A stretch of 61,320 nt of DNA, the filler included. It is 3 parts of 3 records of this genome, joined end to end, with 100 filler letters (N's around TTAATTAATTAA, not from the genome) between each part and the next. Parts side by side here need not be neighbours in the genome. Positions count along the whole stretch, not along the records: positions 17,192 to 39,677 come from SRR20825019_725; 2 more parts are not named here. One strand, given 5' to 3'. Position 1 is the first letter of the stretch; each line of letters opens with the position of its first letter. The notes beneath the pieces are model-generated. The model was not told where the DNA came from, did not search any database, and saw only the letters and a program-made list of their open reading frames with translations. The position numbers were made by a program, and so were the translations under genes. Shown here one piece after another: positions 1 to 61,320 of the stretch.

Positions 1-29
1 ATCATCATCATCATCATCATCATCATCAT
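1..29. repeat. (ATC)n trinucleotide repeat, probably encoding poly-Asp (GAT) on the minus strand
   Basis: ATCATCATC... seen directly, inside the acidic region of the minus-strand gene. Confidence 0.8.
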
Positions 30-1273
30 GTTGCACATCCCCATCGTCAGAAAATTCCATCACTTGATCAACATCACTTGCATCACTGAACTGAACATCA
101 TCATCCCCGCACTCCCCTAATATTACACCTTTAGACTCCAAGCATAAAGATCACACAATACCCAAATTCATACCCATCTCAGCGCCTGAATCGCTTTCAG
201 CACCAAATCCAAAGTCATCCACAAACTCATCAGCGGACCCTTCGTCATCCTCTTCATCCTCTTCATCCTCTCCATCCTCTCCATCCTCGTCATCCTCGTC
301 ACCCTCATCATCGCTATCTCCAAGTTGTAATTCATCATCTTCATCGGATTCGCTCTCTTCTCCAAGCCCAAAGTCTGCATATGCGGTCAGCCTCAGACCC
401 GATATGTCCACCAGTCACACCATGTACACACCATCGACGTCGTCATCGTCATCGCTTTCTTCTTGCGGGGCTTCGTAAGAGGCCTCACCTCCCCTCTTTT
501 TTTTCTTGCTGAACTTCTCCTCGACATAGTTGAGCAAGTCGTCGAGTCCATCTTCATTCTTGCCCTTCTTCTTGTTCATCCCCTAGAATACACCCGCATC
601 TTAACGCCACATCATCGCTGCAAAAGCGCACCACACATACCAGCTTCTTCTCATAATACGCGACCATCTCATCATCGTCGTCCTCTTCCCTCATGTACTT
701 ACTTGGGATCTTCGGCTTCTCAGTTTTCTTACCTAAGATCAGCTACATCAATCTTACTGAACACTAATCACTCACTTTCTCTGGCTTTTCCACTTTTGAT
801 TTCTTAACAGCGCGAGCATCACTCCCTTCGTCAGCTTGGCGCCGCTTCTTGGACTTCCCTACATGTACTGTAAGCACAGAAGCTAAACCTATGAAGCGCC
901 CAAGGCATACCAGTCTTCTCCGGGGGTGGGGGTGGGTTCTTCATTTTCTTAATATGTTGCTCCTACTCCAAGTCAGTCGCAGTCAAGACCCACCCAGGCC
1001 ACACAAACCTGCTTTTTCTTCTTGACCTCCTGCTTTTGTTGTTTCCGCTTATCTTTTCTTGTAAGTACCTTCTTCCCTTTGCGCTTCTTCCCCACACCTA
1101 GTATGAATGTCAGCTCAAATCTCAAACAAAGCGCTCCTCGCAGGTTTACCGTCTCCGTCATTTCCAAGCTCATCTCTCAGCGCAGCGGGCAGGTCAGTTG
1201 TTTTCGACTTTTTCGTGCGACCGCCAAGTCCAGCCCTGCCTCCCCGTGCACCTCCACGCCCGCCCCTATTCAT
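1..1273 (-). CDS. Nucleolar MIF4G-domain protein NOM1/Sgd1-like, 5' part, multi-exon; runs off the window start
   Basis: Spliced translation gives MNRGGRGGARGG...TTDLPAALRDELG|GVGKKRKGKKVLTRKDKRKQQKQE...EEDDDEMVAYYEKKL|GMNKKKGKNEDGLDDLL, then long D/E tracts. These motifs resemble the Sgd1/NOM1 N-terminus. GT-AG intron at ~1099-1149. The MIF4G domain itself is outside the window. Confidence 0.6.
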
Positions 1274-1720
1274 GACCGCACAGTTCCTTATCAGGTGAAG
1301 CCTCATCACTGAGAAATATATACCCACAGTCAGTCCAGCACGCGGAAAGAGGGCCAGGCCTTTGCGCCGCTGTGAATGGGCGGTCTCGATGGCCAATAGG
1401 GCTACGGACGTCAGGGTGTTGCTCAGCCCGGTGGTGTCGGGCCGTGTGTGGGGGCTCATTAGCCATTCATCCACCGTGACGTGACCTGACTACGTCTAAC
1501 TGGCTGAAAGGCCTGTGATTATAATATCGTCCAATTTGTGGAATCATAGTGGGCCCTCCTCGAGTTCTTGGATCTGCGTGGTGTTAGCAAACCGGTCCGG
1601 CCTACGTACGGCCGCCGTGCCTCCTTGATCAGCAAGTGATGACAGTCATGACCCCCGACTGGACCCGCTCCTGAGGGCAATGATCGCGACTGATGAGTGA
1701 TCGGCGAACGACAGGGTGCC

Positions 1721-1750
1721 CCACAACCACTTCAGCCACAACCACTTCAG
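1721..1750. repeat. 15-bp tandem duplication (CCACAACCACTTCAG x2) in a divergent promoter region
   Basis: Two exact copies seen directly. Confidence 0.9.
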
Positions 1751-1935
1751 GTGGCCGGTCAGTCAGGCGGCCGGTCGAGAAAAACCGACCCAGTTTCGCC
1801 TCCCTCACGGGTCAGAGGCAACACGCCCGCAAATGAATAGTTCATACTATGACCTAAAGCCTCCGAACTGATCACCGTATGTATTGGTGACCTTCCTCAA
1901 CTTGAGAGTTGTAGCAAGAAACTCTACCGGTCAAG

Positions 1936-3868
1936 ATGAGCTACGAACCCCTTATCCAACCCAATCAGATTGGCCAAGGTTCGCCTGCGTACCCTGGCGC
2001 AGTAGTGCCGCCGCCTGCTGCAGCCGGACCCCCACCCACTGCAGCCGGACCCCCACCCTCAGGGAAGAGAAGCACTCCATATGAAGGGGACGAAGGCAGA
2101 CTAGAAGGTAGCGCCTTTGCTTCTTGAATAGGAGTATACCTAAAACTTTATGTAGACATTGACCTGCCTGCGTTCCCCATTGCCGATGCCCCACCCCCTT
2201 CGCAAATGCCGTCGCATGTGCACTTATCGGTATGTTGAAAACTTTGCGTAGAAATGTATGCGATCTGTTGTGCTTACTTGGGATATCAAGCCTCAAGACC
2301 AGCTTCAAAAGGCTATCGAACAAACAAGTCCAGAGGAAGCCATCAAAGGTGCAGTGCTGTCCTTGTGCTCATTGAAGTTACTGCTGACCGTCACATTCAG
2401 CCTATGATGCCTTCTTGCAGAAAAAGTTTTTTGCAAAGCATGGCCTGGGTCCTACAATGGTAAGTTAGCCAACGTTTATTTCTCCTGTGTTTCTATATTT
2501 AGAAATCATTCCGAGTGTAGGTCATTGACAGTTTCAATCCATCCATTGCGTATCATGTCTCTGTCCGGAGCTTTACGGAGACCCGCTCGCATCAGCATAA
2601 GCACCGACCATGGTCGGGTACTGCGGTGGATGGCCCCCAGTACGGCGCTCCTCCCGGCATGTGGGTGATGGTCCCCCGTGAGTTTGCCGCATTTTTGCTG
2701 GCGGACTGTTCTAACAAGTGTGGACTCCAGGTGCACCCACCATGTTCCAACCATCCTCGGTGATAATGAAGGTCCCACACACCGAGGAGGTCCGAAAATG
2801 TTTCAAGTGCCGGGGAAGGGGTAAAGCACAACAGTCCCTCAGGTGCCGCATTTAGGCTGAACACGAACTCTAACAGGAGAACTTCGCTGCACCTCGTGTA
2901 GGGGTTGGGGCACAGTGGACTGCTTTTCATGCCGGAATGGATGGGTTACTGAATATGTTACAACTTCTGATGGTGAGCGGAAGTAAGTTGCAGTCGGATG
3001 TGCATGATTAGTATGCTCACAAGAACCTCCCCAGGGAGGAGAGACGGAGGTGTTTTCATTGCAACGGACGCGGCGAAACGAGGTGTACATGGTGCCACGG
3101 GTACGGCTACAAAACTTGCTCAACCTGCGATGGATTGAGAAGTCTGGTCCATTGGATCGATCTTCATGTTGACTGGAAGAATGAAATAGCTCAGAAGGGT
3201 ATTTTACGTAGTTATTGTGAATGTGTTAAGTTGAGCTCACTGTGCATTTGCGCAGTGCATGAGGAGCAAGCGGAAGGAAATAAGCAGCTCCCCGAGGCCT
3301 GTATCAAGTGTATGTAATTGCCATTGGCATGGCTACTGAGCTGATGACGTCGTGCAGCGGGGTCGAAGGTAACGCTTTGGCAAGAGGATGCCTATATCAT
3401 TGAAGAAAGACCCGACCGCATGAATCCGATCGTAAATCCCATGGCGAACTCATGCATTGCTCAGATGCGCCAGTTCACCACGAATACAACCAGTGAGTGT
3501 TCTTGCAAGTGTTAAGAGGGAATCTAAAAGAGTTTCACCAGGCCGCATGCTGCTTGCCCAACGACTGATGATTGAAGGCATTCCCGTTTACGAAGTACTC
3601 TACAAGATCGGAAATAAGGAATATCAGTTCTGGGTATGTTTGACTCTGCTAACCGATGTGTGCCGCTACCCCAATCTAACTACGCTGTCGCCAGCTTTAC
3701 GGGCAGCATGGAGCTACCAAAGTTTATGCCCATAACTATCCTAAGAATATGCTCAAGGTTTCCTGTTGCTGGTTCTTCTGTGTTCTCCTGATTCTCTTAG
3801 TTATTTTGGGAATCATTGTTGGAGTTATTGCCATGTGGTTCCCGCATGTATGGAATCAATTGTGGTAA
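1936..3868 (+). CDS. SSUH2-like protein (DnaJ-type CxxCxGxG zinc motifs) with C-terminal TM helix, multi-exon
   Basis: Exon fragments read FTETRSHQHKHRPWSGTAVDGPQYGAPPGMW, MKVPHTEEVRKCFKCRGRG, LVHWIDLHVDWKN, RMLLAQRLMIEGIPVYEVLYKIGNKEYQFW and VYAHNYP. They follow the SSUH2 motif order. Pro-rich N-terminus; TAA at 3866-3868. Confidence 0.75.
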
Positions 3869-3928
3869 CCAATTCAAATCGGATATATATAAATATGGTG
3901 GAACAGCCCCTTTACCACTGAGATGACT

Positions 3929-5108
3929 CTAGTCCGCCTTTCTGCGACCAGCACGTCCATGCTTCTTGGTACCACTAGATTTAAAGGTTCTAGTCAGGGC
4001 TAGATATTGCATGAATGCCCCAACCAAACAACAGATGCAAAGGTAGACATGCCCTATCCCAAACACCGTTATAGCCTCCCTTGTCTCATCAGTGAAGAGC
4101 TTCATGGTCCCAGCCTTCCGGCATGCGTCTAGTAGAGCCATTTCCCGTGGCTCCACGTGGAGGATATAGCCTGGTCCGGCAACTAGCAATAGCAGCAATA
4201 CTGGGTTTGCACAATATATTAGTTCACAGTTCAACATTATCTTCCAGCAACCACTCACCGAATACATCAATAGGGCTTCTTTCCTTGTACACCCGATACC
4301 CCACGATTCCAAGGGTGCCCAAGATCACCCCGGGAACAACCAAAGTGTGAATAAACCCGTCGACATGAATTGTATTATTCACCACCGCCTGGTACCCATA
4401 AGTCCGGTGGTACGGATTAAGTATTGCGGGCAAGTCAAATATGCAGTTCTGTTGCTACCGAGTCAGAGAATGCCACCGTATAGTCTACACGGCGCCACCC
4501 ACTTGAAGGTTTAGGCCAAATGCAAGGCCCAACGGAATGATCTCGGGCCGCTTCAACTTCTTGGACATCAGCGTGCTCAGCAGAACCGATCCAAAAACGA
4601 AAAATACACTCAGTCTGCGCGGATACATAGTCTCAAAGTGTTCCATAGCCTTCGAACCGGGGTGCGTTCCAATCGCAACCCACGTTCCGGGCCACACGTT
4701 GTTGTAGAAGTTGAAAAGACCGACACAATACGCTGCAGGATACGGTAAGTGCTGTTTTGGTTGCCTGGACTTGGTACCCACCAACCAAATTACACAGAGC
4801 CGAGAAGCGGCCATTTCCGAGCAAAAGACTTTCCAGAGACGAAAAGAAGACCACTGCGCCAGTGAAAATGCGAAGTCCATGGGCAATGAAAAACTTAATT
4901 GCACCTGGTCAGAGTCCTATTAGAAGTTCAATAGAAGTGAATGGCTTAGCACAATACCCCGATAAAAATAACCAGCATTCTGCGCTGCAAGGTCCATCTC
5001 CACGACTTCTTTTCCTTTGGTTTGGAGCACATATTGGTCAGTGCTTATTTCCAAAAGGAAAAAGCCCAGCAAAGTGGACAGCAGGAAAACATCAAAGTGC
5101 TGTCCCAT
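3929..5108 (-). CDS. Multi-pass membrane protein, apparently two tandem 4-TM units (Shr3-like pattern), multi-exon
   Basis: ATG at 5108 (MGQHFDVFLLSTLLGFFLL). Hydrophobic exon fragments are joined by ~50-nt GT-AG introns. Basic C-tail GRRKAD*. Confidence 0.55.
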
Positions 5109-5179
5109 TCCGTCGTGTGGTGAACCACTCTTCAAACGTTTCAAAATCTGAGAAGTACTTCACACCAGTGAATATAAGA

Positions 5180-5700
5180 CAGCTGGCGGCGGCGGGGCTC
5201 CGGCCACGCCGGCGCGCCGCGGCTCGCATGACGGTGAGCCGTCCCAGGTTACTCACTTACCTTACCTGCGAGTTCGGTTTGATGAGTGGCGGTGCCCCGG
5301 TGGGGCCGGGCGCCGCCGCCGCCCCGGCCCGCGGCGCCGGCGGCGCGCGGCCGCGGCCGGGCCGGGCCGCGCCGCGCCGCGCCGCCGCTCGCAGGCTATG
5401 CCGGTCCCGTCCCCCCGGCCCCGGTCCGGTGCCGGCGCCGCCCCGCACGGCCCGACTCGGCGACGGACCCGGACGTCGGGTCAGGTCGGTCAGTCCGGCT
5501 CAGATGCATGGCCACTGAACTCAGCCTGCCGGGGCAGTCGGTCCCGTCCCGCTCAGCTGCGTCCCGGGGGGGGCGCCCGGCCGGGGCGGCCGGGACGGCG
5601 GCGGCCGGGACAGGGCCGGCGCCCGCGGGCCGCCCGGTACAGTACGGAGCAGCGGCATTCATGATTCGTTCGCCAGCAAGCATGCCATCAGTGACCTCGC
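5180..5700. promoter_or_regulatory. Extreme GC island in the divergent intergenic region (putative bidirectional promoter)
   Basis: 87-nt run containing only G/C at 5302-5388; lies between ATGs at 5108(-) and 5799(+). Confidence 0.6.
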
Positions 5701-5798
5701 CTTTGAAGGAGGTATGAAACACTACTTGTAACTGTATGTGTGATATGTGTTAATTTGCCAAAGCTCTACGGCAGTACGCTTAGGTTTTTTTTCCAACC

Positions 5799-7333
5799 AT
5801 GAGCGCAGAATCCGAAAAGTTTTTGAGTGAGGAGTTTGAAGAGGTGAAAAAGTCTATTCCTCCTTCCTCTTTAGAGAGCTGCACTCGTAGGATGTTTCGT
5901 TGTAATGTCCAGTATGTTTGGTTGCAGCATCTATTTTCATTTGCTGATTGCGATTGAATAGAAAAACCCCAGCCAAAGAAGCAACGATGATATTGCAGTT
6001 TCCGTTTGAGTATCCTGAAGACTGCCTAATAGTGGAGCTGAAGAGCAAGGTGCTACCCCATGACTTGATGAATAAGCTAAGCAAAGCTTGCGACGCAGAG
6101 GCTTGTGAACACTCCAAATCTCATGCCCGATCGATGCTAAACTGCGGTCGTGTAGGTCAAAAAGCATAAGTGCAAGGCTCAAATTATGGCAGTTTTTAAC
6201 CTGGTGAAGAAATTCATTGAGTCCAATATGTTCTTGCCATGTTTTGAGGACATCCGCTTGCTAAAAGAGAAAGTCCCTGATGTATGGGTTGTCCTCGTGC
6301 AGAAGTGATGTCTGTACCAACATACTTGCAGGCGAAGTTCAACGAGTCCAAGGGAACGATATCAATGAAGCTAGTGGAAGGGAACTATTTTGTTTCTGCC
6401 GTACTGACTGTTCCTGATAAATATCCGGCTCAAGCAGTTGCCGTGGACATTAAGGATTCTAATTTCGGCGACAAAATGGTTCAGGTGTTGACCGCCCACT
6501 CTCGGGAGATAGCGAGGCGCTGTGTCGAAAGAACATCGACCTTGCAAGCGGGAGGTGCCAGTGCCAGCAAGAAAAAGGAAAAGGCTCCTGACATTTCTGT
6601 GAAGAGTATGTATTTGCTGATGGATATCGATTTTCGTTTGACTTAAAGACTCTTGAAGCTGTTCACCAGGTTCGCTACGACAACCAGTTCTTGAAGCAAG
6701 CCGCTGCAGTTGAAGGTCGCATGAAGCGCCGCGTTTTGAAGAAGGAGGGCGCACGGATGCGAGAAGCAGAGAACGGTGCCGACGAGGACGATAACTTTGA
6801 GGCCGCGCCTAGCCTTTTGCCTACGTTTGAGTATATGCATGACAGTTTCGCGATGAAGCTCCCAAAGGACTTGTGCCCAGCGTGCTCTCTGTCCGTTATG
6901 AACAAGGAGCCGAAGGAGCGTATGTATTCCTTGCAGTCTTTGAAAAGGCTTTGGCTAATTATTTTGTCTGGTCAGATCTGAAGTCACTCCAAAAGGATAA
7001 GAACATTGAGCGGGCAACGTGCGGTCATTGGTACCACTACGAATGCCTGGACAAACTTCTTAGCGAGCCTCCCTTTGACAAACTGTGCACGTATCCTGGA
7101 TGCACGAGGAAGCTTCAACATCACAAATGGACGGGGGACGACAAGAAGCTCGAGAAGCGATGGGCGATGCAACAGGTATGGTGACCATAGGCTTATATAT
7201 TTGGTGTGCTCATAATCAGGCACAGGCTGCTCATAGGGAGCTTGGTGACGTGGTAGACTTTCTGGGAGTTCCGGACGAATTTGTCAGACCTGAAGATGAG
7301 AGGAACAAGCTGCCAGGATATGGCAACAGCTAA
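5799..7333 (+). CDS. RWD/UBC-like domain protein with C-terminal RING-like zinc finger (putative E3 ligase), multi-exon
   Basis: LQFPFEYP and LTVPDKYP are two RWD-like YP motifs. CPAC...CGHWYHYECL...CTYPGC is a RING-like ligand set, followed by RWAMQQ...RELGDVVDFL. ~50-nt introns. Confidence 0.65.
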
Positions 7334-7602
7334 GTCATATCGATGTGAAAACCTTCGAAAGATCATGGACACCGCGTGGAGAGCTACATCGCTGCTACAG
7401 TCAAGAAGATGGGACCCCCCGCCCAGCTCAACCCGTAAATCACACCAACGCTCCTCTTTACTCATTGCTTAGAGCAGCGCTTCTCCCTTGAACAGTACTA
7501 TTGAGAATGCCTCGCCAACTAGCAAATTCTTCCAGAAACACCTTTCCCCAAACTTGGCCAGACAATCTTCAAGAGCGAAGTTCCCTACTTCAGCAAAACG
7601 CT

Positions 7603-8562
7603 TCAGTTCCGCAGCAATTTTTTGGGTGTTGCCGATGGCGTGTCTGGCATAACGGACACAGTTGCTGTCGGAACCACTGGGCTGTTCTTGCCGCTATCGT
7701 TTCCAGGAGCAGCAGGCTGAGAAGCCGAGAAGGCAACGGGCGCAGCGACAACAGCAGCTGGAACAGCCTTGGTTCGCGAGTCGTTAACCTGTGGTGTCAC
7801 AGTAGCAGTGGCAGCAGCAGCCGGGGCGGCAGAGAGGGCCACGGCAGCAGGATCCGAACTCGCTTGCGCAGCAGGCTGTGCCTGAGGCGCCTGGCCTTCC
7901 AAGGTAACTGGCTGATCCCCCCATCCGCCAGTCTTCGTGTGCTCCTTAACCCATTTCTCATGCTCCTCCTTCTTCTGAGCCTGCAAAGCCACATACCGTG
8001 CCTGCGCTTCTTTCACCTGCTTAGCAGCCTCGGCGACGCTAAGGGGCTTCTTCACACCCACTGCAGATGGCTCCGCCAGTTCGGGGGAAGGAGTAGCCTT
8101 CTTTGGCTCGAACTCATCAACGGCATGACTCTCAGCTTTGTGCAGGGTATCTTCGCTCTGTGTAATAGCTGTGCTGTACTTACTCTGCTCACCTGCCAGG
8201 TCGTTCTCTGCCTCTTTAAGTGAAGCTAGATCGGCCTTCAGCTTGTCTTCCCGGCGTGTGATACGCTGCTTGATCAGCCCTTCCACAGAACCCTCATCAA
8301 GTTGTGCCTTTTGGAGAGCAATATCGGCAACTGTTGCCGGATGTTGGTCCTGACGCTCCTCACTCGCGCTAATGGCACCATTCAGACTGGTTTCGGCATC
8401 TTGGGCAAGCTTCTCGGCCTTTGCAGCCTCGGCATGAGACGTTTCACGAGACCGCTCAAGATCAGCAGCAAACTCACTGGTGGTATCAGCCGGTGATGGT
8501 GCCGCCTCGGCAACCACCACGGCGAGAACAGACACCACACCAACCAGCAGTGTGGTCCGCAT
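7603..8562 (-). CDS. Secreted Ala/Glu-rich coiled-coil protein, single exon, unknown function
   Basis: 319-aa ORF with N-terminal signal peptide MRTTLLVGVVSVLAVVVAEA, heptad-rich middle and Pro/Ala/Thr tail. Confidence 0.7.
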   Translation of the reverse strand: MRTTLLVGVVSVLAVVVAEAAPSPADTTSEFAADLERSRETSHAEAAKAEKLAQDAETSLNGAISASEERQDQHPATVADIALQKAQLDEGSVEGLIKQRITRREDKLKADLASLKEAENDLAGEQSKYSTAITQSEDTLHKAESHAVDEFEPKKATPSPELAEPSAVGVKKPLSVAEAAKQVKEAQARYVALQAQKKEEHEKWVKEHTKTGGWGDQPVTLEGQAPQAQPAAQASSDPAAVALSAAPAAAATATVTPQVNDSRTKAVPAAVVAAPVAFSASQPAAPGNDSGKNSPVVPTATVSVMPDTPSATPKKLLRN

Positions 8563-8769
8563 GGCACTTCGTCGTAGCTGACAACGGCGATGTCAGACCA
8601 GCTATATTTGTAGTGTGCTGATCCAGAGGCCTGCCGGCCACCTCCACACAAGAAAACCAGAGTTTTGTCGCAACCAGGATGGGTAAAGGTGGGCCATGGC
8701 CCTTCGCTGTGCTCGCGTCGCCTTTGCCTGGCTTTTGCTCACCAGCCAACCCGTGGTCGCCTCAGTCCA

Positions 8770-9330
8770 ATCCGGTGCCCGGGCAGCTGGCCGAGGGCGG
8801 CCGGCCACTGGGCCGGCGTCGGCGCTTGGACCCCTCCGGGTCATCACTGGCCGAGCCGGCCGGCGCGGCGCGCCAAGGGCCCTTGCCCTACGCTAATATA
8901 CACTATATCGAGATTATCCATTATATAGATGGGAAGGAGCCCTCCGGCCTCCACCAGACTTCCAGTCCCGCCTGCTTGGAAGAAAGTCCCTTTTCCCGAC
9001 AGGCTGACTAGCCGGCTGCCCAGCGGGATCACAACTGATCTCCACGACTCCGCCCATCGCTGCGAGGGCCACTGACTGGCTGTGCCACTGAGCACTGTGA
9101 GGTGGGCGGTCGGCCGCGGGGGCCGCGGCGGTTGGATCCCTCATCGACCACGGCGAGCGACGGGTGCCACCAAGGAGTCGAGGACGTTCTCGGGCCTTGC
9201 GAGCTTGATCGCTTGAGCTGGCCCGGTCGGTGCCCCACGCGCGGCCCTGACGAGGTGCCCGGCCTGCCGCGCTCGCTCGCTCGCCCGTCCCAAAAACGGC
9301 TTGCCAAGCACAGGCCGCCGGCTCACTGGC
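8770..9330. promoter_or_regulatory. GC island(s) in the divergent intergenic region
   Basis: GC-rich blocks at 8770-8880 and 9100-9330 flank an AT-rich TATA-like patch (~8893-8928), between ATGs at 8562(-) and 9509(+). Confidence 0.5.
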
Positions 9331-9508
9331 AGGCAAACTGGCTCTTGCAAGGTTCAGTCTGTCTCACTGCAGTCTGGTTTGGCAACGCTGTTCCGGGAGC
9401 TCTCGCACTGACTGATCTGATAACTTTTCCAGAGAGAGCCCGCGTTCTCGTTTAGTTTCCCTTTCATATATGTTGAAAAGTTCATGTTGAAGGAAAACTA
9501 CCTAGAAT

Positions 9509-11389
<1,881 letters not shown>

Positions 11390-11511
11390 CTAGTGCAGGA
11401 AAGGCGCACATCGATTCGCTCGCGGCTCTAAGCGAGAGACGCGCTTTCACGCCGTCCTATATGCGCCCTCTATAAAGTGTTAGATTCATCATATGAGCTA
11501 GCCGGAGAACG

Positions 11512-13477
11512 CTACAGCATTTTGTGCCGACGAAGGCAACATATAAGGATCGCCGCGATTATTCCCATGAGAATACAGATGGCAAGGAACCACCATGGTC
11601 CAGGGTCACTTTGGCCAGGCACGTACACGTTCATTCCGAACATCCCTGCCACAAGGGAAAGAGGCAGCATGATGGTCGCGACGGCGCTGAACTTTTTCAT
11701 GACAACATTGATGCGATTCGAAGCTTCCGCCACTTCCAAAGAGAGCTGTGCTAGGTAGTTGCTGTGGGAAAACGAAAGCATCTCCCTTCCTCCCTCCACC
11801 TTCTCCAACATCCTCACAAGATGATCCAGCACATCCCGAAAATACACTCTGCTGTTGACACTGATGTTTGGGAGATCCTTTGTCACAATAGTGGCAACCA
11901 CTTCCTTCTTAGGAATGAGGACCCGCCGCAATTTCGCCAAGCGTGCGCGGGCACTGCCTTTAGTAATACATCAATACATGCACAGAGTGTAACTATGTGA
12001 TCACCCACCTATACGGAGAAGGACATCCTGTGCTGAATCGCGGACACTAACAAGACCAGACAAGTCATCAATACTCTCCACCCCTCCGATTGCTCCTGCC
12101 ACTACTGTTCCAAAGAGATCCGTCGATATATCCATAATCAAGTACAGGATCCAGCAGGTGCTGAAGTAATGCTGTCGCCGGATAGATGTTTTCTCTAAGC
12201 GGCCAATCACGTTGGAGACGACATCAGTTGGAGACGAATGGAAGGACAGAATGCAATTCTCAAAAATTATTACGTAGATGGAAACAATATCCAGGTAATC
12301 CCGGCCAAAATTTTCGTTGATTGTTCCCACATTCACGAACAAGTAGTCATGGTCTACAAAATATTCAACCTGGAGCCGACTTAGAAAACTCAAAACACAA
12401 CATGCTCATTGTGGCTACCTTCTCGCGTCCCTCGATATCATCGGTCGACAGGACGTCCTCACAGGTTAGAGGGTGCAGGTGAAACATCTCTTCGATAATG
12501 GCCATATCAGCCTCAGTAATTGCCAAAAAATCGAGCCAATAAGGACCCTTCGTTCGAATGTCATTCGGTAGCTCAGACACGGACTTGTACTGCACAACTT
12601 GACGTGTCGGACCGACGTATGTAATCAGGGGGTCAAAATTTTCTTCTAGCGAATTTACAAGCTGACCACCAATGAATACCATCATAAGCAGTATACTGGG
12701 TATACTTACCTGGCTCGTAGGGTGAAACGGGTCCACAGCATCTTCATGAGCACTTGCAACGCCCATCTCAATATCACTATGGTTGCCGTCCTTCCTACAC
12801 GTAGAGCCGTTCTTTTCTGCAGCCATTGTGCTCCTCAGCTACCGATATGAACCCCTTCAGCCCCATTTGCCACCTACCTATATCACTTTCTCGCCGTGGT
12901 GATCCTAAGACGATGCTTCCATTCTGTTCCTCCTGAAGTGCATCTAGAGCCTGCGACAGGCTACGACGCGTGCGATCGGCGCTCATATCTGCACCGATGG
13001 TTTTTTCGCGGCCTGGTGATGCACTGCCGCTGTGGCGATTGCTCTTTCCTCCTTCATCTTCACTAGCATTAGAACTTCGACGCAAACGGGTCGAGCCCGG
13101 TGCCACCTCTAGGTAATCCCCTCCTGTACTTTCCTGTTTGCACGGAGACTAAGGCCTCACTCTAAAAGGCAAGTGCAAAGGGTATTCTCACCTCGCCGTC
13201 GGCTGTTGAAACAATGGAGAGTGGGATGGCGTCACCCCTCGCGCTGGAGTTGACAGCATCGCCCTCCATAGATACGACAGCAGGTTCTGAAAAGGTTCTT
13301 CTCACAATTTCAGGGCTAACATCCATAATACTTGTTTCCTTATCCACTTGAGACGTCGACAGAGCCTTGCCTAAGCACCAGTAAGAGTCCTAGTCAGCTT
13401 TTCACCCATCACATAGACACAGCCATACCATTGGCTGTTACAGGAGCTGGTTCGTTGCCAACGCCAGAAATTGACAT
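11512..13477 (-). CDS. CorA/ALR-family Mg2+ transporter, multi-exon; start approximate
   Basis: YWLDF, FHLHPLTCED, YFRDVLDH and AGMFGMNVYVPG (GMN motif), two C-terminal TM helices and a disordered N-terminus. Confidence 0.88.
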
Positions 13478-13599
13478 CTGAACAACAAAAATTGGACCGT
13501 GCCTCTAGAACAAGGCGATTCCACTCCTTGGAGTCCTGAAATTAAACTAGCCTCCAGATATTCACATATAGTGTCGAAGTCGTTTGCTTTTACTACGGC

Positions 13600-13940
13600 C
13601 GGCAGGGATCCGCGCCCCGGCTCACGGGCACGGATGGCTACGAGCCGTCCTGGCGCCCGGCGGGCAGCGGGGGCGGGCCGCTCCGCCTAAGCCACGCCTG
13701 CCAGGGGCCGCGGCCGCCGCCCGCACCTCCGGCGGCGGGCCGGGGGCCCCGGCGGCCGACGCGGCGCCGGGCCCGCCGGGGGCCACCTCGGGTGCCATTG
13801 ATTCGATGGGATAGCCCTGCATCGGAATTGGTGATTCCCCCGGTCTCGCTACAGTCCAACACGACCGGACGATGATCTCGCGGTCGCGGCCCGCTGACCC
13901 GCAACCCGGCTCGTCGTGCCGGCAAGTTGGCCCATTGCAC
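13600..13940. promoter_or_regulatory. GC island upstream of the CorA-like gene
   Basis: Near-pure G/C at 13650-13790, ~120-450 nt upstream of the minus-strand start. Confidence 0.55.
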
Positions 13941-14083
13941 CCAGCCTTTCGCGGCTCAGTCTTGCATGGCTCGGTAAGTAGCCACACAACTGCGTGTTTG
14001 ACTTATCCGCAATACTTAATCAACTCCTTTAATCTATCATACGAGGTGCTGTGTCAACAACCGAACCGGAGTCATATTTAGGT

Positions 14084-16734
14084 TCATCCAGATGTGTTGG
14101 TACTGGCAGCTTCTTGCGCAATCGAAATGATCTCATCCAATGTAGCAAGCACGCCCACCAGTGATTCTGGGAGGTTAAGGTAAGGCCCCAAAAGAATTCA
14201 ATCGAGAGACAGAGCACGTACCTTGCCTCTTCCCAAATGACATATCGGCGATCTCCTTCTTCATTCCTTCTGCCTTCTCCCCAGCCTTAATGACTTGAGC
14301 CGCCAGGGAAACCTCGGCCTCTTTCATTTGGGCAATCGTGGTCTGCAAGGGCAAGGCGACTCCCGGTATGTCAACCACCTCATTCAGCTCATCTTGGTAC
14401 TGTGCAATCTTCCGCTTTACCAGTCGCAACCTGTCATGACTGACCTGAACCTCCTGCATATTCTCCTTAACAGACACTCTCAGAGAGGACATGTATCTCT
14501 CAGATCCTGCCTCCAATATCCGCTCCAGAGTACCCCGGCGAGCCTCGGCTTTCTCCCGTAGGGTTGAGAACGTTGCAGTCAGATACTGCCTCACCTTTTG
14601 CAAGCGGTCATAGTCATCTCGCTGGAGTGCCAATTGCTGCACGACCGCACGCTCGTCCTCAACAAGAGAATTGATTCTATTTGCGTGAATATCATCACTC
14701 GAGAGGGATTCCATGTTCATCAGCTGGCTGGTGTTCTCCTCGATCTTCGCGTTGACCATCCGGAGTTCCGTCTCCAATTCTCCCTTCCTTGCCAGCAAAA
14801 TTCCAGTTTCTTCTTGGAGCTATTAAAGTATATTCAGAAACAATTGTCACAAAGATCCACCTAGCTCATACCTGAGACAGTGTCTGCTGCACCGCTTTGT
14901 ACTCCTCGAGCTTGTTGTGCTCCAGATCCTGTCTCTGCTTCTGCACGTTCATTTTATCTTGAACAAGCTTATCTTGAGAGCGTCCGAGTTTCAAAATGTG
15001 CTCATCAAGGCGCTGAACCGTCCCTGTGTACGCATCCTCAACATCGGAGGGAGAAAGAACAGCACTGAGAAGCTTGGGCATCAGGGATTTCTGCCTTTCG
15101 TATAAGGGCAAAAGCTCATCTGACGGCGAACCTGCAGACAGTTTAGACTCGATGGACTCCTCAAGGTCCATCAGCTCCTTCTCAAAAGCAGAATTCTCGG
15201 AAGTCATCTTTTGGAAATAAGTCATGTTCTCGGCCACAGCGTCTGCTACCACCGCTGAGGTCTCAGGCTTAGCGTATTCCAATCCGTGCGCAATGCTTGT
15301 AACTCCGGCCAAAAGACTAGCTGTGAGATCATTATCGGCGTCCAAAACCCGCGAAGATATCGTCTCGAGAGCCAGACGCTCCCTGTCTGACGCGGCAGGA
15401 TGCGTGACCACACCACGGATCATAGAACGGAATGCTCCTGACGCAATGAATACGTCGATAAACTTGACCTTTTCCCCTGTTTCCTCTGAGGGCCACGTTT
15501 GAGAAGAGGACATCAAATTCAGCCAAGACTCCCAGAGCGTTACACGCGCATCGGATCTACATATACAGACTCGCAATAAGCACGATGCCTTACGGCCGGA
15601 ACTATACAGAATGCTTACCCTTGATGAGCAACCGAAGATGCATACAAAAGATCACGAGAGAGTTCCTCCGCCGTGTTGGGCTTTCCCTTGGTGTGAGGTC
15701 GCTGAGAGCCCGAGTTCTTACCCTTCCTTTTGTTGTCCTGGTGCTGCTTCTCACGATGTGGCTTTTCTTGGGAGTGAGTTTTGTGAAGGGTTCCATGTGT
15801 GGGAGCTGCTGGGCCTGCTTGCGTCGCCATACCAACTGGGTCGAAGCTACCAAAGGTAATCTACACAATATGTCGGAACAGTGCTGGTAATCAAGAATAC
15901 TCCGCAAATACATTATTGCCAGCAGGAAGGGAATAGTCCAGTCCTGTTGAATGCACGCTTGCCTCGAGAGGCACTGCCGAAGCGGTGCCATTGGCCGATA
16001 CATCATTGCCTTTCTTGGGGCTCTTCTTGGACTTCGACACACTCGTTGCCTTCGTGTCATCGCTGCTAGACTTATCTTTCGTGTGCCAGTCTAGGAATGA
16101 TCAGAACATGCAGACAATCCAATGTAGAAGCTCACCATCAGTACAGGTCAACCGGTCCAACAAAGCATTGACGTCGGAAGTATCATATCCTGAGGGTTCG
16201 TGAGCGGGTAACGAGCAAGAGCCAAACTCAATTAACCACCTTTGTCGTCCATTCTTTCAAGAGCTTCCACAACTTTGGTCTCGGTAAAGCCCATAGCCAT
16301 GGCTTGTTCAACTACTGCCTTGTCGAAACGATGATGATGAGGATCCACATGCCTGCACAATAGAATGGTTCAGTACCCAAAGTAAAGAACTGACAGCAAC
16401 ACGATAAATGACCTCTGCGTAGGCGCCAAGTTATCTGCCGCGTGGTCCTAAGGTATCTTTTAAGAAAGTCACACGTGCGACTAAGAGATAACACCCACTA
16501 CCTTTTTCTTGGTGTCGCTATGTGTTGAAGAAACCTTCTTCTTCTCCCGTCTTTTTGCAGACTTCGATTTCTTACCGCTTGGGTCCTTAATAGGCACGGC
16601 CTCTGAAAGGCAAGTGTTAACTTTACTTGGTGGGAACCTAAACAGAAATGACACGTACCACCAAGCAAATCATAAGCGTTAGAAGTTGTGGCGGCTTTGC
16701 GCTCAAGGGCGCTGGCTCTTACGACTCCGTCCAT
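14084..16734 (-). CDS. Hypothetical protein with UBA-like motif and long C-terminal coiled coil, multi-exon
   Basis: VEQAMAMGFTETKVVEALE is UBA-like (MGF). ORFs 14866-15576 and 14175-14798 are heptad-rich and joined by introns. Lys-rich N-terminal exon. Start is tentative. Confidence 0.55.
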
Positions 16735-16869
16735 ATATACGTGAGTAAGAAGAAACTACCTTGTCTTGCCATCTATATTATTGGCGGATTTCGCGCTCGC
16801 ATCCTTCATGCGACCACACCACAAAGCTGCTTCACTTTTTGCTAATACCTTCTGTCTTCGTGCAGACCA

Positions 16870-17091
16870 GCCGCGGGGGCACTCAGCTGTCCGGCGCCGG
16901 CAAGCACTGGCAGCCGCCGGCTCCGGCCAGCAGCTCGTCGGGGCCAACCACGCAAACGTCCGCCGGGCCTCGCGAGGCGCTCGTGGGGGCGCCCGGGGGT
17001 GTCACCGTGATGGAGTCCGGTTTTCGGCGGCGCCCGGCCGGCCCCGCGCGCCGGCGGTCGTGCCTCGTCGCCACTGATCAATACACTCGGC
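16870..17091. promoter_or_regulatory. GC island at the contig end, upstream of the minus-strand gene
   Basis: GC-rich block in which contig 1 terminates. Confidence 0.5.
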
Positions 17092-17191
17092 NNNNNNNNN
17101 NNNNNNNNNNNNNNNNNNNNNNNNNNNNNNNNNNNTTAATTAATTAANNNNNNNNNNNNNNNNNNNNNNNNNNNNNNNNNNNNNNNNNNNN
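17092..17191. other. Artificial contig linker (N44-TTAATTAATTAA-N44, stops in all six frames)
   Basis: Seen directly; identical to the linker at 39678-39777. Confidence 0.97.
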
Positions 17192-17571
17192 CCCCCCCCC
17201 CCCCCCCCCCCCGTCCGCCCCAACCCCAACCCCCAACCCCACCCCCCCGGAGTCTAAGTCTGACTGCGCAAGTCTGCGGGACTGGGCGGTGCGGCGAGCG
17301 GGCGGTCGCAACACCGCGACTGCCGATGCGCCCTCACTCGCCGGTGCGAGGGGGTGCAGTTCAGTGAGGCAACTACGTCACTGAGTCTCCCGTCGTCCGC
17401 ATCACTGACTACCTCCGCCACCCTGCATCAACCAATCGTGGCTAACCACGGTTCATGACTACATCACTGCATGGGGGCCGAGGTCCGTAAGGTCGTCGTT
17501 GCTGACTCTGCTTTTCAATAATAAGCATATGTCTTTCCGCGCTCCAAATCCTTCAGAAGGCCAATACAGCT

Positions 17572-20500
17572 ATGGGAAAGGTTATCGTTGCCACCCTTTG
17601 CTTGGCACTCATAACTTGTGCCTATGGAGACATGATGCGAGTACGTGACAGTGACGACACGGCCGGACTTGCCGAGTCTGAAGTTACCAGCCCTCGGGTT
17701 GATGAACTTTCGGAGCACGAAAAGGAGCTCCTGAAATACGACAGTGAGGATGAACTGCTGGCCAAATACCGCGCGCTCAAAGCGGCCCACCATGAACAGA
17801 ACCCGTCTGATAACGAGACGAGCTCATTGGACCCCAATAAGGTGGACGTCAAGATGCGGCGTTTGGAGGAAGGGCTGGAGAGCATTCGTGCCAACGTGCC
17901 AAGCAAGGATTGTTCAGAGGGGTGCCAAACCGAGACCAAGCCTGCAGAAATCGTGGATAGGGTAGGATCAGCTGACCCGGAAACTGGGACATCTACTAGT
18001 GCGGTCGTGGATGACAGTGACAAGTCGGCAACAACTGGATCTGACGATGGCGCTGGTGTGATTTCTCCGACTGGTGCCGAGGATGATGCGGACGACTCAG
18101 AAGGTTCGAAGTTAGACACCGCTGAACCAGAGAGTGGCAAGTCGTCTGCAGTAACTGCAGTGGTGTCCGCAAGTGAAGACGGGGATGATGTTGCTCATGT
18201 CGACAAGACGCTTGATGACGACAGCGATCATCTTAAGGAGGAGAAGAGCCTTCTGAAACTGAAGGAGCAAACAGTCGCTGAGAAAGACAAAGCGGCGACA
18301 CTGAAGGTGCAGGAAGCTAAGAAATTGCTGAAGAATGCTGAGAAGAAGACGGAAGCTGCTCAAAAAGCGCTTGCTCAAATATCTGCCAAGGATGCGCACA
18401 TGAAAGAGGAGGAGCAAGAGCTAGACAAGAAGATTTCTGAGGCGACCAAAGTCACTACTCTCGAGAAGAAGAAGATTGCAGAGGCCGATGCTTTGAAGGA
18501 GAAGGTGGGGGAAATGGAGACGGAGCTTGAGGCCACTAGCGAGAAATCCAAGGCTGAGAATGAGGAGCGACATGCTGAGGCTGCGCTTGAGCAGCAGAAA
18601 GATGAAAAGAATGTTGCCGCGGCTATGAAGGACGCGCAAAACGTCAAGACCCGCGCCGAGGCTGTTGAAAAGCAAGCCAAGACAGCAGAGGAGAAGGCTG
18701 CGAAAGAGGAAGAGAAGGCCACTGCGGACGAGGAAGAAGCGACAAAAAAGGAACATCAAGCAGAGGAAAAACTTGTCGAAGCCACGACCAAAGAGAAACT
18801 TGCTGACGAAACTAAGTCCGAAGGAGACGAGGAAATGCGTGTGGCGGATGAGAAAAAGAAGGCCGCGTCATCAGCACTTTCCAAAGCCAGCTCCGAGGTG
18901 CAATCAGCCAAAGAAACTGAAAGCAAGGCTGAAAGCGAGAGTGAGCATGCCAAGACCATGGAGGAGAAGGCGGTGAAGAGCGAGGATGCCGCCGAGAAGA
19001 CTGAGAAGGAGGCTGAAAAGCTTGAGGCTGACGCCGAAGATAAGGAAACCAAGGATGAGAAAGAGGAGGAGAAGATTAAGGAGACCCAGGAGCACGTGCA
19101 GGCCGAGGAGGAAGCACTTAAGGAGAAGCAACATAACGCGGAAGAGCAGGCCAATGCTGCGAAGAAGAAGCTTGAAGACCTCAAGAAGGAAGAAAGCAAA
19201 TTGAAGACGGAGGAGAACGAAGTGGAAGAAGAGAAGAAAGCCGTTGAGAAGAAGGAGTCGGAGGTTGCCGAGGAGAAGGTCGAAACCGACAAAAAGAAGG
19301 AGGAGGAGGCCGTGAAGGTGGCTGAAGAGAAAAGGGATGAGGCTGACGAGAAGGAGATGGTTGATAAGAAGGCCGAGGAGATCCTTCAAAAGGAAGAAGA
19401 AGAGAAGGGTAAAGAGACCGAAGAAGTTGCGGCCGGGGATAGCGAGGAAGCGCACGAAGAGACATCTGAAGGTATTCACAACGTCGGTGACAAGAAGGAC
19501 GAAGTTGAAGCCTTGGTCAAGGATGTTGATGAGGAAACAAAAAGCCGCGCTGAAGAGAGAGGGACTAAGCAAAGCCTCAATGACAAGCTCAAGGCCCTCT
19601 TGGCAGCTCGTACCAGTGACGAGAAGAGTGGAGAGACGAAGTCAGATGATACCGAGGTCGCCATCGACGGCGATGCAACAGGCGGTGATAGCGCCACAGG
19701 AGAGGGTAATGCAGGCGATGCACTTGTGGATAGGATCAAGGCCGCCATGGAATCACACCCCAACGGGACAGCGGTGGTGCCTTCAAACGGCACCGAGCCG
19801 ACACAAGTGGATATAGATGCATTCCAGAAAAAGTTCTCTGAAGCGATTAAGGGCATTCAGTCCCACAATGTAAGTTTCATAATCGTGAATATTGACCATA
19901 TCTGATGTCATATGGGCACTCGCAGGATGAACTTGAGATGCCGAGCTCTCATAGCGAAGACATCGAACAGAAGTGCTCGGTCCGCTTGCGCATGACTATT
20001 GAAGCGGCAAAGTATGTCAATGAGGATAAAAAAATCGCTGGATATGTGAGTATCCCGTGGTACTGGTCACTGCTTTCTCTAATGTCTTGATGCAATAGGG
20101 CCCGATGGAAAAGCTTGTAGAGAAGTTGACGCAGGCCCGCACGGACGAGAACAAGGCGAGGGAATTTGTCAATGACGAGATCAAGGAGTATGAGAGAATG
20201 GGAGCCCATGCTGCTATGATCACCAGCATCGGTGTGGACTTGGGAAATATCGTTGCAAGCATTGGGCCATCTTGGATGGAGAAGAACCGCGGCCAGCAAA
20301 ACATCGACCGCCTCAGCGCCGAGGTGGACGCTCTTGTAAAGGAGGCTGAAGAGTCCAAGGTTTCCAATCCGCCCAAGGAAAAGCTTAAGCAAGACCTCAG
20401 TTTTGCACATGAGCCTAACGGGGTCAGTGAGGATGTTAGCGTGCCGGTGGTTGCAAAACTGGAAAGATCTCATGAGGACGAGGTTCCTGTGCAAGAGGAA

Positions 20501-20932
20501 GCGCATACCGCGAAAACTGAAGTGACAGGGGACGACATGCAAGACGACAACACTGCCGTCACGAATGAAGATGGTGCTGTCGAAAGGCCCGCACAGACGG
20601 TCAAGGCTGTTGCCAAACCTTCCTCTGACGACGAGGCGAAAGAGAGCGAGCCTGCCAAGGACGCTGGCGACGACAAGAACAAGAGTGATGATGATAATGA
20701 TGACGACGATGATGCGAAGGATGATGATGACAAGGAAGAGTCCAAGAATGTTGAAAAGGAGGGCGGGGAGAAGGGGTCGAAGCCAATAGATTCCAACGAA
20801 TCCTCCGAGAAGAGTGCCGAAGCCAAGAATGATGAGGAGATCGAAAAGGCGACCGCCATTCCCGCTCAGACTTCCACGGCCAACAGCAATGTCGGGAAAA
20901 TGGATAACAAAGGCTTCTCTCTTAGGTACTAG
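17572..20932 (+). CDS. Large secreted Glu/Lys-rich coiled-coil protein (~1080 aa), 3 exons
   Basis: Signal peptide MGKVIVATLCLALITCAYG and a long E/K/A heptad region. Introns at ~19870-19926 and ~20046-20098 join ORFs 17572-19905, 19905-20090 and 20105-20932. Confidence 0.75.
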
Positions 20933-20989
20933 TTAGGCGCCACAAAATAAAATAAGAAGCAAGCTCGCACATGCGTGTACAATCATGGT

Positions 20990-22682
20990 TTAGTTTTCGA
21001 TCCGCGACGGAGCATTCCCAGCGACTGCGGTGGGCACGTTGGAACGAGGGGCCTCGTGCTCGCCCATCATGCTTTGAAGAAGGCTTGGTGACTCGCAACC
21101 CTGCGAGGCGCCAATATTGGGAAGGTCGGCAGATGCCTCGGAGATTCGGTTTCCAACATTTTGGGGAATGTCCGCGCCATTCTGTTCTACGCCACTCCGC
21201 GTTCGCTCCGCATCCAATACCTGAAGCATTTTCGTCTTGTTCTGGACCTGGGCCAGGAGAGATGGCGTCCAGCCATGCTTCTCTTCAATGTCAGTGCGTG
21301 CGCCCAATGACAACAACAAGCGGATCAGATCCGGCTTCTGGTTCTGGACTGCAAAATGCAGGGCAGTCATGCCGTGAAGGTTCTGAGTGTTAAGATCGGC
21401 ACTACGCAAAGAAGATCAATATCTCCACAAAGCATGATACCACAACGGCTTACTTGAACTCGTGAAGGAGCTCGAGGAAATCGGGCCGATTGGCCACAGC
21501 GGCCACAAGCACGGGGCAGGAGCCCTGGGGGGAGCACGCATTGGGGTCAGCACCGCACTCCAGCAAAAAGCGCGCGGCTTCCATGTGGCCAGCGTTGATG
21601 GCGAGGGACAAAGCAGTCAGGCCCTTCGGACTCTTGACGTTGAGATCTGCCCCATACTCGTGCAATGCAGCTGGCAAGAGATGTCAGCAAGCCCACCTTG
21701 ATATTCTTCTCATACTCACCAATCACATCGGTGTGGCCCTTATGTGCCGCCTCCAGGATAGGATATGATCCCTTCGGGCTCTTCGTGTCCGGATCCTGCC
21801 CGTTCTCCAAAAAGAACGAAGCAACTGACGCATGACCTCCCACTGCAGCATACTGCAAACCACAAACTCCTTCCGCAGACATGGTCAGCGGGTCCAACCC
21901 CTCGTTCACCAATGACTTGATGAACTCCAGTTTCCCTGCATAGGCCGCAGCATGGAGACCACCCACGCGCAACTGCAAAGTGTCTACGTCAGCGCCGCAG
22001 CACACTCGAGTCGTCTATCCATACCTTGGGTGTTGGCGGCATATATGTTGGTGTTGAAGCAGATGTATGCTGAACAGGAGGCACGTATGCCACAGCCCGG
22101 TTACTGTGACAGGAGTCAGCAAAACCTTTCGGAGCAGGCAAGTGTGCAAACTCACTAATTAATAAACAGGAAAACCGCGGACAGGAAAATTAAGAGCACG
22201 CCGAGTGCAGAGACACCAAAGCAAGCATACGAAATGTAGTCAAGCCATTTGTGCTTCATAATGTAAAACGCCACGAATACACCAACGCTCGCGACGATAA
22301 GGAACAAAGCAAATCCAAAGCATGTGAAAAGAATATTACGAAGATTCGTGGGGTCATGCACGTTGGTCTTGCCGCAGTGTTGGCATTTGACCGCTGGAGA
22401 ACTCGTTAGCTACTACAGACCGCATTCGAATCGAGAATACTAACTCGCTTCTGCACCCTTCATCCCCAGGGAGCGGTGGCAGTGCCCGCAGTTGTACATA
22501 TTTCCTTGCCTGTTCTGGTCGTTCAGAAACGGCTCTGTCGGCGTTCCGACCATCCTGGCCCCTGATACCCCTCCAACATAAGGGCTGCCAGACGCGTTGG
22601 GCCGCTGCTCCCTCTGCCCTACAGCACTATTTGCACTCCAGGTGCGTTCGCGGCCACCCGAAGACTGCCCCCCGCCGTCCAT
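20990..22682 (-). CDS. CxxC zinc-ribbon + 2-TM + ankyrin-repeat protein, multi-exon
   Basis: Spliced: YNCGHC...VKCQHCG, two hydrophobic helices, then ankyrin repeats (GLHAAAYAG, GLTALSLAINAGH, GMTALHFAV, GWTPSLLA). Confidence 0.72.
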
Positions 22683-23019
22683 TCAGATAGCCACTTCAGA
22701 CTATTTGGATCACGTGCCTTAATTAAACGAGCTCTACAACGTAATCTAATACACGCGCGTTCATTCTCGAGATGAGGACTCGATGCGTTGAGCATACGCT
22801 CGTTGAGTTGCGTTGACTGCTTCTCCTCAAAAACATTACCATGGTGCGTGTGCGTAAAGAACTTTTTCCCGGTTGGTTTGACACAGCTGCTGGTGCGAAC
22901 CATCCGATCGCCGTTGCCTCAGAAACCCGTGCTGTCAGCAACATGTGCTCCCCCCACGCTCACCTGGGTTGGGTTACGAGTGGCACCGGTCGCCGTGAAC
23001 GCTCCCCGACCGGGCGAGC

Positions 23020-24150
23020 CGGGTGGCGGTGTCGCGACGCCCGGACCTGCTCGCGCCACGACCGTCGACTCGCGGGCTCCTTGTGCTTACTGGCGAACGC
23101 GAGCTCGTCCATGGCCGCCCGCGGCCCGGGCCACGGTGGTGGTGATGCGGGCCGGTGGCCGCCGGGCCGCCGCGCGCCCGGCCGCGGCCGGCCGGGCACG
23201 CGGCACGCCCGCCCCAGCCCGCGGCGCGGCGTGCTCCGCGCCTTGGCTGTAACTGTCGTTCAGGTGTGACCACCTCCGCAGTGAGACCTCCAACCCAGAA
23301 TGCTCCAGTCAGCCGCCGGCCGCCCAGGTTCAGTTTTTCGAGTCACTCACTCGACTCCTCATCGGGCGCCACGGGGCCTCCTCACGGTCATGATACTCAG
23401 ATGAGACGGCGCCCTGGGGCTCAGGGGCCAACTCAGGGACGGTTCCCGCACGCACTCGGGGCTCCTGAGTGGCGGTGCCAACCTGACCTCGAGACAGGCT
23501 CTGGCATGCCTCATTAATTAATTTGTGCACTTGAAGCGTCGCCCGTTCTGACAAACACACACGAAACGTTCAACGTTCAGTGTGATAACCCTTGTGAGTG
23601 TGGTGTGCCCACACCACCAATAATCGAACCCAAACCAAAAATCGATTTGCTTGAATTCTCCGGGCCTATCCTCGGGTATAGTTAGAGGGTAGGCACGTTG
23701 TCGACTGGGTCTCAAAGCGTCACCACCAGCCCGACGATCCCACTGCATGATGGGGGGTGCCCGCCACCTCTCAGTGGGCCGGTACACGGTACTCAGTAGT
23801 GAGTGTAATCACTGCCACGCCCATCCTGCACAGCCCGAGCCCGTCACTGTCCCCAGCCACCTCCGGCCGGTTCCTCTCAGTGCGACTCAGTGTGCCGGGT
23901 AGAGGCTGGACCCAGCTGCGAACAGTCTGGGTTGAGCCCCAGCCCCAGCCGAAGTCACCGGGGCCCCCGGGACGACCCGCGTCGCGGTCACGTCGGTCTC
24001 GGTCCAGCAGCCCAGCCGGCTCCACGGGACGTGCGCCTGACTGACGGCATCGGGCGGTGCCCTCCGAAGCTGGCCGGGGCCCGCCCGGCCGCCCGCAGAC
24101 CCGCCAGGGCCCGCCGGGCCCATGACGCCGGGCTCAGGGCCCCCTCCCCG
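23020..24150. promoter_or_regulatory. Two GC islands (23020-23250, 23900-24150) in the longest divergent intergenic region
   Basis: 41-nt pure G/C run at 23157-23197; between ATGs at 22682(-) and 24455(+). Confidence 0.5.
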
Positions 24151-24454
24151 GATCAGTGATGATTTCCTCGCGGTCGCAAGAAGTCACTACCCATGAGTGC
24201 CCGTGGCTGTGGACCAGGCCACTGGCGAGAGAGCTCCTGACGACCGCCCTCGTCAGTGCGTGAGCGCTGCAGGGTTTCGTCGTCGCTCACAGAGTCATTC
24301 TTCCCGGGCAAGAACCGGCTCCGCCCGGCAGCCGGGATCACGCCTTGCAAACTAACTGATGAGCCTGAACACAAGACTCCTCGGAACTTCGCCTTCACTG
24401 ACCAGCATATATGTTGCACAATTTCGAATATAATTTATTAATATACTAAAGAAA

Positions 24455-25486
24455 ATGGGCAAGGGTAGCGCTAACATCTGTGACTCTATCTTCGATGAAA
24501 TGGCTCAGCGCCTCAAGGACGATCCCAAGGAGGCCGAGAACATCGTGAAGAAGGCCAAGGCCGCCTTCCAGTTCAAGGTTCCCGGCGTTGGTGACTACTG
24601 GGCCAACCTCAAGAAGGGTACCGGCGAGATTGGCAAGGGCAAGGTGTGTGTGAGCCACTCTGGTTTGATTCGCAATATTCACTATCGTTGTTTTGATTAG
24701 TGCCCCGTCAAGGCCGATGTGACCATCACTGTCGACGAGGCCAACCTTGTTTCCCTCATTGAGGGTAAGCTTACACCCCAGGTAAGCTCTAAAAGTCGTT
24801 TGTGTGGACGATTGCTGATCTCACTCGAATAGACTGCTTTCATGCAGGGCAAGATCAAGCTTCAGGGCAACATCATGAAGGCCCAGAAGATGGAGGGTCT
24901 CTTGAAGGCTCGCCGTGACGCTGGTGAGACCCTGAAGTCTGTGCCCGGTGAGTGAAACTGTGTACGTGTGCTGAGGGTGTGCAGTGCTGATGACCGCTTG
25001 CAGGAATGAAGGCCCCCGCTGCCTCCGCTGCCTCTGCCAGCTCTGTTGTCGAGAACGTGTTCGCCGAGCTGACTAAGCAGCTTGCCGCCGACCCCTCAGC
25101 TGTCAAGAAGGTTTGTGGCGACACTAGTCAACCATGCGTATGCGCTGATAGATGTGGGATCTTTCAGGCCCAGAGTGTCTTCTGCTTCTCCATCAAGGAT
25201 GTTGGAGACTGGACTGTGGACTTGAAGAATGGCGCTGGAAAGATCGAGAAGGGCAAGCCGGCTAAGGCTGACTGCACCCTCATCCTCTCTGAGCCCGACT
25301 TCATGGCACTCATGGGTGGCAAGCTTAACGCCCAGACCGCATTCATGCAGGTAAGATTATTGCTCTCATGCCGTCCCTACCCTGTTTGTTCACGAATCTC
25401 TCTCCCAGGGTAAGTTGAAGATCAAGGGTAACATGATGAAGGCCCAGAAGCTCGAAGTCCTCATGAAGCCCAAGGCTAAGATGTAA
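24455..25486 (+). CDS. Tandem SCP2 sterol/lipid-binding domain protein with peroxisomal PTS1 (-AKM), 6 exons
   Basis: Two repeats of W.(A/V).LK.G.G.I.KG...KAD.T....E..L..L..GKL..QTAFMQGK.K..GN.MKAQK. Exons 24455-24643, 24701-24781, 24833-24947, 25004-25110, 25168-25350 and 25409-25486. Confidence 0.9.
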
Positions 25487-25685
25487 ATAAACCTGTACCC
25501 GTTTCAAGCCCTAACTAGAACTGCAAGGCACGCTGAATCCTTTGACGAAGCATTTACAAAACAAAATACAACTGCCAGCGTCAGTATCACTGTGCAGCAA
25601 GTTACGCTTCGATCTCTATGTTTGTGCATCCCATCCCTTAAGAAACTCCACCGTGGGCTGACCCTACCGTGGAAACTAGTATTGC

Positions 25686-26217
25686 TTATTTTGAATCCTG
25701 TTGAGCCAAGAATGCGTGCGCGACAACTGCAAAAGTCTACCGTTAGCGGTCCACACCACAACCTGGCCCTTCATGGCACGTACCAGCCGTAATAAAACCA
25801 AGCATAAGAAGAAGAATGACCAGAGAGAACAAAGCGACAGAGACCTTGCCATACACAGCCGCATTCGGGCTACAGAGAATAACAAGTCAGAATACCAACT
25901 GCTGCATGGGGCACCCTTGGAACATACCTCGGAGAGTTCCAGAAACAGAAACCAACCATCCAAATACAAGGGCACGGGAAGCCAAGAATAATGGTGAGGA
26001 GAGAGATCAAGTCCTCCTTGTTATTCTTCTGGAAAATTGGGTTCAACTTGGGCATCTCATCCCTACGCTCAGTGTGAGACAATATCACTGCATCCAACCC
26101 ATGTAAATCGTACTTCACAACCGACTGTGGAGTCGGGTAGTTGAGGTTCTCAGCCCGAGCATTGGCGGACCCCTCGTTCCGCACCAGAGGTGTTGTCTCC
26201 TTCTCGTCCGTTCCCAT
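25686..26217 (-). CDS. Small two-TM membrane protein, 3 exons, unknown function
   Basis: Spliced: MGTDEKETTPLV...LLTIILGFPCPCIWMVGFCFWNSPS|PNAAVYGKVSVALFSLVILLLMLGFITA|VVAHAFLAQQDSK*. ETTPLV resembles an acidic dileucine sorting motif. Confidence 0.6.
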
Positions 26218-26359
26218 CTCCTACAGCAAAGAGCGAAGCAAGCACACCATTACAGGACTACGAATACCTTTATATATGTGGTGAGAATAGCCACCATCAA
26301 CTCATCCCGGAGGTTCGGTGCGCGCTGCTGTCACAACAGCTGATGTGTTCTCCGCGCTT

Positions 26360-26720
26360 TGACTCCGCCCACGCCCGGGCGGCTGCCGGGTCGGGCGCGG
26401 TCCGGCTTCGGTTGTGGGCGGTGACAGGTCACACCCCTGACCGGCCACCCGGCCGCCGCCGTAGAGGCCCGAAAGTGCGCGTGCACGACCCGGATCCGTA
26501 AGCCAACCCGCCGCGGACCGGGCCAGGGAGGCTCGCCGGCCGAGACAGCCCAGGGCCGTAGTCCAGTTCCTGACTCAGGCCCTAGCCCAAACAGGAACCG
26601 CCGGGAGGGCCCAACTTGAGTCCGGGTGCTGGGCCGGTTGACTCGGAGCCCCCGGCCGCGGGCGGCCGGCCCGGGCGCGGTGCCCTGGGGACCGCGGGGC
26701 GGCCCGGTGACTCGAGATGC
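26360..26720. promoter_or_regulatory. GC island upstream of the small TM gene
   Basis: GC-rich block with TATA-like tracts on both sides (TTTATATAT ~26269, TATAAAAG ~26755). Confidence 0.5.
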
Positions 26721-27085
26721 ACCCTACGCCAACCGTTAAATCAGAATTCATCGCTATAAAAGGAGTGAAACGGAACTTCGGAAATTGCAATTCCGTTATT
26801 ATTGCTAATTTCAAGTGACCGCAAACTCCACTCTGGGACGCTAGCCCGAATCGTCGTCAGCACTGGCCCGTCGTCCCTTCAGCAGTCGGTTCGCCATCAG
26901 GAGCCCCGACACATCATTACCACTGCGGCACGTTACTGTCAGCAAGGGACAAGCAGGGATGATTCGGCCTTCTCCCATGAGTCCTGTCGTGAGCGAATGA
27001 GTCATGGGCACATGGGCCCTCCAGCGACCCCATCCAACGAAATCCAACGCGCAAACTTTCTAACACATGATTTATTCGGGAAAAA

Positions 27086-28098
27086 TTAGAGGTTGGAGGT
27101 GTAGTCGTAATCCTTGTAGTTCAAGTTGAAAGCGGCAACACAGGTGGATCCGATGGTGGCATAGAAGAAGTCGTGGACGAGGTTGATGATGGGCTTGATT
27201 CCACCAAGGACAACCTGCATGAACGGCTTGTAGGCATCATAGATCATGTAAAGGAGAGGCCGCCAGAACTTGTTGAGGATGGTGTTGGCAGTGCAGAGAA
27301 CATAGTAGTACTGACCGTCAAGTTAAACTTCAACCAACATTGATACACTTAGTCGGAACACTTACCACCATAGCGGCACCGAAACGGAGAGCGAGCTGCA
27401 TCATCACGAGGAAGGGGTAGTACAGCACGGTCAAAAGCTGGAACACAAGATGTACAAACTTGGTCCAGGAGTGGCACACAGCGGGGAGAGGGAGAGCCTT
27501 ATTCTCAATGTTGTAGAGAGGGTAAGTGGGGTTGGTCTTTGACATATCAACAGCGAAGAGAGACTCCTCGAGGAAGATCTTGCGGCCCTCGGAGTCCCAG
27601 TTCTTCTTGTAGTGAACGGGGTAGATGGTGCGATCCTTCTGCTCCTTGATGGCATTCTTGGCGGTCTTGGACTGGGAGAACTCCTTGCCCTCTATCACCA
27701 ACGCATTAGAGCCGAAGACAACAGCACTATCGTGAAATGAACCTACCACCATAGACAATGGGAGTGCAGGTGGTCTGAGCGAAGCTCGCAGCAATAGGAT
27801 CCTCCTCCTTATCATCCTTCTTGTCCTTCTTCTTATCCTCCTTCTTGTCCTCCTTCTTGTCCTCTGCCTTCTTTCCGTCCTTCTTGGCGGCCTTCTCAGC
27901 TTCCTTCTTGGCCTTCTCCTCCTCCTTCTGCCTCTTCTCTTCCTCCTTCTGCTTCTCGGCAGCAGCCTTCTCCTGAAAGGAAGAAGTATCAGCTACCAAG
28001 TCGCCCCGCTCATCGCCGCAGCCAAAGACATTTCTGACACCAGCCAAGCATAGGATATCAGTCTAAGATCTTACCTCGGGTGTCTTACGAAGTCCCAT
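27086..28098 (-). CDS. Caveolin-like amphipathic membrane protein, paralog A (266 aa), 4 exons
   Basis: Exons 28098-28075, 27972-27747, 27691-27366 and 27310-27086 splice in frame. K/E/D-rich N-terminus, then a long hydrophobic/amphipathic region with 11-residue Pro spacing. AATAAA follows the stop. The gene model is solid; the family call is tentative. Confidence 0.6.
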
Positions 28099-28921
28099 TA
28101 TAACCTTCTATGATACAAGGGATACACAATCTGCAAGAACATATTTAGTTGAATAGGGACTATGCTCCCACACAGCGCAAATAGAGCAGAATGGGTGGCG
28201 ACATGAGGCCATACTGTGAGAATCGCCCACCGGCCTGCCGACAGTACTACCGGGCGGGTTATCTGTCGGGGAGGCTGTGTTTCTTGCATCGCTGGGTACT
28301 CGCTGCCGGACAACGGATGGGCATGGTGAGGTCCGGCTCTGGGCTGGCTGCGCTGGGCCGCACGGCCTCGACGCTTCGCTTGCGTTGATGAATCCGTGGC
28401 AGTGTTATTATCGGACAATTCCGAAAACATTCCATATACAATAGTACACTAAATAGTTTACATGTAAATACAGTAAATTATCATCGATTTCACTGAATTA
28501 CGAGCTGAGGTGACAGACTGAAGAAATTCGCTTGAGGATATGGCAGAGGATCTCCCTTGGGCTCGTTGGTTGGGCTCGAAACTGCTTGTGGGTGAGCAGT
28601 TCATCACGAGGGTTACTAAAGCGGCAGTAGACCCAGTGAGCACGACAACGCCGCGGGTCGGCGGCAGCGAGGCCAATTCTAAGTTTGGTGCCACTGTCCG
28701 GTCGTCCTCGGCCTCTTGCTGCAGTCGGAGCTGGTATCTGCGGCTTCCTGGTGGTCGTCGGCACATCACGTCCGGCAGCCGGGACGGCCTTTGAAAACCG
28801 GCTCGGCCCTGCCGGAGCTGCATGAGCGTCACGCTGCCGGCAACGGCCCCTGGGGAAAAACTTTATTCATATGAGGTGCACACAATTGTGTTTGCAGTGT
28901 TGATAGACCAGTAAAGATACA

Positions 28922-29643
28922 ATGGGTAAGTGTGGTTTTGTGTATTGGGATTAGGTTAAGAGGCTGTGCCCGTGGGTGAGCTAGTTGAGTGTGACGGGAA
29001 CGGGTGGGTCGGGGTGGGGGTTGATTGTTGACGTCATTGGATGACTGGCTCTGACTCTGGCTTTTTAGGCATTCTCGAACAGATCAAGCTCACCCCGATG
29101 ACCATCGGTAACGGCGAAGCGGTCAAGCAGGACAAGAGGGCGAAGGAGCTCGAGGAGGAGCTGATCCTCCCCGCCGTGTGGGATTTGAGCAAGGTCCCCC
29201 TTACCCCCATGTGGCCCCTTCTTGAGGTACACGAGGGCTCCGAGCAGACTCCCATCTGCCTCGATCTCTGCAAGACCGTGACCCAGATTTGCGTACTCCT
29301 TTTCGATATCATCCTCATCATCATGTACCCCTTCATCGTGATCTACCACGAGGCCGTCAACTTGTAAGTATCAATAATGCCCTTAACAAGCCCCGCCTTA
29401 CAATCGTACAGCGTGACCAACTTGACGTACTATTTCTTGATTTTCCCCTTCAACTTCGTCTTGAACTACTATTTCTACCCCTTGTTCGATGTTGTCCACC
29501 GTTTCTATGTGCCCACCATGTCCTTCATTGTCTGGGTGCTCCGTCCAATCCTCGCCATCTTTGCCGAGGTCGCCACCGCCTTCGGCCATGCCATTCACCC
29601 CTGCGTTGTTGGTGTTTCCCGCATCATTAAGGGCAAGTATTAG
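28922..29643 (+). CDS. Caveolin-like amphipathic membrane protein, paralog B (176 aa), 3 exons
   Basis: Exons 28922-28925, 29069-29363 and 29412-29643 splice in frame. Aligns by eye with paralog A over most of its length. Confidence 0.6.
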
Positions 29644-29796
29644 ATTCGATAAACCTCCTCTTTTTTTGTGTTTGCAAGGATAGAACTTTATTGGATTCCG
29701 TTTTCTTCTGCGGCGCTGCGATAGCAACTATCGTGTTTAGTCGCGTACAAGCCTGCACACGCCGATATCATCTGGCAAGCCACACATCAACCAGCA

Positions 29797-31248
29797 TCAG
29801 GGAAGAGAATACAAAGCAATATTCTTGCCCTCAAATGGCAGCACCACCCTAACAGCGCTTTGGCCTTGTCTGTCTGTAATCTCGGTAAGGTATGTTAGAT
29901 ATTCCTCATAAGAATGGACGGGAGAGCCGTCTTGGAGCCGGCGGTGCGGGTTCTCTGATGAGAATACACAGCATGGCACGACCGCGAATGGCTTCTGGCG
30001 GGCTAAGGCCGTCACGACAAGAGGCTCGGTGGCCTCATCGGGGTGCATCCCGACCACCAAACCACATGTCTCTAGCAAAGCCTTCTCGCCTTCGTCAATT
30101 TCACCAAAGGATTCGTCAAAATATTTCATACACTGCGGGATAGACTTGACCAAGGACGACTCGCCCACATCACCATCTTCCCTTGCTGATACCCCGACTC
30201 CATTCTTGTTCGCTCTGCGCTTCTCTTTGGCAGCTCGCTTCAGAGCCTTGTGCTGCCGGGCATTCAACTTGACAGGACGCGGGTCCACAACAGTGCTCGG
30301 GTATCCCTTTCGGATAAGTTCCCATGACACCTCTCCGCGCCCTCCCGCAATGTCGAGCACGCCCCGCCTCAAGACATCCACCCCAAATGTTTCCTCCAGC
30401 CATTCCACAAACACCAATGCCCGACTGCAGTGGCCCTTCATATCCGTATAGCGCTCTTTCTTCTGCTCACGGCGGCGGACCACAAGTGCATGGCACAGAG
30501 CCTGTCGCGTTGTGGCAGTCTCCGCCGGAATCATGTGGGAATACGAGCATCCAACCTTTTCACAAGTGCCTGAGTTCAACCACAGCTTGCATAACCCAAG
30601 CCGAGCAACCATCTCTTCCGGTCCCTCGTTCTCAGGCGGTGGCATCACTCCGGCCTCCTCGGTGCCCGTCGCACCATTAGAGTCTGCTTCTGAAGGGGCG
30701 CCAGGTTCCTCGGTGTGATGGACGCGCGTGGCTGATGGGGGCTTGTACGACATACCTGATTCAAATCGAATGCCAGGGCGGTCCGCCTTCCATCGGGAGA
30801 CAATCTCTACCTCCTCGGGCTGGCAGCGAATGCCCACTCCGTGACTTAGCACCTCAACTACTCCTCCAACCACCACGACATCTCCGCACTTTATCAGCTT
30901 CGAGACCTTGGAGAAGGTGTTGTGCTGTTCCGCTTCAGTGCACCGCATGCACACATGAACTAGCATAGGCTCGGAAGCAGGGCGGGGGAGGATCGATGTA
31001 TGTCCATTGCTCGTTACACCAAGATCAATGTCGAAGAAAAATATGCTACGCGTGGTGCGCGTATTCCGGCGAACTACCTGCCCTCGGACTCCGGTCACTC
31101 CGGTTTGCGCTGTTGTGCTTGTAGCGGAGCGGCGTTCGGCTTCACAAAGTCTGGCAATTGTGCGATACATAGACAGGTTATCGACGTAATCCGAAAAGTC
31201 AAGGTTGACCGGGCTAGGGGACGGCGCTTGGCTATTGTCACTCATCAT
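29797..31248 (-). CDS. OB-fold + CCCH zinc finger + class I SAM methyltransferase protein, single exon
   Basis: VRGQVVRR...IFFFDI (OB-like), CKLWLNSGTCEKVGCSYSH (C3H1), VLDIAGGRGEVS, GMHPDEATE and PFAVVPCCVF. First ATG at 31248. Confidence 0.8.
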   Translation of the reverse strand: MMSDNSQAPSPSPVNLDFSDYVDNLSMYRTIARLCEAERRSATSTTAQTGVTGVRGQVVRRNTRTTRSIFFFDIDLGVTSNGHTSILPRPASEPMLVHVCMRCTEAEQHNTFSKVSKLIKCGDVVVVGGVVEVLSHGVGIRCQPEEVEIVSRWKADRPGIRFESGMSYKPPSATRVHHTEEPGAPSEADSNGATGTEEAGVMPPPENEGPEEMVARLGLCKLWLNSGTCEKVGCSYSHMIPAETATTRQALCHALVVRRREQKKERYTDMKGHCSRALVFVEWLEETFGVDVLRRGVLDIAGGRGEVSWELIRKGYPSTVVDPRPVKLNARQHKALKRAAKEKRRANKNGVGVSAREDGDVGESSLVKSIPQCMKYFDESFGEIDEGEKALLETCGLVVGMHPDEATEPLVVTALARQKPFAVVPCCVFSSENPHRRLQDGSPVHSYEEYLTYLTEITDRQGQSAVRVVLPFEGKNIALYSLP

Positions 31249-31379
31249 GAGTGCCGACTTTGTGGAAGTTGTGGCAGTCGAAGCGGCCAGCTGCACTGTC
31301 GGTTCAGGTTACTGCCTGCACTCAACCTCGACTCACTCGTGAGGCACCGTTTGGTCACTTAACTTTCAAATGATCGACC

Positions 31380-32310
31380 GAACTCTGGGCGGCCGCCCCC
31401 GGCCCGCGGCGTCCGAGGGGCCGCGGGCCGCCGACTGGGCGAGGGCCGGGCGGCGGTCCGAGGGTGACCCGGACTGACCGGACCGTTGGCGGCCGTCCAG
31501 TCCGGACTCCCGGCCCCCGCGGGCCGGGCCGGGCCGCGGCCGGCCCGGGCCGGCGCGACCTGCAGTGACCGGACCGGACCGGGACCGGCGGGTGGGAGCC
31601 GGGGCCCCCGGGGCCCGGGCCGGCCGGGCCGCCCGGCGGCCGGGTCCGCCGGGTCCGGTCCGTCCGGTCCGGGCTGGTCAGGCTGAGGGTCGGGTCACAG
31701 TCAGTCACCCGGCTCGGGGCGGTGCGGCGGGTCAGTCACGGGGCCCGGCCGGGCCGGGGCGCCCCGGCGGCGCGGCGCCGGGCGGGGCCGCCCGGGCCCG
31801 CCCGCGGGCCCGCGGCTGGGCCCGGCCGGAGCACCGACCTGCCACTCACTCCGGCTCACTGGCCACCCCGGCGCCGGCGCCGGGCGGCGTGCCCGGGTCG
31901 CCCCGTCCCGGTCGTGACCGGACTGACTGTCACGGGCACCGCCGGGCACCCGCCGGCCGTCCGCGTCAGCCAGACTCCGCCAGTCAGTCAGTCATGCCTG
32001 AGTGCGGATGACTGAGCCGGAGTGCCGGTCCGGAGCCCCGCGGTCCCAGGCACGGTGGCGGCGGGCGGCCGGTGCCCCGGGACCGCGGAGCCCTCAGCGC
32101 CCGCCGACTCCGCGACGTGTCGTAGCGGTCCCGTCGACTCAAACGTCCATGGCAGGCCACCCTGCCACGGAAACACGCTGCCGGCGGCCTCGCCGGAGGT
32201 CGCTAGTGGCGCAGGCGGGGGCGGGAGGGGCCGTTCGCCCGGTGAGGTGTGACGGTGCATGTGCCCAGTCGGCCGGCCGTGGTTGCCGGCCACGGAGCCT
32301 CCGGCTCACA
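31380..32310. promoter_or_regulatory. Largest GC island (~900 nt) in the divergent intergenic region
   Basis: 78-nt pure G/C run at 31739-31816 and repeated GTCAGTCA/TGACTGA words; between ATGs at 31248(-) and 32419(+). Confidence 0.6.
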
Positions 32311-32418
32311 CGAAAACCCAACTGAAATAAGAACGTCTCTGTGACTGTTCTTTGAGAATAGAACAATCAAATATCACTGAAACCGACCGGCTTATTGCGC
32401 CGCGAGCCGAGCCGAAGA

Positions 32419-34912
32419 ATGGAGGACAGTCATCAGGTGGCTGACCAAGCCCCTGCGCAAGGTGGGGGGTTACCTTCGATGGCGCCGCATACTTCTGGAC
32501 AGCAGGTATGTCCCGCGGAGCTGTATGCCTTGTTGAGAAACAGGGAGGAGGAGATCGAACGGCTGGTGGCTGAGAACACCACCCTGGTGAAGAAAATCTC
32601 CGAGCTGCAGTCACAATCCAAGGTCTCCGGCTTCGGTCTCCCTCCATCGCCTACCGGCCGGCCTTCGGAACCTCTGCACATCACTCTTGCTCACTTGGGG
32701 ATGGGTGGGGTGAGTGAGCGCGAAGGCCAGCTCAGCCGAACCGCGTCTCCCGACAGCTTCTTTGGGGATGTGATGGAACCACCATTGTCCCCGCACACGA
32801 TACAGGACGCCGCCCAGAGCGCCCGGCTCTTCTTCTCAGTGGCCCAGGAGCTAGGCTCGGCCGGGCGGACGCACCGGTCCTCCGCGGACTCCGGGGGGGC
32901 AGACGATGATCTCCCGACTGGACGCAGTGAGCGGGAGCATGATGAACACTGTGATGTATCGCCGGGGTGCAACGAGCTGGCGGACATGGATGAGAGAATG
33001 TTTGTGCGCGTGTGTGATCACCTTGACCTCGGGCTGTCCAAGACTGAGACCATCCGCCTGTTTGGTCACGTTGACAAGGAGGGACACGGCCGTCTCACGC
33101 TGAAACGCATGCGCGCGGCGCTGCCCCGCGTCCCGCTCTTGCGCGCTGCGATGTCGCGATACAGATGTCGCAAGCGATGGAGCATATCCGCAGGTGAGTT
33201 ATGTCGCGTGTTTGCCGGGAGCCCTTGTCTTATTTATGATGGTGCCCACGTTAGAGTATCGCTATGACGCATCAACTTCATTCAACTACAAGCACCCTAA
33301 ATACCAGGCAGCCATCCGGGGCCATGACGGCACGTCGGATTTGCTGAGTCCAGAGAGGATTCACCATGAAGATATACATGGCCCGTTAGTGGGAGAGTAC
33401 AGGGACATCCGCAAGAACCTTGACTACAGTTATCATGTGAATTACACTGAAGAAAGGCAGCTCTGGCAGGACAATGTGGTGCGTGGAGTTGCTGTTCGTC
33501 ATACGGCGGTGCCTAGACCGTGGATTGTGTTCACGGCAGGGGCCATGGGGTCGGGCAAGGGATTTGTCATGAGGTGGCTATCGGCACACGGGATGTTCCC
33601 ACTGGAGGTGATTGCCAAGATTGATCCGGACGAGTTCAAGGCGATGTTACCGGAGTGGGCGGGGTATGTCAAGAGGGACAATGAGGAGAACAAGACCGAG
33701 GCCGGCACGCTGTGCCACCGGGAGAGCGGGTTCCTCGTAGAGGTGGCGCAGGAGGTCAGTTTGAGAGCCAGTCAGAACATTTGGGTCGATGGGTCCTTGC
33801 AAGATTTCGAGTGGTACTCGTCGACATTCAAAGACATCAGGCAGAGGTATCCGCATTACCGCCTGGCGGTGTTTTATGTTCATTGTAGCGCCGAGAAGGT
33901 TGTGATGCGCGCTGAGAAACGTGCAAAACTAACAGGACGAAGCATTCCGGCCAGTATTCTGTCGCAGTCCATCGAGCGGACAAGGGAGTCCATCCTTCGG
34001 CTGGGCCCACTGGCGGATGTGCTGTGTGTGATCCGTAATGAGGGGAGCGTCCCTGCGCTCGAGTTGTTTGAGGACCGCACCGGATCCATGCGTGCTATCC
34101 TTGACAGATTTTCCGTCCACCCAGAGCCCCCGGCGTTCCCCAGGGCACTACGTCCCATGGTCTTGGAAGAGGTGAAGTTTGGGGATGTGACCATTGCGGC
34201 CCAGTCAGTGAATATCCGACTGAGCCGCGCCGTTTGCTCTGCCCTTAGCACCGAAATGGGGCCGAAGCTACTTAGATTTTCGCTTGTGGAGGCGTTTGGA
34301 GACAACCAAAAGGAAGTTTCCGATGCCCTTCGACGACATGGCATTGATGGCAAGGAATACGATCTCGTGTTCAGCCCTTCGTCTCAGAATCACATGGACT
34401 ACCTTTCCGGAAGAGTCGCCGGGATTCCATCGGATGTAGAGCGGTTCGCCTGGTGTTTTGGGGCTGTGAGGAAGGACGGGTCACGCTTTGGGCAGTCTCC
34501 GGAAACCCGGCGCACAGTTGAGGCATGGAGACGATGGTGCGGCGATAGCAATCCTATCGATATGCTCATGATGAGTGGAGGGTTTATATATGTTGGCAAT
34601 GGTGCTGGGGAGCCGGAAGTTCTGTGCATCAACACATTCTCCCAGAGGCCCACTGGCGCTGGATGCACCGTCCGTGCGATACACTTTGCGCCGCCTATGA
34701 AAGTCCCTGCATCCTTCGCGCGCCAGATCATCAAACACGGCCGCATGATGCCAACAACAAAACGGGAAATTCTGCGCGCAGGAATGGAGACATACACATG
34801 GATTCTCCCAAGTGAGCTGCCAGGATGTGCTCCATTCGGGGGCTTCATGGTAAGATCTGTATCGCTGCAAAATCTGCGCGCTGACCATATCTATCCAGTA
34901 TGCATACAATGA
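32419..34912 (+). CDS. Coiled-coil + EF-hand + zeta-toxin-like P-loop kinase, 2 exons
   Basis: EF-hand-like LFGHVDKEGHGRLTL. Intron at ~33194-33254. Zeta-toxin motifs PWIVFTAGAMGSGKG, IDPDEFK, HRESG, VDGSL and RAEKRAKLTGR. Confidence 0.8.
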
Positions 34913-34995
34913 GCGAGAGATGCTCCTCTTCCCTTGCACAGTGGCGCCGTAGGCGAATTTGGGGCACCGACACAGCATCGTAGCCCATTCACATC

Positions 34996-35721
34996 TTACA
35001 CGGAATCCGCGCCTTCCTCTCTCATAAGTACATGGCCGCGCCTTCGCGACGGGAGGCGTTTCACCCCAGGCTTCTGAGTGGCCCTCTCAAGGGCTTTGTG
35101 CTCAAGGCGACTCAGCTCGCTCTCGTCAAAGGAAACTGGATCGGATCCCTGCGGCACAAGGACATTGGAGCCCTGGTCATCCCTCCTCGATAGCCTAGGA
35201 ACTTCTCCTAGTCTATTAATGACCCATTGCTCCCTTCTTGTGCATGGTAGCAGGTAACAACATAGCGACAAACAACAAGTCAGGCAGCAACCACCTGTCG
35301 AGAACCAGATCAGACCAATGTAGGAAATGCTGGCTGCAGCATGGCAGCCCTTCTCAGGAATCATAAGCATGTCGCATAAAGTGTCATCATCGGCAAGCCA
35401 CGTGAGGCCAAACAAAGTCGACATGAATACGAAAAACAAGCAGAACAAAAAGTGGATTCCACACATAGACACTATGAAACCTTCTTGAGTGTGGTGAAAG
35501 TTCTCCAGACATGAACGGGCGAAACAGTTGCTGATGGCCGCCTCCATTTCGACCTCTGTCTGGCAGTGGGGGCACTTAACCGTTGTCCTGGCCAGAGCCA
35601 TTTCTTCCACGCATTTCTTGTGATACGACGCCGCACACTCACAGGAGAGGGCGAAAAGTGGGTGCTGCGAAGTCGCTTCATCAAGGCAGACTATGCAAGT
35701 GGACACGGGAGTGCTTCCCAT
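34996..35721 (-). CDS. RINGv (MARCH-like) membrane E3 ubiquitin ligase
   Basis: CIVC...CEC....HKKC...CPHC (C4HC3) followed by two TM helices; 241-aa single ORF. Confidence 0.75.
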   Translation of the reverse strand: MGSTPVSTCIVCLDEATSQHPLFALSCECAASYHKKCVEEMALARTTVKCPHCQTEVEMEAAISNCFARSCLENFHHTQEGFIVSMCGIHFLFCLFFVFMSTLFGLTWLADDDTLCDMLMIPEKGCHAAASISYIGLIWFSTGGCCLTCCLSLCCYLLPCTRREQWVINRLGEVPRLSRRDDQGSNVLVPQGSDPVSFDESELSRLEHKALERATQKPGVKRLPSRRRGHVLMREEGADSV

Positions 35722-35929
35722 TTGCAGAGATATCTAACCGCAGGGCCATGGAATAAACTATATGTGCGCAAACTCCGTCGAGTACTTCAAGGTATTCTGG
35801 TGGCGGTTTATCAGGCAGCTACGGCACACGCGCTCTTGGCAAACCCGCGCCCGGATCAACGGACCGAGTGCGATAGGGCCCGCTGGTTCTCCAAAGGGAT
35901 GCAGGGCCGGGACTTGGAGGGTCGTACGG

Positions 35930-36170
35930 TGGGTCGCGCGCTGGCCCTGCAAGCTGGCGCCGGCGCCGGCCCGCCGCCCCGGCACCCCGCCCGGCATGGA
36001 TATGATGGTTCAGCGCCGGCCGGGCGGCCGCGCCGGCCGCGCCGGCCGCGGCCGGCCAACGGGCGCCCAACCGGCCGACTGAGTCACTGGCAAACCGTGC
36101 ACTGACCCGGCCGCGCGCCGGGGGGCGCCCAGGCTCCTCAGCCTAGCCAGGGCCGGCGAGGCCACCGGTT
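35930..36170. promoter_or_regulatory. GC island in the divergent intergenic region
   Basis: 45-nt pure G/C run at 36013-36057 and TGAGTCA at ~36080. Confidence 0.55.
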
Positions 36171-36729
36171 GACCCGTGTCACCTGTGTCTCACGCCTGAC
36201 CTGTTTTTCCCCAAGTGGGAAGACTAAAAATCCGAAACATTGCATAGTAAATCTGAAACTTTCTTAATCAAAGTTTTGAGGATTAGAAACATTGATACGC
36301 GCCATGAGCCCTAAAGCCTACGTCACTGGCCGCCGCCGACGTCGTGCCTCCGCCCGGTGAGGACTACGTACTTCAGTCATGACGGCGTAGAGGGCCTTCT
36401 CGGCCTACGTTGCTCAGTGATAGCCAACGAGGAGGCTATCGTCGCTTGGCCGGTGGCGCACGGGTCAGCTGTGCTTGAAACCGGCCGGACCGAACTTGCA
36501 GCACCGAGCTGTCGGCCGACACAGTCCCGGCTGTGCTGCTTGCAATATGCCAACGGTGGGGAATGAGCGTGGAGACTGTAAGATGTTCAGTGCAGCACGG
36601 GAGCTCGAGCCCTGCCTCTGCCGGTCGTAACTAGCCTGATTGGCTGAGAACAAGACTTTTTATATATAACGATCAACACACATGCATGGAGGAGTTGTAT
36701 TCCCTCTCTAGTGTTTTACGGTGGTAGCC

Positions 36730-39677
36730 ATGAGGATGTCCGCCCTGCGGCTGTCGTGGCTATTATTGGCAACAATGTGTATAGGGCTTGCCAGTGCCCA
36801 TGGGCACCACGATGACCACGAACACCCTGTACAGCCTTCAACCATGGCTTACTTGGAGAGATTCCATCCGGAGTATATTCCCTGTGTGCGCTCGCACACG
36901 AAGCACTACGGAAGGAGGTATCAGGACCACCAGAAAATCATAAGCCATGCCATGAAAATGTGCTCTTATCTGCGTGGGGAGGCTATGAAAATGGGATTTC
37001 TCTCGGAAGAAGAGCTAGCGGGGGTCCACAATGGTTCTCCAAAGCCGTGCGTATCGGTCAATGACCCGGCTTGCTCGCAAAGTGAGTGGTGTTACGTGGC
37101 GAACGAAAGAGATACGTCTGGTCTGTGTCTGCCAAAGGAGATGTACAGCTGCATGAGCACTGTGGACTGCGCTTCCTTCAGCGCAACTGGTGGGCTTCGG
37201 TGGACATGCGAAAAGGAGTCTGAGGAGTTGCTCGGCCGCTGCCAGGAAAATTCCGCTGAAGGAGAGCTGGTTGATGAGAATTTGTCCATTGAACCCAATG
37301 GCAGCGTAAATCCCGGAAACCCTCCGAGCTATTCTTCTCCAACTGTTATGCTAGATGAGATGCCCTCTCATGTAGAGCCCATGACGGCGGAGGAGGCGGC
37401 AAAGTACCCCCCTTCCTCCACAACAAGGCGTCCTGGTGAGGTCAGTACCTGTGGCACCCATCACACGCACCACTCCTCCAGCTCGGAGTTTGACTTTGTG
37501 AAGGCTGATGGGAAGAATGCGGTGAGGAACGGGAGTTTCCGCGCTTGGGTAAACAGCGGCAAGGCGTCGGAGGAATCAGAGCTGAACGAACTTGGCTCGA
37601 AGGCGGCAGCAACGTGGGCTGTTTGTGGGAACGCCCTCTATGGGGATGTTGTCCAGTGCGACAACCCCATGGTGAGGAACAACTACAAGTTCGAGAAGGT
37701 GAACGCAAATGGGCAGTCCAACCAGGCGGATATGGTTGCAAAGATTGGATTTCATTACGTCATCCCTGTCATGACGTCGCAGACGGAAAGTTATGTTCGG
37801 AGCTGGGCAGACTACTTCCTCAAGATCACCCAAGGTCAGATTTATACTCTGAACAGTGACTATGCCCAGATGGGCATGCAGTTCTCGGCTGCCATCTACT
37901 ACTACCAGGACAATGATCTATTCAAGTCGCGTGTGGCGCAGTACCCCGATGGTGACGCTGCTTGCCAGCGTTGCTCTGATGTGAATAGATTCAATGCTAA
38001 TGAGTGTAAGTTTGTGGATTGCTGTTCACGTAACCTCATTCAAAAGAAAGCGTTGAATGAGAACTGGGGACATCATGAGAACTGCATATCTTTTGATCAG
38101 TACTATGAACGTATCAGTGGCGCTGCCAGCCTAGATCCCACCACGATGATGTCGGTCATGCAGGGTCGTTTCAACACATTCCCAGCCCACTTCGCCAACC
38201 CCGGTTTGCTCGGCTTTGCCTTCTTCCCCTGGGATGCGGATGGCATGCAAGGTGTGGTTGCAATGAATTTGAAGGTCACAGGCCCCAACCAGAAAACGCT
38301 TTCCCATGAGCTTGGACATGCGCTGGGCTTGCTACACACGGTGGGTGATATTGTTTTGGTCTTGATTGTGGCTGGTAACTAATATGCGTTTATAGTTTGC
38401 TGGAGTTGAGGAAGTGAGGTGCACCGCGAACTCTCAATGTACTGAAGATGTGGCCAGCAATGACAACGGTGATTTCTGCTCTGATACTGTCCCGGTTCCG
38501 CGATATTATGCCTGTGATACTCAGACTCAGCACCAAATCCTTCAACAGAGCAACTGCCGCGGCACGAAATTCCAGGGTCTCACAGACAACGATTATCGCA
38601 ACTACATGTCATATGTGTCTGATCAGTGCATGAGTGTGTTTACTCCCGACCAGAGTGGACGGGCTCGGTGCTACTTGAGCGCCAATCGCAAACTGAGGAA
38701 CAGCGTCATCTCCCAGCCGTCTGTCGGCGTCACGACCGGGGGTTCAAGATGTGACCGCAACAAATGCAAGAACGGTGGGCAACTAAACTCATCCGACTGC
38801 ACTTGTGCATGCACGCCGGCATGGAAGGGCGAGGTCTGCAATATTCCCAAGTGTGGGACTACCCAATGCAAGAACGGCGGGAAGCTCAATTACAATAACT
38901 GCAGCTGCCAATGTGTCGCTCCGTACTACGGACAGAATTGCGAGCTGCGCAAGCAGTCTCTTACAGCGTCAGAACACAGCAACTACATGCCCAGGTTGTC
39001 TCAGTCGTCTCAAGATTCTGGAAAACTGATCACAAACTGGGGATACACATCTGAGGCGATGGGATGCTTTTCTGGCGGTGAGCTTGATGATCGCAAACAG
39101 TTCTTGCCTATCATCATTACACCAGATGAGTTCAAGGCCACAAATGTGCATGGGACCACCCCTTCTTACTGCCACTATCGATGCCACCAAATGTCAAAGG
39201 CATACAACTACTTTGCTGTAGACATGGGTGGTGTCATGTGTTACTGCTCCACCATCATGCCGAAGACTCTGGCACTTGTCGAGGATACGGAGTGCAACAT
39301 GAGGTGCGCCGATGGTAACAGGTGCGGGTCCAACCATCTGAACAGCAGGTATGCTGTAAGATCAATGTACAAGGTACAGAGGGGGTCGGGAAGCGCGTCT
39401 TCTCAGCGCACCAGCAACTCTCGAACAGTTGCACCGGCTACTACCCACACGACCCATGCCTCTGGACAATCAGTCAAAAGCATAACCAACGGTCACATTG
39501 ATGACCACGGTGATATGGCGGAAGTGGAGTCGAAAGACTCCCCCACGTCGAATGCGACGCCTGCGCCAGCATCTACACCCGCAGCAACTCCTACCACCCC
39601 GGCGGTGTCTCAGCAGAACCAGCCTGCAGCTGCGGAGCAAGGCCAAGCCCCCAATGAAGACCCTCCTGTTGCCGCGC
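36730..39677 (+). CDS. Secreted pappalysin-family (M43B) zinc metalloprotease with EGF-like and WSC-like domains; 3' truncated
   Basis: Signal peptide, LLGFAFFPW, HELGHALGLLHT, DFCSDT.P and Met-turn NYMSY. Two CKNGG...C.C EGF repeats and a GCF...C...C...YFAV...CYC WSC pattern. Intron 38341-38396. Confidence 0.85.
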
Positions 39678-39777
39678 NNNNNNNNNNNNNNNNNNNNNNN
39701 NNNNNNNNNNNNNNNNNNNNNTTAATTAATTAANNNNNNNNNNNNNNNNNNNNNNNNNNNNNNNNNNNNNNNNNNNN
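39678..39777. other. Artificial contig linker joining eukaryotic and bacterial contigs
   Basis: N44-TTAATTAATTAA-N44. Confidence 0.97.
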
Positions 39778-42172
39778 ACTGCCCAAGCTGCCCAATGGCA
39801 AGCTGGATCGTAATGCGTTGCCAGAGCCTGTCTCGCGAACGAAACAGCATCAGAGGCCAGAAGGCGCGCGCGAGGTCCTGCTGGCCGAACTGTGGGCCGC
39901 AATGCTGGGAGCGGCTGAGGTCGGCAGGAATGACAGTTTCTTCGAGCTGGGTGGTGATTCCATCCAGTCCCTGGAGCTGATCACCCGTTTGCGTCAGTTG
40001 CGCTGGCAAGTGACACCGAAAACCGTGTTCCTGAAACCGCGACTCTCGGAGTTGGCCGCTGCTTTGGAGCCGATAACGACGTCAGCCTCCGAAACTGCAA
40101 GGGCCGAAGGCCTTGTGCCACTGACACCGATTCAGGCCCATTTTTTCGAGCAGCCTCTGCCTGATTATTCCCATTGGAACCAGTCGGTATTGCTTGAGGT
40201 CATTCACCCGCTTGACGAGGAACTGCTGCGGCGAGCGGTTGCGGCGCTGATCGAACACCACGATGTCCTCCGCCTGGGCTTCCACCGTGAACGGGATGTC
40301 TGGTATGGAAACTACCGAGCTACAGAGTCCGTGGACCGGCTTTTCAGTGTCGTGGTGCTGCCAGACGAGGGTTTGGTGACGACGACTTGTGACCGAATAC
40401 AGCGCAGTTTCGATCTCGAGAACGGCCCCCTTGCAGCCATTGTGCTGATGACACTTCCGGACGGTGGGCAGCGACTGTTGGTCAGCGCCCATCACTTGAT
40501 TGTTGACGGTGTCTCCTGGCGGATTCTCCTGGACGATCTCGGCGAAGCCTACCGGCAGGTTGCCGAGGGAAGGGCAACTGATGCTCGGCTACCGCGCGCT
40601 ACTTTCCAGTCCTGGGCCAATCACCTCCGCGAGCGTGCCGATCAGGGAGCATGGCAGCAGGAACTGGCGTATTGGGAACGTTTTTCCACTGCCCCTGAGC
40701 CCTGGCCGGTGGACAATCCGGCGGGCAGCCGGGCGACACGGTATGAGGAACTCTGCGAGTGGAGCCTGTCCGCCGGTCAAACCCGAACGTTGCTCCGTCA
40801 AACCCTGGCGGCGTTTGAGGCGGGCATGGACGATGTCATGCTGGCTGCCCTGGCGGAGGGGCTGCGGGCATGGGGTGGTCTGCAGCGACCCATCGTCGCC
40901 GTAGAGGGTCATGGCCGGGAAACCGACGATGCAGCCCTCGACCTGAGCCGCACACTGGGTTGGTTTACCAGCCTGTATCCGGTTCAGCTCGAACCCACAG
41001 GCAATCCGTTATTAACCCTAGACGCGACCCGCCATCTGCGTGCCGGGATTCCGGGCAAGGGACTCGGATACGGTGCCCTTCGATACCTGGGCGACCCTAA
41101 AACCCGTTCGCGTCTGAAACGCCTGCCGGAACCGGACCTGGCATTCAATTACCTGGGTCAGTTTGACGACACCCTTGCGAGCGGTCGTTTTAGATTGGCG
41201 CCGGAGTCGGCGGGTGAGTTGGTGGACCCCGATGCGCCCCTCGGGCGGGAGCTGGAAATAAACGGCCAGGTCTATCAGGGGCAGTTGACGCTCAGTTGTC
41301 GCTACAGTGGTCAGCGATATCAGGCTTCCAACGTCCAGCGGCTGATGAGAGCGATTGGCCTGGCTCTGGAAACCCTGGTGGCCGGCACATCGGAGGCATT
41401 ACCGGCGGAGGCCGAGCGGCCGTCGGCGGGTAAGCTGAATCCTCTGATTCGTCTTTCAGAGTCGCGTGGGACAGCACCGCAACTATTCTGTCCGCACCCG
41501 GTCAGCGGCACGGTGGTTGGCTACTATCCGCTTGCCTCACGATTGGCGGGCGACTGGTCGGTATGGGGTTTCCAGAATCGGCAGATTCTGGATTCAAGCT
41601 GGCGCGACCGGTCACTGGCCGCGATGGCAAGGGACTACGTGAAGGAGATGCTGGCGCTACAGCCCCAGGGGCCATACTACCTCCTTGGTTGGTCCATGGG
41701 TGGTGCGCTGGTGCTGGAAATGGCGAGCCTGCTGGAGCGCATGGGCAGGGAAGTGGCCTGGGTCGGCCTGATCGATGGTTATATCCCCGGGGCTGGCCAC
41801 CGGTCCGTCGAAAACAATCCCGAATCATCCCCTGAGGGCGTCGCCCAGGATGAGTGGCAGCAATTGCTGGATGTGGAAAGGCATATGCGCCGGCTGGCAA
41901 GGGCCCATGAACGGGTCAAACCACTTCGGGCGCCAGTGCATGCGTGGTGGGCAAAGCAGTCACCAGAGAGCAATGACAATGCAGAAGCGCTACTGACCGC
42001 CTTTATCGGCTGCCAACCTGCCAGCTCGGTGTGGATCGATACTCACCATCTGGGAATTGTACGCCATCCGGAATTTCTTGAATCGATGCCCCGTTCGTTG
42101 GAAGCGAACTCCAATTCCACGGTCGGAGCCGATGGTATGAAAGTGGGGCGTTCAGGCGAACCAGTGGGTTAG
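39778..42172 (+). CDS. NRPS terminal module (end of A, T, epimerization, thioesterase); 5' truncated
   Basis: LPNGKLDRNALP (A10), FFELGGDSI (T before E), HHLIVDGVSW / EGHGRE / RTLGWFT / FNYLGQFD (E) and GWSMGG (TE). Confidence 0.95.
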
Positions 42173-42208
42173 GCCTTAACAGGCATTGAATATAACGCAT
42201 TTTCTAAT

Positions 42209-42227
42209 GTAAATAGGAATTGTTATC
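42209..42227. promoter_or_regulatory. Fur box upstream of the TonB receptor operon
   Basis: Reverse complement GATAACAATTCCTATTTAC resembles the consensus GATAATGATAATCATTATC, in an AT-rich promoter region. Confidence 0.65.
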
Positions 42228-42321
42228 GTTGAGTTTAAAATTAAATATGCTTAAGATAGCTTCAGCTTCAGGTAAGGCGCCGGGTTTTGGCGCTTTTGTC
42301 ACATTCAGTAGGGAATCAGTT

Positions 42322-44499
42322 ATGACGTTTAAGGAAAACGGCTTATCCGCCTTCCGAATCAGTCTGCTTGCGGCTGCAGTAGGCACCTCTGGCCACGCCT
42401 TTGCCCAGGACGAGAATAACGCAACGGAACTCGAGGAAATTCAGGTCACCGCTGAGAGGGAAGGGCCGCAGGGACCTGACTATGGCTACGAGGCGGAACG
42501 AAGCCTGACGGCGACCAAGACGAACACGCCGCTGGCTGAAACACCGCGGTCGGTTTCCGTTGCTACCAGGGAGCGCATCGAAGACCAGAATGCCCAGACG
42601 TTGTCCGATATTCTCTACTACATGCCGGGTGTTTCCTCGACCAAGTTCCCGGTCGGTGATGGTCTTGCCGGTGACATTTTCTATATTCGCGGTATGAACC
42701 AGCGCGACTACGGCTACGGTACCTACCGCGATGGCCTCAGGGTTCAGCCCAACGCCTACTCCACCTCGGCAGAGCCCTTCGGGCTTGAGCGGGTTGAGGT
42801 GTTCAAGGGCCCCACTTCCGTACTGTACGGTGAGAACGTGCCGGGCGGACTGGTGAACCTGGTGAGCAAGCGTCCCACTGAGACCGATCAGGGCCAGGTA
42901 AACCTGAGCTACGGCACCCATGACCGCAAACAGGTATCCGCTGATATTTCCGGTGCGATGACCGATGATGGCAAGGTGCTGGGGCGCATGGTGTTCCTGA
43001 GCCGGCGATCCGATACCCAGACCGACAGCGTGCCGGACGACCGGCTTTACTTTGCACCGTCCATGACCCTGAAACTGACCGATCAGGACACCCTGACACT
43101 GCTGGTCTCCTATCAGAAAGACGATACCGAAATTCAGTTGGGGCTACCGGCAGGCGGAACCGTGTTGGATCACCCCGCCGGTCAAATCGACCCGTCCACC
43201 AATCTTGGTCATCCGGAGTGGGATACCTTTGATCGTAAGGTCTGGTCACTGGGCTATGAATACGAGCACCAGTTCAATTCTGACCTGACCTTCCGGCAGA
43301 ACGCCCGTTACCTGCGTTCCCGTGTTGAGCGCAAGGAAGTCTGGTGGGGGTTCCCTGGGGATGGGTTTGATGATTTCGTGGGTGCGTATGGCCGTGACCG
43401 GTTTAATGAGTCGCGTACCTATTCCATCGACAACCAACTGGTTGGAGATCTGCAGATCGGCGCTACCGAAAACACCTGGCTTGCCGGTGTGAGCTTTGAT
43501 CGCACCAGTTTTGATCAGACCCAGGATGTCGGTTTCAGCGATATTCAATTTATCAACATCTATGACCCGGTTTGGGCCCGGATCCCGGGTACCCCGACCA
43601 CCTCCAGCGACGGTGAGGAAATTCAGAACCTGGCTGGCGTTTATGCACAGGTGCAGAGTCGGGTCGGTAACCTGATCGGGCTACTGGGAGGGCGTTTTGA
43701 TTACGCCGAAACTGAATTTGATAATCGTCTGCCGGGAGGCGAGGACTTCGACTTCAACGACAAGGAGTTCACATGGCAGGCCGGCCTGATGTACGAGTTT
43801 GATTTTGGCCTTTCGCCTTACCTCAGCTATTCCACTTCGTTTGTGCCAGCTCGCCAGACTACGACGGATAATGAAGCCCTGGAACCGATCACAGGTCGGC
43901 AGTATGAAGCTGGCTTCAAGTACCAGCCGCCGGGCTTGGATACGCTGGTGACCGTTTCGGCGTTTGATATTGTCAAGAAGGACGACGTCAATTATGACGG
44001 TTCCATTGGTGCCTATCGGAACGTCGGCCGTACGGAATCCGAGGGTGTCGAGTTTGAACTCAACAGCGACATCAACGAGAACCTGAGCCTGCTGGCCACC
44101 TACACCTACACCGACGCAAAGATCGTCGAAGATGAATCCTTCCCTCGCTATGAGGGCAGGCAGGTCGTGGGCGTCCCGCGCAACCAGGCTTCGCTCTGGG
44201 CCAACTACAAATTCTTCGAGGACCTGTTGCGTGGCGTGGAAGCTGGCGTCGGTGTGCGCTATGTCGGCGAGTCCTACGCCTACCCGTCTGATACTCTCGC
44301 CTACCCGTCACGACTGGAGACCGACGAGGTCACTCTGGTGGACCTGGCTCTGGCCTACCAATTCCTTAATGGTTGGGAGACCCGCGTGAACGTCCACAAC
44401 CTGTTTGACGAGGAATACGTCGGCGAATGTAACAATGCGGCGCGTTGCTACTATGGCGCTGAGCGCACCGTTCAGGGCACGGTTTCCTATAACTGGTAG
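42322..44499 (+). CDS. TonB-dependent ferric-siderophore receptor (FhuA-like)
   Basis: Signal peptide, EEIQVTA TonB box, TKTNTPLAETPRSVSV, ERVEVFKGPTSVLYG, NLFDEEY and C-terminal aromatic residue (YNW). Confidence 0.95.
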   Translation: MTFKENGLSAFRISLLAAAVGTSGHAFAQDENNATELEEIQVTAEREGPQGPDYGYEAERSLTATKTNTPLAETPRSVSVATRERIEDQNAQTLSDILYYMPGVSSTKFPVGDGLAGDIFYIRGMNQRDYGYGTYRDGLRVQPNAYSTSAEPFGLERVEVFKGPTSVLYGENVPGGLVNLVSKRPTETDQGQVNLSYGTHDRKQVSADISGAMTDDGKVLGRMVFLSRRSDTQTDSVPDDRLYFAPSMTLKLTDQDTLTLLVSYQKDDTEIQLGLPAGGTVLDHPAGQIDPSTNLGHPEWDTFDRKVWSLGYEYEHQFNSDLTFRQNARYLRSRVERKEVWWGFPGDGFDDFVGAYGRDRFNESRTYSIDNQLVGDLQIGATENTWLAGVSFDRTSFDQTQDVGFSDIQFINIYDPVWARIPGTPTTSSDGEEIQNLAGVYAQVQSRVGNLIGLLGGRFDYAETEFDNRLPGGEDFDFNDKEFTWQAGLMYEFDFGLSPYLSYSTSFVPARQTTTDNEALEPITGRQYEAGFKYQPPGLDTLVTVSAFDIVKKDDVNYDGSIGAYRNVGRTESEGVEFELNSDINENLSLLATYTYTDAKIVEDESFPRYEGRQVVGVPRNQASLWANYKFFEDLLRGVEAGVGVRYVGESYAYPSDTLAYPSRLETDEVTLVDLALAYQFLNGWETRVNVHNLFDEEYVGECNNAARCYYGAERTVQGTVSYNW

Positions 44500-44507
44500 T
44501 GCCTGAG

Positions 44508-44563
44508 CCGGCGATGTGCTGACGGCGGTCGTGCCTTCCTGCGGCTGCCGATGCCATCGCCGG
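44508..44563 (+). other. Intercistronic stem-loop after the receptor gene
   Basis: CCGGCGATG (44508-44516) pairs with CATCGCCGG (44555-44563); inner stem CGGCGGTCG/CGGCTGCCG; no U-tract. Confidence 0.6.
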
Positions 44564-44582
44564 ATTCTCTGCACCCTGATGA

Positions 44583-46622
44583 ATGGATGTTGGTGTGACT
44601 GCGGTGAATCAGCAAATTGAAGGTGGCCAGGTCAAGGCGACGAACCGCCGACTGTGGCTGGCGACCGGGGCGGGAACCCTGGCCTTGATAGCCCTGCTGT
44701 TATGGCAGGGCTTTTTCCGTTATCCGATGCCGGAGGCCGGTGCCTGGTTGACCCCATGGCAGTCGTCACCGTCCCTCGATGACCTGCTGCTCTGGTGGGC
44801 ACAGTTACCCCGAGTTGTTGCAGGCCTGATCGTCGGTGCGGGGTTGGGTATTGCCGGCGCCCTGATGCAGTTGATTACCCGCAATCCGCTGGTGTCGCCG
44901 GATCTACTTGGTATCACGGCGGGCGCCCAGTTTGGGGTCATCCTGGGGATGATGCTGCCAGCGGCGTTTGCCCTGCCGCTGGTCTTCCTGGGTGGTCTTG
45001 TGGCCGCGATGCTGACGTTCTTTTTCGCCGGCGGCAGTCGTACGACGCCGCTGCGCCTGGTGTTGGCCGGCATGGCCATGGCACAGATCCTTTACGCCCT
45101 GTTGACGCTGTTGCTCACCCTCAATGAACGGGCGGCCTTTGTGGTGGCGATCTGGGACACCGGGTCACTCAGCCAGTTCGGTTGGGCCCGGGTGCAACTG
45201 GCACTGTGGATGGTGCCGCCATTGCTGCTTGCTCTTGCGTTGCTGCGGCGACCGCTGAACATGGCTTTGTTGGGAGATGCCCAGATGCGGGTGCTGGGGC
45301 TGTCACCCCGCATGCTTAAAGCGGTGGTTATCCTGATAGGCACTCTGCTGACCGCACTGGCAATTCATATCGCCGGGCCGCTGGGGTTCATTGGTCTGGT
45401 TGCGCCGAACCTGGTGCGCTACGGATTTGGCGTACACTGGCCATCACGGTTGCTGCCGCTGGCTGCGCTTTGGGGCGGGGTCCTGACGTTGTCCGCGGAT
45501 GTTGTGGTGGCTGCTGTGGCGGAGGTGATGGAACTGCCTCTGGCGACCTTGTCGGCGGTTCTTGGCGGCATCGCGGTCATGCTGTTGTTGCGATTGACCC
45601 GCAGCCGCCAGTTTCCGGTTCAGGCAGCCCTGGGGTCAGGGGAGCCTACCGGGAAAAAGCTCTCCGCCGTCGCGATCGTGGTGATATTGACGATGATGCT
45701 GGGCGGTGGGCTGGGTTATGGCGTGCTAGGTGGCGACGCCATCAGCCTGACCATGCTATTGGCGGGGGATGGAGTGGCCTGGCAGTTGCTGGACCTGCGG
45801 TTGCCCCGGCTGATGGTGGATGCCGCCGGGGGCGCCTTGTTTGCCTCCAGTGGTCTGATTCTGCAGGGAGTAACCCGCAACCCACTGGCGAGTCCCAGTG
45901 TGTTGGGGGTCAGCCAGATGTCCGCACTGGCGGTGTTGGCCGGGATCATGCTACTGCCCGAACTCGCACCGGGCTGGCGCCTGCCCTTCGCCTGGCTTGG
46001 GGCGACCGTGGCGCTGACCGTCGTCATTCTGCTCAACGTTCGTCATGGTCTCGAGCCCTTGCGGCTGATTCTGACCGGCTTCGCTCTGACCGGTGTTGCT
46101 GCGGGGCTCACCAGCCTGTTGATTGGCTTTCACTCCCTGAACATAACGCTCGCGCTGATCTGGATGGCTGGAAGCAGCTACGCCACTACCTGGGGTGATG
46201 TATGGGTGTTGTTGCCCTGGTTGTGCATCGGCCTGGTGCTGGCGATGTTGGCGCGTCGGTGGCTGGACCTGCTGGCCCTGGGAGATGGGGTCGCGGACAG
46301 TCTGGGTGTGGGCGCCGCCCGTAAACGCCTGCTACTGCTTGTGCTGGCCAGTTTCATGATTGCTGCGGCTGTCAGTGTGCTTGGGCCGGTGGCTTTTGTT
46401 GGGCTGCTGGTGCCTCATGCTGTTCGGTTGCTGGGCTTCTATGGCTATCGGGATCGGCTGATCGTGACGCCATTGATGGGCGCGGTTTTGCTGATCCTGG
46501 CCGATGTGGGGGGGCAGCGATTGTTGTCACCGCTGGACGTGCCACTTGGTGTGATGACCGCCACCATAGGGGCGCCGATTTTCCTGGTGCTCCTGACCCG
46601 AACCTACTTTCGTAAAGCATGA
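44583..46622 (+). CDS. fhuB: Fe3+-hydroxamate ABC transporter permease (fused double FecCD)
   Basis: Two repeats of LPR...Q..TRNPL.SP..LG and GP..F.GL..P; 679 aa. Confidence 0.92.
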   Translation: MDVGVTAVNQQIEGGQVKATNRRLWLATGAGTLALIALLLWQGFFRYPMPEAGAWLTPWQSSPSLDDLLLWWAQLPRVVAGLIVGAGLGIAGALMQLITRNPLVSPDLLGITAGAQFGVILGMMLPAAFALPLVFLGGLVAAMLTFFFAGGSRTTPLRLVLAGMAMAQILYALLTLLLTLNERAAFVVAIWDTGSLSQFGWARVQLALWMVPPLLLALALLRRPLNMALLGDAQMRVLGLSPRMLKAVVILIGTLLTALAIHIAGPLGFIGLVAPNLVRYGFGVHWPSRLLPLAALWGGVLTLSADVVVAAVAEVMELPLATLSAVLGGIAVMLLLRLTRSRQFPVQAALGSGEPTGKKLSAVAIVVILTMMLGGGLGYGVLGGDAISLTMLLAGDGVAWQLLDLRLPRLMVDAAGGALFASSGLILQGVTRNPLASPSVLGVSQMSALAVLAGIMLLPELAPGWRLPFAWLGATVALTVVILLNVRHGLEPLRLILTGFALTGVAAGLTSLLIGFHSLNITLALIWMAGSSYATTWGDVWVLLPWLCIGLVLAMLARRWLDLLALGDGVADSLGVGAARKRLLLLVLASFMIAAAVSVLGPVAFVGLLVPHAVRLLGFYGYRDRLIVTPLMGAVLLILADVGGQRLLSPLDVPLGVMTATIGAPIFLVLLTRTYFRKA

Positions 46623-47560
46623 GAGCCGGAATGACGTTAATTGCAGCCATTGCACTCTGCCTCGTATCTCTAGTCGCCAACGCCGAACCACCGAAGCCCA
46701 TCGTGGCCGCGCAGTCAGAGACGATTCCCGACGAGCCTCTGCGGATCGTCAGTCTGGATGATCTCACCACGGAGATTCTGCTGGCGCTGGGTATACAGCC
46801 GGTGGGTGTTGCCAACCCGGACAGCTATCGCTGGCAGGGCAAGCCTCTGGCTGACAGTCTGGATGGCGTGGAATCCCTGGGAACGCCGCAACAACCCAAC
46901 CTGGAACGTTTGGTCAGCATGCAGCCGGACCTGATTCTGGGTGTGTCCAGCCTCCATGTCAGCCTATTTGACCGCCTTGATCGGCTGGCGCCCACAGTGA
47001 TGTATCGGGTCTCCCTGGAACCGTCACCCCGGGATGCCGTAGACGTTGGAAAGGCGATTCTGGGGCACCTGGCGGCCCTGACAGGGAGAGAGGCTGAGGC
47101 GGAGGTGGTTGTTGCCCGGCTGGAACAGGTCCTGGATAAGGGAAGGCGGGTGGCTCGTGAAAGGGGGATGGCCGGAGAGCCCATCGCAGTGCTTTACCCA
47201 TTGGCAGAGCAGGGGCTGTTTATTGTTTCGAATGAACAGACGCTGGTCGTCAGCCTGGCGAACCGGCTGGGCGGCACCAATCCCTGGCCATTGCGGGAAG
47301 GCCACACCATCCACCAGCGGATTGAAATCCACGCGCTTGCCCAGGCACCCGATGCCCATATCTTCATGATCGGCAATTTCAGTGGAGCACCGATGTTTGA
47401 ATCTCCGCTCTGGCGAGCTCTGCCGGCGGCGCGGAAGCATCGCTACGGCTTCCTGGCAACCAACTACTGGTCGTTTGGTGGGCCGCTGACCGCCACCGTC
47501 ATCATGAAGCAGATGATTGATGTGATGAACGGGATGGGCTCAGACAGGCCGTCGCCCTAA
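46619..47560 (+). CDS. fhuD: Iron-siderophore ABC periplasmic binding protein
   Basis: Signal peptide, [39 protein letters not shown] overlap with fhuB. Confidence 0.85.
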
Positions 47561-47640
47561 ATTTCCGGGTGCCCCGTTCGTCTTGGAGAGTATGGGAGGG
47601 GCGGTCTGCCCCTGGAGTTACAGGTCAGGCGAGGTACGTC

Positions 47641-47847
47641 ATGAGTTTCGATAGCGAGAGCACCATTTTTCAGGTTGTCATTAACCACGAAGAGCAATAC
47701 TCCATCTGGCCGAGCTACAAACCCATTCCCGAAGGCTGGAAAGCGATAGGCGTGGAGGGGGATAAGGCCTCCTGTCTCGCGCACATCCGTGAAGCGTGGA
47801 CGGATATGCGTCCCAAAAGCCTGCAGGATGCGATGGCCGGAGGTTGA
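47641..47847 (+). CDS. mbtH: MbtH-like NRPS accessory protein
   Basis: [13 protein letters not shown]...IPEGW...[18 protein letters not shown] at 47641 with RBS GAGG. Confidence 0.95.
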
Positions 47848-47852
47848 AGCCG

Positions 47853-48872
47853 ATGAATTCCATCACGGCCAGAACAGCGCCTGAGGCGTTGGCCATCGAG
47901 GACGGTGTTCCGCTCAAGGTCAGCCCGCTCACGCCGGATACCGGCCTGGAGCAGGTTGCTGGAGCAATTCGGGAGCTGGTCGAGCACCGACTGGAAAAAG
48001 ACGGTGCCATCCTGTTTCGCGGCTTTTCAGCGCCCGGCGTTGAGGGCTTCCAGTCGTTTGCCGGTTCTTTTGGTCATCCGCTGCTCAGTTACGAGTTTGG
48101 TTCAACGCCCCGCAGCCAGGTGACCGGAAAAGGTGTTTATACCTCAACGGAGTATCCGGCTCACAGAAGCATTCCACTGCATAACGAGCAGGCCTATACA
48201 ACCGAGTGGCCAATGCGGATCTGGTTCTATTGTGCTCGGGCGGCCGAGCAGGGCGGGGAGACCCCCATCGCGGACAGCCGAGAGGTCTATCGCCGGATCG
48301 ATCCGGCCCTGCGCCGGCGTTTCAGTGAGCGGGGGCTGACTTACGTCCGCAACTATGGCAACGGCCTTGATGTGGATTGGCAACAGGTGTTCAACACCGA
48401 CAGTGCCGAAGCGGTTGAGGTTTTCTGCCGACGGCAGGGTATTGACGTAACCTGGAAAGACGATGGTTGTCTGCGCACGGCTCAGCGCTGTCAGGCAGTT
48501 GCCCGTCATCCCCGTACCGGCGACAAGGTGTGGTTCAATCAGGCGCACCTGTTCCACTTGTCGGCGCTGGATGAGGAAATGCAGGCGATCCTGCTGGAAA
48601 CCGTGGGCGAGGACAATCTGCCCAGAAACGTTTACTACGGCGATGGCGGCGCCATTGAGTCCTCCGCTCTGGAGGAAGTCCGGGGTGTTCTGGATGAATG
48701 TCGCGTGGTCTTCCCGTGGCGCAGTGGCGACATCCTGATGCTGGACAATATGTTGATGGCCCATGCGCGGGAACCCTTCGCCGGCCCCAGGAAAGTCGTC
48801 GTTGCAATGGCCGAGGGGCATGGGCTTTCCAGCAATCCACAGAACCCGGCGCTTCGGGAGGAGGTAACGTGA
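47853..48872 (+). CDS. TauD/TfdA Fe(II)/2OG dioxygenase, SyrP-like Asp beta-hydroxylase
   Basis: GAILFRGF, VYTSTEYP, IPLHNE, WFNQAHLFH and DNMLMAHAR.PF.GPRKVVVAM. Confidence 0.88.
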   Translation: MNSITARTAPEALAIEDGVPLKVSPLTPDTGLEQVAGAIRELVEHRLEKDGAILFRGFSAPGVEGFQSFAGSFGHPLLSYEFGSTPRSQVTGKGVYTSTEYPAHRSIPLHNEQAYTTEWPMRIWFYCARAAEQGGETPIADSREVYRRIDPALRRRFSERGLTYVRNYGNGLDVDWQQVFNTDSAEAVEVFCRRQGIDVTWKDDGCLRTAQRCQAVARHPRTGDKVWFNQAHLFHLSALDEEMQAILLETVGEDNLPRNVYYGDGGAIESSALEEVRGVLDECRVVFPWRSGDILMLDNMLMAHAREPFAGPRKVVVAMAEGHGLSSNPQNPALREEVT

Positions 48873-49495
48873 GTACAGCAGATACTTTGGAAAACCCGGG
48901 TGTTCCGATACGGCCGCAAAAACCCGTTGGTGAGGTGTACCGCCGCCATGATACCCAGTTGTGCAGTTGGATTTCTTTTCGTACGTTGGATATCCGGGAA
49001 GATCTGGCGCGCTTCAATCGTTGGCAGAACTCCCCCAGGGTCGAGTATTTCTGGGAGGAGAGCGGGTCGCTGGAAGAGCATCGCAGGCATCTGGAGGTAC
49101 TCGCGAAGGACCCCCATTGCCTGCAACTGATCGGCTGTTTTGATGACGAACCGTTTGGTTTTTTCGATGTCTATTGGGCCCAGGAAGATCGTATCGGGCC
49201 CCATTGTGAGGCCGGATTGCATGATCGTGGCATCCACATGCTGGTCGGGGAGGATCACCATCGTGGCCCTCACAAAGTGGCGTGCTGGCTGCCGTCCCTG
49301 GTGCACTACCTGTTTCTGGATGAACCCCGGACACAGCGTATCGTCTCCGAACCTCGGTCCGACAACGACCGCATGATTCACCACCTTCAGAATACCGGCT
49401 TTGATCGGGTCCGGGATTTTGATTTCCCCCACAAACGAGCCGCGCTCATGTCACTTTCGCGGGAGCGCTTCTTTGAACGGTCTTCGATGTGTTAG
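48869..49495 (+). CDS. Siderophore N-acyltransferase (IucB/AlcB-type GNAT)
   Basis: RWQNSPRVEYFW, FDVYWAQED, DRGIHMLVGE, RIVSEPRSDN and FDFPHKRAAL; GTG start overlaps the upstream stop. Confidence 0.88.
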   Translation: MSTADTLENPGVPIRPQKPVGEVYRRHDTQLCSWISFRTLDIREDLARFNRWQNSPRVEYFWEESGSLEEHRRHLEVLAKDPHCLQLIGCFDDEPFGFFDVYWAQEDRIGPHCEAGLHDRGIHMLVGEDHHRGPHKVACWLPSLVHYLFLDEPRTQRIVSEPRSDNDRMIHHLQNTGFDRVRDFDFPHKRAALMSLSRERFFERSSMC

Positions 49496-49532
49496 GTTCC
49501 TTCCTCTCAAACAGCTTTACGCAGCCTGATTC

Positions 49533-50303
49533 ATGACTATTCGTGCGCTTGCCCCCCTGTTCGTCGGGGATTTCGAACATTACCGGGACATACTGGTTCT
49601 GCCGGATGATCCGCGGCCAGCAATTCCTGTCCGGGAACTGATAACCACCGATGGCCTGGCGTGGCTGTTGGAACATTATCGCCGCTTTCAGCCAGGTGAT
49701 GACCGGCGGGCATTGGTTTCCCAGTGGTCCCGCACATACTTCGTGAAGCTGATCGTGCCGACTGTGGCGGCGAACATGGTGCTGGGGCATGAGCTGCCAG
49801 TGGCACTCGACAAGCTTGAGGTGATTCTGGGGGATGACGGCTTGCCGGAAGCCTTCCGGCTACCCCATGAGGGACAGCCCTTTGCGAGCAAGCCCGAAGG
49901 GCCTTTCGAACGCTTTAAGGAGCTGCTGGACGGCAACTTCGAACCACTTATCGAGGGCTGGAACCAGCAGGTAAAGCTGTCCAGGAAGGTGTTGTGGAAC
50001 AATGCCGCCAATTATGTTGAGTGGTTGGTTCATGCCATGGCTGGCCTTGGATTGCCGGCGGAGATGCTTGCTGACGGCAAACAGCTGATTGAATCAGAGC
50101 GCCGCCCGGATGGTGGCAAAAACCCGATGTTCGGCCCGGTACGCTATGTGGAACGCTCATCCGGGCCTTCGCCCCTGCGTCAGCGGCGTCAGTGTTGTAT
50201 CCGTTACCGGCTGCCGGAGCTGACGCTGTGTGAGAATTGTCCCCATATTGATAAACCGCCTAAAGGGGCCCAGCTTCCGGAAAGCCTGGTCGAGCAGGCC
50301 TGA
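49533..50303 (+). CDS. fhuF: Ferric-siderophore reductase
   Basis: RRALVSQWS, VLWNNA and C-terminal RRQCCIRY...CENCP 2Fe-2S motif. Confidence 0.9.
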   Translation: MTIRALAPLFVGDFEHYRDILVLPDDPRPAIPVRELITTDGLAWLLEHYRRFQPGDDRRALVSQWSRTYFVKLIVPTVAANMVLGHELPVALDKLEVILGDDGLPEAFRLPHEGQPFASKPEGPFERFKELLDGNFEPLIEGWNQQVKLSRKVLWNNAANYVEWLVHAMAGLGLPAEMLADGKQLIESERRPDGGKNPMFGPVRYVERSSGPSPLRQRRQCCIRYRLPELTLCENCPHIDKPPKGAQLPESLVEQA

Positions 50304-50352
50304 GCAGAACAACCAATCGGTTTAAAAGCGTCAGGGTACCAAACGGCGGGGT

Positions 50353-51120
50353 TCAGGCGATGGCAATGTGTGCCCCATCGTTATGAGGGTGAGGCATGAC
50401 AGACATGGAAATACCGTAGATGGATTCCAGTGTGCTGGTGTTCATCAGCTCTTTGGGCGCACCCTGCGTCAGTAACTTTCCGCTGTGGAGTGCGACCAGG
50501 TGGTCACAGTAGGTGGCGGCCATATTGATGTCGTGCAGAACCACAACGACACCCATGTCCAGCTCCCTGCCCAGGTTGCGAACCAGCGACAGGACTTCCA
50601 CCTGGTGGGCAATATCAAGTGCGGAAGTGGGTTCGTCCAGCAGCAGATACCGGGCGTTCTGGGCGATCAGCATGGCCAGCCAGACCCGCTGGCGCTCGCC
50701 CCCAGACAGTTCATCGACGTTGCGGTGGGCAAACTGTTCCGTATCCGTCAGTGCCATGGCTCGGTTCACCTGGGCCCGGTCTTCGGCGGAAAAGCGTCCG
50801 AGTGCGCCATGCCAGGGGTAGCGGCCGAAACGTATCAGATCGATAACACGCAGGCCTTCTGTCGGTGGCAGCTGTTGCGGCAGGTAAGCGATCTGCCTCG
50901 CCAGGGGTTTGTCGCCCCACGATTCCAACGGTTTACCCTCAAGGGAAACCTGGCCTGATGTCGGCGTCAGTTGGCGGGCGAGCAGTTTTACCAGCGTGGA
51001 TTTTCCAGAGCCGTTGTGCCCGATCAGCCCAACCACCTGACCATGCTTAATGGTCAGGTCGATCGGATGGAGCAGGGTCTTTCCATTGATCTGCCAACTG
51101 ACGGCGTCCAGTTTAAACAT
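50353..51120 (-). CDS. fhuC: Fe3+-hydroxamate ABC transporter ATPase
   Basis: GHNGSGKST, AYLPQQLP, GRYPWHG, LSGGERQRVW and LLLDEPTSALD. Confidence 0.93.
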   Translation of the reverse strand: MFKLDAVSWQINGKTLLHPIDLTIKHGQVVGLIGHNGSGKSTLVKLLARQLTPTSGQVSLEGKPLESWGDKPLARQIAYLPQQLPPTEGLRVIDLIRFGRYPWHGALGRFSAEDRAQVNRAMALTDTEQFAHRNVDELSGGERQRVWLAMLIAQNARYLLLDEPTSALDIAHQVEVLSLVRNLGRELDMGVVVVLHDINMAATYCDHLVALHSGKLLTQGAPKELMNTSTLESIYGISMSVMPHPHNDGAHIAIA

Positions 51121-51161
51121 AGTGCCTCTGGCGGGAGATTGAGAGAAACCGTGATCCTATC

Positions 51162-51180
51162 TCAAATGGTAATGGTTATC
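51162..51180 (-). promoter_or_regulatory. Fur box upstream of fhuC, overlapping the entD stop
   Basis: Minus strand GATAACCATTACCATTTGA, ~40 nt upstream of the fhuC ATG. Confidence 0.65.
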
Positions 51181-51907
51181 AATTGTGATGGTTGGCGGGA
51201 ACCACGATCAGACTGATCAGGCGGTCGTGCTCCTGCACGAACCGGGCTTCCAGTTCCGTATTCGTAGGCCACTGTTCGGAAAGGTGGGTGAGCAGGCGCA
51301 ATCGCGCTGTGCCGTCCGGGTCCCATGACAGCACTTCCGCGTGCTCGAAGTAGAAACGCTTCTGAACCAATGGATACAGCGCCTTGAAGAGCGTTTCCTT
51401 GAGGCAGAACACCAGGGTGATGAAATGCCCTGCATGATTGGCCAGTTCCGAACGGAACCGGGTCTGCTCTGAAGGGGTCAGGATTTGCCGGCAAAGCGGT
51501 AGGGCGCGTTCATCGGGCATGATGACTTCCGCGTCCAGGCCAACTCCGGCGTAGTCCTGTTGCTGGCCGATAACCGCCGCAGCCCAACCCCGGGTGTGGG
51601 TGATCGAGCCCACGCAGCCAGTTGGCCATACCGGCGCCCGGTCATCGCCGAGGGCTGGCACCACCGGTTGCCCCGTGGCGCGCAGTAAGCCTTCGCGGGC
51701 GCAGAAACGGCCAGCCAGGTATTCCGCCTGGCGTTTGGCAACAGCCCTTTCCACCGACGGTGGTGGGACGATGTCACTGATCGTGAAGTCGTCCGGTTTG
51801 AGGTTATCGGGGTCAAAGTCCAGGCTGATCAGCTCAAGCCCCGGCAACGATTGCGGCCAGGGCCACCGGTCATCCGGGGTACTGCAGCATGCGGGCACGA
51901 GGCTCAC
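51179..51907 (-). CDS. entD: EntD-type 4'-phosphopantetheinyl transferase
   Basis: KRQAEYLAGR.CA, P.WP.G..GSITH, GLDAE and FCLKETLFKALYP. Confidence 0.88.
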   Translation of the reverse strand: MSLVPACCSTPDDRWPWPQSLPGLELISLDFDPDNLKPDDFTISDIVPPPSVERAVAKRQAEYLAGRFCAREGLLRATGQPVVPALGDDRAPVWPTGCVGSITHTRGWAAAVIGQQQDYAGVGLDAEVIMPDERALPLCRQILTPSEQTRFRSELANHAGHFITLVFCLKETLFKALYPLVQKRFYFEHAEVLSWDPDGTARLRLLTHLSEQWPTNTELEARFVQEHDRLISLIVVPANHHN

Positions 51908-51928
51908 CGTCAGAACGCTCCAGCGCGG

Positions 51929-53020
51929 TCAGACATTGAACCGAAAGTGGACAACGTCGCCGTCCTGGACGATGTATTCCTTGCCCTCAAGGCGCCACTT
52001 GCCGGCTTCCTTGGCTCCGGCCTCACCGTTGTACTTGACGAAGTCATCGTAGCTCACCACTTCGGCGCGGATGAAGCCGCGTTCGAAGTCGGTATGGATC
52101 ACGCCTGCCGCCTGTGGTGCGGTAGCGCCCACTTTTACCGTCCAGGCGCGGACTTCCTTCACCCCTGCGGTAAAGTAGGTCTGAAGGTTCAGCAGGCCGT
52201 AGCCGCCGCGAATGACCCGGTCCAGGCCAGGCTCGTCCATGCCCATTTCTTCCAGGAACATGGATTTTTCGTCGTCTTCCAGTTCGGAGATTTCGGCTTC
52301 TATCTTGTTGCAGATAGGCACCACAACTGCGTTCTCGGATTCCGCAATCTTTCTCACGGTGTCCAGGTGAGGGTTATTCTCGAACCCGTCTTCGCTGACG
52401 TTGGCGATGTACATGGTTGGCTTTACGGTGAGCAGGCAGAGTTCGCGGATCAGTGCCATCTTCTCTTTGTCGAGATTCATGCTGCGAACCGGTTTGCCTT
52501 CGTTCAGCACGGGAAGCAGGGTGTCGAAGACTTCAAGCTGAGCTTTGGCCTCTTTGTCGCCGCTTTTTGCGACTCGCTGAACCCGTTTGATGGCCTTCTC
52601 GACGGTTTCCAGATCGGCCAGGGCCAGTTCTGTGTTGATGATTTCGATATCCGACGCCGGGTCAATCTTGTTGGCGACGTGAATGACGTTGTCGTCCTCG
52701 AAGCAACGCACCACATGGGCAATGGCGTCGGTCTGGCGGATGTTGGCCAGGAACTGGTTGCCCAAGCCTTCGCCTTTCGAGGCACCTTCTACCAAACCGG
52801 CGATATCCACGAATTCCATTGTGGTTGCCACCACCTTTTCCGGCTTTACGATGTCAGCGAGCTTGTTGAGGCGAGGGTCGGGCATGGCCACGACGCCGGC
52901 GTTAGGCTCAATGGTGCAGAAGGGGAAGTTTTCCGCGCCAATACCGGATTTGGTCAGTGCGTTGAACAGGGTAGATTTGCCGACGTTGGGAAGGCCGACG
53001 ATGCCGCAGTTAAATCCCAT
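51929..53020 (-). CDS. ychF: Ribosome-binding ATPase YchF
   Basis: [34 protein letters not shown] and HFRFNV. Confidence 0.98.
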
Positions 53021-53056
53021 GGAATGCCTCTGCTGGTGCTGGAAAATTTGGGCGGA

Positions 53057-53644
53057 TTATACCGGTTTGAAGCTGTGCAAGCGATTCATCGCAGCGGGAA
53101 GTTTGCCGCTGGCAGCGTCCGGCAGTACGCGAATGATTTCGTCGATCAGGGCGTTGAGTTCTTCGGTTTCCCGTTTGCCCAGGCGGCCGAGAACATAGCC
53201 TGTGACCTGGCGGCTGTCGCCGGGGTGGCCGATGCCGATGCGCAGGCGCTGGAAGTCGTTGGTGCCGAGGTGAGCAATGGTGTCCCGCAGGCCGTTGTGT
53301 CCGCCATGGCCGCCGCCTTTTTTTAGCTTGGCGGTACCCGGGGGCAGATCGAGCTCGTCGTGGGCAACCAGAATCTGTTGGGGCTGAATCTTGAAGAAGT
53401 CCGCCAATGCCTTGATGGAGAGGCCACTGCGGTTCATATACGTGGAAGGGTTCAGCAGGTGCAGGTCGAGACCCTGAAGCTGAATTCGGGCGTAGAGCCC
53501 GTGGTATTTCTTTTCGGGGCGGAGCGACTGGCCCGTTTCACGGGCCAGTGCTTCCACGAACAGGGCACCGGCGTTGTGGCGGGTATTCGCATAGTCGGGG
53601 CCGGGGTTACCCAGTCCCACCACCATGAGGATATCCTGTGCCAT
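53057..53644 (-). CDS. pth: Peptidyl-tRNA hydrolase
   Basis: VGLGNPG, TRHNAG, HDELD, GGHNGL and RLRIGIGHP. Confidence 0.98.
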
Positions 53645-53674
53645 CTGCCGTTGCCCTCATTCGTACAGGAGCGA

Positions 53675-54328
53675 TTACTCCTTGTCTTCGCCTTCTTCAC
53701 CCGCTTCGCCGTCTTCGCCTTCGTCAGTATCTTCTGTCTTGGCAGCGCGCGGCTTGTGGATTGCAACGACTGGCAGGTCGTGGTCTTCACCCTGCAGCAG
53801 AGCCGCAATACGAACGCCTTTCGGCAGTTTGAGGTCGCTCAGGTGAACAACCTGGTCCATCTCCACGGCAGTCATGTCGACTTCGAGGAACTCAGGCAGG
53901 TTCTGCGGCAGACAGATCACTTCTACTTCGTTGATCTGGTGGTTGGCAACGCCGCCCTGGAGCTTGATGGCCGGTGCAGTTTCTTCGTTCAGGAAGTGCA
54001 GCGGTACGTTAACGTGGATTTCGTGATCCTTGTCAACGCGCAGGAAGTCAGCGTGGGTCAGCAGCGGCTTGTACGGGTGACGCTGCAGATCCTTCAGGAT
54101 CACGCTTTCTTTCTTGCCTTCCAGTTCGATGGTCAGAATGTGTGAGAAGAAGGCTTCGTTTTCCAGAGCTTTTTTCAGCTCGTTGTGCCAGATGGAAATC
54201 GAAACGGCTTCTTTCTTCCCGCCATAAATGATGGCCGGAATTTTACGCTCCTCACGACGCAGGCGGCGGCTCGCACCTCTCCCCTGATCGCCACGAGGAA
54301 ATGCTTCGATAAGAAATTCCTGAGACAT
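53675..54328 (-). CDS. rplY: 50S ribosomal protein L25 / Ctc (long form)
   Basis: GASRRLRR, IPAIIYGG, QRHPYK, HADFLRV and VPLHF; ATG at 54328 after GAGG. Confidence 0.96.
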   Translation of the reverse strand: MSQEFLIEAFPRGDQGRGASRRLRREERKIPAIIYGGKKEAVSISIWHNELKKALENEAFFSHILTIELEGKKESVILKDLQRHPYKPLLTHADFLRVDKDHEIHVNVPLHFLNEETAPAIKLQGGVANHQINEVEVICLPQNLPEFLEVDMTAVEMDQVVHLSDLKLPKGVRIAALLQGEDHDLPVVAIHKPRAAKTEDTDEGEDGEAGEEGEDKE

Positions 54329-54345
54329 GGTTATAACCTCAATTT

Positions 54346-54383
54346 TCACCAGAGCGGCCCGCGACCAGGTCCTGAACCGGTGA
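54346..54383 (-). promoter_or_regulatory. Probable L25 autoregulatory leader hairpin
   Basis: Minus strand UCACCGG...UGGUCGC...CUGGUGA hairpin just 5' of the rplY RBS; resembles gammaproteobacterial rplY leaders (from memory). Confidence 0.5.
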
Positions 54384-54414
54384 TATTTTCGATATGCCGG
54401 CTGTTTTCCGGCGG

Positions 54415-54451
54415 ACTAAACAGACCGGGAGCCCACTGGGCTCCCGGTCTG
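54415..54451 (-). terminator. Intrinsic terminator after prs
   Basis: Perfect 14-bp stem CAGACCGGGAGCCC/GGGCTCCCGGTCTG followed by a short U tract on the minus strand. Confidence 0.7.
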
Positions 54452-54483
54452 GATTCTTTTCACTAAATCAGGTGGTTAGCTGA

Positions 54484-55434
54484 TCAGGCGTTCTCAAACA
54501 TCGCGCTGATGGACTCTTCGTTGCTGACGCGACGAATGGATTCCGCAAGCAGCCCAGCCATAGTGAGGATGCGGATCTTATCACAATTACGCGCTTTGTC
54601 ACCCAGTGGGATGGTGTCGCAGACAACCAGTTCGTCCAATTCGGAGGCGTTGAGGTTGTCAACAGCCGGGCCTGAAAGGACGGGGTGGGTGATGTAGGCG
54701 ACCACGCTGGCGGCACCATGCTCCTTAAGAGCGTTGGCGGCTTTGCAAAGCGTGCCGGCGGTGTCGATGATGTCGTCCACCAGGATACAGGTCTTGTCCT
54801 TTACATCACCGATGATGTGCATGACCTGCGACACGTTGGCCTTGGGACGGCGCTTGTCGATGATGGCGAGGTCGGCATCGTCCAGTCGCTTGGCAACGGC
54901 GCGGGCACGAACAACGCCGCCAACGTCAGGAGATACCACTACGAAGTTCTCAAAGCGCTGCTTCTCGATATCCTCAAGCATGACCGGGGTGGCGTAGATA
55001 TTGTCCACCGGAATGTCGAAGAAGCCCTGGATCTGGTCGGCGTGGAGGTCAACGGTCAGGACCCGGTCAACGCCGATGCTGGAAATCATATCTGCAACCA
55101 CTTTGGCACTAATGGCAACACGGGTGGAGCGAACACGGCGATCCTGGCGGGCATAGCCATAGTAGGGGATAACCGCGGTAACCCGGGTGGCAGATGCACG
55201 GCGCAGTGCGTCGGCCATCACGATCAGTTCCATCAGGTTATCGTTGGTGGGGTTGCAGGTGGGCTGAATGATGAAGACATCATGCCCGCGAACATTTTCG
55301 TTGATTTCAACGGTGGTTTCACCATCGCTGAAGGTTCCAACGGTGGCCTGGCCCATGGGAATGTGAAGTTTCTGGGCGATGGCCTTGGCAAGCTCCGGGT
55401 TGGCGTTGCCAGTAAAAATCATCAGTTTGGACAC
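54484..55434 (-). CDS. prs: Ribose-phosphate pyrophosphokinase
   Basis: [25 protein letters not shown] and [10 protein letters not shown]; real start GTG at 55434 (the ORF track over-extends through the tRNA). Confidence 0.97.
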
Positions 55435-55486
55435 GACGGCATCCTTCTCGGTATCGGCGTTTGATTCAGAAGAAGCGGGAGAAAGG

Positions 55487-55561
55487 TGGCTGGGGTGGCA
55501 GGATTCGAACCTGCGCATGACGGGATCAAAACCCGTTGCCTTACCACTTGGCGACACCCCA
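55487..55561 (-). tRNA. tRNA-Gln (TTG)
   Basis: TGGGGTGTCGCCAAGTGGTAAGGCAACGGGTTTTGATCCCGTCATGCGCAGGTTCGAATCCTGCCACCCCAGCCA; conserved ispE-tRNA-Gln-prs position. Confidence 0.97.
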
Positions 55562-55580
55562 GTATCGTGCTTTTTTGGCA

Positions 55581-56438
55581 TCATTTCAGCTCTGTCAGCT
55601 TTTTGTGAAGTGGTGAAATGTTCACCCCTTGAGCTACGAACCCCGTGATGCCGGAGGGTTTGCTTTCCCAGATAATCCGGGCTGCGGATTCTGTCGGGAA
55701 ACGTCCAAATATGCAAGCCCCGGTTCCGGTTAATCTTGCAGGTCCGAATTGTGCAAGCCACTCCAGGCTTTGATGAACCTCAGGATACAGTCTTCGAACT
55801 ACATCCTCACAGTCGTTTCGGTACCTCGAGGCGTCTCCCTCAAAAGCGGGCGCTATTTTGATTCCGGGGGTATCCCTTGTCAACCCTTGCTCGGAAAAAA
55901 TCTCTTTGGTGCTTATATCGCAAGGTGGTTTTATAACCAGAAACCAGTCTTCTGGTGGGTTGGCGTCGGTGAGTCGTTCGCCCACGCCTTCGCCCCAGGC
56001 TGCATGTCCGCGAACGAATACGGGCACATCGGCACCCAGGGACAGGCCCAGCTCTGCCAACTCGTCCAGGGAGCGGTTCAGGCCCCACAGGCGGTTCAGC
56101 CCCACCAGTGTGGTGGCGGCATTGGAGCTGCCACCACCCAGGCCACCGCCCATGGGCAACTGCTTGTCGACTGCAATACTGACACCGGGAGTCGTATGAC
56201 CTGCGGTTGCCGCCAGTTGTCGCGCAGCACGGACAATCAGGTTTTCCTCGTCGGGCACCCCGGGCAGGGGTTGCTCAAGGACGATTCTGCCATCGGTGCG
56301 TGCGGTCAGGGTCAGGGTGTCGCCATAATTCAGAAACTGAAACAGGGTTTGCAGTTCATGGTAGCCATCCGGTCGGCGCCCGAGAATATGCAGGAAGAGG
56401 TTCAGTTTTGCCGGGGAGGGCAGAACCAGGCTGTTCAC
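55581..56438 (-). CDS. ispE: 4-diphosphocytidyl-2-C-methyl-D-erythritol kinase
   Basis: [41 protein letters not shown] and LTGTGAC. Confidence 0.97.
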
Positions 56439-57073
56439 CGGCTGTCTCCATCGGTCTGGTTCCAGCTGGTAACCACCACCCTCACGCGCTTCTCGCCCTT
56501 GACCGCCGTGATACGGGCGGGCAGATGAGGGTAGCCCTCTATGAATGCTTGCCAGCGGTCGTAGCGGATCTCCCAGCCCAGTTGGCGTATGACGGCCAGT
56601 TGACCCTTGTCGTCGAAGAACAGCCGGAAGTCCCCGTCAGGGCCGGGCAGGCCCCGTATCCACCAGGCCAGGCTGTCAATGGGGAGCAGCCAGCCGGTGG
56701 CGGCGTTGACCAGGGACTCCGGGTCGCCGGACTGGTAGCGCTCGCCGTTGGGAAGAGTGAGTTCGATGAACCCGGGAACGCCTTCAAGGGTAGTGCGGCC
56801 CATACCGAGGAACGATGATGACAGCGCCAGTTCGTACGTTTCCCGGTCCTGTTTCCAGTAGTTGATGACGGCGGTGCCGCTGTCCGAGGGCTGGCGAACG
56901 GCGAGTTTGCCGGTCAGTTCCCAGTGCTGAAGCTGGTCAAGTCGGGCACTGGTCTTGCGCCAGTCGGCCGGTGGCTGTTCAGTCAGGCCTTGGGGAAGTG
57001 GTTCAACTGTCAGTGAGCTACAGCCGCTCAGAACCAGGGCGGCGAACGTCAGCGCGATAACCGATAATTTCAC
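56435..57073 (-). CDS. lolB: Outer-membrane lipoprotein insertase LolB
   Basis: Lipobox LSGC, W...GKLA, LP...[12 protein letters not shown]; synteny with ispE/hemA. Confidence 0.9.
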
Positions 57074-58818
57074 AGGGACGGCTCCCCGGTCAGCCTTTCA
57101 ACAGTCTCAGTCAGTATCGGGTGGTCCGGGTCCTGCTCGAAGCCTTCTCTCCAGATCGAGCGGGCCTGTTCCTGATTGCCGGTTTGCCAGAGCGCTTCGC
57201 CGAAATGAGCGGCTACTTCCGGGTCAGCGTAGGCCTCCCAGGCACGTGACAGATAGCTCAGTGACTCGTCGGTGTTGCCCTGCAGATACAGTACCCAGCC
57301 CATGCTATCGAGTATGGCAGGGTTCTCCGGATCGATGGCCAGGGCTCTCTCAATATAGTCCCTGGCTTCATCGAGTCGGTCCGTGCGGGTGGTAAGGATA
57401 TAACCCAGCGCGTTGAGTGCCACGGCGTTGTCGGGCTGTTCCTCGATGATTGTTCTCAGATCGGCTTCGGCCTGCTCTGGCTTATCCATGGAGTCGAGCA
57501 GCATGGCACGGGCGTAGCGAATGCGGACATTGCCAGGGAAGGATTCCAGGGCTTCATTGGCCGCCTGAAGGGCTCGCTCGTCATGATCCCGATCCAGCAG
57601 GAGATTGATTTCCAGCAGGCGGAAATTCTCGTCCTGGTCGGGGTTGTTCTTGCGGATCTCGCGAATGTCGGCCAGGGCCTCGTCCAGCTCTCCCTGTTCC
57701 GCCATCAGTTCGCTGGCACGGGCCAGGGCCGGGAAAAAGTAATTACCTTTCTCGACATTCCTGTAGTAGCCGATGGCCTGCTCGTTTTCGTTTTCCTCGT
57801 CGGCAATCCGGCCCAGGTAGTAGTGAGCCTCATCGCTGTGGTGGCCTTGTTCGATCAGGCGTGTCAGTTCCTCCTCGGCCAGCGCGATCTGATCGTTTTC
57901 AAGCGCGACCAGGGCGTAGGAGAGTCGCAGGCCGGGAACGTCGGGGAAGCGGTTGACCAGCCGGCGGAATTCGTTCTGGGCGGTTTGCAGCTCACCTTCG
58001 CCGATCAGCATGCGGCCGTAGAGGGTTCCCATCTGGCGATTATCGGGGAATTGTCGTGTATTCGCCCTCAGGTGATCCAGGGCTTGCTGTTTCTGGTTGG
58101 TCTGGTAGAGCAGGTCGCCCTTGAGTATCAGTGCTGGCTGGAAATCCGGCTTGCTGTCCAGAAGGGGTTCCAGTTTGGCGAGGGCTTGCTGGGGCTCGCC
58201 CGTCACCTTCAGTAGAAGGGCAATGCTGTATTGCAGTTCCGGGTTGTCAGGGTGGCGCTGCTCCAGTTGCTGGTATAAGTCGAGCAGTTCCTGCTGTTGT
58301 TCCGGTGGCAGGTTTCCGGCCATCGCGGCAAGGCTGTCAAAATCCGCGTCGCCGCCCAGATCCATGATCTTTTCCATGTGGCCCAGGGCGGTCTCCAGTT
58401 CGTTCTTCTTCACGGCCTGGATGGCGGAGATACGATGTGCCTGCATGTTGTCCGGGGCTACCTCCAGCCACAGCGCCGCCAGTTTCTGCTGCGCGTTATC
58501 GGCGTTCAGTGACTGGGCAATGCGCATGGTCCGCTCAATCACGCCCAGATCGCGGGATTGCTGTGCCGCCTTCATGTAATTGACAAGGGTGACGTCGAAT
58601 CGGCCCCGTTGGGCGGCTATCTCGCCGGAAAGCAGCAGGTACAGTTCTTCCGGCTCGAAATCGGCGTAACGGATGTCCGCTGACGGTTCCGCGGATGATG
58701 CAGTGGCGTCATCAGGCGACGAGGTGGATTGCGATTCCTGGTTGTCCTGGAGAAAAGCGCAGCCGGACAGGGAAAGCCCAAGCAGGCAGGTACCAAGCAG
58801 TAATGCAGACTTATGCAT
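57070..58818 (-). CDS. TPR-repeat lipoprotein (conserved upstream of lolB)
   Basis: Lipobox LSGC, TPR repeats, ALNALGY, ILDSMGW and DPEVAAHFGE.LW; start probably ATG at 58818. Confidence 0.9.
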   Translation of the reverse strand: MHKSALLLGTCLLGLSLSGCAFLQDNQESQSTSSPDDATASSAEPSADIRYADFEPEELYLLLSGEIAAQRGRFDVTLVNYMKAAQQSRDLGVIERTMRIAQSLNADNAQQKLAALWLEVAPDNMQAHRISAIQAVKKNELETALGHMEKIMDLGGDADFDSLAAMAGNLPPEQQQELLDLYQQLEQRHPDNPELQYSIALLLKVTGEPQQALAKLEPLLDSKPDFQPALILKGDLLYQTNQKQQALDHLRANTRQFPDNRQMGTLYGRMLIGEGELQTAQNEFRRLVNRFPDVPGLRLSYALVALENDQIALAEEELTRLIEQGHHSDEAHYYLGRIADEENENEQAIGYYRNVEKGNYFFPALARASELMAEQGELDEALADIREIRKNNPDQDENFRLLEINLLLDRDHDERALQAANEALESFPGNVRIRYARAMLLDSMDKPEQAEADLRTIIEEQPDNAVALNALGYILTTRTDRLDEARDYIERALAIDPENPAILDSMGWVLYLQGNTDESLSYLSRAWEAYADPEVAAHFGEALWQTGNQEQARSIWREGFEQDPDHPILTETVERLTGEPSL

Positions 58819-59049
58819 GCAACATCCCATGATCTGTGTACGATGCACCTGATCGGCCGGAGAAGGGTCTGGCGGCGGTCTCAGATGTGGCGTAGTGCGA
58901 CAAGGCTCTATGATGGCACAAGCGCCTGATATTGCCCAACCTGTCAGCAGTTGCCGATATCACGATGGTTATGGGTGGCGACACTGGCTCCCGATCGTTA
59001 AAATGGCGGTATCGAACCGTCGTCAAAGATAAGGCAGTCTAACCCCGAT

Positions 59050-60339
59050 ATGGCACTGGTCACCCTCGGAATCAATCATCGCACCGCACCGGTAGAGTTG
59101 CGTGAGCGCGTCGCGTTCACGCCCGAGCGCATGGCCGAGGCGTTTGCCGAACTGCGTGCCACTTCCGGCGCCAGCGAGGCGGCGATCCTGTCTACCTGCA
59201 ACCGCACCGAACTGTATCTGGCCGGAGATGACGACTGTGCCCCGGCGGTATTGCGGTGGTTGGCGGGGTTTCATGACATGGAGGCGGCAGACCTGGAAGA
59301 CGTGCTCTACGTACATCGGGACTCAGACGCCGTGCGCCACATCATGCGGGTTGCGTCGGGGCTGGACTCCATGGTGCTTGGAGAGCCGCAAATTCTCGGC
59401 CAGCTCAAGGACGCCTATGCCCTCGCTCGCGAGCATGAGGCGAGCGGTGCGTTCCTGTCCCGTCTGTTCGAACATACGTTCTCCGTCGCCAAGCGGGTGC
59501 GCACGCAGACTGCTATTGGCGAAAACCCGGTGTCGGTGGCCTACGCTGCAGTCAGCATGGCGCACCACATCTTTGCGGATATGTCCCGCAATCGAGCCTT
59601 GCTGATTGGCGCCGGCAAAACCATTGAGCTGGTCGCGAGGCATCTGGCCGACGCTGGCGTGAAAAATTTCCTGGTTGCCAATCGTACCCTGGAACGTGCC
59701 CAGGCGCTGGCGGACTCCCGTGGCGGGCAGGGCATTATGCTCTCCGACATTCCAGAACACCTGGCAAACGTGGACATCATCATTTCCTCCACTGCCAGCC
59801 CGTTGCCTATCCTTGGCAAGGGCGCCGTGGAGCGTGCGCTTAAAAAGCGCAAGCATCGCCCCTATTTCATGGTGGATATCGCCGTTCCCAGGGATATCGA
59901 ACCCGAGGTGGGTTCCCTGGCTGATGTCTATCTCTATACCGTTGACGACTTGCGGCAGGTTATCGAGGAGAACGTTCGTTCCCGAGAGGGCGCCGCGCGG
60001 GAAGCCGAGAACATGGTTGCTGATGGCGTACAGCAGTTCCTGAGCCAGCTACGGGCCCTGGATGCTGTCTCTACCCTCAAGCAGTTCCGTCAGCGGGCCG
60101 AAGCCCTGAGAGACGGGGAGACCGAAAAGGCCATACGCGCCCTGCGTAATGGCGCAGACCCCGAAACCGTGATGCGAAGCATGGCCCGGGGGTTGACCAA
60201 CAAATTACTGCACGAGCCGTCCATCCAGGTCCGCAAGGCCACCACGGAGGGCAGAACCGAAGTCACTCAATGGCTCAGAGAGCTGCATCAGCTTGATGTG
60301 CTGGATGCCGACGCGCCCATCACCCCGGAAAAACTATGA
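59050..60339 (+). CDS. hemA: Glutamyl-tRNA reductase
   Basis: [38 protein letters not shown] and DIAVPRD. Confidence 0.98.
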
Positions 60340-61320
60340 AGTCATCGATTCAGTCCCGCCTCGAGCAGCTTGTTGACCGCTTCGAGGAAGTCAGCGCGTT
60401 GCTGAGCGATCAGGGTACTATTGCCAACCAGGATAAATTCCGCGACCTGTCCCGGGAATTTGCCGAGATTGAGCCCATTGTTCACTGCTTCCAGGCATGG
60501 CAGAAATCCCGTGACGATGTTAAGGAAGCCACTGAACTGGCCCGCGACGGTGACGCCGACATGCGAGCCATGGCGGAAGAGGAGTTGGGCCTGGCGGAAC
60601 AGAAGAGCGAGGAACTGGACGAAGAGCTCCAGCGCCTGATGCTGCCCAAGGATCCCAACGATGGCAAGAACGTATTCCTGGAGGTTCGTGCCGGCACCGG
60701 GGGCGATGAGGCGGCGATTTTCGCCGGTGACCTGTTCAAGATGTACATGCGTTATGCCGAACGCCAGCGCTGGCAGGTTGAGGTTATCAGCGCCAACGAT
60801 GGTGAGCACGGCGGTTACAAGGAAATCATTGCCCGCATTGCTGGTAGTGCGGTCTATGGGGCACTGAAGTTTGAATCCGGTGCCCATCGGGTACAGCGGG
60901 TGCCGGAGACCGAATCCCAGGGCCGAATTCACACCTCCGCCTGCACGGTAGCGGTGATGCCGGAGGCGGATGAAACCGAGGCCGTTGAAATCAACAAGTC
61001 CGACCTGCGGGTGGATACCTTCCGAGCTTCTGGCGCCGGCGGTCAGCACGTCAACAAGACTGATTCGGCGATTCGTATTACCCATATTCCCACGGGCATT
61101 GTGGTGGAGTGTCAGGAAGAACGCTCCCAGCACAAGAATCGGGCCAAAGCGATGAGTTTCCTGGCATCGCGCCTCCAGAATGAGGAAATTGAACGCCAGC
61201 AGAAAACCATGGCGGCCACCCGCAAGAGCCTGGTGGGCAGTGGCGACCGCTCAGAGCGAATCCGCACCTATAACTTCCCCCAGGGGCGGGTGACCGACCA
61301 CCGCATCAACCTGACGCTGT
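60336..61320 (+). CDS. prfA: Peptide chain release factor 1, 3' truncated (absent from the ORF track)
   Basis: ATGA overlap with hemA. Reads [12 protein letters not shown]...[12 protein letters not shown]...[14 protein letters not shown] (PxT motif), GAGGQHVN and RTYNFPQGR. Confidence 0.97.

Follow-up and report, generated by a model that had tools for sequence, protein, structure and literature searches.

GC-rich blocks upstream of strand-alternating genes in two eukaryotic contigs: a candidate promoter-opening element

The window, the whole 61,320-nucleotide stretch of DNA analysed here, consists of three contigs joined by N-linkers (1-17091, 17192-39677 and 39778-61320). The first two come from a single-celled eukaryote with introns of about 50-60 nt, and the third is bacterial. 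Further DNA of the same eukaryote was looked for and none was found; the gene sample is the 18 genes in the 39.6 kb of the two eukaryotic contigs, g1 to g8 on contig 1 and h1 to h10 on contig 2:

1..1273, minus: g1, low-complexity acidic/basic protein, its 3′ end beyond the contig (gene-finder model, intron signals)
1936..3868, plus: g2, Cys-rich orphan, spliced (intron signals)
3929..5108, minus: g3, membrane-type orphan, spliced, stop near 3929 or 4089 as alternative last exons (intron signals)
5799..7333, plus: g4, RWD and RING protein (gene finder, weak Pfam matches)
7603..8562, minus: g5, 320 codons in one exon (gene finder)
9509..11389, plus: g6, malic enzyme (Pfam/homologues)
11512..13477, minus: g7, CorA-like Mg2+ transporter (Pfam/homologues)
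14084..16734, minus: g8, coiled-coil-type protein, spliced (gene finder)
17572..20932, plus: h1, long charged protein (gene finder; cDNA 5′ end 17558 with 5′ adapter)
20990..22682, minus: h2, membrane and ankyrin protein (Pfam/homologues; cDNA 5′ end 22715, five introns seen spliced)
24455..25486, plus: h3, tandem SCP2 sterol-carrier protein (Pfam/homologues, cDNA)
25676..26217, minus: h4, small membrane protein (cDNA, 5′ end ~26250)
27086..28098, minus: h5, orphan protein (cDNA, 5′ end 28116)
28922..29643, plus: h6, orphan protein (cDNA)
29797..31248, minus: h7, CCCH zinc finger / methyltransferase-type protein (Pfam/homologues)
32419..34912, plus: h8, Zeta_toxin-family P-loop domain protein (Pfam/homologues; cDNA contig start 32405)
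34996..35721, minus: h9, RING and membrane protein (gene finder; cDNA contig end 35754)
36730..39677, plus: h10, M43-like metallopeptidase, secreted, with EGF repeats, 3′ end off the contig (Pfam/homologues)

The strand is given by cDNA splice joints in five genes (h2-h6) and by the 5′ adapter in h1. Pfam or in-frame homologues give it for g4 (weak), g6, g7, h2, h3, h7, h8 and h10, and a custom gene finder for g1, g5, g8 and h9. The gene finder overlooked g2 and g3, for which a search for homologues found none; their strand rests on strand-specific intron signals, with plus to minus counts of 6 : 1 in g2 and 0 : 3 in g3.

Gene orientation is -,+,-,+,-,+,-,- on contig 1 and +,-,+,-,-,+,-,+,-,+ on contig 2, as an earlier note on this DNA had read it, and its count of 14 strand switches at 16 neighbour junctions is likewise borne out (binomial P=0.002 vs 0.5 and P=0.027 vs 0.62; Wilson 95% interval 0.64-0.97). 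Without g2 and g3, 12 of 14 junctions switch (P about 0.007). The spacing that it described also holds, with tail-to-tail gaps of 57-269 nt, in which the 161 nt of g2/g3 is a placeholder for 60-220 nt depending on the last exon of g3, and head-to-head gaps of 662-1772 nt. The two tandem gaps measure 606 and 868 nt. Promoters are generally called bidirectional when divergent starts lie less than about 1 kb apart, and four of the seven divergent gaps are below 1 kb from ATG to ATG. Strand alternation itself is no vertebrate hallmark; it is an already known trait of compact genomes and brown algae, according to the available parts of two accounts (10.1101/2024.02.19.579948, 10.1101/2020.03.09.980763).

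Non-coding GC-rich blocks mark the 5′ regions of the genes and never the tail-to-tail junctions. The blocks and the two weak divergent gaps are listed below without strand, the block limits having been judged by eye on windows with 75% GC or more:

1274..1935: divergent gap g1/g2, without a strong block, peak 64% GC; same word bias as the blocks, z 4.3
5185..5640: divergent gap g3/g4, GC block(s) with two closely spaced cores; contains the 87-nt G/C run and, at 6 units, the longest (CCGNN)n tract
8740..8885: g5, upstream GC block
9080..9340: g6, upstream GC block
13595..13830: g7, upstream GC block in a tandem gap
16865..17090: g8, upstream GC block; the end of contig 1 falls inside it
17213..17330: h1, upstream GC block within which contig 2 starts, following a 21-nt C run
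22980..23260: h2, upstream GC block
23900..24160: h3, upstream GC block, with a 44-52% GC dip between the h2 and h3 blocks
26360..26720: h4, upstream GC block in a tandem gap; a TATA box on either side, pointing outwards
28099..28921: divergent gap h5/h6; centre of 24-34% GC flanked by two weak blocks of 69-70% GC
31385..32300: fused GC block of h7/h8, about 900 nt; word bias at its strongest here (lag-2 complement z 11.1)
35860..36180: h9, upstream GC block, followed by an AT dip and a weaker block for h10

The pure G/C runs reported earlier, of 87 nt (5302-5388), 78 nt (31739-31816), 45 nt (36013-36057) and 41 nt (23157-23197), are all present, and further runs of 49 and 47 nt occur. The longest such run in gene bodies is 11 nt, and if bases were independent, 3e-7 runs of 41 nt would be expected. 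In 50-nt bins over the 18 genes, four of whose ATG positions are 1-21 nt off in this profile, mean GC is 44-49% over the last 100 nt ahead of the ATG, rises to 62-73% between -100 and -400, and is 51-55% downstream of the ATG. The best 100-nt GC at -450..-100 is at least 69% in 16 of the 18 genes, while a GC of 70% is attained by only 4 of 75 gene-body windows (Mann-Whitney P=3e-10, with neighbours across short gaps not independent). Within this range the maximum is no more than 64% for g1 and g2, a value that gene bodies also show, and no more than 69-70% for h5, h6 and h10. The g1/g2 and h5/h6 gaps, which the earlier note had called only moderately GC-rich, are indeed weak (best 100-nt GC 67% and 72%), and the separate block that it saw in each tandem gap is found in both. 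Two blocks with a dip between them occupy four of the seven divergent gaps (g5/g6, h2/h3, h5/h6 and h9/h10); in two the blocks are fused (g3/g4 and h7/h8), and one is without a strong block. Since long divergent gaps carry a pair of distinct blocks and each tandem gene has a block to itself, the arrangement favours one module per gene, placed back to back. At block edges GC changes over 60 nt from, for example, 38 to 85%, 37 to 77% or 48 to 90%, although three of the seven edges checked are softer.

A TATA-like word is found at -70..-40 before the ATG in 14 genes (mean 2.1 in 1000 shuffles, none of which reaches 14) and is missing from the other four. The two boxes that flank the h4 block are:

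26269..26276, minus: TATA box of h4, one instance of the element at -70..-40
26755..26762, plus: TATA box on the far side of the h4 block, pointing away from h4

Because of this outward TATA box (26755), the apparent tandem exception at h4 might even be divergent; no gene was identified downstream of it. Six cDNA 5′ ends, all from assembled contigs of one sample and with the adapter visible in four, sit in 39-53% GC DNA beyond the block edge, and, going upstream from each of them, the first 50-mer with 70% GC or more starts 67-229 nt away. At h4 the end falls on a genomic ATGG, which makes a strand-invasion artefact possible. Both h5 and h6 are transcribed and spliced despite their weak blocks, so a strong block is not required.

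Inside the blocks, bases two apart tend to be complementary (lag-2 z 15.3), a bias not seen in introns (z -0.1) or tail-to-tail gaps (z -3.4). T-N-A and A-N-T words occur at 2.17 and 1.93 times expectation, where the bacterial contig gives 1.02 and 0.90, and nine high-GC loci give 0.96 and 0.66; the C-N-G part of the bias is also present in bacterial coding DNA (1.20). TA steps are reduced to 0.55 of expectation, and the main words are CCG/CGG, GGC/GCC, TCA/TGA and ACT/AGT. Tracts of (CCGNN) with at least three units number 10 against 3.7 expected (3 of 200 shuffles reach 10) and are short, with 3-6 units. A spacing of 9-10 nt is over-represented for both CCG and GGCC (z 2.7-5.1).

The earlier note took the blocks for CpG-dense islands forming a CpG-island-like bidirectional promoter system. 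They are indeed non-coding, non-repeat, G+C-dense and hence CpG-dense, and they do lie at gene 5′ regions, but CpG is not selectively enriched in them (CpG o/e 0.66-1.13), its density following from G+C density alone, and the defining traits of CpG islands that were examined are not borne out. CpG is not selectively kept in a strongly depleted genome: CpG o/e is 1.00 and GpC o/e 1.02 in head-to-head gaps, with CpG at 0.79 in gene bodies, and 0.98 in tail-to-tail gaps (994 nt only); for 38 trimmed introns the ratio is about 0.75 (57 observed, 75.8 expected). In the one cDNA sample no island was found to cover a transcript start and run into exon 1, the six ends lying downstream of the block edge. 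Vertebrate CpG-island promoters have a mostly TATA-less core, and such a core was not found at the 14 genes above; GC skew in the upstream blocks is nil (-0.011). The classical thresholds for a CpG island are a length of at least 200 nt, GC above 50% and CpG o/e above 0.6. The larger blocks pass them, but so do 287 of 522 gene-body windows, and the thresholds therefore do not discriminate here. The blocks look like GC-based promoter opening rather than a vertebrate-style CpG island.

The same figures bear on the first reading taken as a rival explanation, in which the blocks are unmethylated islands in a CpG-methylated genome, spared 5mC decay and acting as CpG-island promoters. The higher CpG ratio in head-to-head gaps than in gene bodies and introns fits it, as does Amoebidium, a protist with gene-body methylation and low promoter methylation in the available text (PMC11244446). 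It is nevertheless distinctly unlikely, as CpG depletion outside the blocks is mild and absent from the tail-to-tail gaps, CpG protection cannot lift GC from 52% to 80-100%, CGCG and GCGC are depleted in the blocks (z -3.3 and -4.1), and transcript starts are left uncovered, with TATA-type cores and no skew. GC-biased gene conversion at recombination hotspots in open promoter chromatin, which would make the blocks promoter marks that are not needed, would account for up to 87 nt without A or T and for equal CpG and GpC levels, as expected of a strong context-blind push towards GC; vertebrate 5′ GC peaks track recombination at transcript starts and slope into the first exon and ORF, in the part of that study available (10.1101/2024.03.12.584636). 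Here four-fold-site GC is flat from the ATG (0.56, 0.51, 0.57, 0.52 and 0.55 per 250-nt bin, 13 genes), without spill into genes, several block edges are sharp (apart from the three softer ones), and conversion by itself gives no reason for the residual A and T to fall in T-N-A and A-N-T words. This explanation too is unlikely.

Dense degenerate site arrays for a few factors, such as CCG-type readers and a TCASTGA-binding protein, without intrinsic nucleosome effect, would be suggested by 10 TCASTGA sites in 9278 nt upstream against 4 in 30299 nt elsewhere, TCAWTGA occurring 0 and 12 times (Fisher P=2e-4). The expectation for TCASTGA rises to 3.6 under trinucleotide-preserving shuffles (2 of 300 reach 10), however, and the word, chosen after looking, ranks third of 128 palindrome classes with a P=0.005 that fails correction; with no 18-mer shared between any two of 11 upstream regions, such arrays appear very unlikely. 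It is scarcely credible that the blocks belong to a dispersed repeat or transposon family or arose as an artefact of sequencing or assembly. Block-to-block alignments do reach 80% over 66 nt, and the contig ends inside blocks and the 21-nt C run suggest that sequencing struggles there. Against this, the mean best pair score is 35.7 and the null 35.5 (55 pairs), where the null keeps A/T positions fixed and redraws the G/C letters according to the word statistics of the blocks; the score of the top pair is reached in 1 of 40 and in 4 of 40 null sets. In this comparison, a check that the earlier note had named, block copies are no more alike than composition explains, and the blocks are no repeat family. 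They also stand at a fixed place relative to genes with confirmed splicing. Breakage at blocks would lose head-to-head junctions at least as often as tandem ones and so should not give seven head-to-head and two tandem.

The preferred model builds on block position, composition and word bias, the lack of inter-block homology, TATA placement and strand alternation. Each gene would be headed by a two-part promoter. Its core, an AT-richer stretch of about 100 nt, would carry a transcript start at 14-33 nt and a TATA-like element at 40-70 nt, both counted back from the ATG. Directly upstream would lie the block, non-coding, 150-450 nt long and 70-100% GC, which may serve as an upstream activating region. 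Its stiff, CCG-rich, TA-poor DNA might disfavour nucleosomes or recruit a GC-reading factor or remodeller, doing the job of the poly(dA:dT) tracts of yeast. Moderately GC-rich DNA usually favours nucleosomes in vitro, which counts against a nucleosome-excluding block. Judged from position and composition, the chances that a per-gene GC-rich upstream element keeps promoter chromatin open are about even. Alternation would pack two blocks back to back, with 3′ ends meeting in 60-270 nt, and would keep transcripts from running into the next promoter block; touching blocks (g3/g4 and h7/h8) probably form one shared open region. A possible but more tentative extension is that the lineage opens its promoters genome-wide by a methylation-independent GC code, in which blocks of 'base, any, complement' words exclude nucleosomes and fire transcription from both edges, with gene order selected so that nearly every block edge is used, giving near-strict alternation. 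If true, this code would add a third promoter design to the poly(dA:dT) tracts of yeast and the CpG islands of vertebrates.

Like vertebrate CpG islands and the 5′ GC peak, as far as the available text describes them (10.1101/2024.03.12.584636), the blocks form a local GC peak at gene 5′ regions with divergent pairs around it, and CpG is near expectation inside and lower in gene bodies. Unlike the vertebrate peak there described, they lie wholly upstream and end before an AT-richer TATA core, show neither ORF gradient nor skew, reach 100% GC and stand in a background that is barely CpG-depleted. Amoebidium appalachense is likewise a protist whose promoters and gene bodies differ in CpG treatment; its pattern is one of methylation, in a transposon-rich genome, and the available account describes no extreme GC blocks (PMC11244446).

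As in Ectocarpus, adjacent genes are on opposite strands in more than half of cases. The available parts of the brown-algal accounts (10.1101/2024.02.19.579948, 10.1101/2020.03.09.980763) put the opposite-strand share somewhat above 60%, against 14 of 16 here with an interval of 64-97%, and describe divergent gaps as shorter than tandem ones, a difference not seen here, where the divergent gaps measure 662-1772 nt and the only two tandem gaps 606 and 868 nt. They report that closely spaced divergent genes in Ectocarpus have a nucleosome-depleted region in common (10.1101/2020.03.09.980763) but uncorrelated expression, and make no mention of GC blocks. (CCGNN)n has been described as nucleosome-excluding, increasingly so with length, in a study which itself states that exclusion by 2-5 units had not been examined (PMC1173084). 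Unlike those elements, the tracts here are short, degenerate and set within a broader x-N-complement bias, and exclusion is putative; like them and yeast poly(dA:dT), the blocks are low-complexity, non-homologous DNA upstream of a core, with short (CCGNN)n tracts above chance.

The window consists of three contigs separated by two N-linkers. Contig 1 (1-17091) and contig 2 (17192-39677) are of eukaryotic origin; their introns measure about 50-60 nt and their gene bodies have 52% GC. From this common composition and intron style we infer that they come from one organism. Contig 3 is bacterial, is unrelated to the other two and looks like a siderophore cluster:

39778-61320, bacterial contig: end of a peptide synthetase, with carrier, condensation-family and thioesterase domains
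39778-61320, same contig: TonB receptor, FecCD, binding protein and TauD dioxygenase
39778-61320, same contig, after these: prs, GHMP kinase, TPR protein, hemA and tRNA-Gln

Of the 18 eukaryotic genes (g1-g8 on contig 1, h1-h10 on contig 2), our own gene finder predicted 15 and missed g2, g3 and h4. The exon of the malic enzyme gene g6 reaches an identity of at most 71% among the 120 matches listed. The best named relatives of h7 are oomycete proteins at 33-35% identity, and an unnamed protein matches about half its length at 46%. Homologue searches with g2 and g3 returned nothing usable, and the one match of a further search is a chance match to repeat-derived sequence. The spliced eukaryotic gene h8 (32419-34912, +) has a Zeta_toxin-family P-loop domain (E 7e-20); the region before the domain resembles an EF-hand on visual inspection. 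The genes of the divergent pair h5/h6 (27086-29643) are both spliced orphans whose products have hydrophobic C-terminal halves. Their first introns, of 102 and 143 nt, are unusually long, and the gap between the two genes has an AT-rich centre.

The GC blocks, non-coding stretches lying upstream of genes, are genuine and are tied to gene starts in these contigs. The four pure G/C runs described in the earlier note are all present as it gave them, while the longest such run in gene bodies is no more than 11 nt. Eleven blocks, with limits drawn by eye, total 3583 nt, or 9% of the eukaryotic DNA. When the 18 genes are aligned by their ATG, GC content is 44-49% in the last 100 nt before it, peaks at 73% at about -250 and is 51-55% inside the gene. 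The best 100-nt window between -450 and -100 has at least 69% GC in 16 of the 18 genes, and 70% is reached by 4 of 75 gene-body windows. The upstream peak of g1 and g2 is just 64%, the blocks of h5, h6 and h10 are weak (69-70%), and tail-to-tail gaps average 48% GC.

The strand alternation reported in the earlier note is reproduced, with seven head-to-head, seven tail-to-tail and two tandem junctions, and the binomial test that it proposed gives P=0.002 for 14 switches in 16 (interval 0.64-0.97). Against a switching rate of 0.62 the same count gives P=0.027, and without g2 and g3 it becomes 12/14 (P about 0.007, by hand). Gaps measure 57-269 nt tail-to-tail, 662-1772 nt head-to-head, and 606 and 868 nt at the tandem junctions. 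Two public runs from one sample are spliced cDNA and were aligned on 17260-37200; all 15 splice joints listed (six more are unlisted) are GT..AG on the expected strand. These joints place h2, h4 and h5 on the minus strand and h3 and h6 on the plus strand, while the strand of h1 is set by an adapter end of the cDNA. Pfam domains or homologues orient g6, g7, h7, h8, h10 and, weakly, g4; g2 and g3 are oriented by intron signals only. No weight was given to missing cDNA cover over the blocks and h10, or to depth for ranking genes. One cDNA contig (33491-35754) runs gap-free through the 3' part of h8 and the whole of h9, which is consistent with overlapping 3' ends of these convergent genes and is no proof of a single transcript. 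The predicted last intron of h8 (34850-34898) is unspliced in this contig and was left out of the tabulated gap lengths; it was still included in computing CpG o/e, the lag-2 word bias and the four-fold GC and CCGNN values.

The earlier note read the blocks as CpG-island-like bidirectional promoters of a compact protist genome. The CpG-island part of that reading is not supported: CpG is no more frequent than GpC, transcripts appear to start outside the blocks, most genes have TATA-type cores and the blocks show no GC skew. In head-to-head gaps the o/e is 1.00 for CpG and 1.02 for GpC; for CpG it is 0.98 in tail-to-tail gaps, 0.79 in gene bodies and about 0.75 in trimmed introns. The classical CpG-island thresholds are also passed by 287 of 522 gene-body windows. 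Four cDNA ends (17558, 22715, 26250 and 28116) carry loose letters that we take to be template-switch adapter, and two more (32405 and 35754) are contig ends. All six lie 14-33 nt before an ATG, within DNA of 39-53% GC, and the first 50-mer of 70% GC begins 67-229 nt upstream of them. Coming from contigs of one sample, they suggest transcript starts rather than map them, and the end at 26250 may be a strand-invasion artefact. In 14 of 18 genes a TATA-like word lies 40-70 nt upstream of the ATG, a number reached by none of 1000 shuffles, and just two of 18 have one between -300 and -100. On the features tested, the blocks lie outside the CpG-island class in its defining features.

The blocks are not random GC. 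Their dinucleotides are near expectation except TA (0.55), and bases two positions apart are often complementary (T-N-A 2.17, A-N-T 1.93, C-N-G 1.26, G-N-C 1.23; z 15.3), a lag-2 bias towards CCG/CGG, GGC/GCC, TCA/TGA and ACT/AGT and away from G runs and alternating CG. This description supersedes an RRYY purine/pyrimidine period as the label for the pattern. Introns, cores and tail-to-tail gaps lack lag-2 complementarity, and the weak g1/g2 gap has it. The A/T half of the bias is not seen in the bacterial contig or in nine high-GC loci, and its C-N-G half also occurs in bacterial coding DNA. Tracts of 3-6 (CCGNN) units are in modest excess (10 vs 3.7 expected), and copies of CCG and GGCC tend to be spaced 9-10 nt apart. 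The palindrome TCASTGA, a candidate factor site that fails multiple-testing correction, occurs ten times upstream of genes and four times elsewhere (TCAWTGA, 0 vs 12); a literature search with it returned chiefly nuclear-receptor and AP-1 papers among the titles listed.

TCASTGA sites: 1306, 5688, 17361, 17378, 17402, 24153, 24395, 28490, 32374, 36414

A G-quadruplex or Z-DNA design was rejected, G runs and alternating CG words being depleted; a loose G4 pattern is seen in 4 of 11 blocks. Hidden coding was also rejected. Pfam screening covered 121 ORFs of 68 aa or longer on contig 1 and, on contig 2, 106 of the 115 ORFs of 84 aa or longer, nine inside h1 being excluded; it gave no match for the long ORFs that cross blocks. 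Recurrence of the same base at lag 3 is negative (z -2.7), against coding. Rfam gave no match on 1-39677 at the gathering score, nor in three gaps at E up to 1. Folded over their first 300 nt, 9 of 11 blocks do not differ notably from shuffled sequence (z above -2), and the other two have z -2.2 and -4.6. A sequence of 44 nt is present in two copies with 86% identity (E 1e-7), one within g3 (4415-4458) and the other, in the sense of g3, on the plus strand of the g7/g8 tandem gap (13978-14021), where it directly follows a good splice donor and a small GC sub-block. The flanks of the two copies do not align and Rfam has no match; the pair could stem from duplication of an exon fragment or represent a small RNA.

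The blocks have a distinct position, composition and word bias; their chromatin role and the reason for alternation we infer. We give about even chances to each block being an upstream activating element beside a conventional TATA core. Its own sequence, or a factor reading GC, would keep promoter chromatin open, and alternation would pack blocks together and keep read-through out of them. In the accessible text of one study (CCGNN)n is described as nucleosome-excluding, short tracts being untested there (PMC1173084). That the blocks are repeats or artefacts is very improbable. They are not a repeat family, which the earlier note had named as a refuting outcome, because no two of the 11 upstream regions have an 18-mer in common and the mean pairwise similarity of the blocks (35.7) equals that of sequences regenerated from their own word statistics (35.5), the best pair being equalled in 1/40 and 4/40 null sets.

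Gene conversion at promoter hotspots would account for the extreme GC content, but under it GC should slope into the ORF, which it does not (four-fold GC is 0.51-0.61 without a 5' peak), and we consider it unlikely. Somewhat less probable still is methylation protection, with the blocks as unmethylated islands; the mild CpG deficit in genes is consistent with it and the accessible text on Amoebidium (PMC11244446) offers a precedent, but it is unable to yield 80-100% GC. Degenerate arrays of factor sites are a more doubtful origin than either.

The simplest reading of the gaps is one module per gene, placed back to back. The g5/g6, h2/h3, h5/h6 and h9/h10 gaps have a pair of GC humps separated by a dip, which is shallow in g5/g6 and deep in the other three, and each of the two tandem genes has its own block. 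In the g3/g4 and h7/h8 gaps the humps are fused, and there the divergent genes possibly share a block; in Ectocarpus, according to the accessible part of the report, divergent pairs closer than about 600 nt have a common open region without co-expression (10.1101/2020.03.09.980763). The h4 block (26360-26720) is flanked on both sides by outward TATA boxes, which speaks against a strictly one-way module. The far-side box (26755-26762, +) is canonical, faces the 300 nt that precede the end of h5 and may start a short or non-coding plus-strand transcript, in which case the tandem exception of h4 would become a divergent pair. Downstream of it no gene was identified, and there is no Rfam match and no folding excess (26785-27070, z +1.0).

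The blocks appear to break short-read assemblies (the end of contig 1 and the start of contig 2 both fall within a block), and such breaks may be one cause of such genomes staying fragmented. Contig 2 begins with 21 C (17192-17212), probably a read-end artefact where sequencing failed within the block. Assembly breaks at the blocks would not account for the scarcity of tandem junctions, as more block DNA lies in head-to-head junctions.

At least 115 metagenome stretches contain the motif pattern, found once in the window, and none of the 115 screened has the block profile; none of the 131 loci compared is homologous to the window. These negatives cover the matches listed and are no evidence that such DNA is absent. 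In viral contigs two scans matched 9 and 7 times, and the 9 matches inspected are unrelated. Three loci of the motif scan (L089:600-1400, L095:1500-2000 and L046:600-1000) show moderate GC patches with similar CCGG, GGCC and CAGT words in low-GC surroundings; they are probably eukaryotic and, being picked by the pattern itself, a lead only.

The feature is real; strand alternation and GC-marked promoters are each already known, and their combination here departs from the known form, namely a compact protist with near-strict alternation and blocks of 70-100% GC outside the transcript, upstream of TATA cores. No protist with this promoter layout was found in the accessible literature, which is weak evidence, as subscription papers are thinly covered. 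If the blocks open chromatin by sequence alone, they would be the GC counterpart of the poly(dA:dT) tracts of yeast and a natural system in which methylation protection, gene conversion and selection for open chromatin, three causes of promoter GC peaks confounded in vertebrates, could be separated.

Follow-up and report, generated by a model that had tools for sequence, protein, structure and literature searches.

Few proteins are monotopic and occupy a single membrane leaflet, among them caveolins, oleosins, and certain proteins of lipid droplets, and little is known of how they evolved. Caveolin is palmitoylated. Exchangeable apolipoproteins feature 11/22-mers of the apoA-I type which are punctuated by proline, and proteins of this kind possess a broad, highly charged polar face which renders them soluble. 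In caveolins, hook, scaffolding helix, and spoke describe an in-plane arc of ~180 degrees, and spiral packing yields an amphipathic disc. In human Cav1, the scaffolding domain and the spoke together comprise 89 residues, and accepted caveolins share as little as 11–19% identity with this protein, with the most divergent of them still reaching an E-value of 8.8e-11 with the caveolin HMM (PMC12330381). According to the same source, published searches recovered caveolins in Metazoa and a choanoflagellate only, and not in Capsaspora or an ichthyosporean. Likewise, monotopic hairpins with central prolines are described as an ER-to-droplet class of proteins, and caveolin-1 itself is able to reach droplets (PMC12687448).

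The window analyzed here is a stretch of DNA of 61,320 nt, and all coordinates given are positions along this whole stretch and not along single records. It harbors two divergently transcribed genes, A and B, whose models were rebuilt from the sequence, its translation, and RNA-derived contigs and encode proteins of 266 and 176 aa, which are the lengths proposed in a previous sequence-only reading. Gene A (27086..28116, minus strand) consists of four exons, with exon 1 (28116-28075) comprising the 5'UTR (28116-28099) and the first coding portion (28098-28075, ATG at 28098), followed by the coding parts of exon 2 (27972-27747), exon 3 (27691-27366), and exon 4 (27310-27086, including the TAA stop). 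Its three introns, i.e., intron 1 (27973..28074, 102 nt, GTAAGA..CAG), intron 2 (27692..27746, 55 nt, GTAGGT..TAG, located within a Glu codon), and intron 3 (27311..27365, 55 nt, GTAAGT..CAG), are all bridged by contigs of run X1 as well as run X2, with joints at 27971/28074 (cut +1), 27691/27747, and 27310/27366, respectively. Gene B (28897..29643, plus strand) features three exons, of which exon 1 (28897-28925) bears the 5'UTR (28897-28921) and the coding letters ATGG (28922-28925), whereas the remaining protein is encoded by exon 2 (29069-29363) and exon 3 (29412-29643, including the TAG stop). Intron 1 of gene B (28926..29068, 143 nt, GTAAGT..TAG) follows immediately after the ATG and one further G, and its joint (28924/29068, cut +1) was found in X1. 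Intron 2 (29364..29411, 48 nt, GTAAGT..CAG) splits a Phe codon and has no bridging contig; its support by RNA is indirect, consisting of an 11-letter loose end at 29363 identical to the start of exon 3 and of one RNA-derived contig beginning exactly at 29412. The RNA evidence takes the form of contigs, not raw reads, from X1 and the marine metatranscriptome run X2, and no contig maps to gene B in either metatranscriptome run (X2, X3). All five introns are of the GT..AG type and four of them are bridged exactly by RNA-derived contigs from two studies, so that the splice junctions once deduced from the letters are now backed by RNA. The 5' end of gene A at 28116 is marked by a template-switch-oligo loose end of an RNA-derived contig, and that of gene B at 28897 is abutted by the template-switch oligo. 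In agreement with the sequence-only reading, both proteins start with MG on a tiny first exon, a start also found in the relative P0001 introduced below. A and B are a divergent, expressed, and spliced pair of paralogues in a eukaryote, and this host, earlier supposed to be a protist, is probably a marine one. An ORF with an SCP2 domain was observed near the pair and, as to a location on lipid droplets, counts as an anecdote only.

Between the mapped 5' ends lies a divergent promoter region of 780 bp common to both genes (28117..28896, delimited by RNA-derived contigs), in which the intergenic bins from 28161 to 28839 showed zero contig depth in every run. The 5' ends themselves carry the arms of an inverted repeat (16 nt, 75% complementary), with the left arm located at gene A (28115..28130) and the right arm at gene B (28885..28900). 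In addition, A and B both carry the motif ATTGTGT, each time in the gene's own orientation and lying upstream of the respective mapped 5' end by 6–14 nt, which amounts to two instances only. Both genes exhibit the strong codon bias noticed previously, with Nc values of 38.7 (A) and 33.6 (B) compared to 56.3–59.9 in five further long frames of this contig, which are stop-to-stop ORFs and not validated genes; A-ending codons account for 3–4% in A and B versus 12–20% in these five comparison frames. Contig depth cannot rank expression; high expression is deduced from the codon bias, and A and B are probably transcribed at a high level from the one promoter region. Co-regulation is at most suggested by this shared region of 780 bp, the matching codon bias, and the short inverted motif at the 5' ends.

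The alignment of both proteins, formerly made by eye, proved to be real, as A and B share 25% identity over 168 aa with an E-value of 9e-15 (BLASTP, composition-based statistics). An exhaustive HMMER search of 1,835,955,588 representative proteins revealed a sole match at E<=0.001, i.e., P0001 (A0A7S3D2T2, E 5.3e-4), an uncharacterized protein of 161 aa from Palpitomonas bilix which is 27% identical to A over 95 aa (E 9e-14) and 32% identical to B over 99 aa (E 7e-18). The profile which led to P0001 covered the N-terminal half only; nevertheless, the C-terminal half outside the profile bears the same proline ladder as A and B. A further uncharacterized protein of P. bilix, P0002 (A0A7S3G256, 170 aa), is 93% identical to P0001, and these two, both transcriptome-derived UniRef records, are therefore not an old pair of the A/B type. 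With four known sequences from two organisms, conservation statistics for the family are thin. Homologue searches returned no relatives among 53 candidates for exon 3 of A, P0001 itself as the only one among 11 candidates for P0001, and P0001 alone among 444 candidates for the profile of alignment A4. The latter alignment was used throughout, since the alternatives A3 and A5 placed ends of exon pieces onto later repeat units owing to the internal repeat of the proteins. Best scores in the ESM Atlas were 0.76 (exon 3 of A) and 0.80 (P0001), both below a meaningful level. In the metagenome scans, 117 pattern matches with exon 3 of A and 574 with P0001 yielded no confirmed case, and none was confirmed among viral contigs either (28 matches with exon 3 of B and 64 with P0001). 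When exon 2 of B was compared to genome contigs, two of 84 stretches were confirmed (L001, L002) and dismissed as chance matches because they belong to bacterial MAGs, cover only residues 63–97 of the query, and lie in frames with nearby stops.

Described families were likewise searched for kinship. Using hmmscan at E<=10, Pfam-A provided no credible family for the four exon pieces of A and B, with two sub-threshold rows attributable to chance, and no family whatever for full-length P0001. These family-level tests rest on the exon pieces and P0001, and the HMMER filters lose most matches above E ~0.1. The A4 profile had no match at E<=10 among 177,635 distinct PDB sequences, i.e., the solved chains of all entries. 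Literature searches on caveolin-like proteins in protists and on Palpitomonas bilix yielded no account of this family. The sequences thus show A and B to be paralogues with no detectable kinship to described families, and the pair is best read as an ancient one, from a eukaryotic family that is new to science and has almost no relatives. The earlier fallback of a new family fits the evidence.

A and B share a layout of three parts, which are a hydrophilic N-terminal portion starting with MG-[LI], a hydrophobic and aromatic-rich domain of about 100 aa, and a short tail. P0001 likewise starts with M-G-[LI], and none of the three proteins matches an N-myristoylation pattern of the PROSITE style. 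The first 37 aa are devoid of hydrophobic stretches (maximum Kyte-Doolittle mean over 8 residues of 0.97 or less), which agrees with the absence of a signal peptide stated before. In A, the N-terminal portion is extended by a Lys/Glu-rich, low-complexity tract of about 60 aa (about residues 9–66; 27799..27972, minus strand), which according to translation and three-way alignment is missing from B and the Palpitomonas relative. Many unrelated metatranscriptome contigs align to this tract at 90–95% likeness. The hydrophobic domain comprises residues 155–250 of A (27137..27479, minus strand, spanning intron 3) and residues 66–165 of B (29260..29607, plus strand, spanning intron 2). With a length of 96–100 aa it contains just 8, 8, and 13 charged residues in the three proteins, besides 19–22 aromatic ones, and its mean Kyte-Doolittle value ranges from 0.84 to 1.22, so the hydrophobic/amphipathic region of about 100 aa that had been reported was recovered. 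The same is true for the prolines placed 11 residues apart: the domain of A features Pro 176, 210, 221, and 232, that of B Pro 89, 112, 123, 134, and 145, and the ladder of P0001 is found at 108/119/130/141. B and P0001 thus share a spacing of 23-11-11-11, and A has Thr at the first ladder position.

The tandem amphipathic periodicity of 11 residues is evident from the ladder spacing, the spectral peak (96–97.5 degrees), and the register table. Its unit can be written as P-h-h-p-h-h-p-p-h-h-basic, with position 11 being basic or aromatic. Of the 12 units, 11 have Pro at position 1, and polar residues occur at positions 4, 7, 8, and 11 in 6/12, 5/12, 7/12, and 9/12 units compared to 1/12, 0/12, 0/12, and 0/12 at positions 5, 6, 9, and 10. 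Calculated over the entire domain, hydrophobicity has its spectral maximum at 96–97 degrees, corresponding to a period of 3.71–3.74 residues, with a peak power of 116 (A), 97 (B), and 60 (P0001) versus 5–8 at 100 degrees, and the observed peak was reached by 0/500, 1/500, and 5/500 shuffles. As a control, 581 windows of 98 aa from a single bacterial permease, a polytopic protein encoded by an ORF on the bacterial contig of the same stretch, reached at most 46.9, with a median of 18.4. The polar stripe is about 100 degrees wide and stays in phase across the whole domain only with ~3.7 residues per turn.

A fold model was obtained for P0001 (AF2, alignment of five rows) with low confidence, reflected by a pLDDT of 59 and a pTM of 0.32. 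It displays a hairpin of two long helices (60–103 and 109–159) which are unbroken at the prolines and form no arc, and its helical part extends as far as residue 159 of the 161, with no C-terminal strand. From this low-confidence model alone we infer that the domain of A and B would be helical. Foldseek found no PDB match for it, and structural matches elsewhere were generic helical hairpins only, with no caveolin. The prediction of a four-copy complex of P0001 scored 0.00, with an uncertain fold and the alignment not used, and carries no weight for or against self-assembly.

With about an even chance, the helices of A and B are monotopic and lie within the membrane plane, which would make the pair a new family of this type. 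They may work in the manner of caveolin or of a very hydrophobic 11-mer protein of the apolipoprotein/perilipin type, without membership in those families. Helicity, in-plane monotopic topology, curvature, oligomerization, and target membrane are predicted properties here. The domain, being devoid of a signal peptide, would insert from the cytosol into one bilayer leaflet or the monolayer of a lipid droplet and would lie flat in the membrane plane, with the wide greasy face among the acyl chains. Toward the cytosol would point both termini, the basic residue preceding each proline, and the stripe of polar residues, which is narrow. Prolines recurring on one side of the helix would cause repeated kinks of the same sense and hence an arc, and the arcs of several protomers, either of one kind or mixed from A and B, could pack into belts or discs by which the membrane is shaped or coated. 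Against this in-plane reading speak the low-confidence P0001 model, a hairpin rather than an arc, a classical transmembrane-like window in B (Kyte-Doolittle mean over 19 residues of 2.89 at residues 75–93), and a second window above 1.6 in each of B and P0001. It is possible, if somewhat unlikely, that A and B are conventional small membrane proteins whose domain of about 100 aa is composed of two to four membrane-spanning helices, for example as a long tilted hairpin or a tetraspan whose loops are very short. In this case, helix contacts or the pore of an oligomer would be lined by the polar stripe. This would be in line with the occurrence of 19-residue windows above 1.6 in A, B, and P0001, with the two-helix hairpin of the P0001 model, and with residues 97–125 of B, which are free of charges and long enough to span a bilayer. 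However, the model is of low confidence, and through most of the domain charged residues recur at intervals of 11–15 positions, and a bilayer-crossing arrangement of the segments would bury them. Furthermore, the putative turns contain no polar residues, the stretch of B aligned to residues 104–108 of P0001, where the model turns between its two helices, consisting of hydrophobic residues and one proline only, and the phase is coherent at a period of 3.7 over about 100 aa, more strongly than in 581/581 permease windows.

As for the location of such in-plane helices, a role as structural coat proteins of lipid droplets, analogous to oleosin or algal droplet surface proteins, inserted monotopically at the ER and partitioning to the droplet monolayer, is a rather doubtful special case. 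The proteins are small and, judging from the codon bias, apparently abundant, with a very long proline-bearing hydrophobic domain and no signal peptide, and 11-mer amphipathic repeats are a known device by which perilipins bind droplets. Nevertheless, no Pfam match to Oleosin (PF01277), Perilipin, Apolipoprotein, synuclein, or any other family was obtained for the four exon pieces and P0001, and the proline-knot pattern is absent from A, B, and P0001, even in a relaxed form. The earlier proposal of caveolin membership is not supported. That A and B are homologues of PF01146, and thus genuine caveolins of extreme divergence forming discs of the caveolin type, is very improbable, even though they are small and without signal peptide as caveolins are, feature a variable hydrophilic N-terminus followed by a contiguous, proline-broken hydrophobic region of about 90–100 aa, and have in P0001 a relative with 18 cysteines in or beside the hydrophobic domain. 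Neither P0001 nor the four exon pieces matched Pfam Caveolin at E<=10, in contrast to the E-value of the most divergent accepted caveolin mentioned above, and the family profile matched no PDB chain. A loose pattern of the conserved hook signature (human Cav1 residues 68–75) found nothing in A, B, and P0001, in line with the earlier remark on the caveolin signature, nor does the three-way alignment conserve anything comparable. Besides, a strict proline ladder of 11 residues is not among the caveolin features given in PMC12330381, and the known range of caveolins is confined to Metazoa and a choanoflagellate. The weak P0001 model has no C-terminal strand and no caveolin among its structural matches; the C-terminal beta-strand of the central barrel is variable and absent from many atypical caveolins (PMC12330381). 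Still improbable is that deep-branching marine protists possess a leaflet-displacing scaffold analogous to caveolin, either independent of animal caveolins or diverged beyond recognition, with A and B as its two subunits. Here, the 11-mer helices kinked at proline would give arcs in the membrane plane, and these in turn hetero-oligomeric discs or belts.

The family features a design rule which is unusually regular and easily mutated, i.e., Pro at each 11th residue, polar residues confined to a narrow stripe, and a period of 3.7 residues. It is apparently abundant and belongs to protist lineages that have received little study. Should the in-plane reading be true, these proteins would be a simple natural model for the curving and coating of membranes by kinked amphipathic helices, and they would allow the convergent evolution of caveolin-like scaffolds to be examined outside animals; if it is wrong, they would be another lineage-restricted small membrane protein. 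The caveolin-analogous scaffold would represent a second, structurally distinct way to build a monotopic amphipathic membrane coat, and true caveolins at this locus would shift the origin of that family far below the ancestor of animals and choanoflagellates.

Among known proteins, P0001 and P0002 of Palpitomonas bilix are true homologues of A and B and share with them the MG start, the core C..T..L.F......YPF.V common to all, the YY motif, the proline ladder, and the basic C-terminus. They differ in that identity is limited to 27–32%, in their richness in cysteine (18 Cys in P0001), and in the missing Lys/Glu tract of A. Oleosin-type ER-to-lipid-droplet hairpin proteins likewise lack a signal peptide and possess a long central hydrophobic domain that contains prolines, and are small as A and B are, which are also probably abundant; the two-helix hairpin of the low-confidence P0001 model adds to this likeness. 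However, the hydrophobic domain of the oleosin type is uniformly apolar, whereas that of A and B is periodically amphipathic and bears no proline knot. The 11-mer lipid-surface proteins (apolipoproteins, perilipin, alpha-synuclein) resemble A and B in the 11-residue repeat at about 3.67 residues per turn, which results in one straight polar stripe, as well as in units that begin with Pro and in basic residues located where the polar and apolar faces meet. In contrast to their broad charged polar face, that of A, B, and P0001 covers just ~100 degrees, with 8–13 charged and 19–22 aromatic residues per ~100, and accordingly A and B should be integral and not exchangeable. From caveolins (PF01146; human Cav1 8S complex, PDB 7SC0) the family is set apart by its regular ladder and hydrophobic period, by the lack of sequence or profile similarity, and by its hosts, i.e., a marine eukaryote and Palpitomonas, a cryptist relative, which lie outside the range of animals and choanoflagellates given in the caveolin source. 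Both nevertheless have in common the small size, the absence of a signal peptide, a variable hydrophilic N-terminus, about 90–100 residues of tandem hydrophobic/amphipathic helices interrupted by prolines, and the occurrence of paralogue pairs, and for both a monotopic embedding in the plane of the membrane is plausible.

Reading of both strands reproduced exactly the two gene models proposed by the sequence-only reading, with gene A on the minus strand (CDS exons 28098-28075, 27972-27747, 27691-27366 and 27310-27086; 266 aa) and gene B on the plus strand (28922-28925, 29069-29363 and 29412-29643; 176 aa). The five introns, with lengths of 102, 55, 55, 143 and 48 nt, all start GT(A/)AG-like and end in AG. 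The proposed paralogy of the two proteins was borne out by BLASTP with composition-based statistics (25% identity over 168 aa, E 9e-15), and a tblastn search revealed no third copy in the window. A and B have no intron position in common, which argues that the duplication is old.

Exon pieces served as queries in the search for relatives. In an HMMER run against 1,835,955,588 representative proteins, a profile combining A exon 3 and B exon 2 (A1) gave one match at E<=0.001 (E 5.3e-4), namely P0001, an uncharacterised protein of 161 aa from Palpitomonas bilix (UniRef A0A7S3D2T2). Direct comparison yielded E 9e-14 with A and E 7e-18 with B, and the proline ladder described below also occurs in the part of P0001 lying outside the A1 profile; P0001 is a true homologue. 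Its 90% cluster holds one further member, P0002 (A0A7S3G256, 170 aa), which is 93% identical and differs nearly exclusively in the last third (last ~55 residues), inside the ladder. No credible further relative emerged from word-indexed protein searches, metagenome scans, viral contig scans or the ESM Atlas; two matches in prokaryote genome contigs, with frames interrupted by stops, were dismissed as chance. The family thus comprises four known sequences from two organisms. Pfam holds no model for it, and literature searches on caveolin-like proteins in protists and on Palpitomonas bilix yielded no description of such a family, in agreement with the earlier fallback proposal of a new family. 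A, B and the Palpitomonas proteins are a new, very sparsely sampled family, the mode of action of which is probably a variation on already known kinds.

Several structural features noted at first sight were recovered in all three distinct sequences (A, B and P0001). These share the order of an M-G-[LI] start, a hydrophilic region, a conserved block and a proline ladder, and feature neither an N-terminal hydrophobic stretch nor a signal peptide. In A, a Lys/Glu low-complexity stretch of about 60 residues lengthens the hydrophilic region. The block preceding the ladder reads C...T..(3 residues)L.F(8 residues)YPF.V(6 residues)F(5 residues)YY in the three-way alignment. Ladder prolines follow a 23-11-11-11 spacing, being located at 89, 112, 123, 134 and 145 in B, at 85, 108, 119, 130 and 141 in P0001, and at 176, (Thr199), 210, 221 and 232 in A. 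Among the twelve 11-residue units of the register table, position 1 is Pro in 11/12; positions 5, 6, 9 and 10 are polar in 1/12, 0/12, 0/12 and 0/12, and positions 4, 7, 8 and 11 in 6/12, 5/12, 7/12 and 9/12, the last being mainly Arg, Lys or His. Plotted on an 11/3 helical wheel, the polar positions are confined to about 100 degrees, with the proline at the edge of the stripe. Over the full 96-100-aa domain, the hydrophobicity signal is strongest at 96.25-97.0 degrees (period 3.71-3.74), with a power of 116 in A, 97 in B and 60 in P0001 and only 5-8 at the canonical 100 degrees. The observed peak was matched by 0/500, 1/500 and 5/500 shuffles. In a control consisting of a single protein, a polytopic FecCD-type ORF of contig 3, the power of 581 windows of 98 aa did not exceed 46.9 (median 18.4, 95th percentile 37.5). 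The hydrophobic domain contains 8-13 charged and 19-22 aromatic residues. In P0001, 18 cysteines were counted, many of which align with hydrophobic positions of A and B.

Evidence for transcription came from a sequence-run search over 26900-29800, which matched three runs: X1, a run of RNA-derived contigs (share of sampled words 0.36), as well as X2 (0.19) and X3 (0.05), marine metatranscriptomes of one sample. Four of the five predicted splice junctions were bridged. For gene A, all three exact joints (27310/27366, 27691/27747 and 27971/28074, equally 27972/28075) are present in X1 and X2 contigs, hence in two studies; for gene B, joint 28924/29068 (equally 28925/29069) is present in X1 contigs. 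At the unbridged second intron of B, one X1 contig stops at 29363 with an 11-letter overhang that exactly reproduces the start of exon 3, and a second begins exactly at 29412. In X1 contigs, the same added sequence directly abuts position 28116 in gene A and position 28897 in gene B. It is recognisable as a SMART-type template-switching oligo; X1 is therefore cDNA and the two positions are mRNA 5' ends, corresponding to 5'UTRs of 18 nt (A) and 25 nt (B). Contigs of all three runs left the bins 28161 to 28839 without depth. An inverted repeat of 16 nt, 75% complementary, lies on both mapped 5' ends (28115-28130 and 28885-28900), so that the motif ATTGTGT precedes each start by 6-14 nt; with two instances only, it weakly supports shared control of A and B. 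Contig depth is unusable for ranking expression, for which codon usage is informative. Here the claimed bias was evident, with Nc values of 38.7 (A) and 33.6 (B) vs. 56.3-59.9 in five other long contig-2 frames, and A-ending codons of 3-4% vs. 12-20%, the frames compared being stop-to-stop ORFs unvalidated as genes. Dozens of metatranscriptome contigs unrelated to gene A align at 90-95% likeness to its Lys/Glu-rich tract (27799-27972, minus strand) and produce spurious joints; depth and joints within this tract are untrustworthy.

The window of 61,320 bases represents more than one molecule, as three contigs are joined by linkers at 17092-17191 and 39678-39777, each with runs of 44 N on either side of TTAATTAATTAA (N44-TTAATTAATTAA-N44). 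Contig 2 (17192-39677) bears the gene pair and is the sole stretch physically linked to it; contigs 1 and 3 are unfit as its genomic context. Contig 3 (39778-61320) is plainly bacterial. Its siderophore-type cluster includes NRPS condensation, carrier and thioesterase domains, a TonB-dependent receptor, FecCD permease, periplasmic binding protein, TauD, FhuF, ABC ATPase and phosphopantetheinyl transferase, accompanied by a TPR protein, HemA, PRPP synthetase, GHMP kinase and a tRNA (55490-55561). Beside the eukaryotic contig 2, this reveals a mixed assembly of eukaryote and bacterium. Contig 1 (1-17091) bears a malic enzyme at 9684-11029 (plus strand), the N-terminal and NAD-binding domains of which occupy two overlapping frames and must imply an intron or a frameshift; the gene would be a usable marker to place the organism if contig 1 stems from the same genome. 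Contig 2 starts with 23 C in a run followed by imperfect CCCCAA-like repeats (17192-17250), which could be a telomere-like end, comparable to C4A2-type telomere repeats, or a sequencing artefact.

Gene A occurs at 99-100% identity in the marine run X2, so that the source organism lives in the sea. It is a eukaryote with spliceosomal introns, and the only detectable relatives of its protein pair come from a cryptist-related flagellate. Family databases seem to cover this organism poorly: in a Pfam scan of long contig-2 frames (17506-38382), 8/10 gave no match at E<=0.01, the two exceptions being an ankyrin-repeat frame (21547-22014) and a SCP2 sterol/lipid-transfer frame (24994-25413, plus strand, E 7e-16). 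The latter lies about 1.7 kb past the 3' end of gene A, and any connection to a lipid-related function of the pair is anecdotal. A 503-aa frame convergent with gene B (29797-31308) had no Pfam match, and a 602-aa frame (33104-34912, plus strand) encodes a P-loop kinase domain of the Zeta_toxin type (E 7e-20).

The sequence-only reading had regarded both proteins as caveolin-like; membership of the caveolin family was not supported. Against Pfam-A, the four exon pieces gave no Caveolin row at E<=10 (sub-threshold TERT_thumb and Spore_YabQ rows are chance), and full-length P0001 matched no family whatever at that threshold. A profile of P0001 and exon pieces (A4) had no match at E<=10 among 177,635 distinct PDB sequences, and no signature-like motif was found, as already noted. 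According to one study, caveolins are known from Metazoa and one choanoflagellate, proposed members from Capsaspora and from an ichthyosporean did not hold up, and the most divergent accepted member is still retrieved by the caveolin HMM at E 8.8e-11; common elements are an N-terminal variable region, a hook, a scaffolding helix (residues 81-107) and a spoke region (108-169) of tandem helices making a ~180-degree arc (PMC12330381). A weak AF2 model of P0001 from a 5-row alignment (pLDDT 59.2, pTM 0.32; helices 3-30, 60-103 and 109-159) shows a hairpin instead of an arc, contains no strand and had no Foldseek match in the PDB. Because the caveolin layout is matched in outline only, A and B are kept out of the caveolins, and true homology to them is very improbable.

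With regard to topology, an in-plane arrangement of the helices, either within a single leaflet or in the monolayer of a lipid droplet, fits the observations better than a conventional bundle of spanning helices and is given about even chances. It is suggested by the missing signal peptide, charged residues every 11-15 residues within the ~100-aa hydrophobic domain, a polar stripe that stays coherent only if the helix is of the 11/3 type, the placement of the prolines along one side of such a helix and a basic residue preceding each proline. Conventional polytopic topology, to which the same features speak less well, is rather unlikely, and a lipid-droplet coat, as a special case of the in-plane arrangement, is less likely still. 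Another study groups oleosin, caveolin-1 and monotopic hairpins with prolines as proteins that insert in the ER and have a long hydrophobic region at their centre (PMC12687448). The 11-residue register of A, B and P0001 points to a further comparison. Exchangeable apolipoproteins combine 11-mer periodicity with proline punctuation, and perilipins bind lipid droplets through 11-mer repeats. The family of A and B resembles an integral form of this 11-mer design with much greater hydrophobicity.
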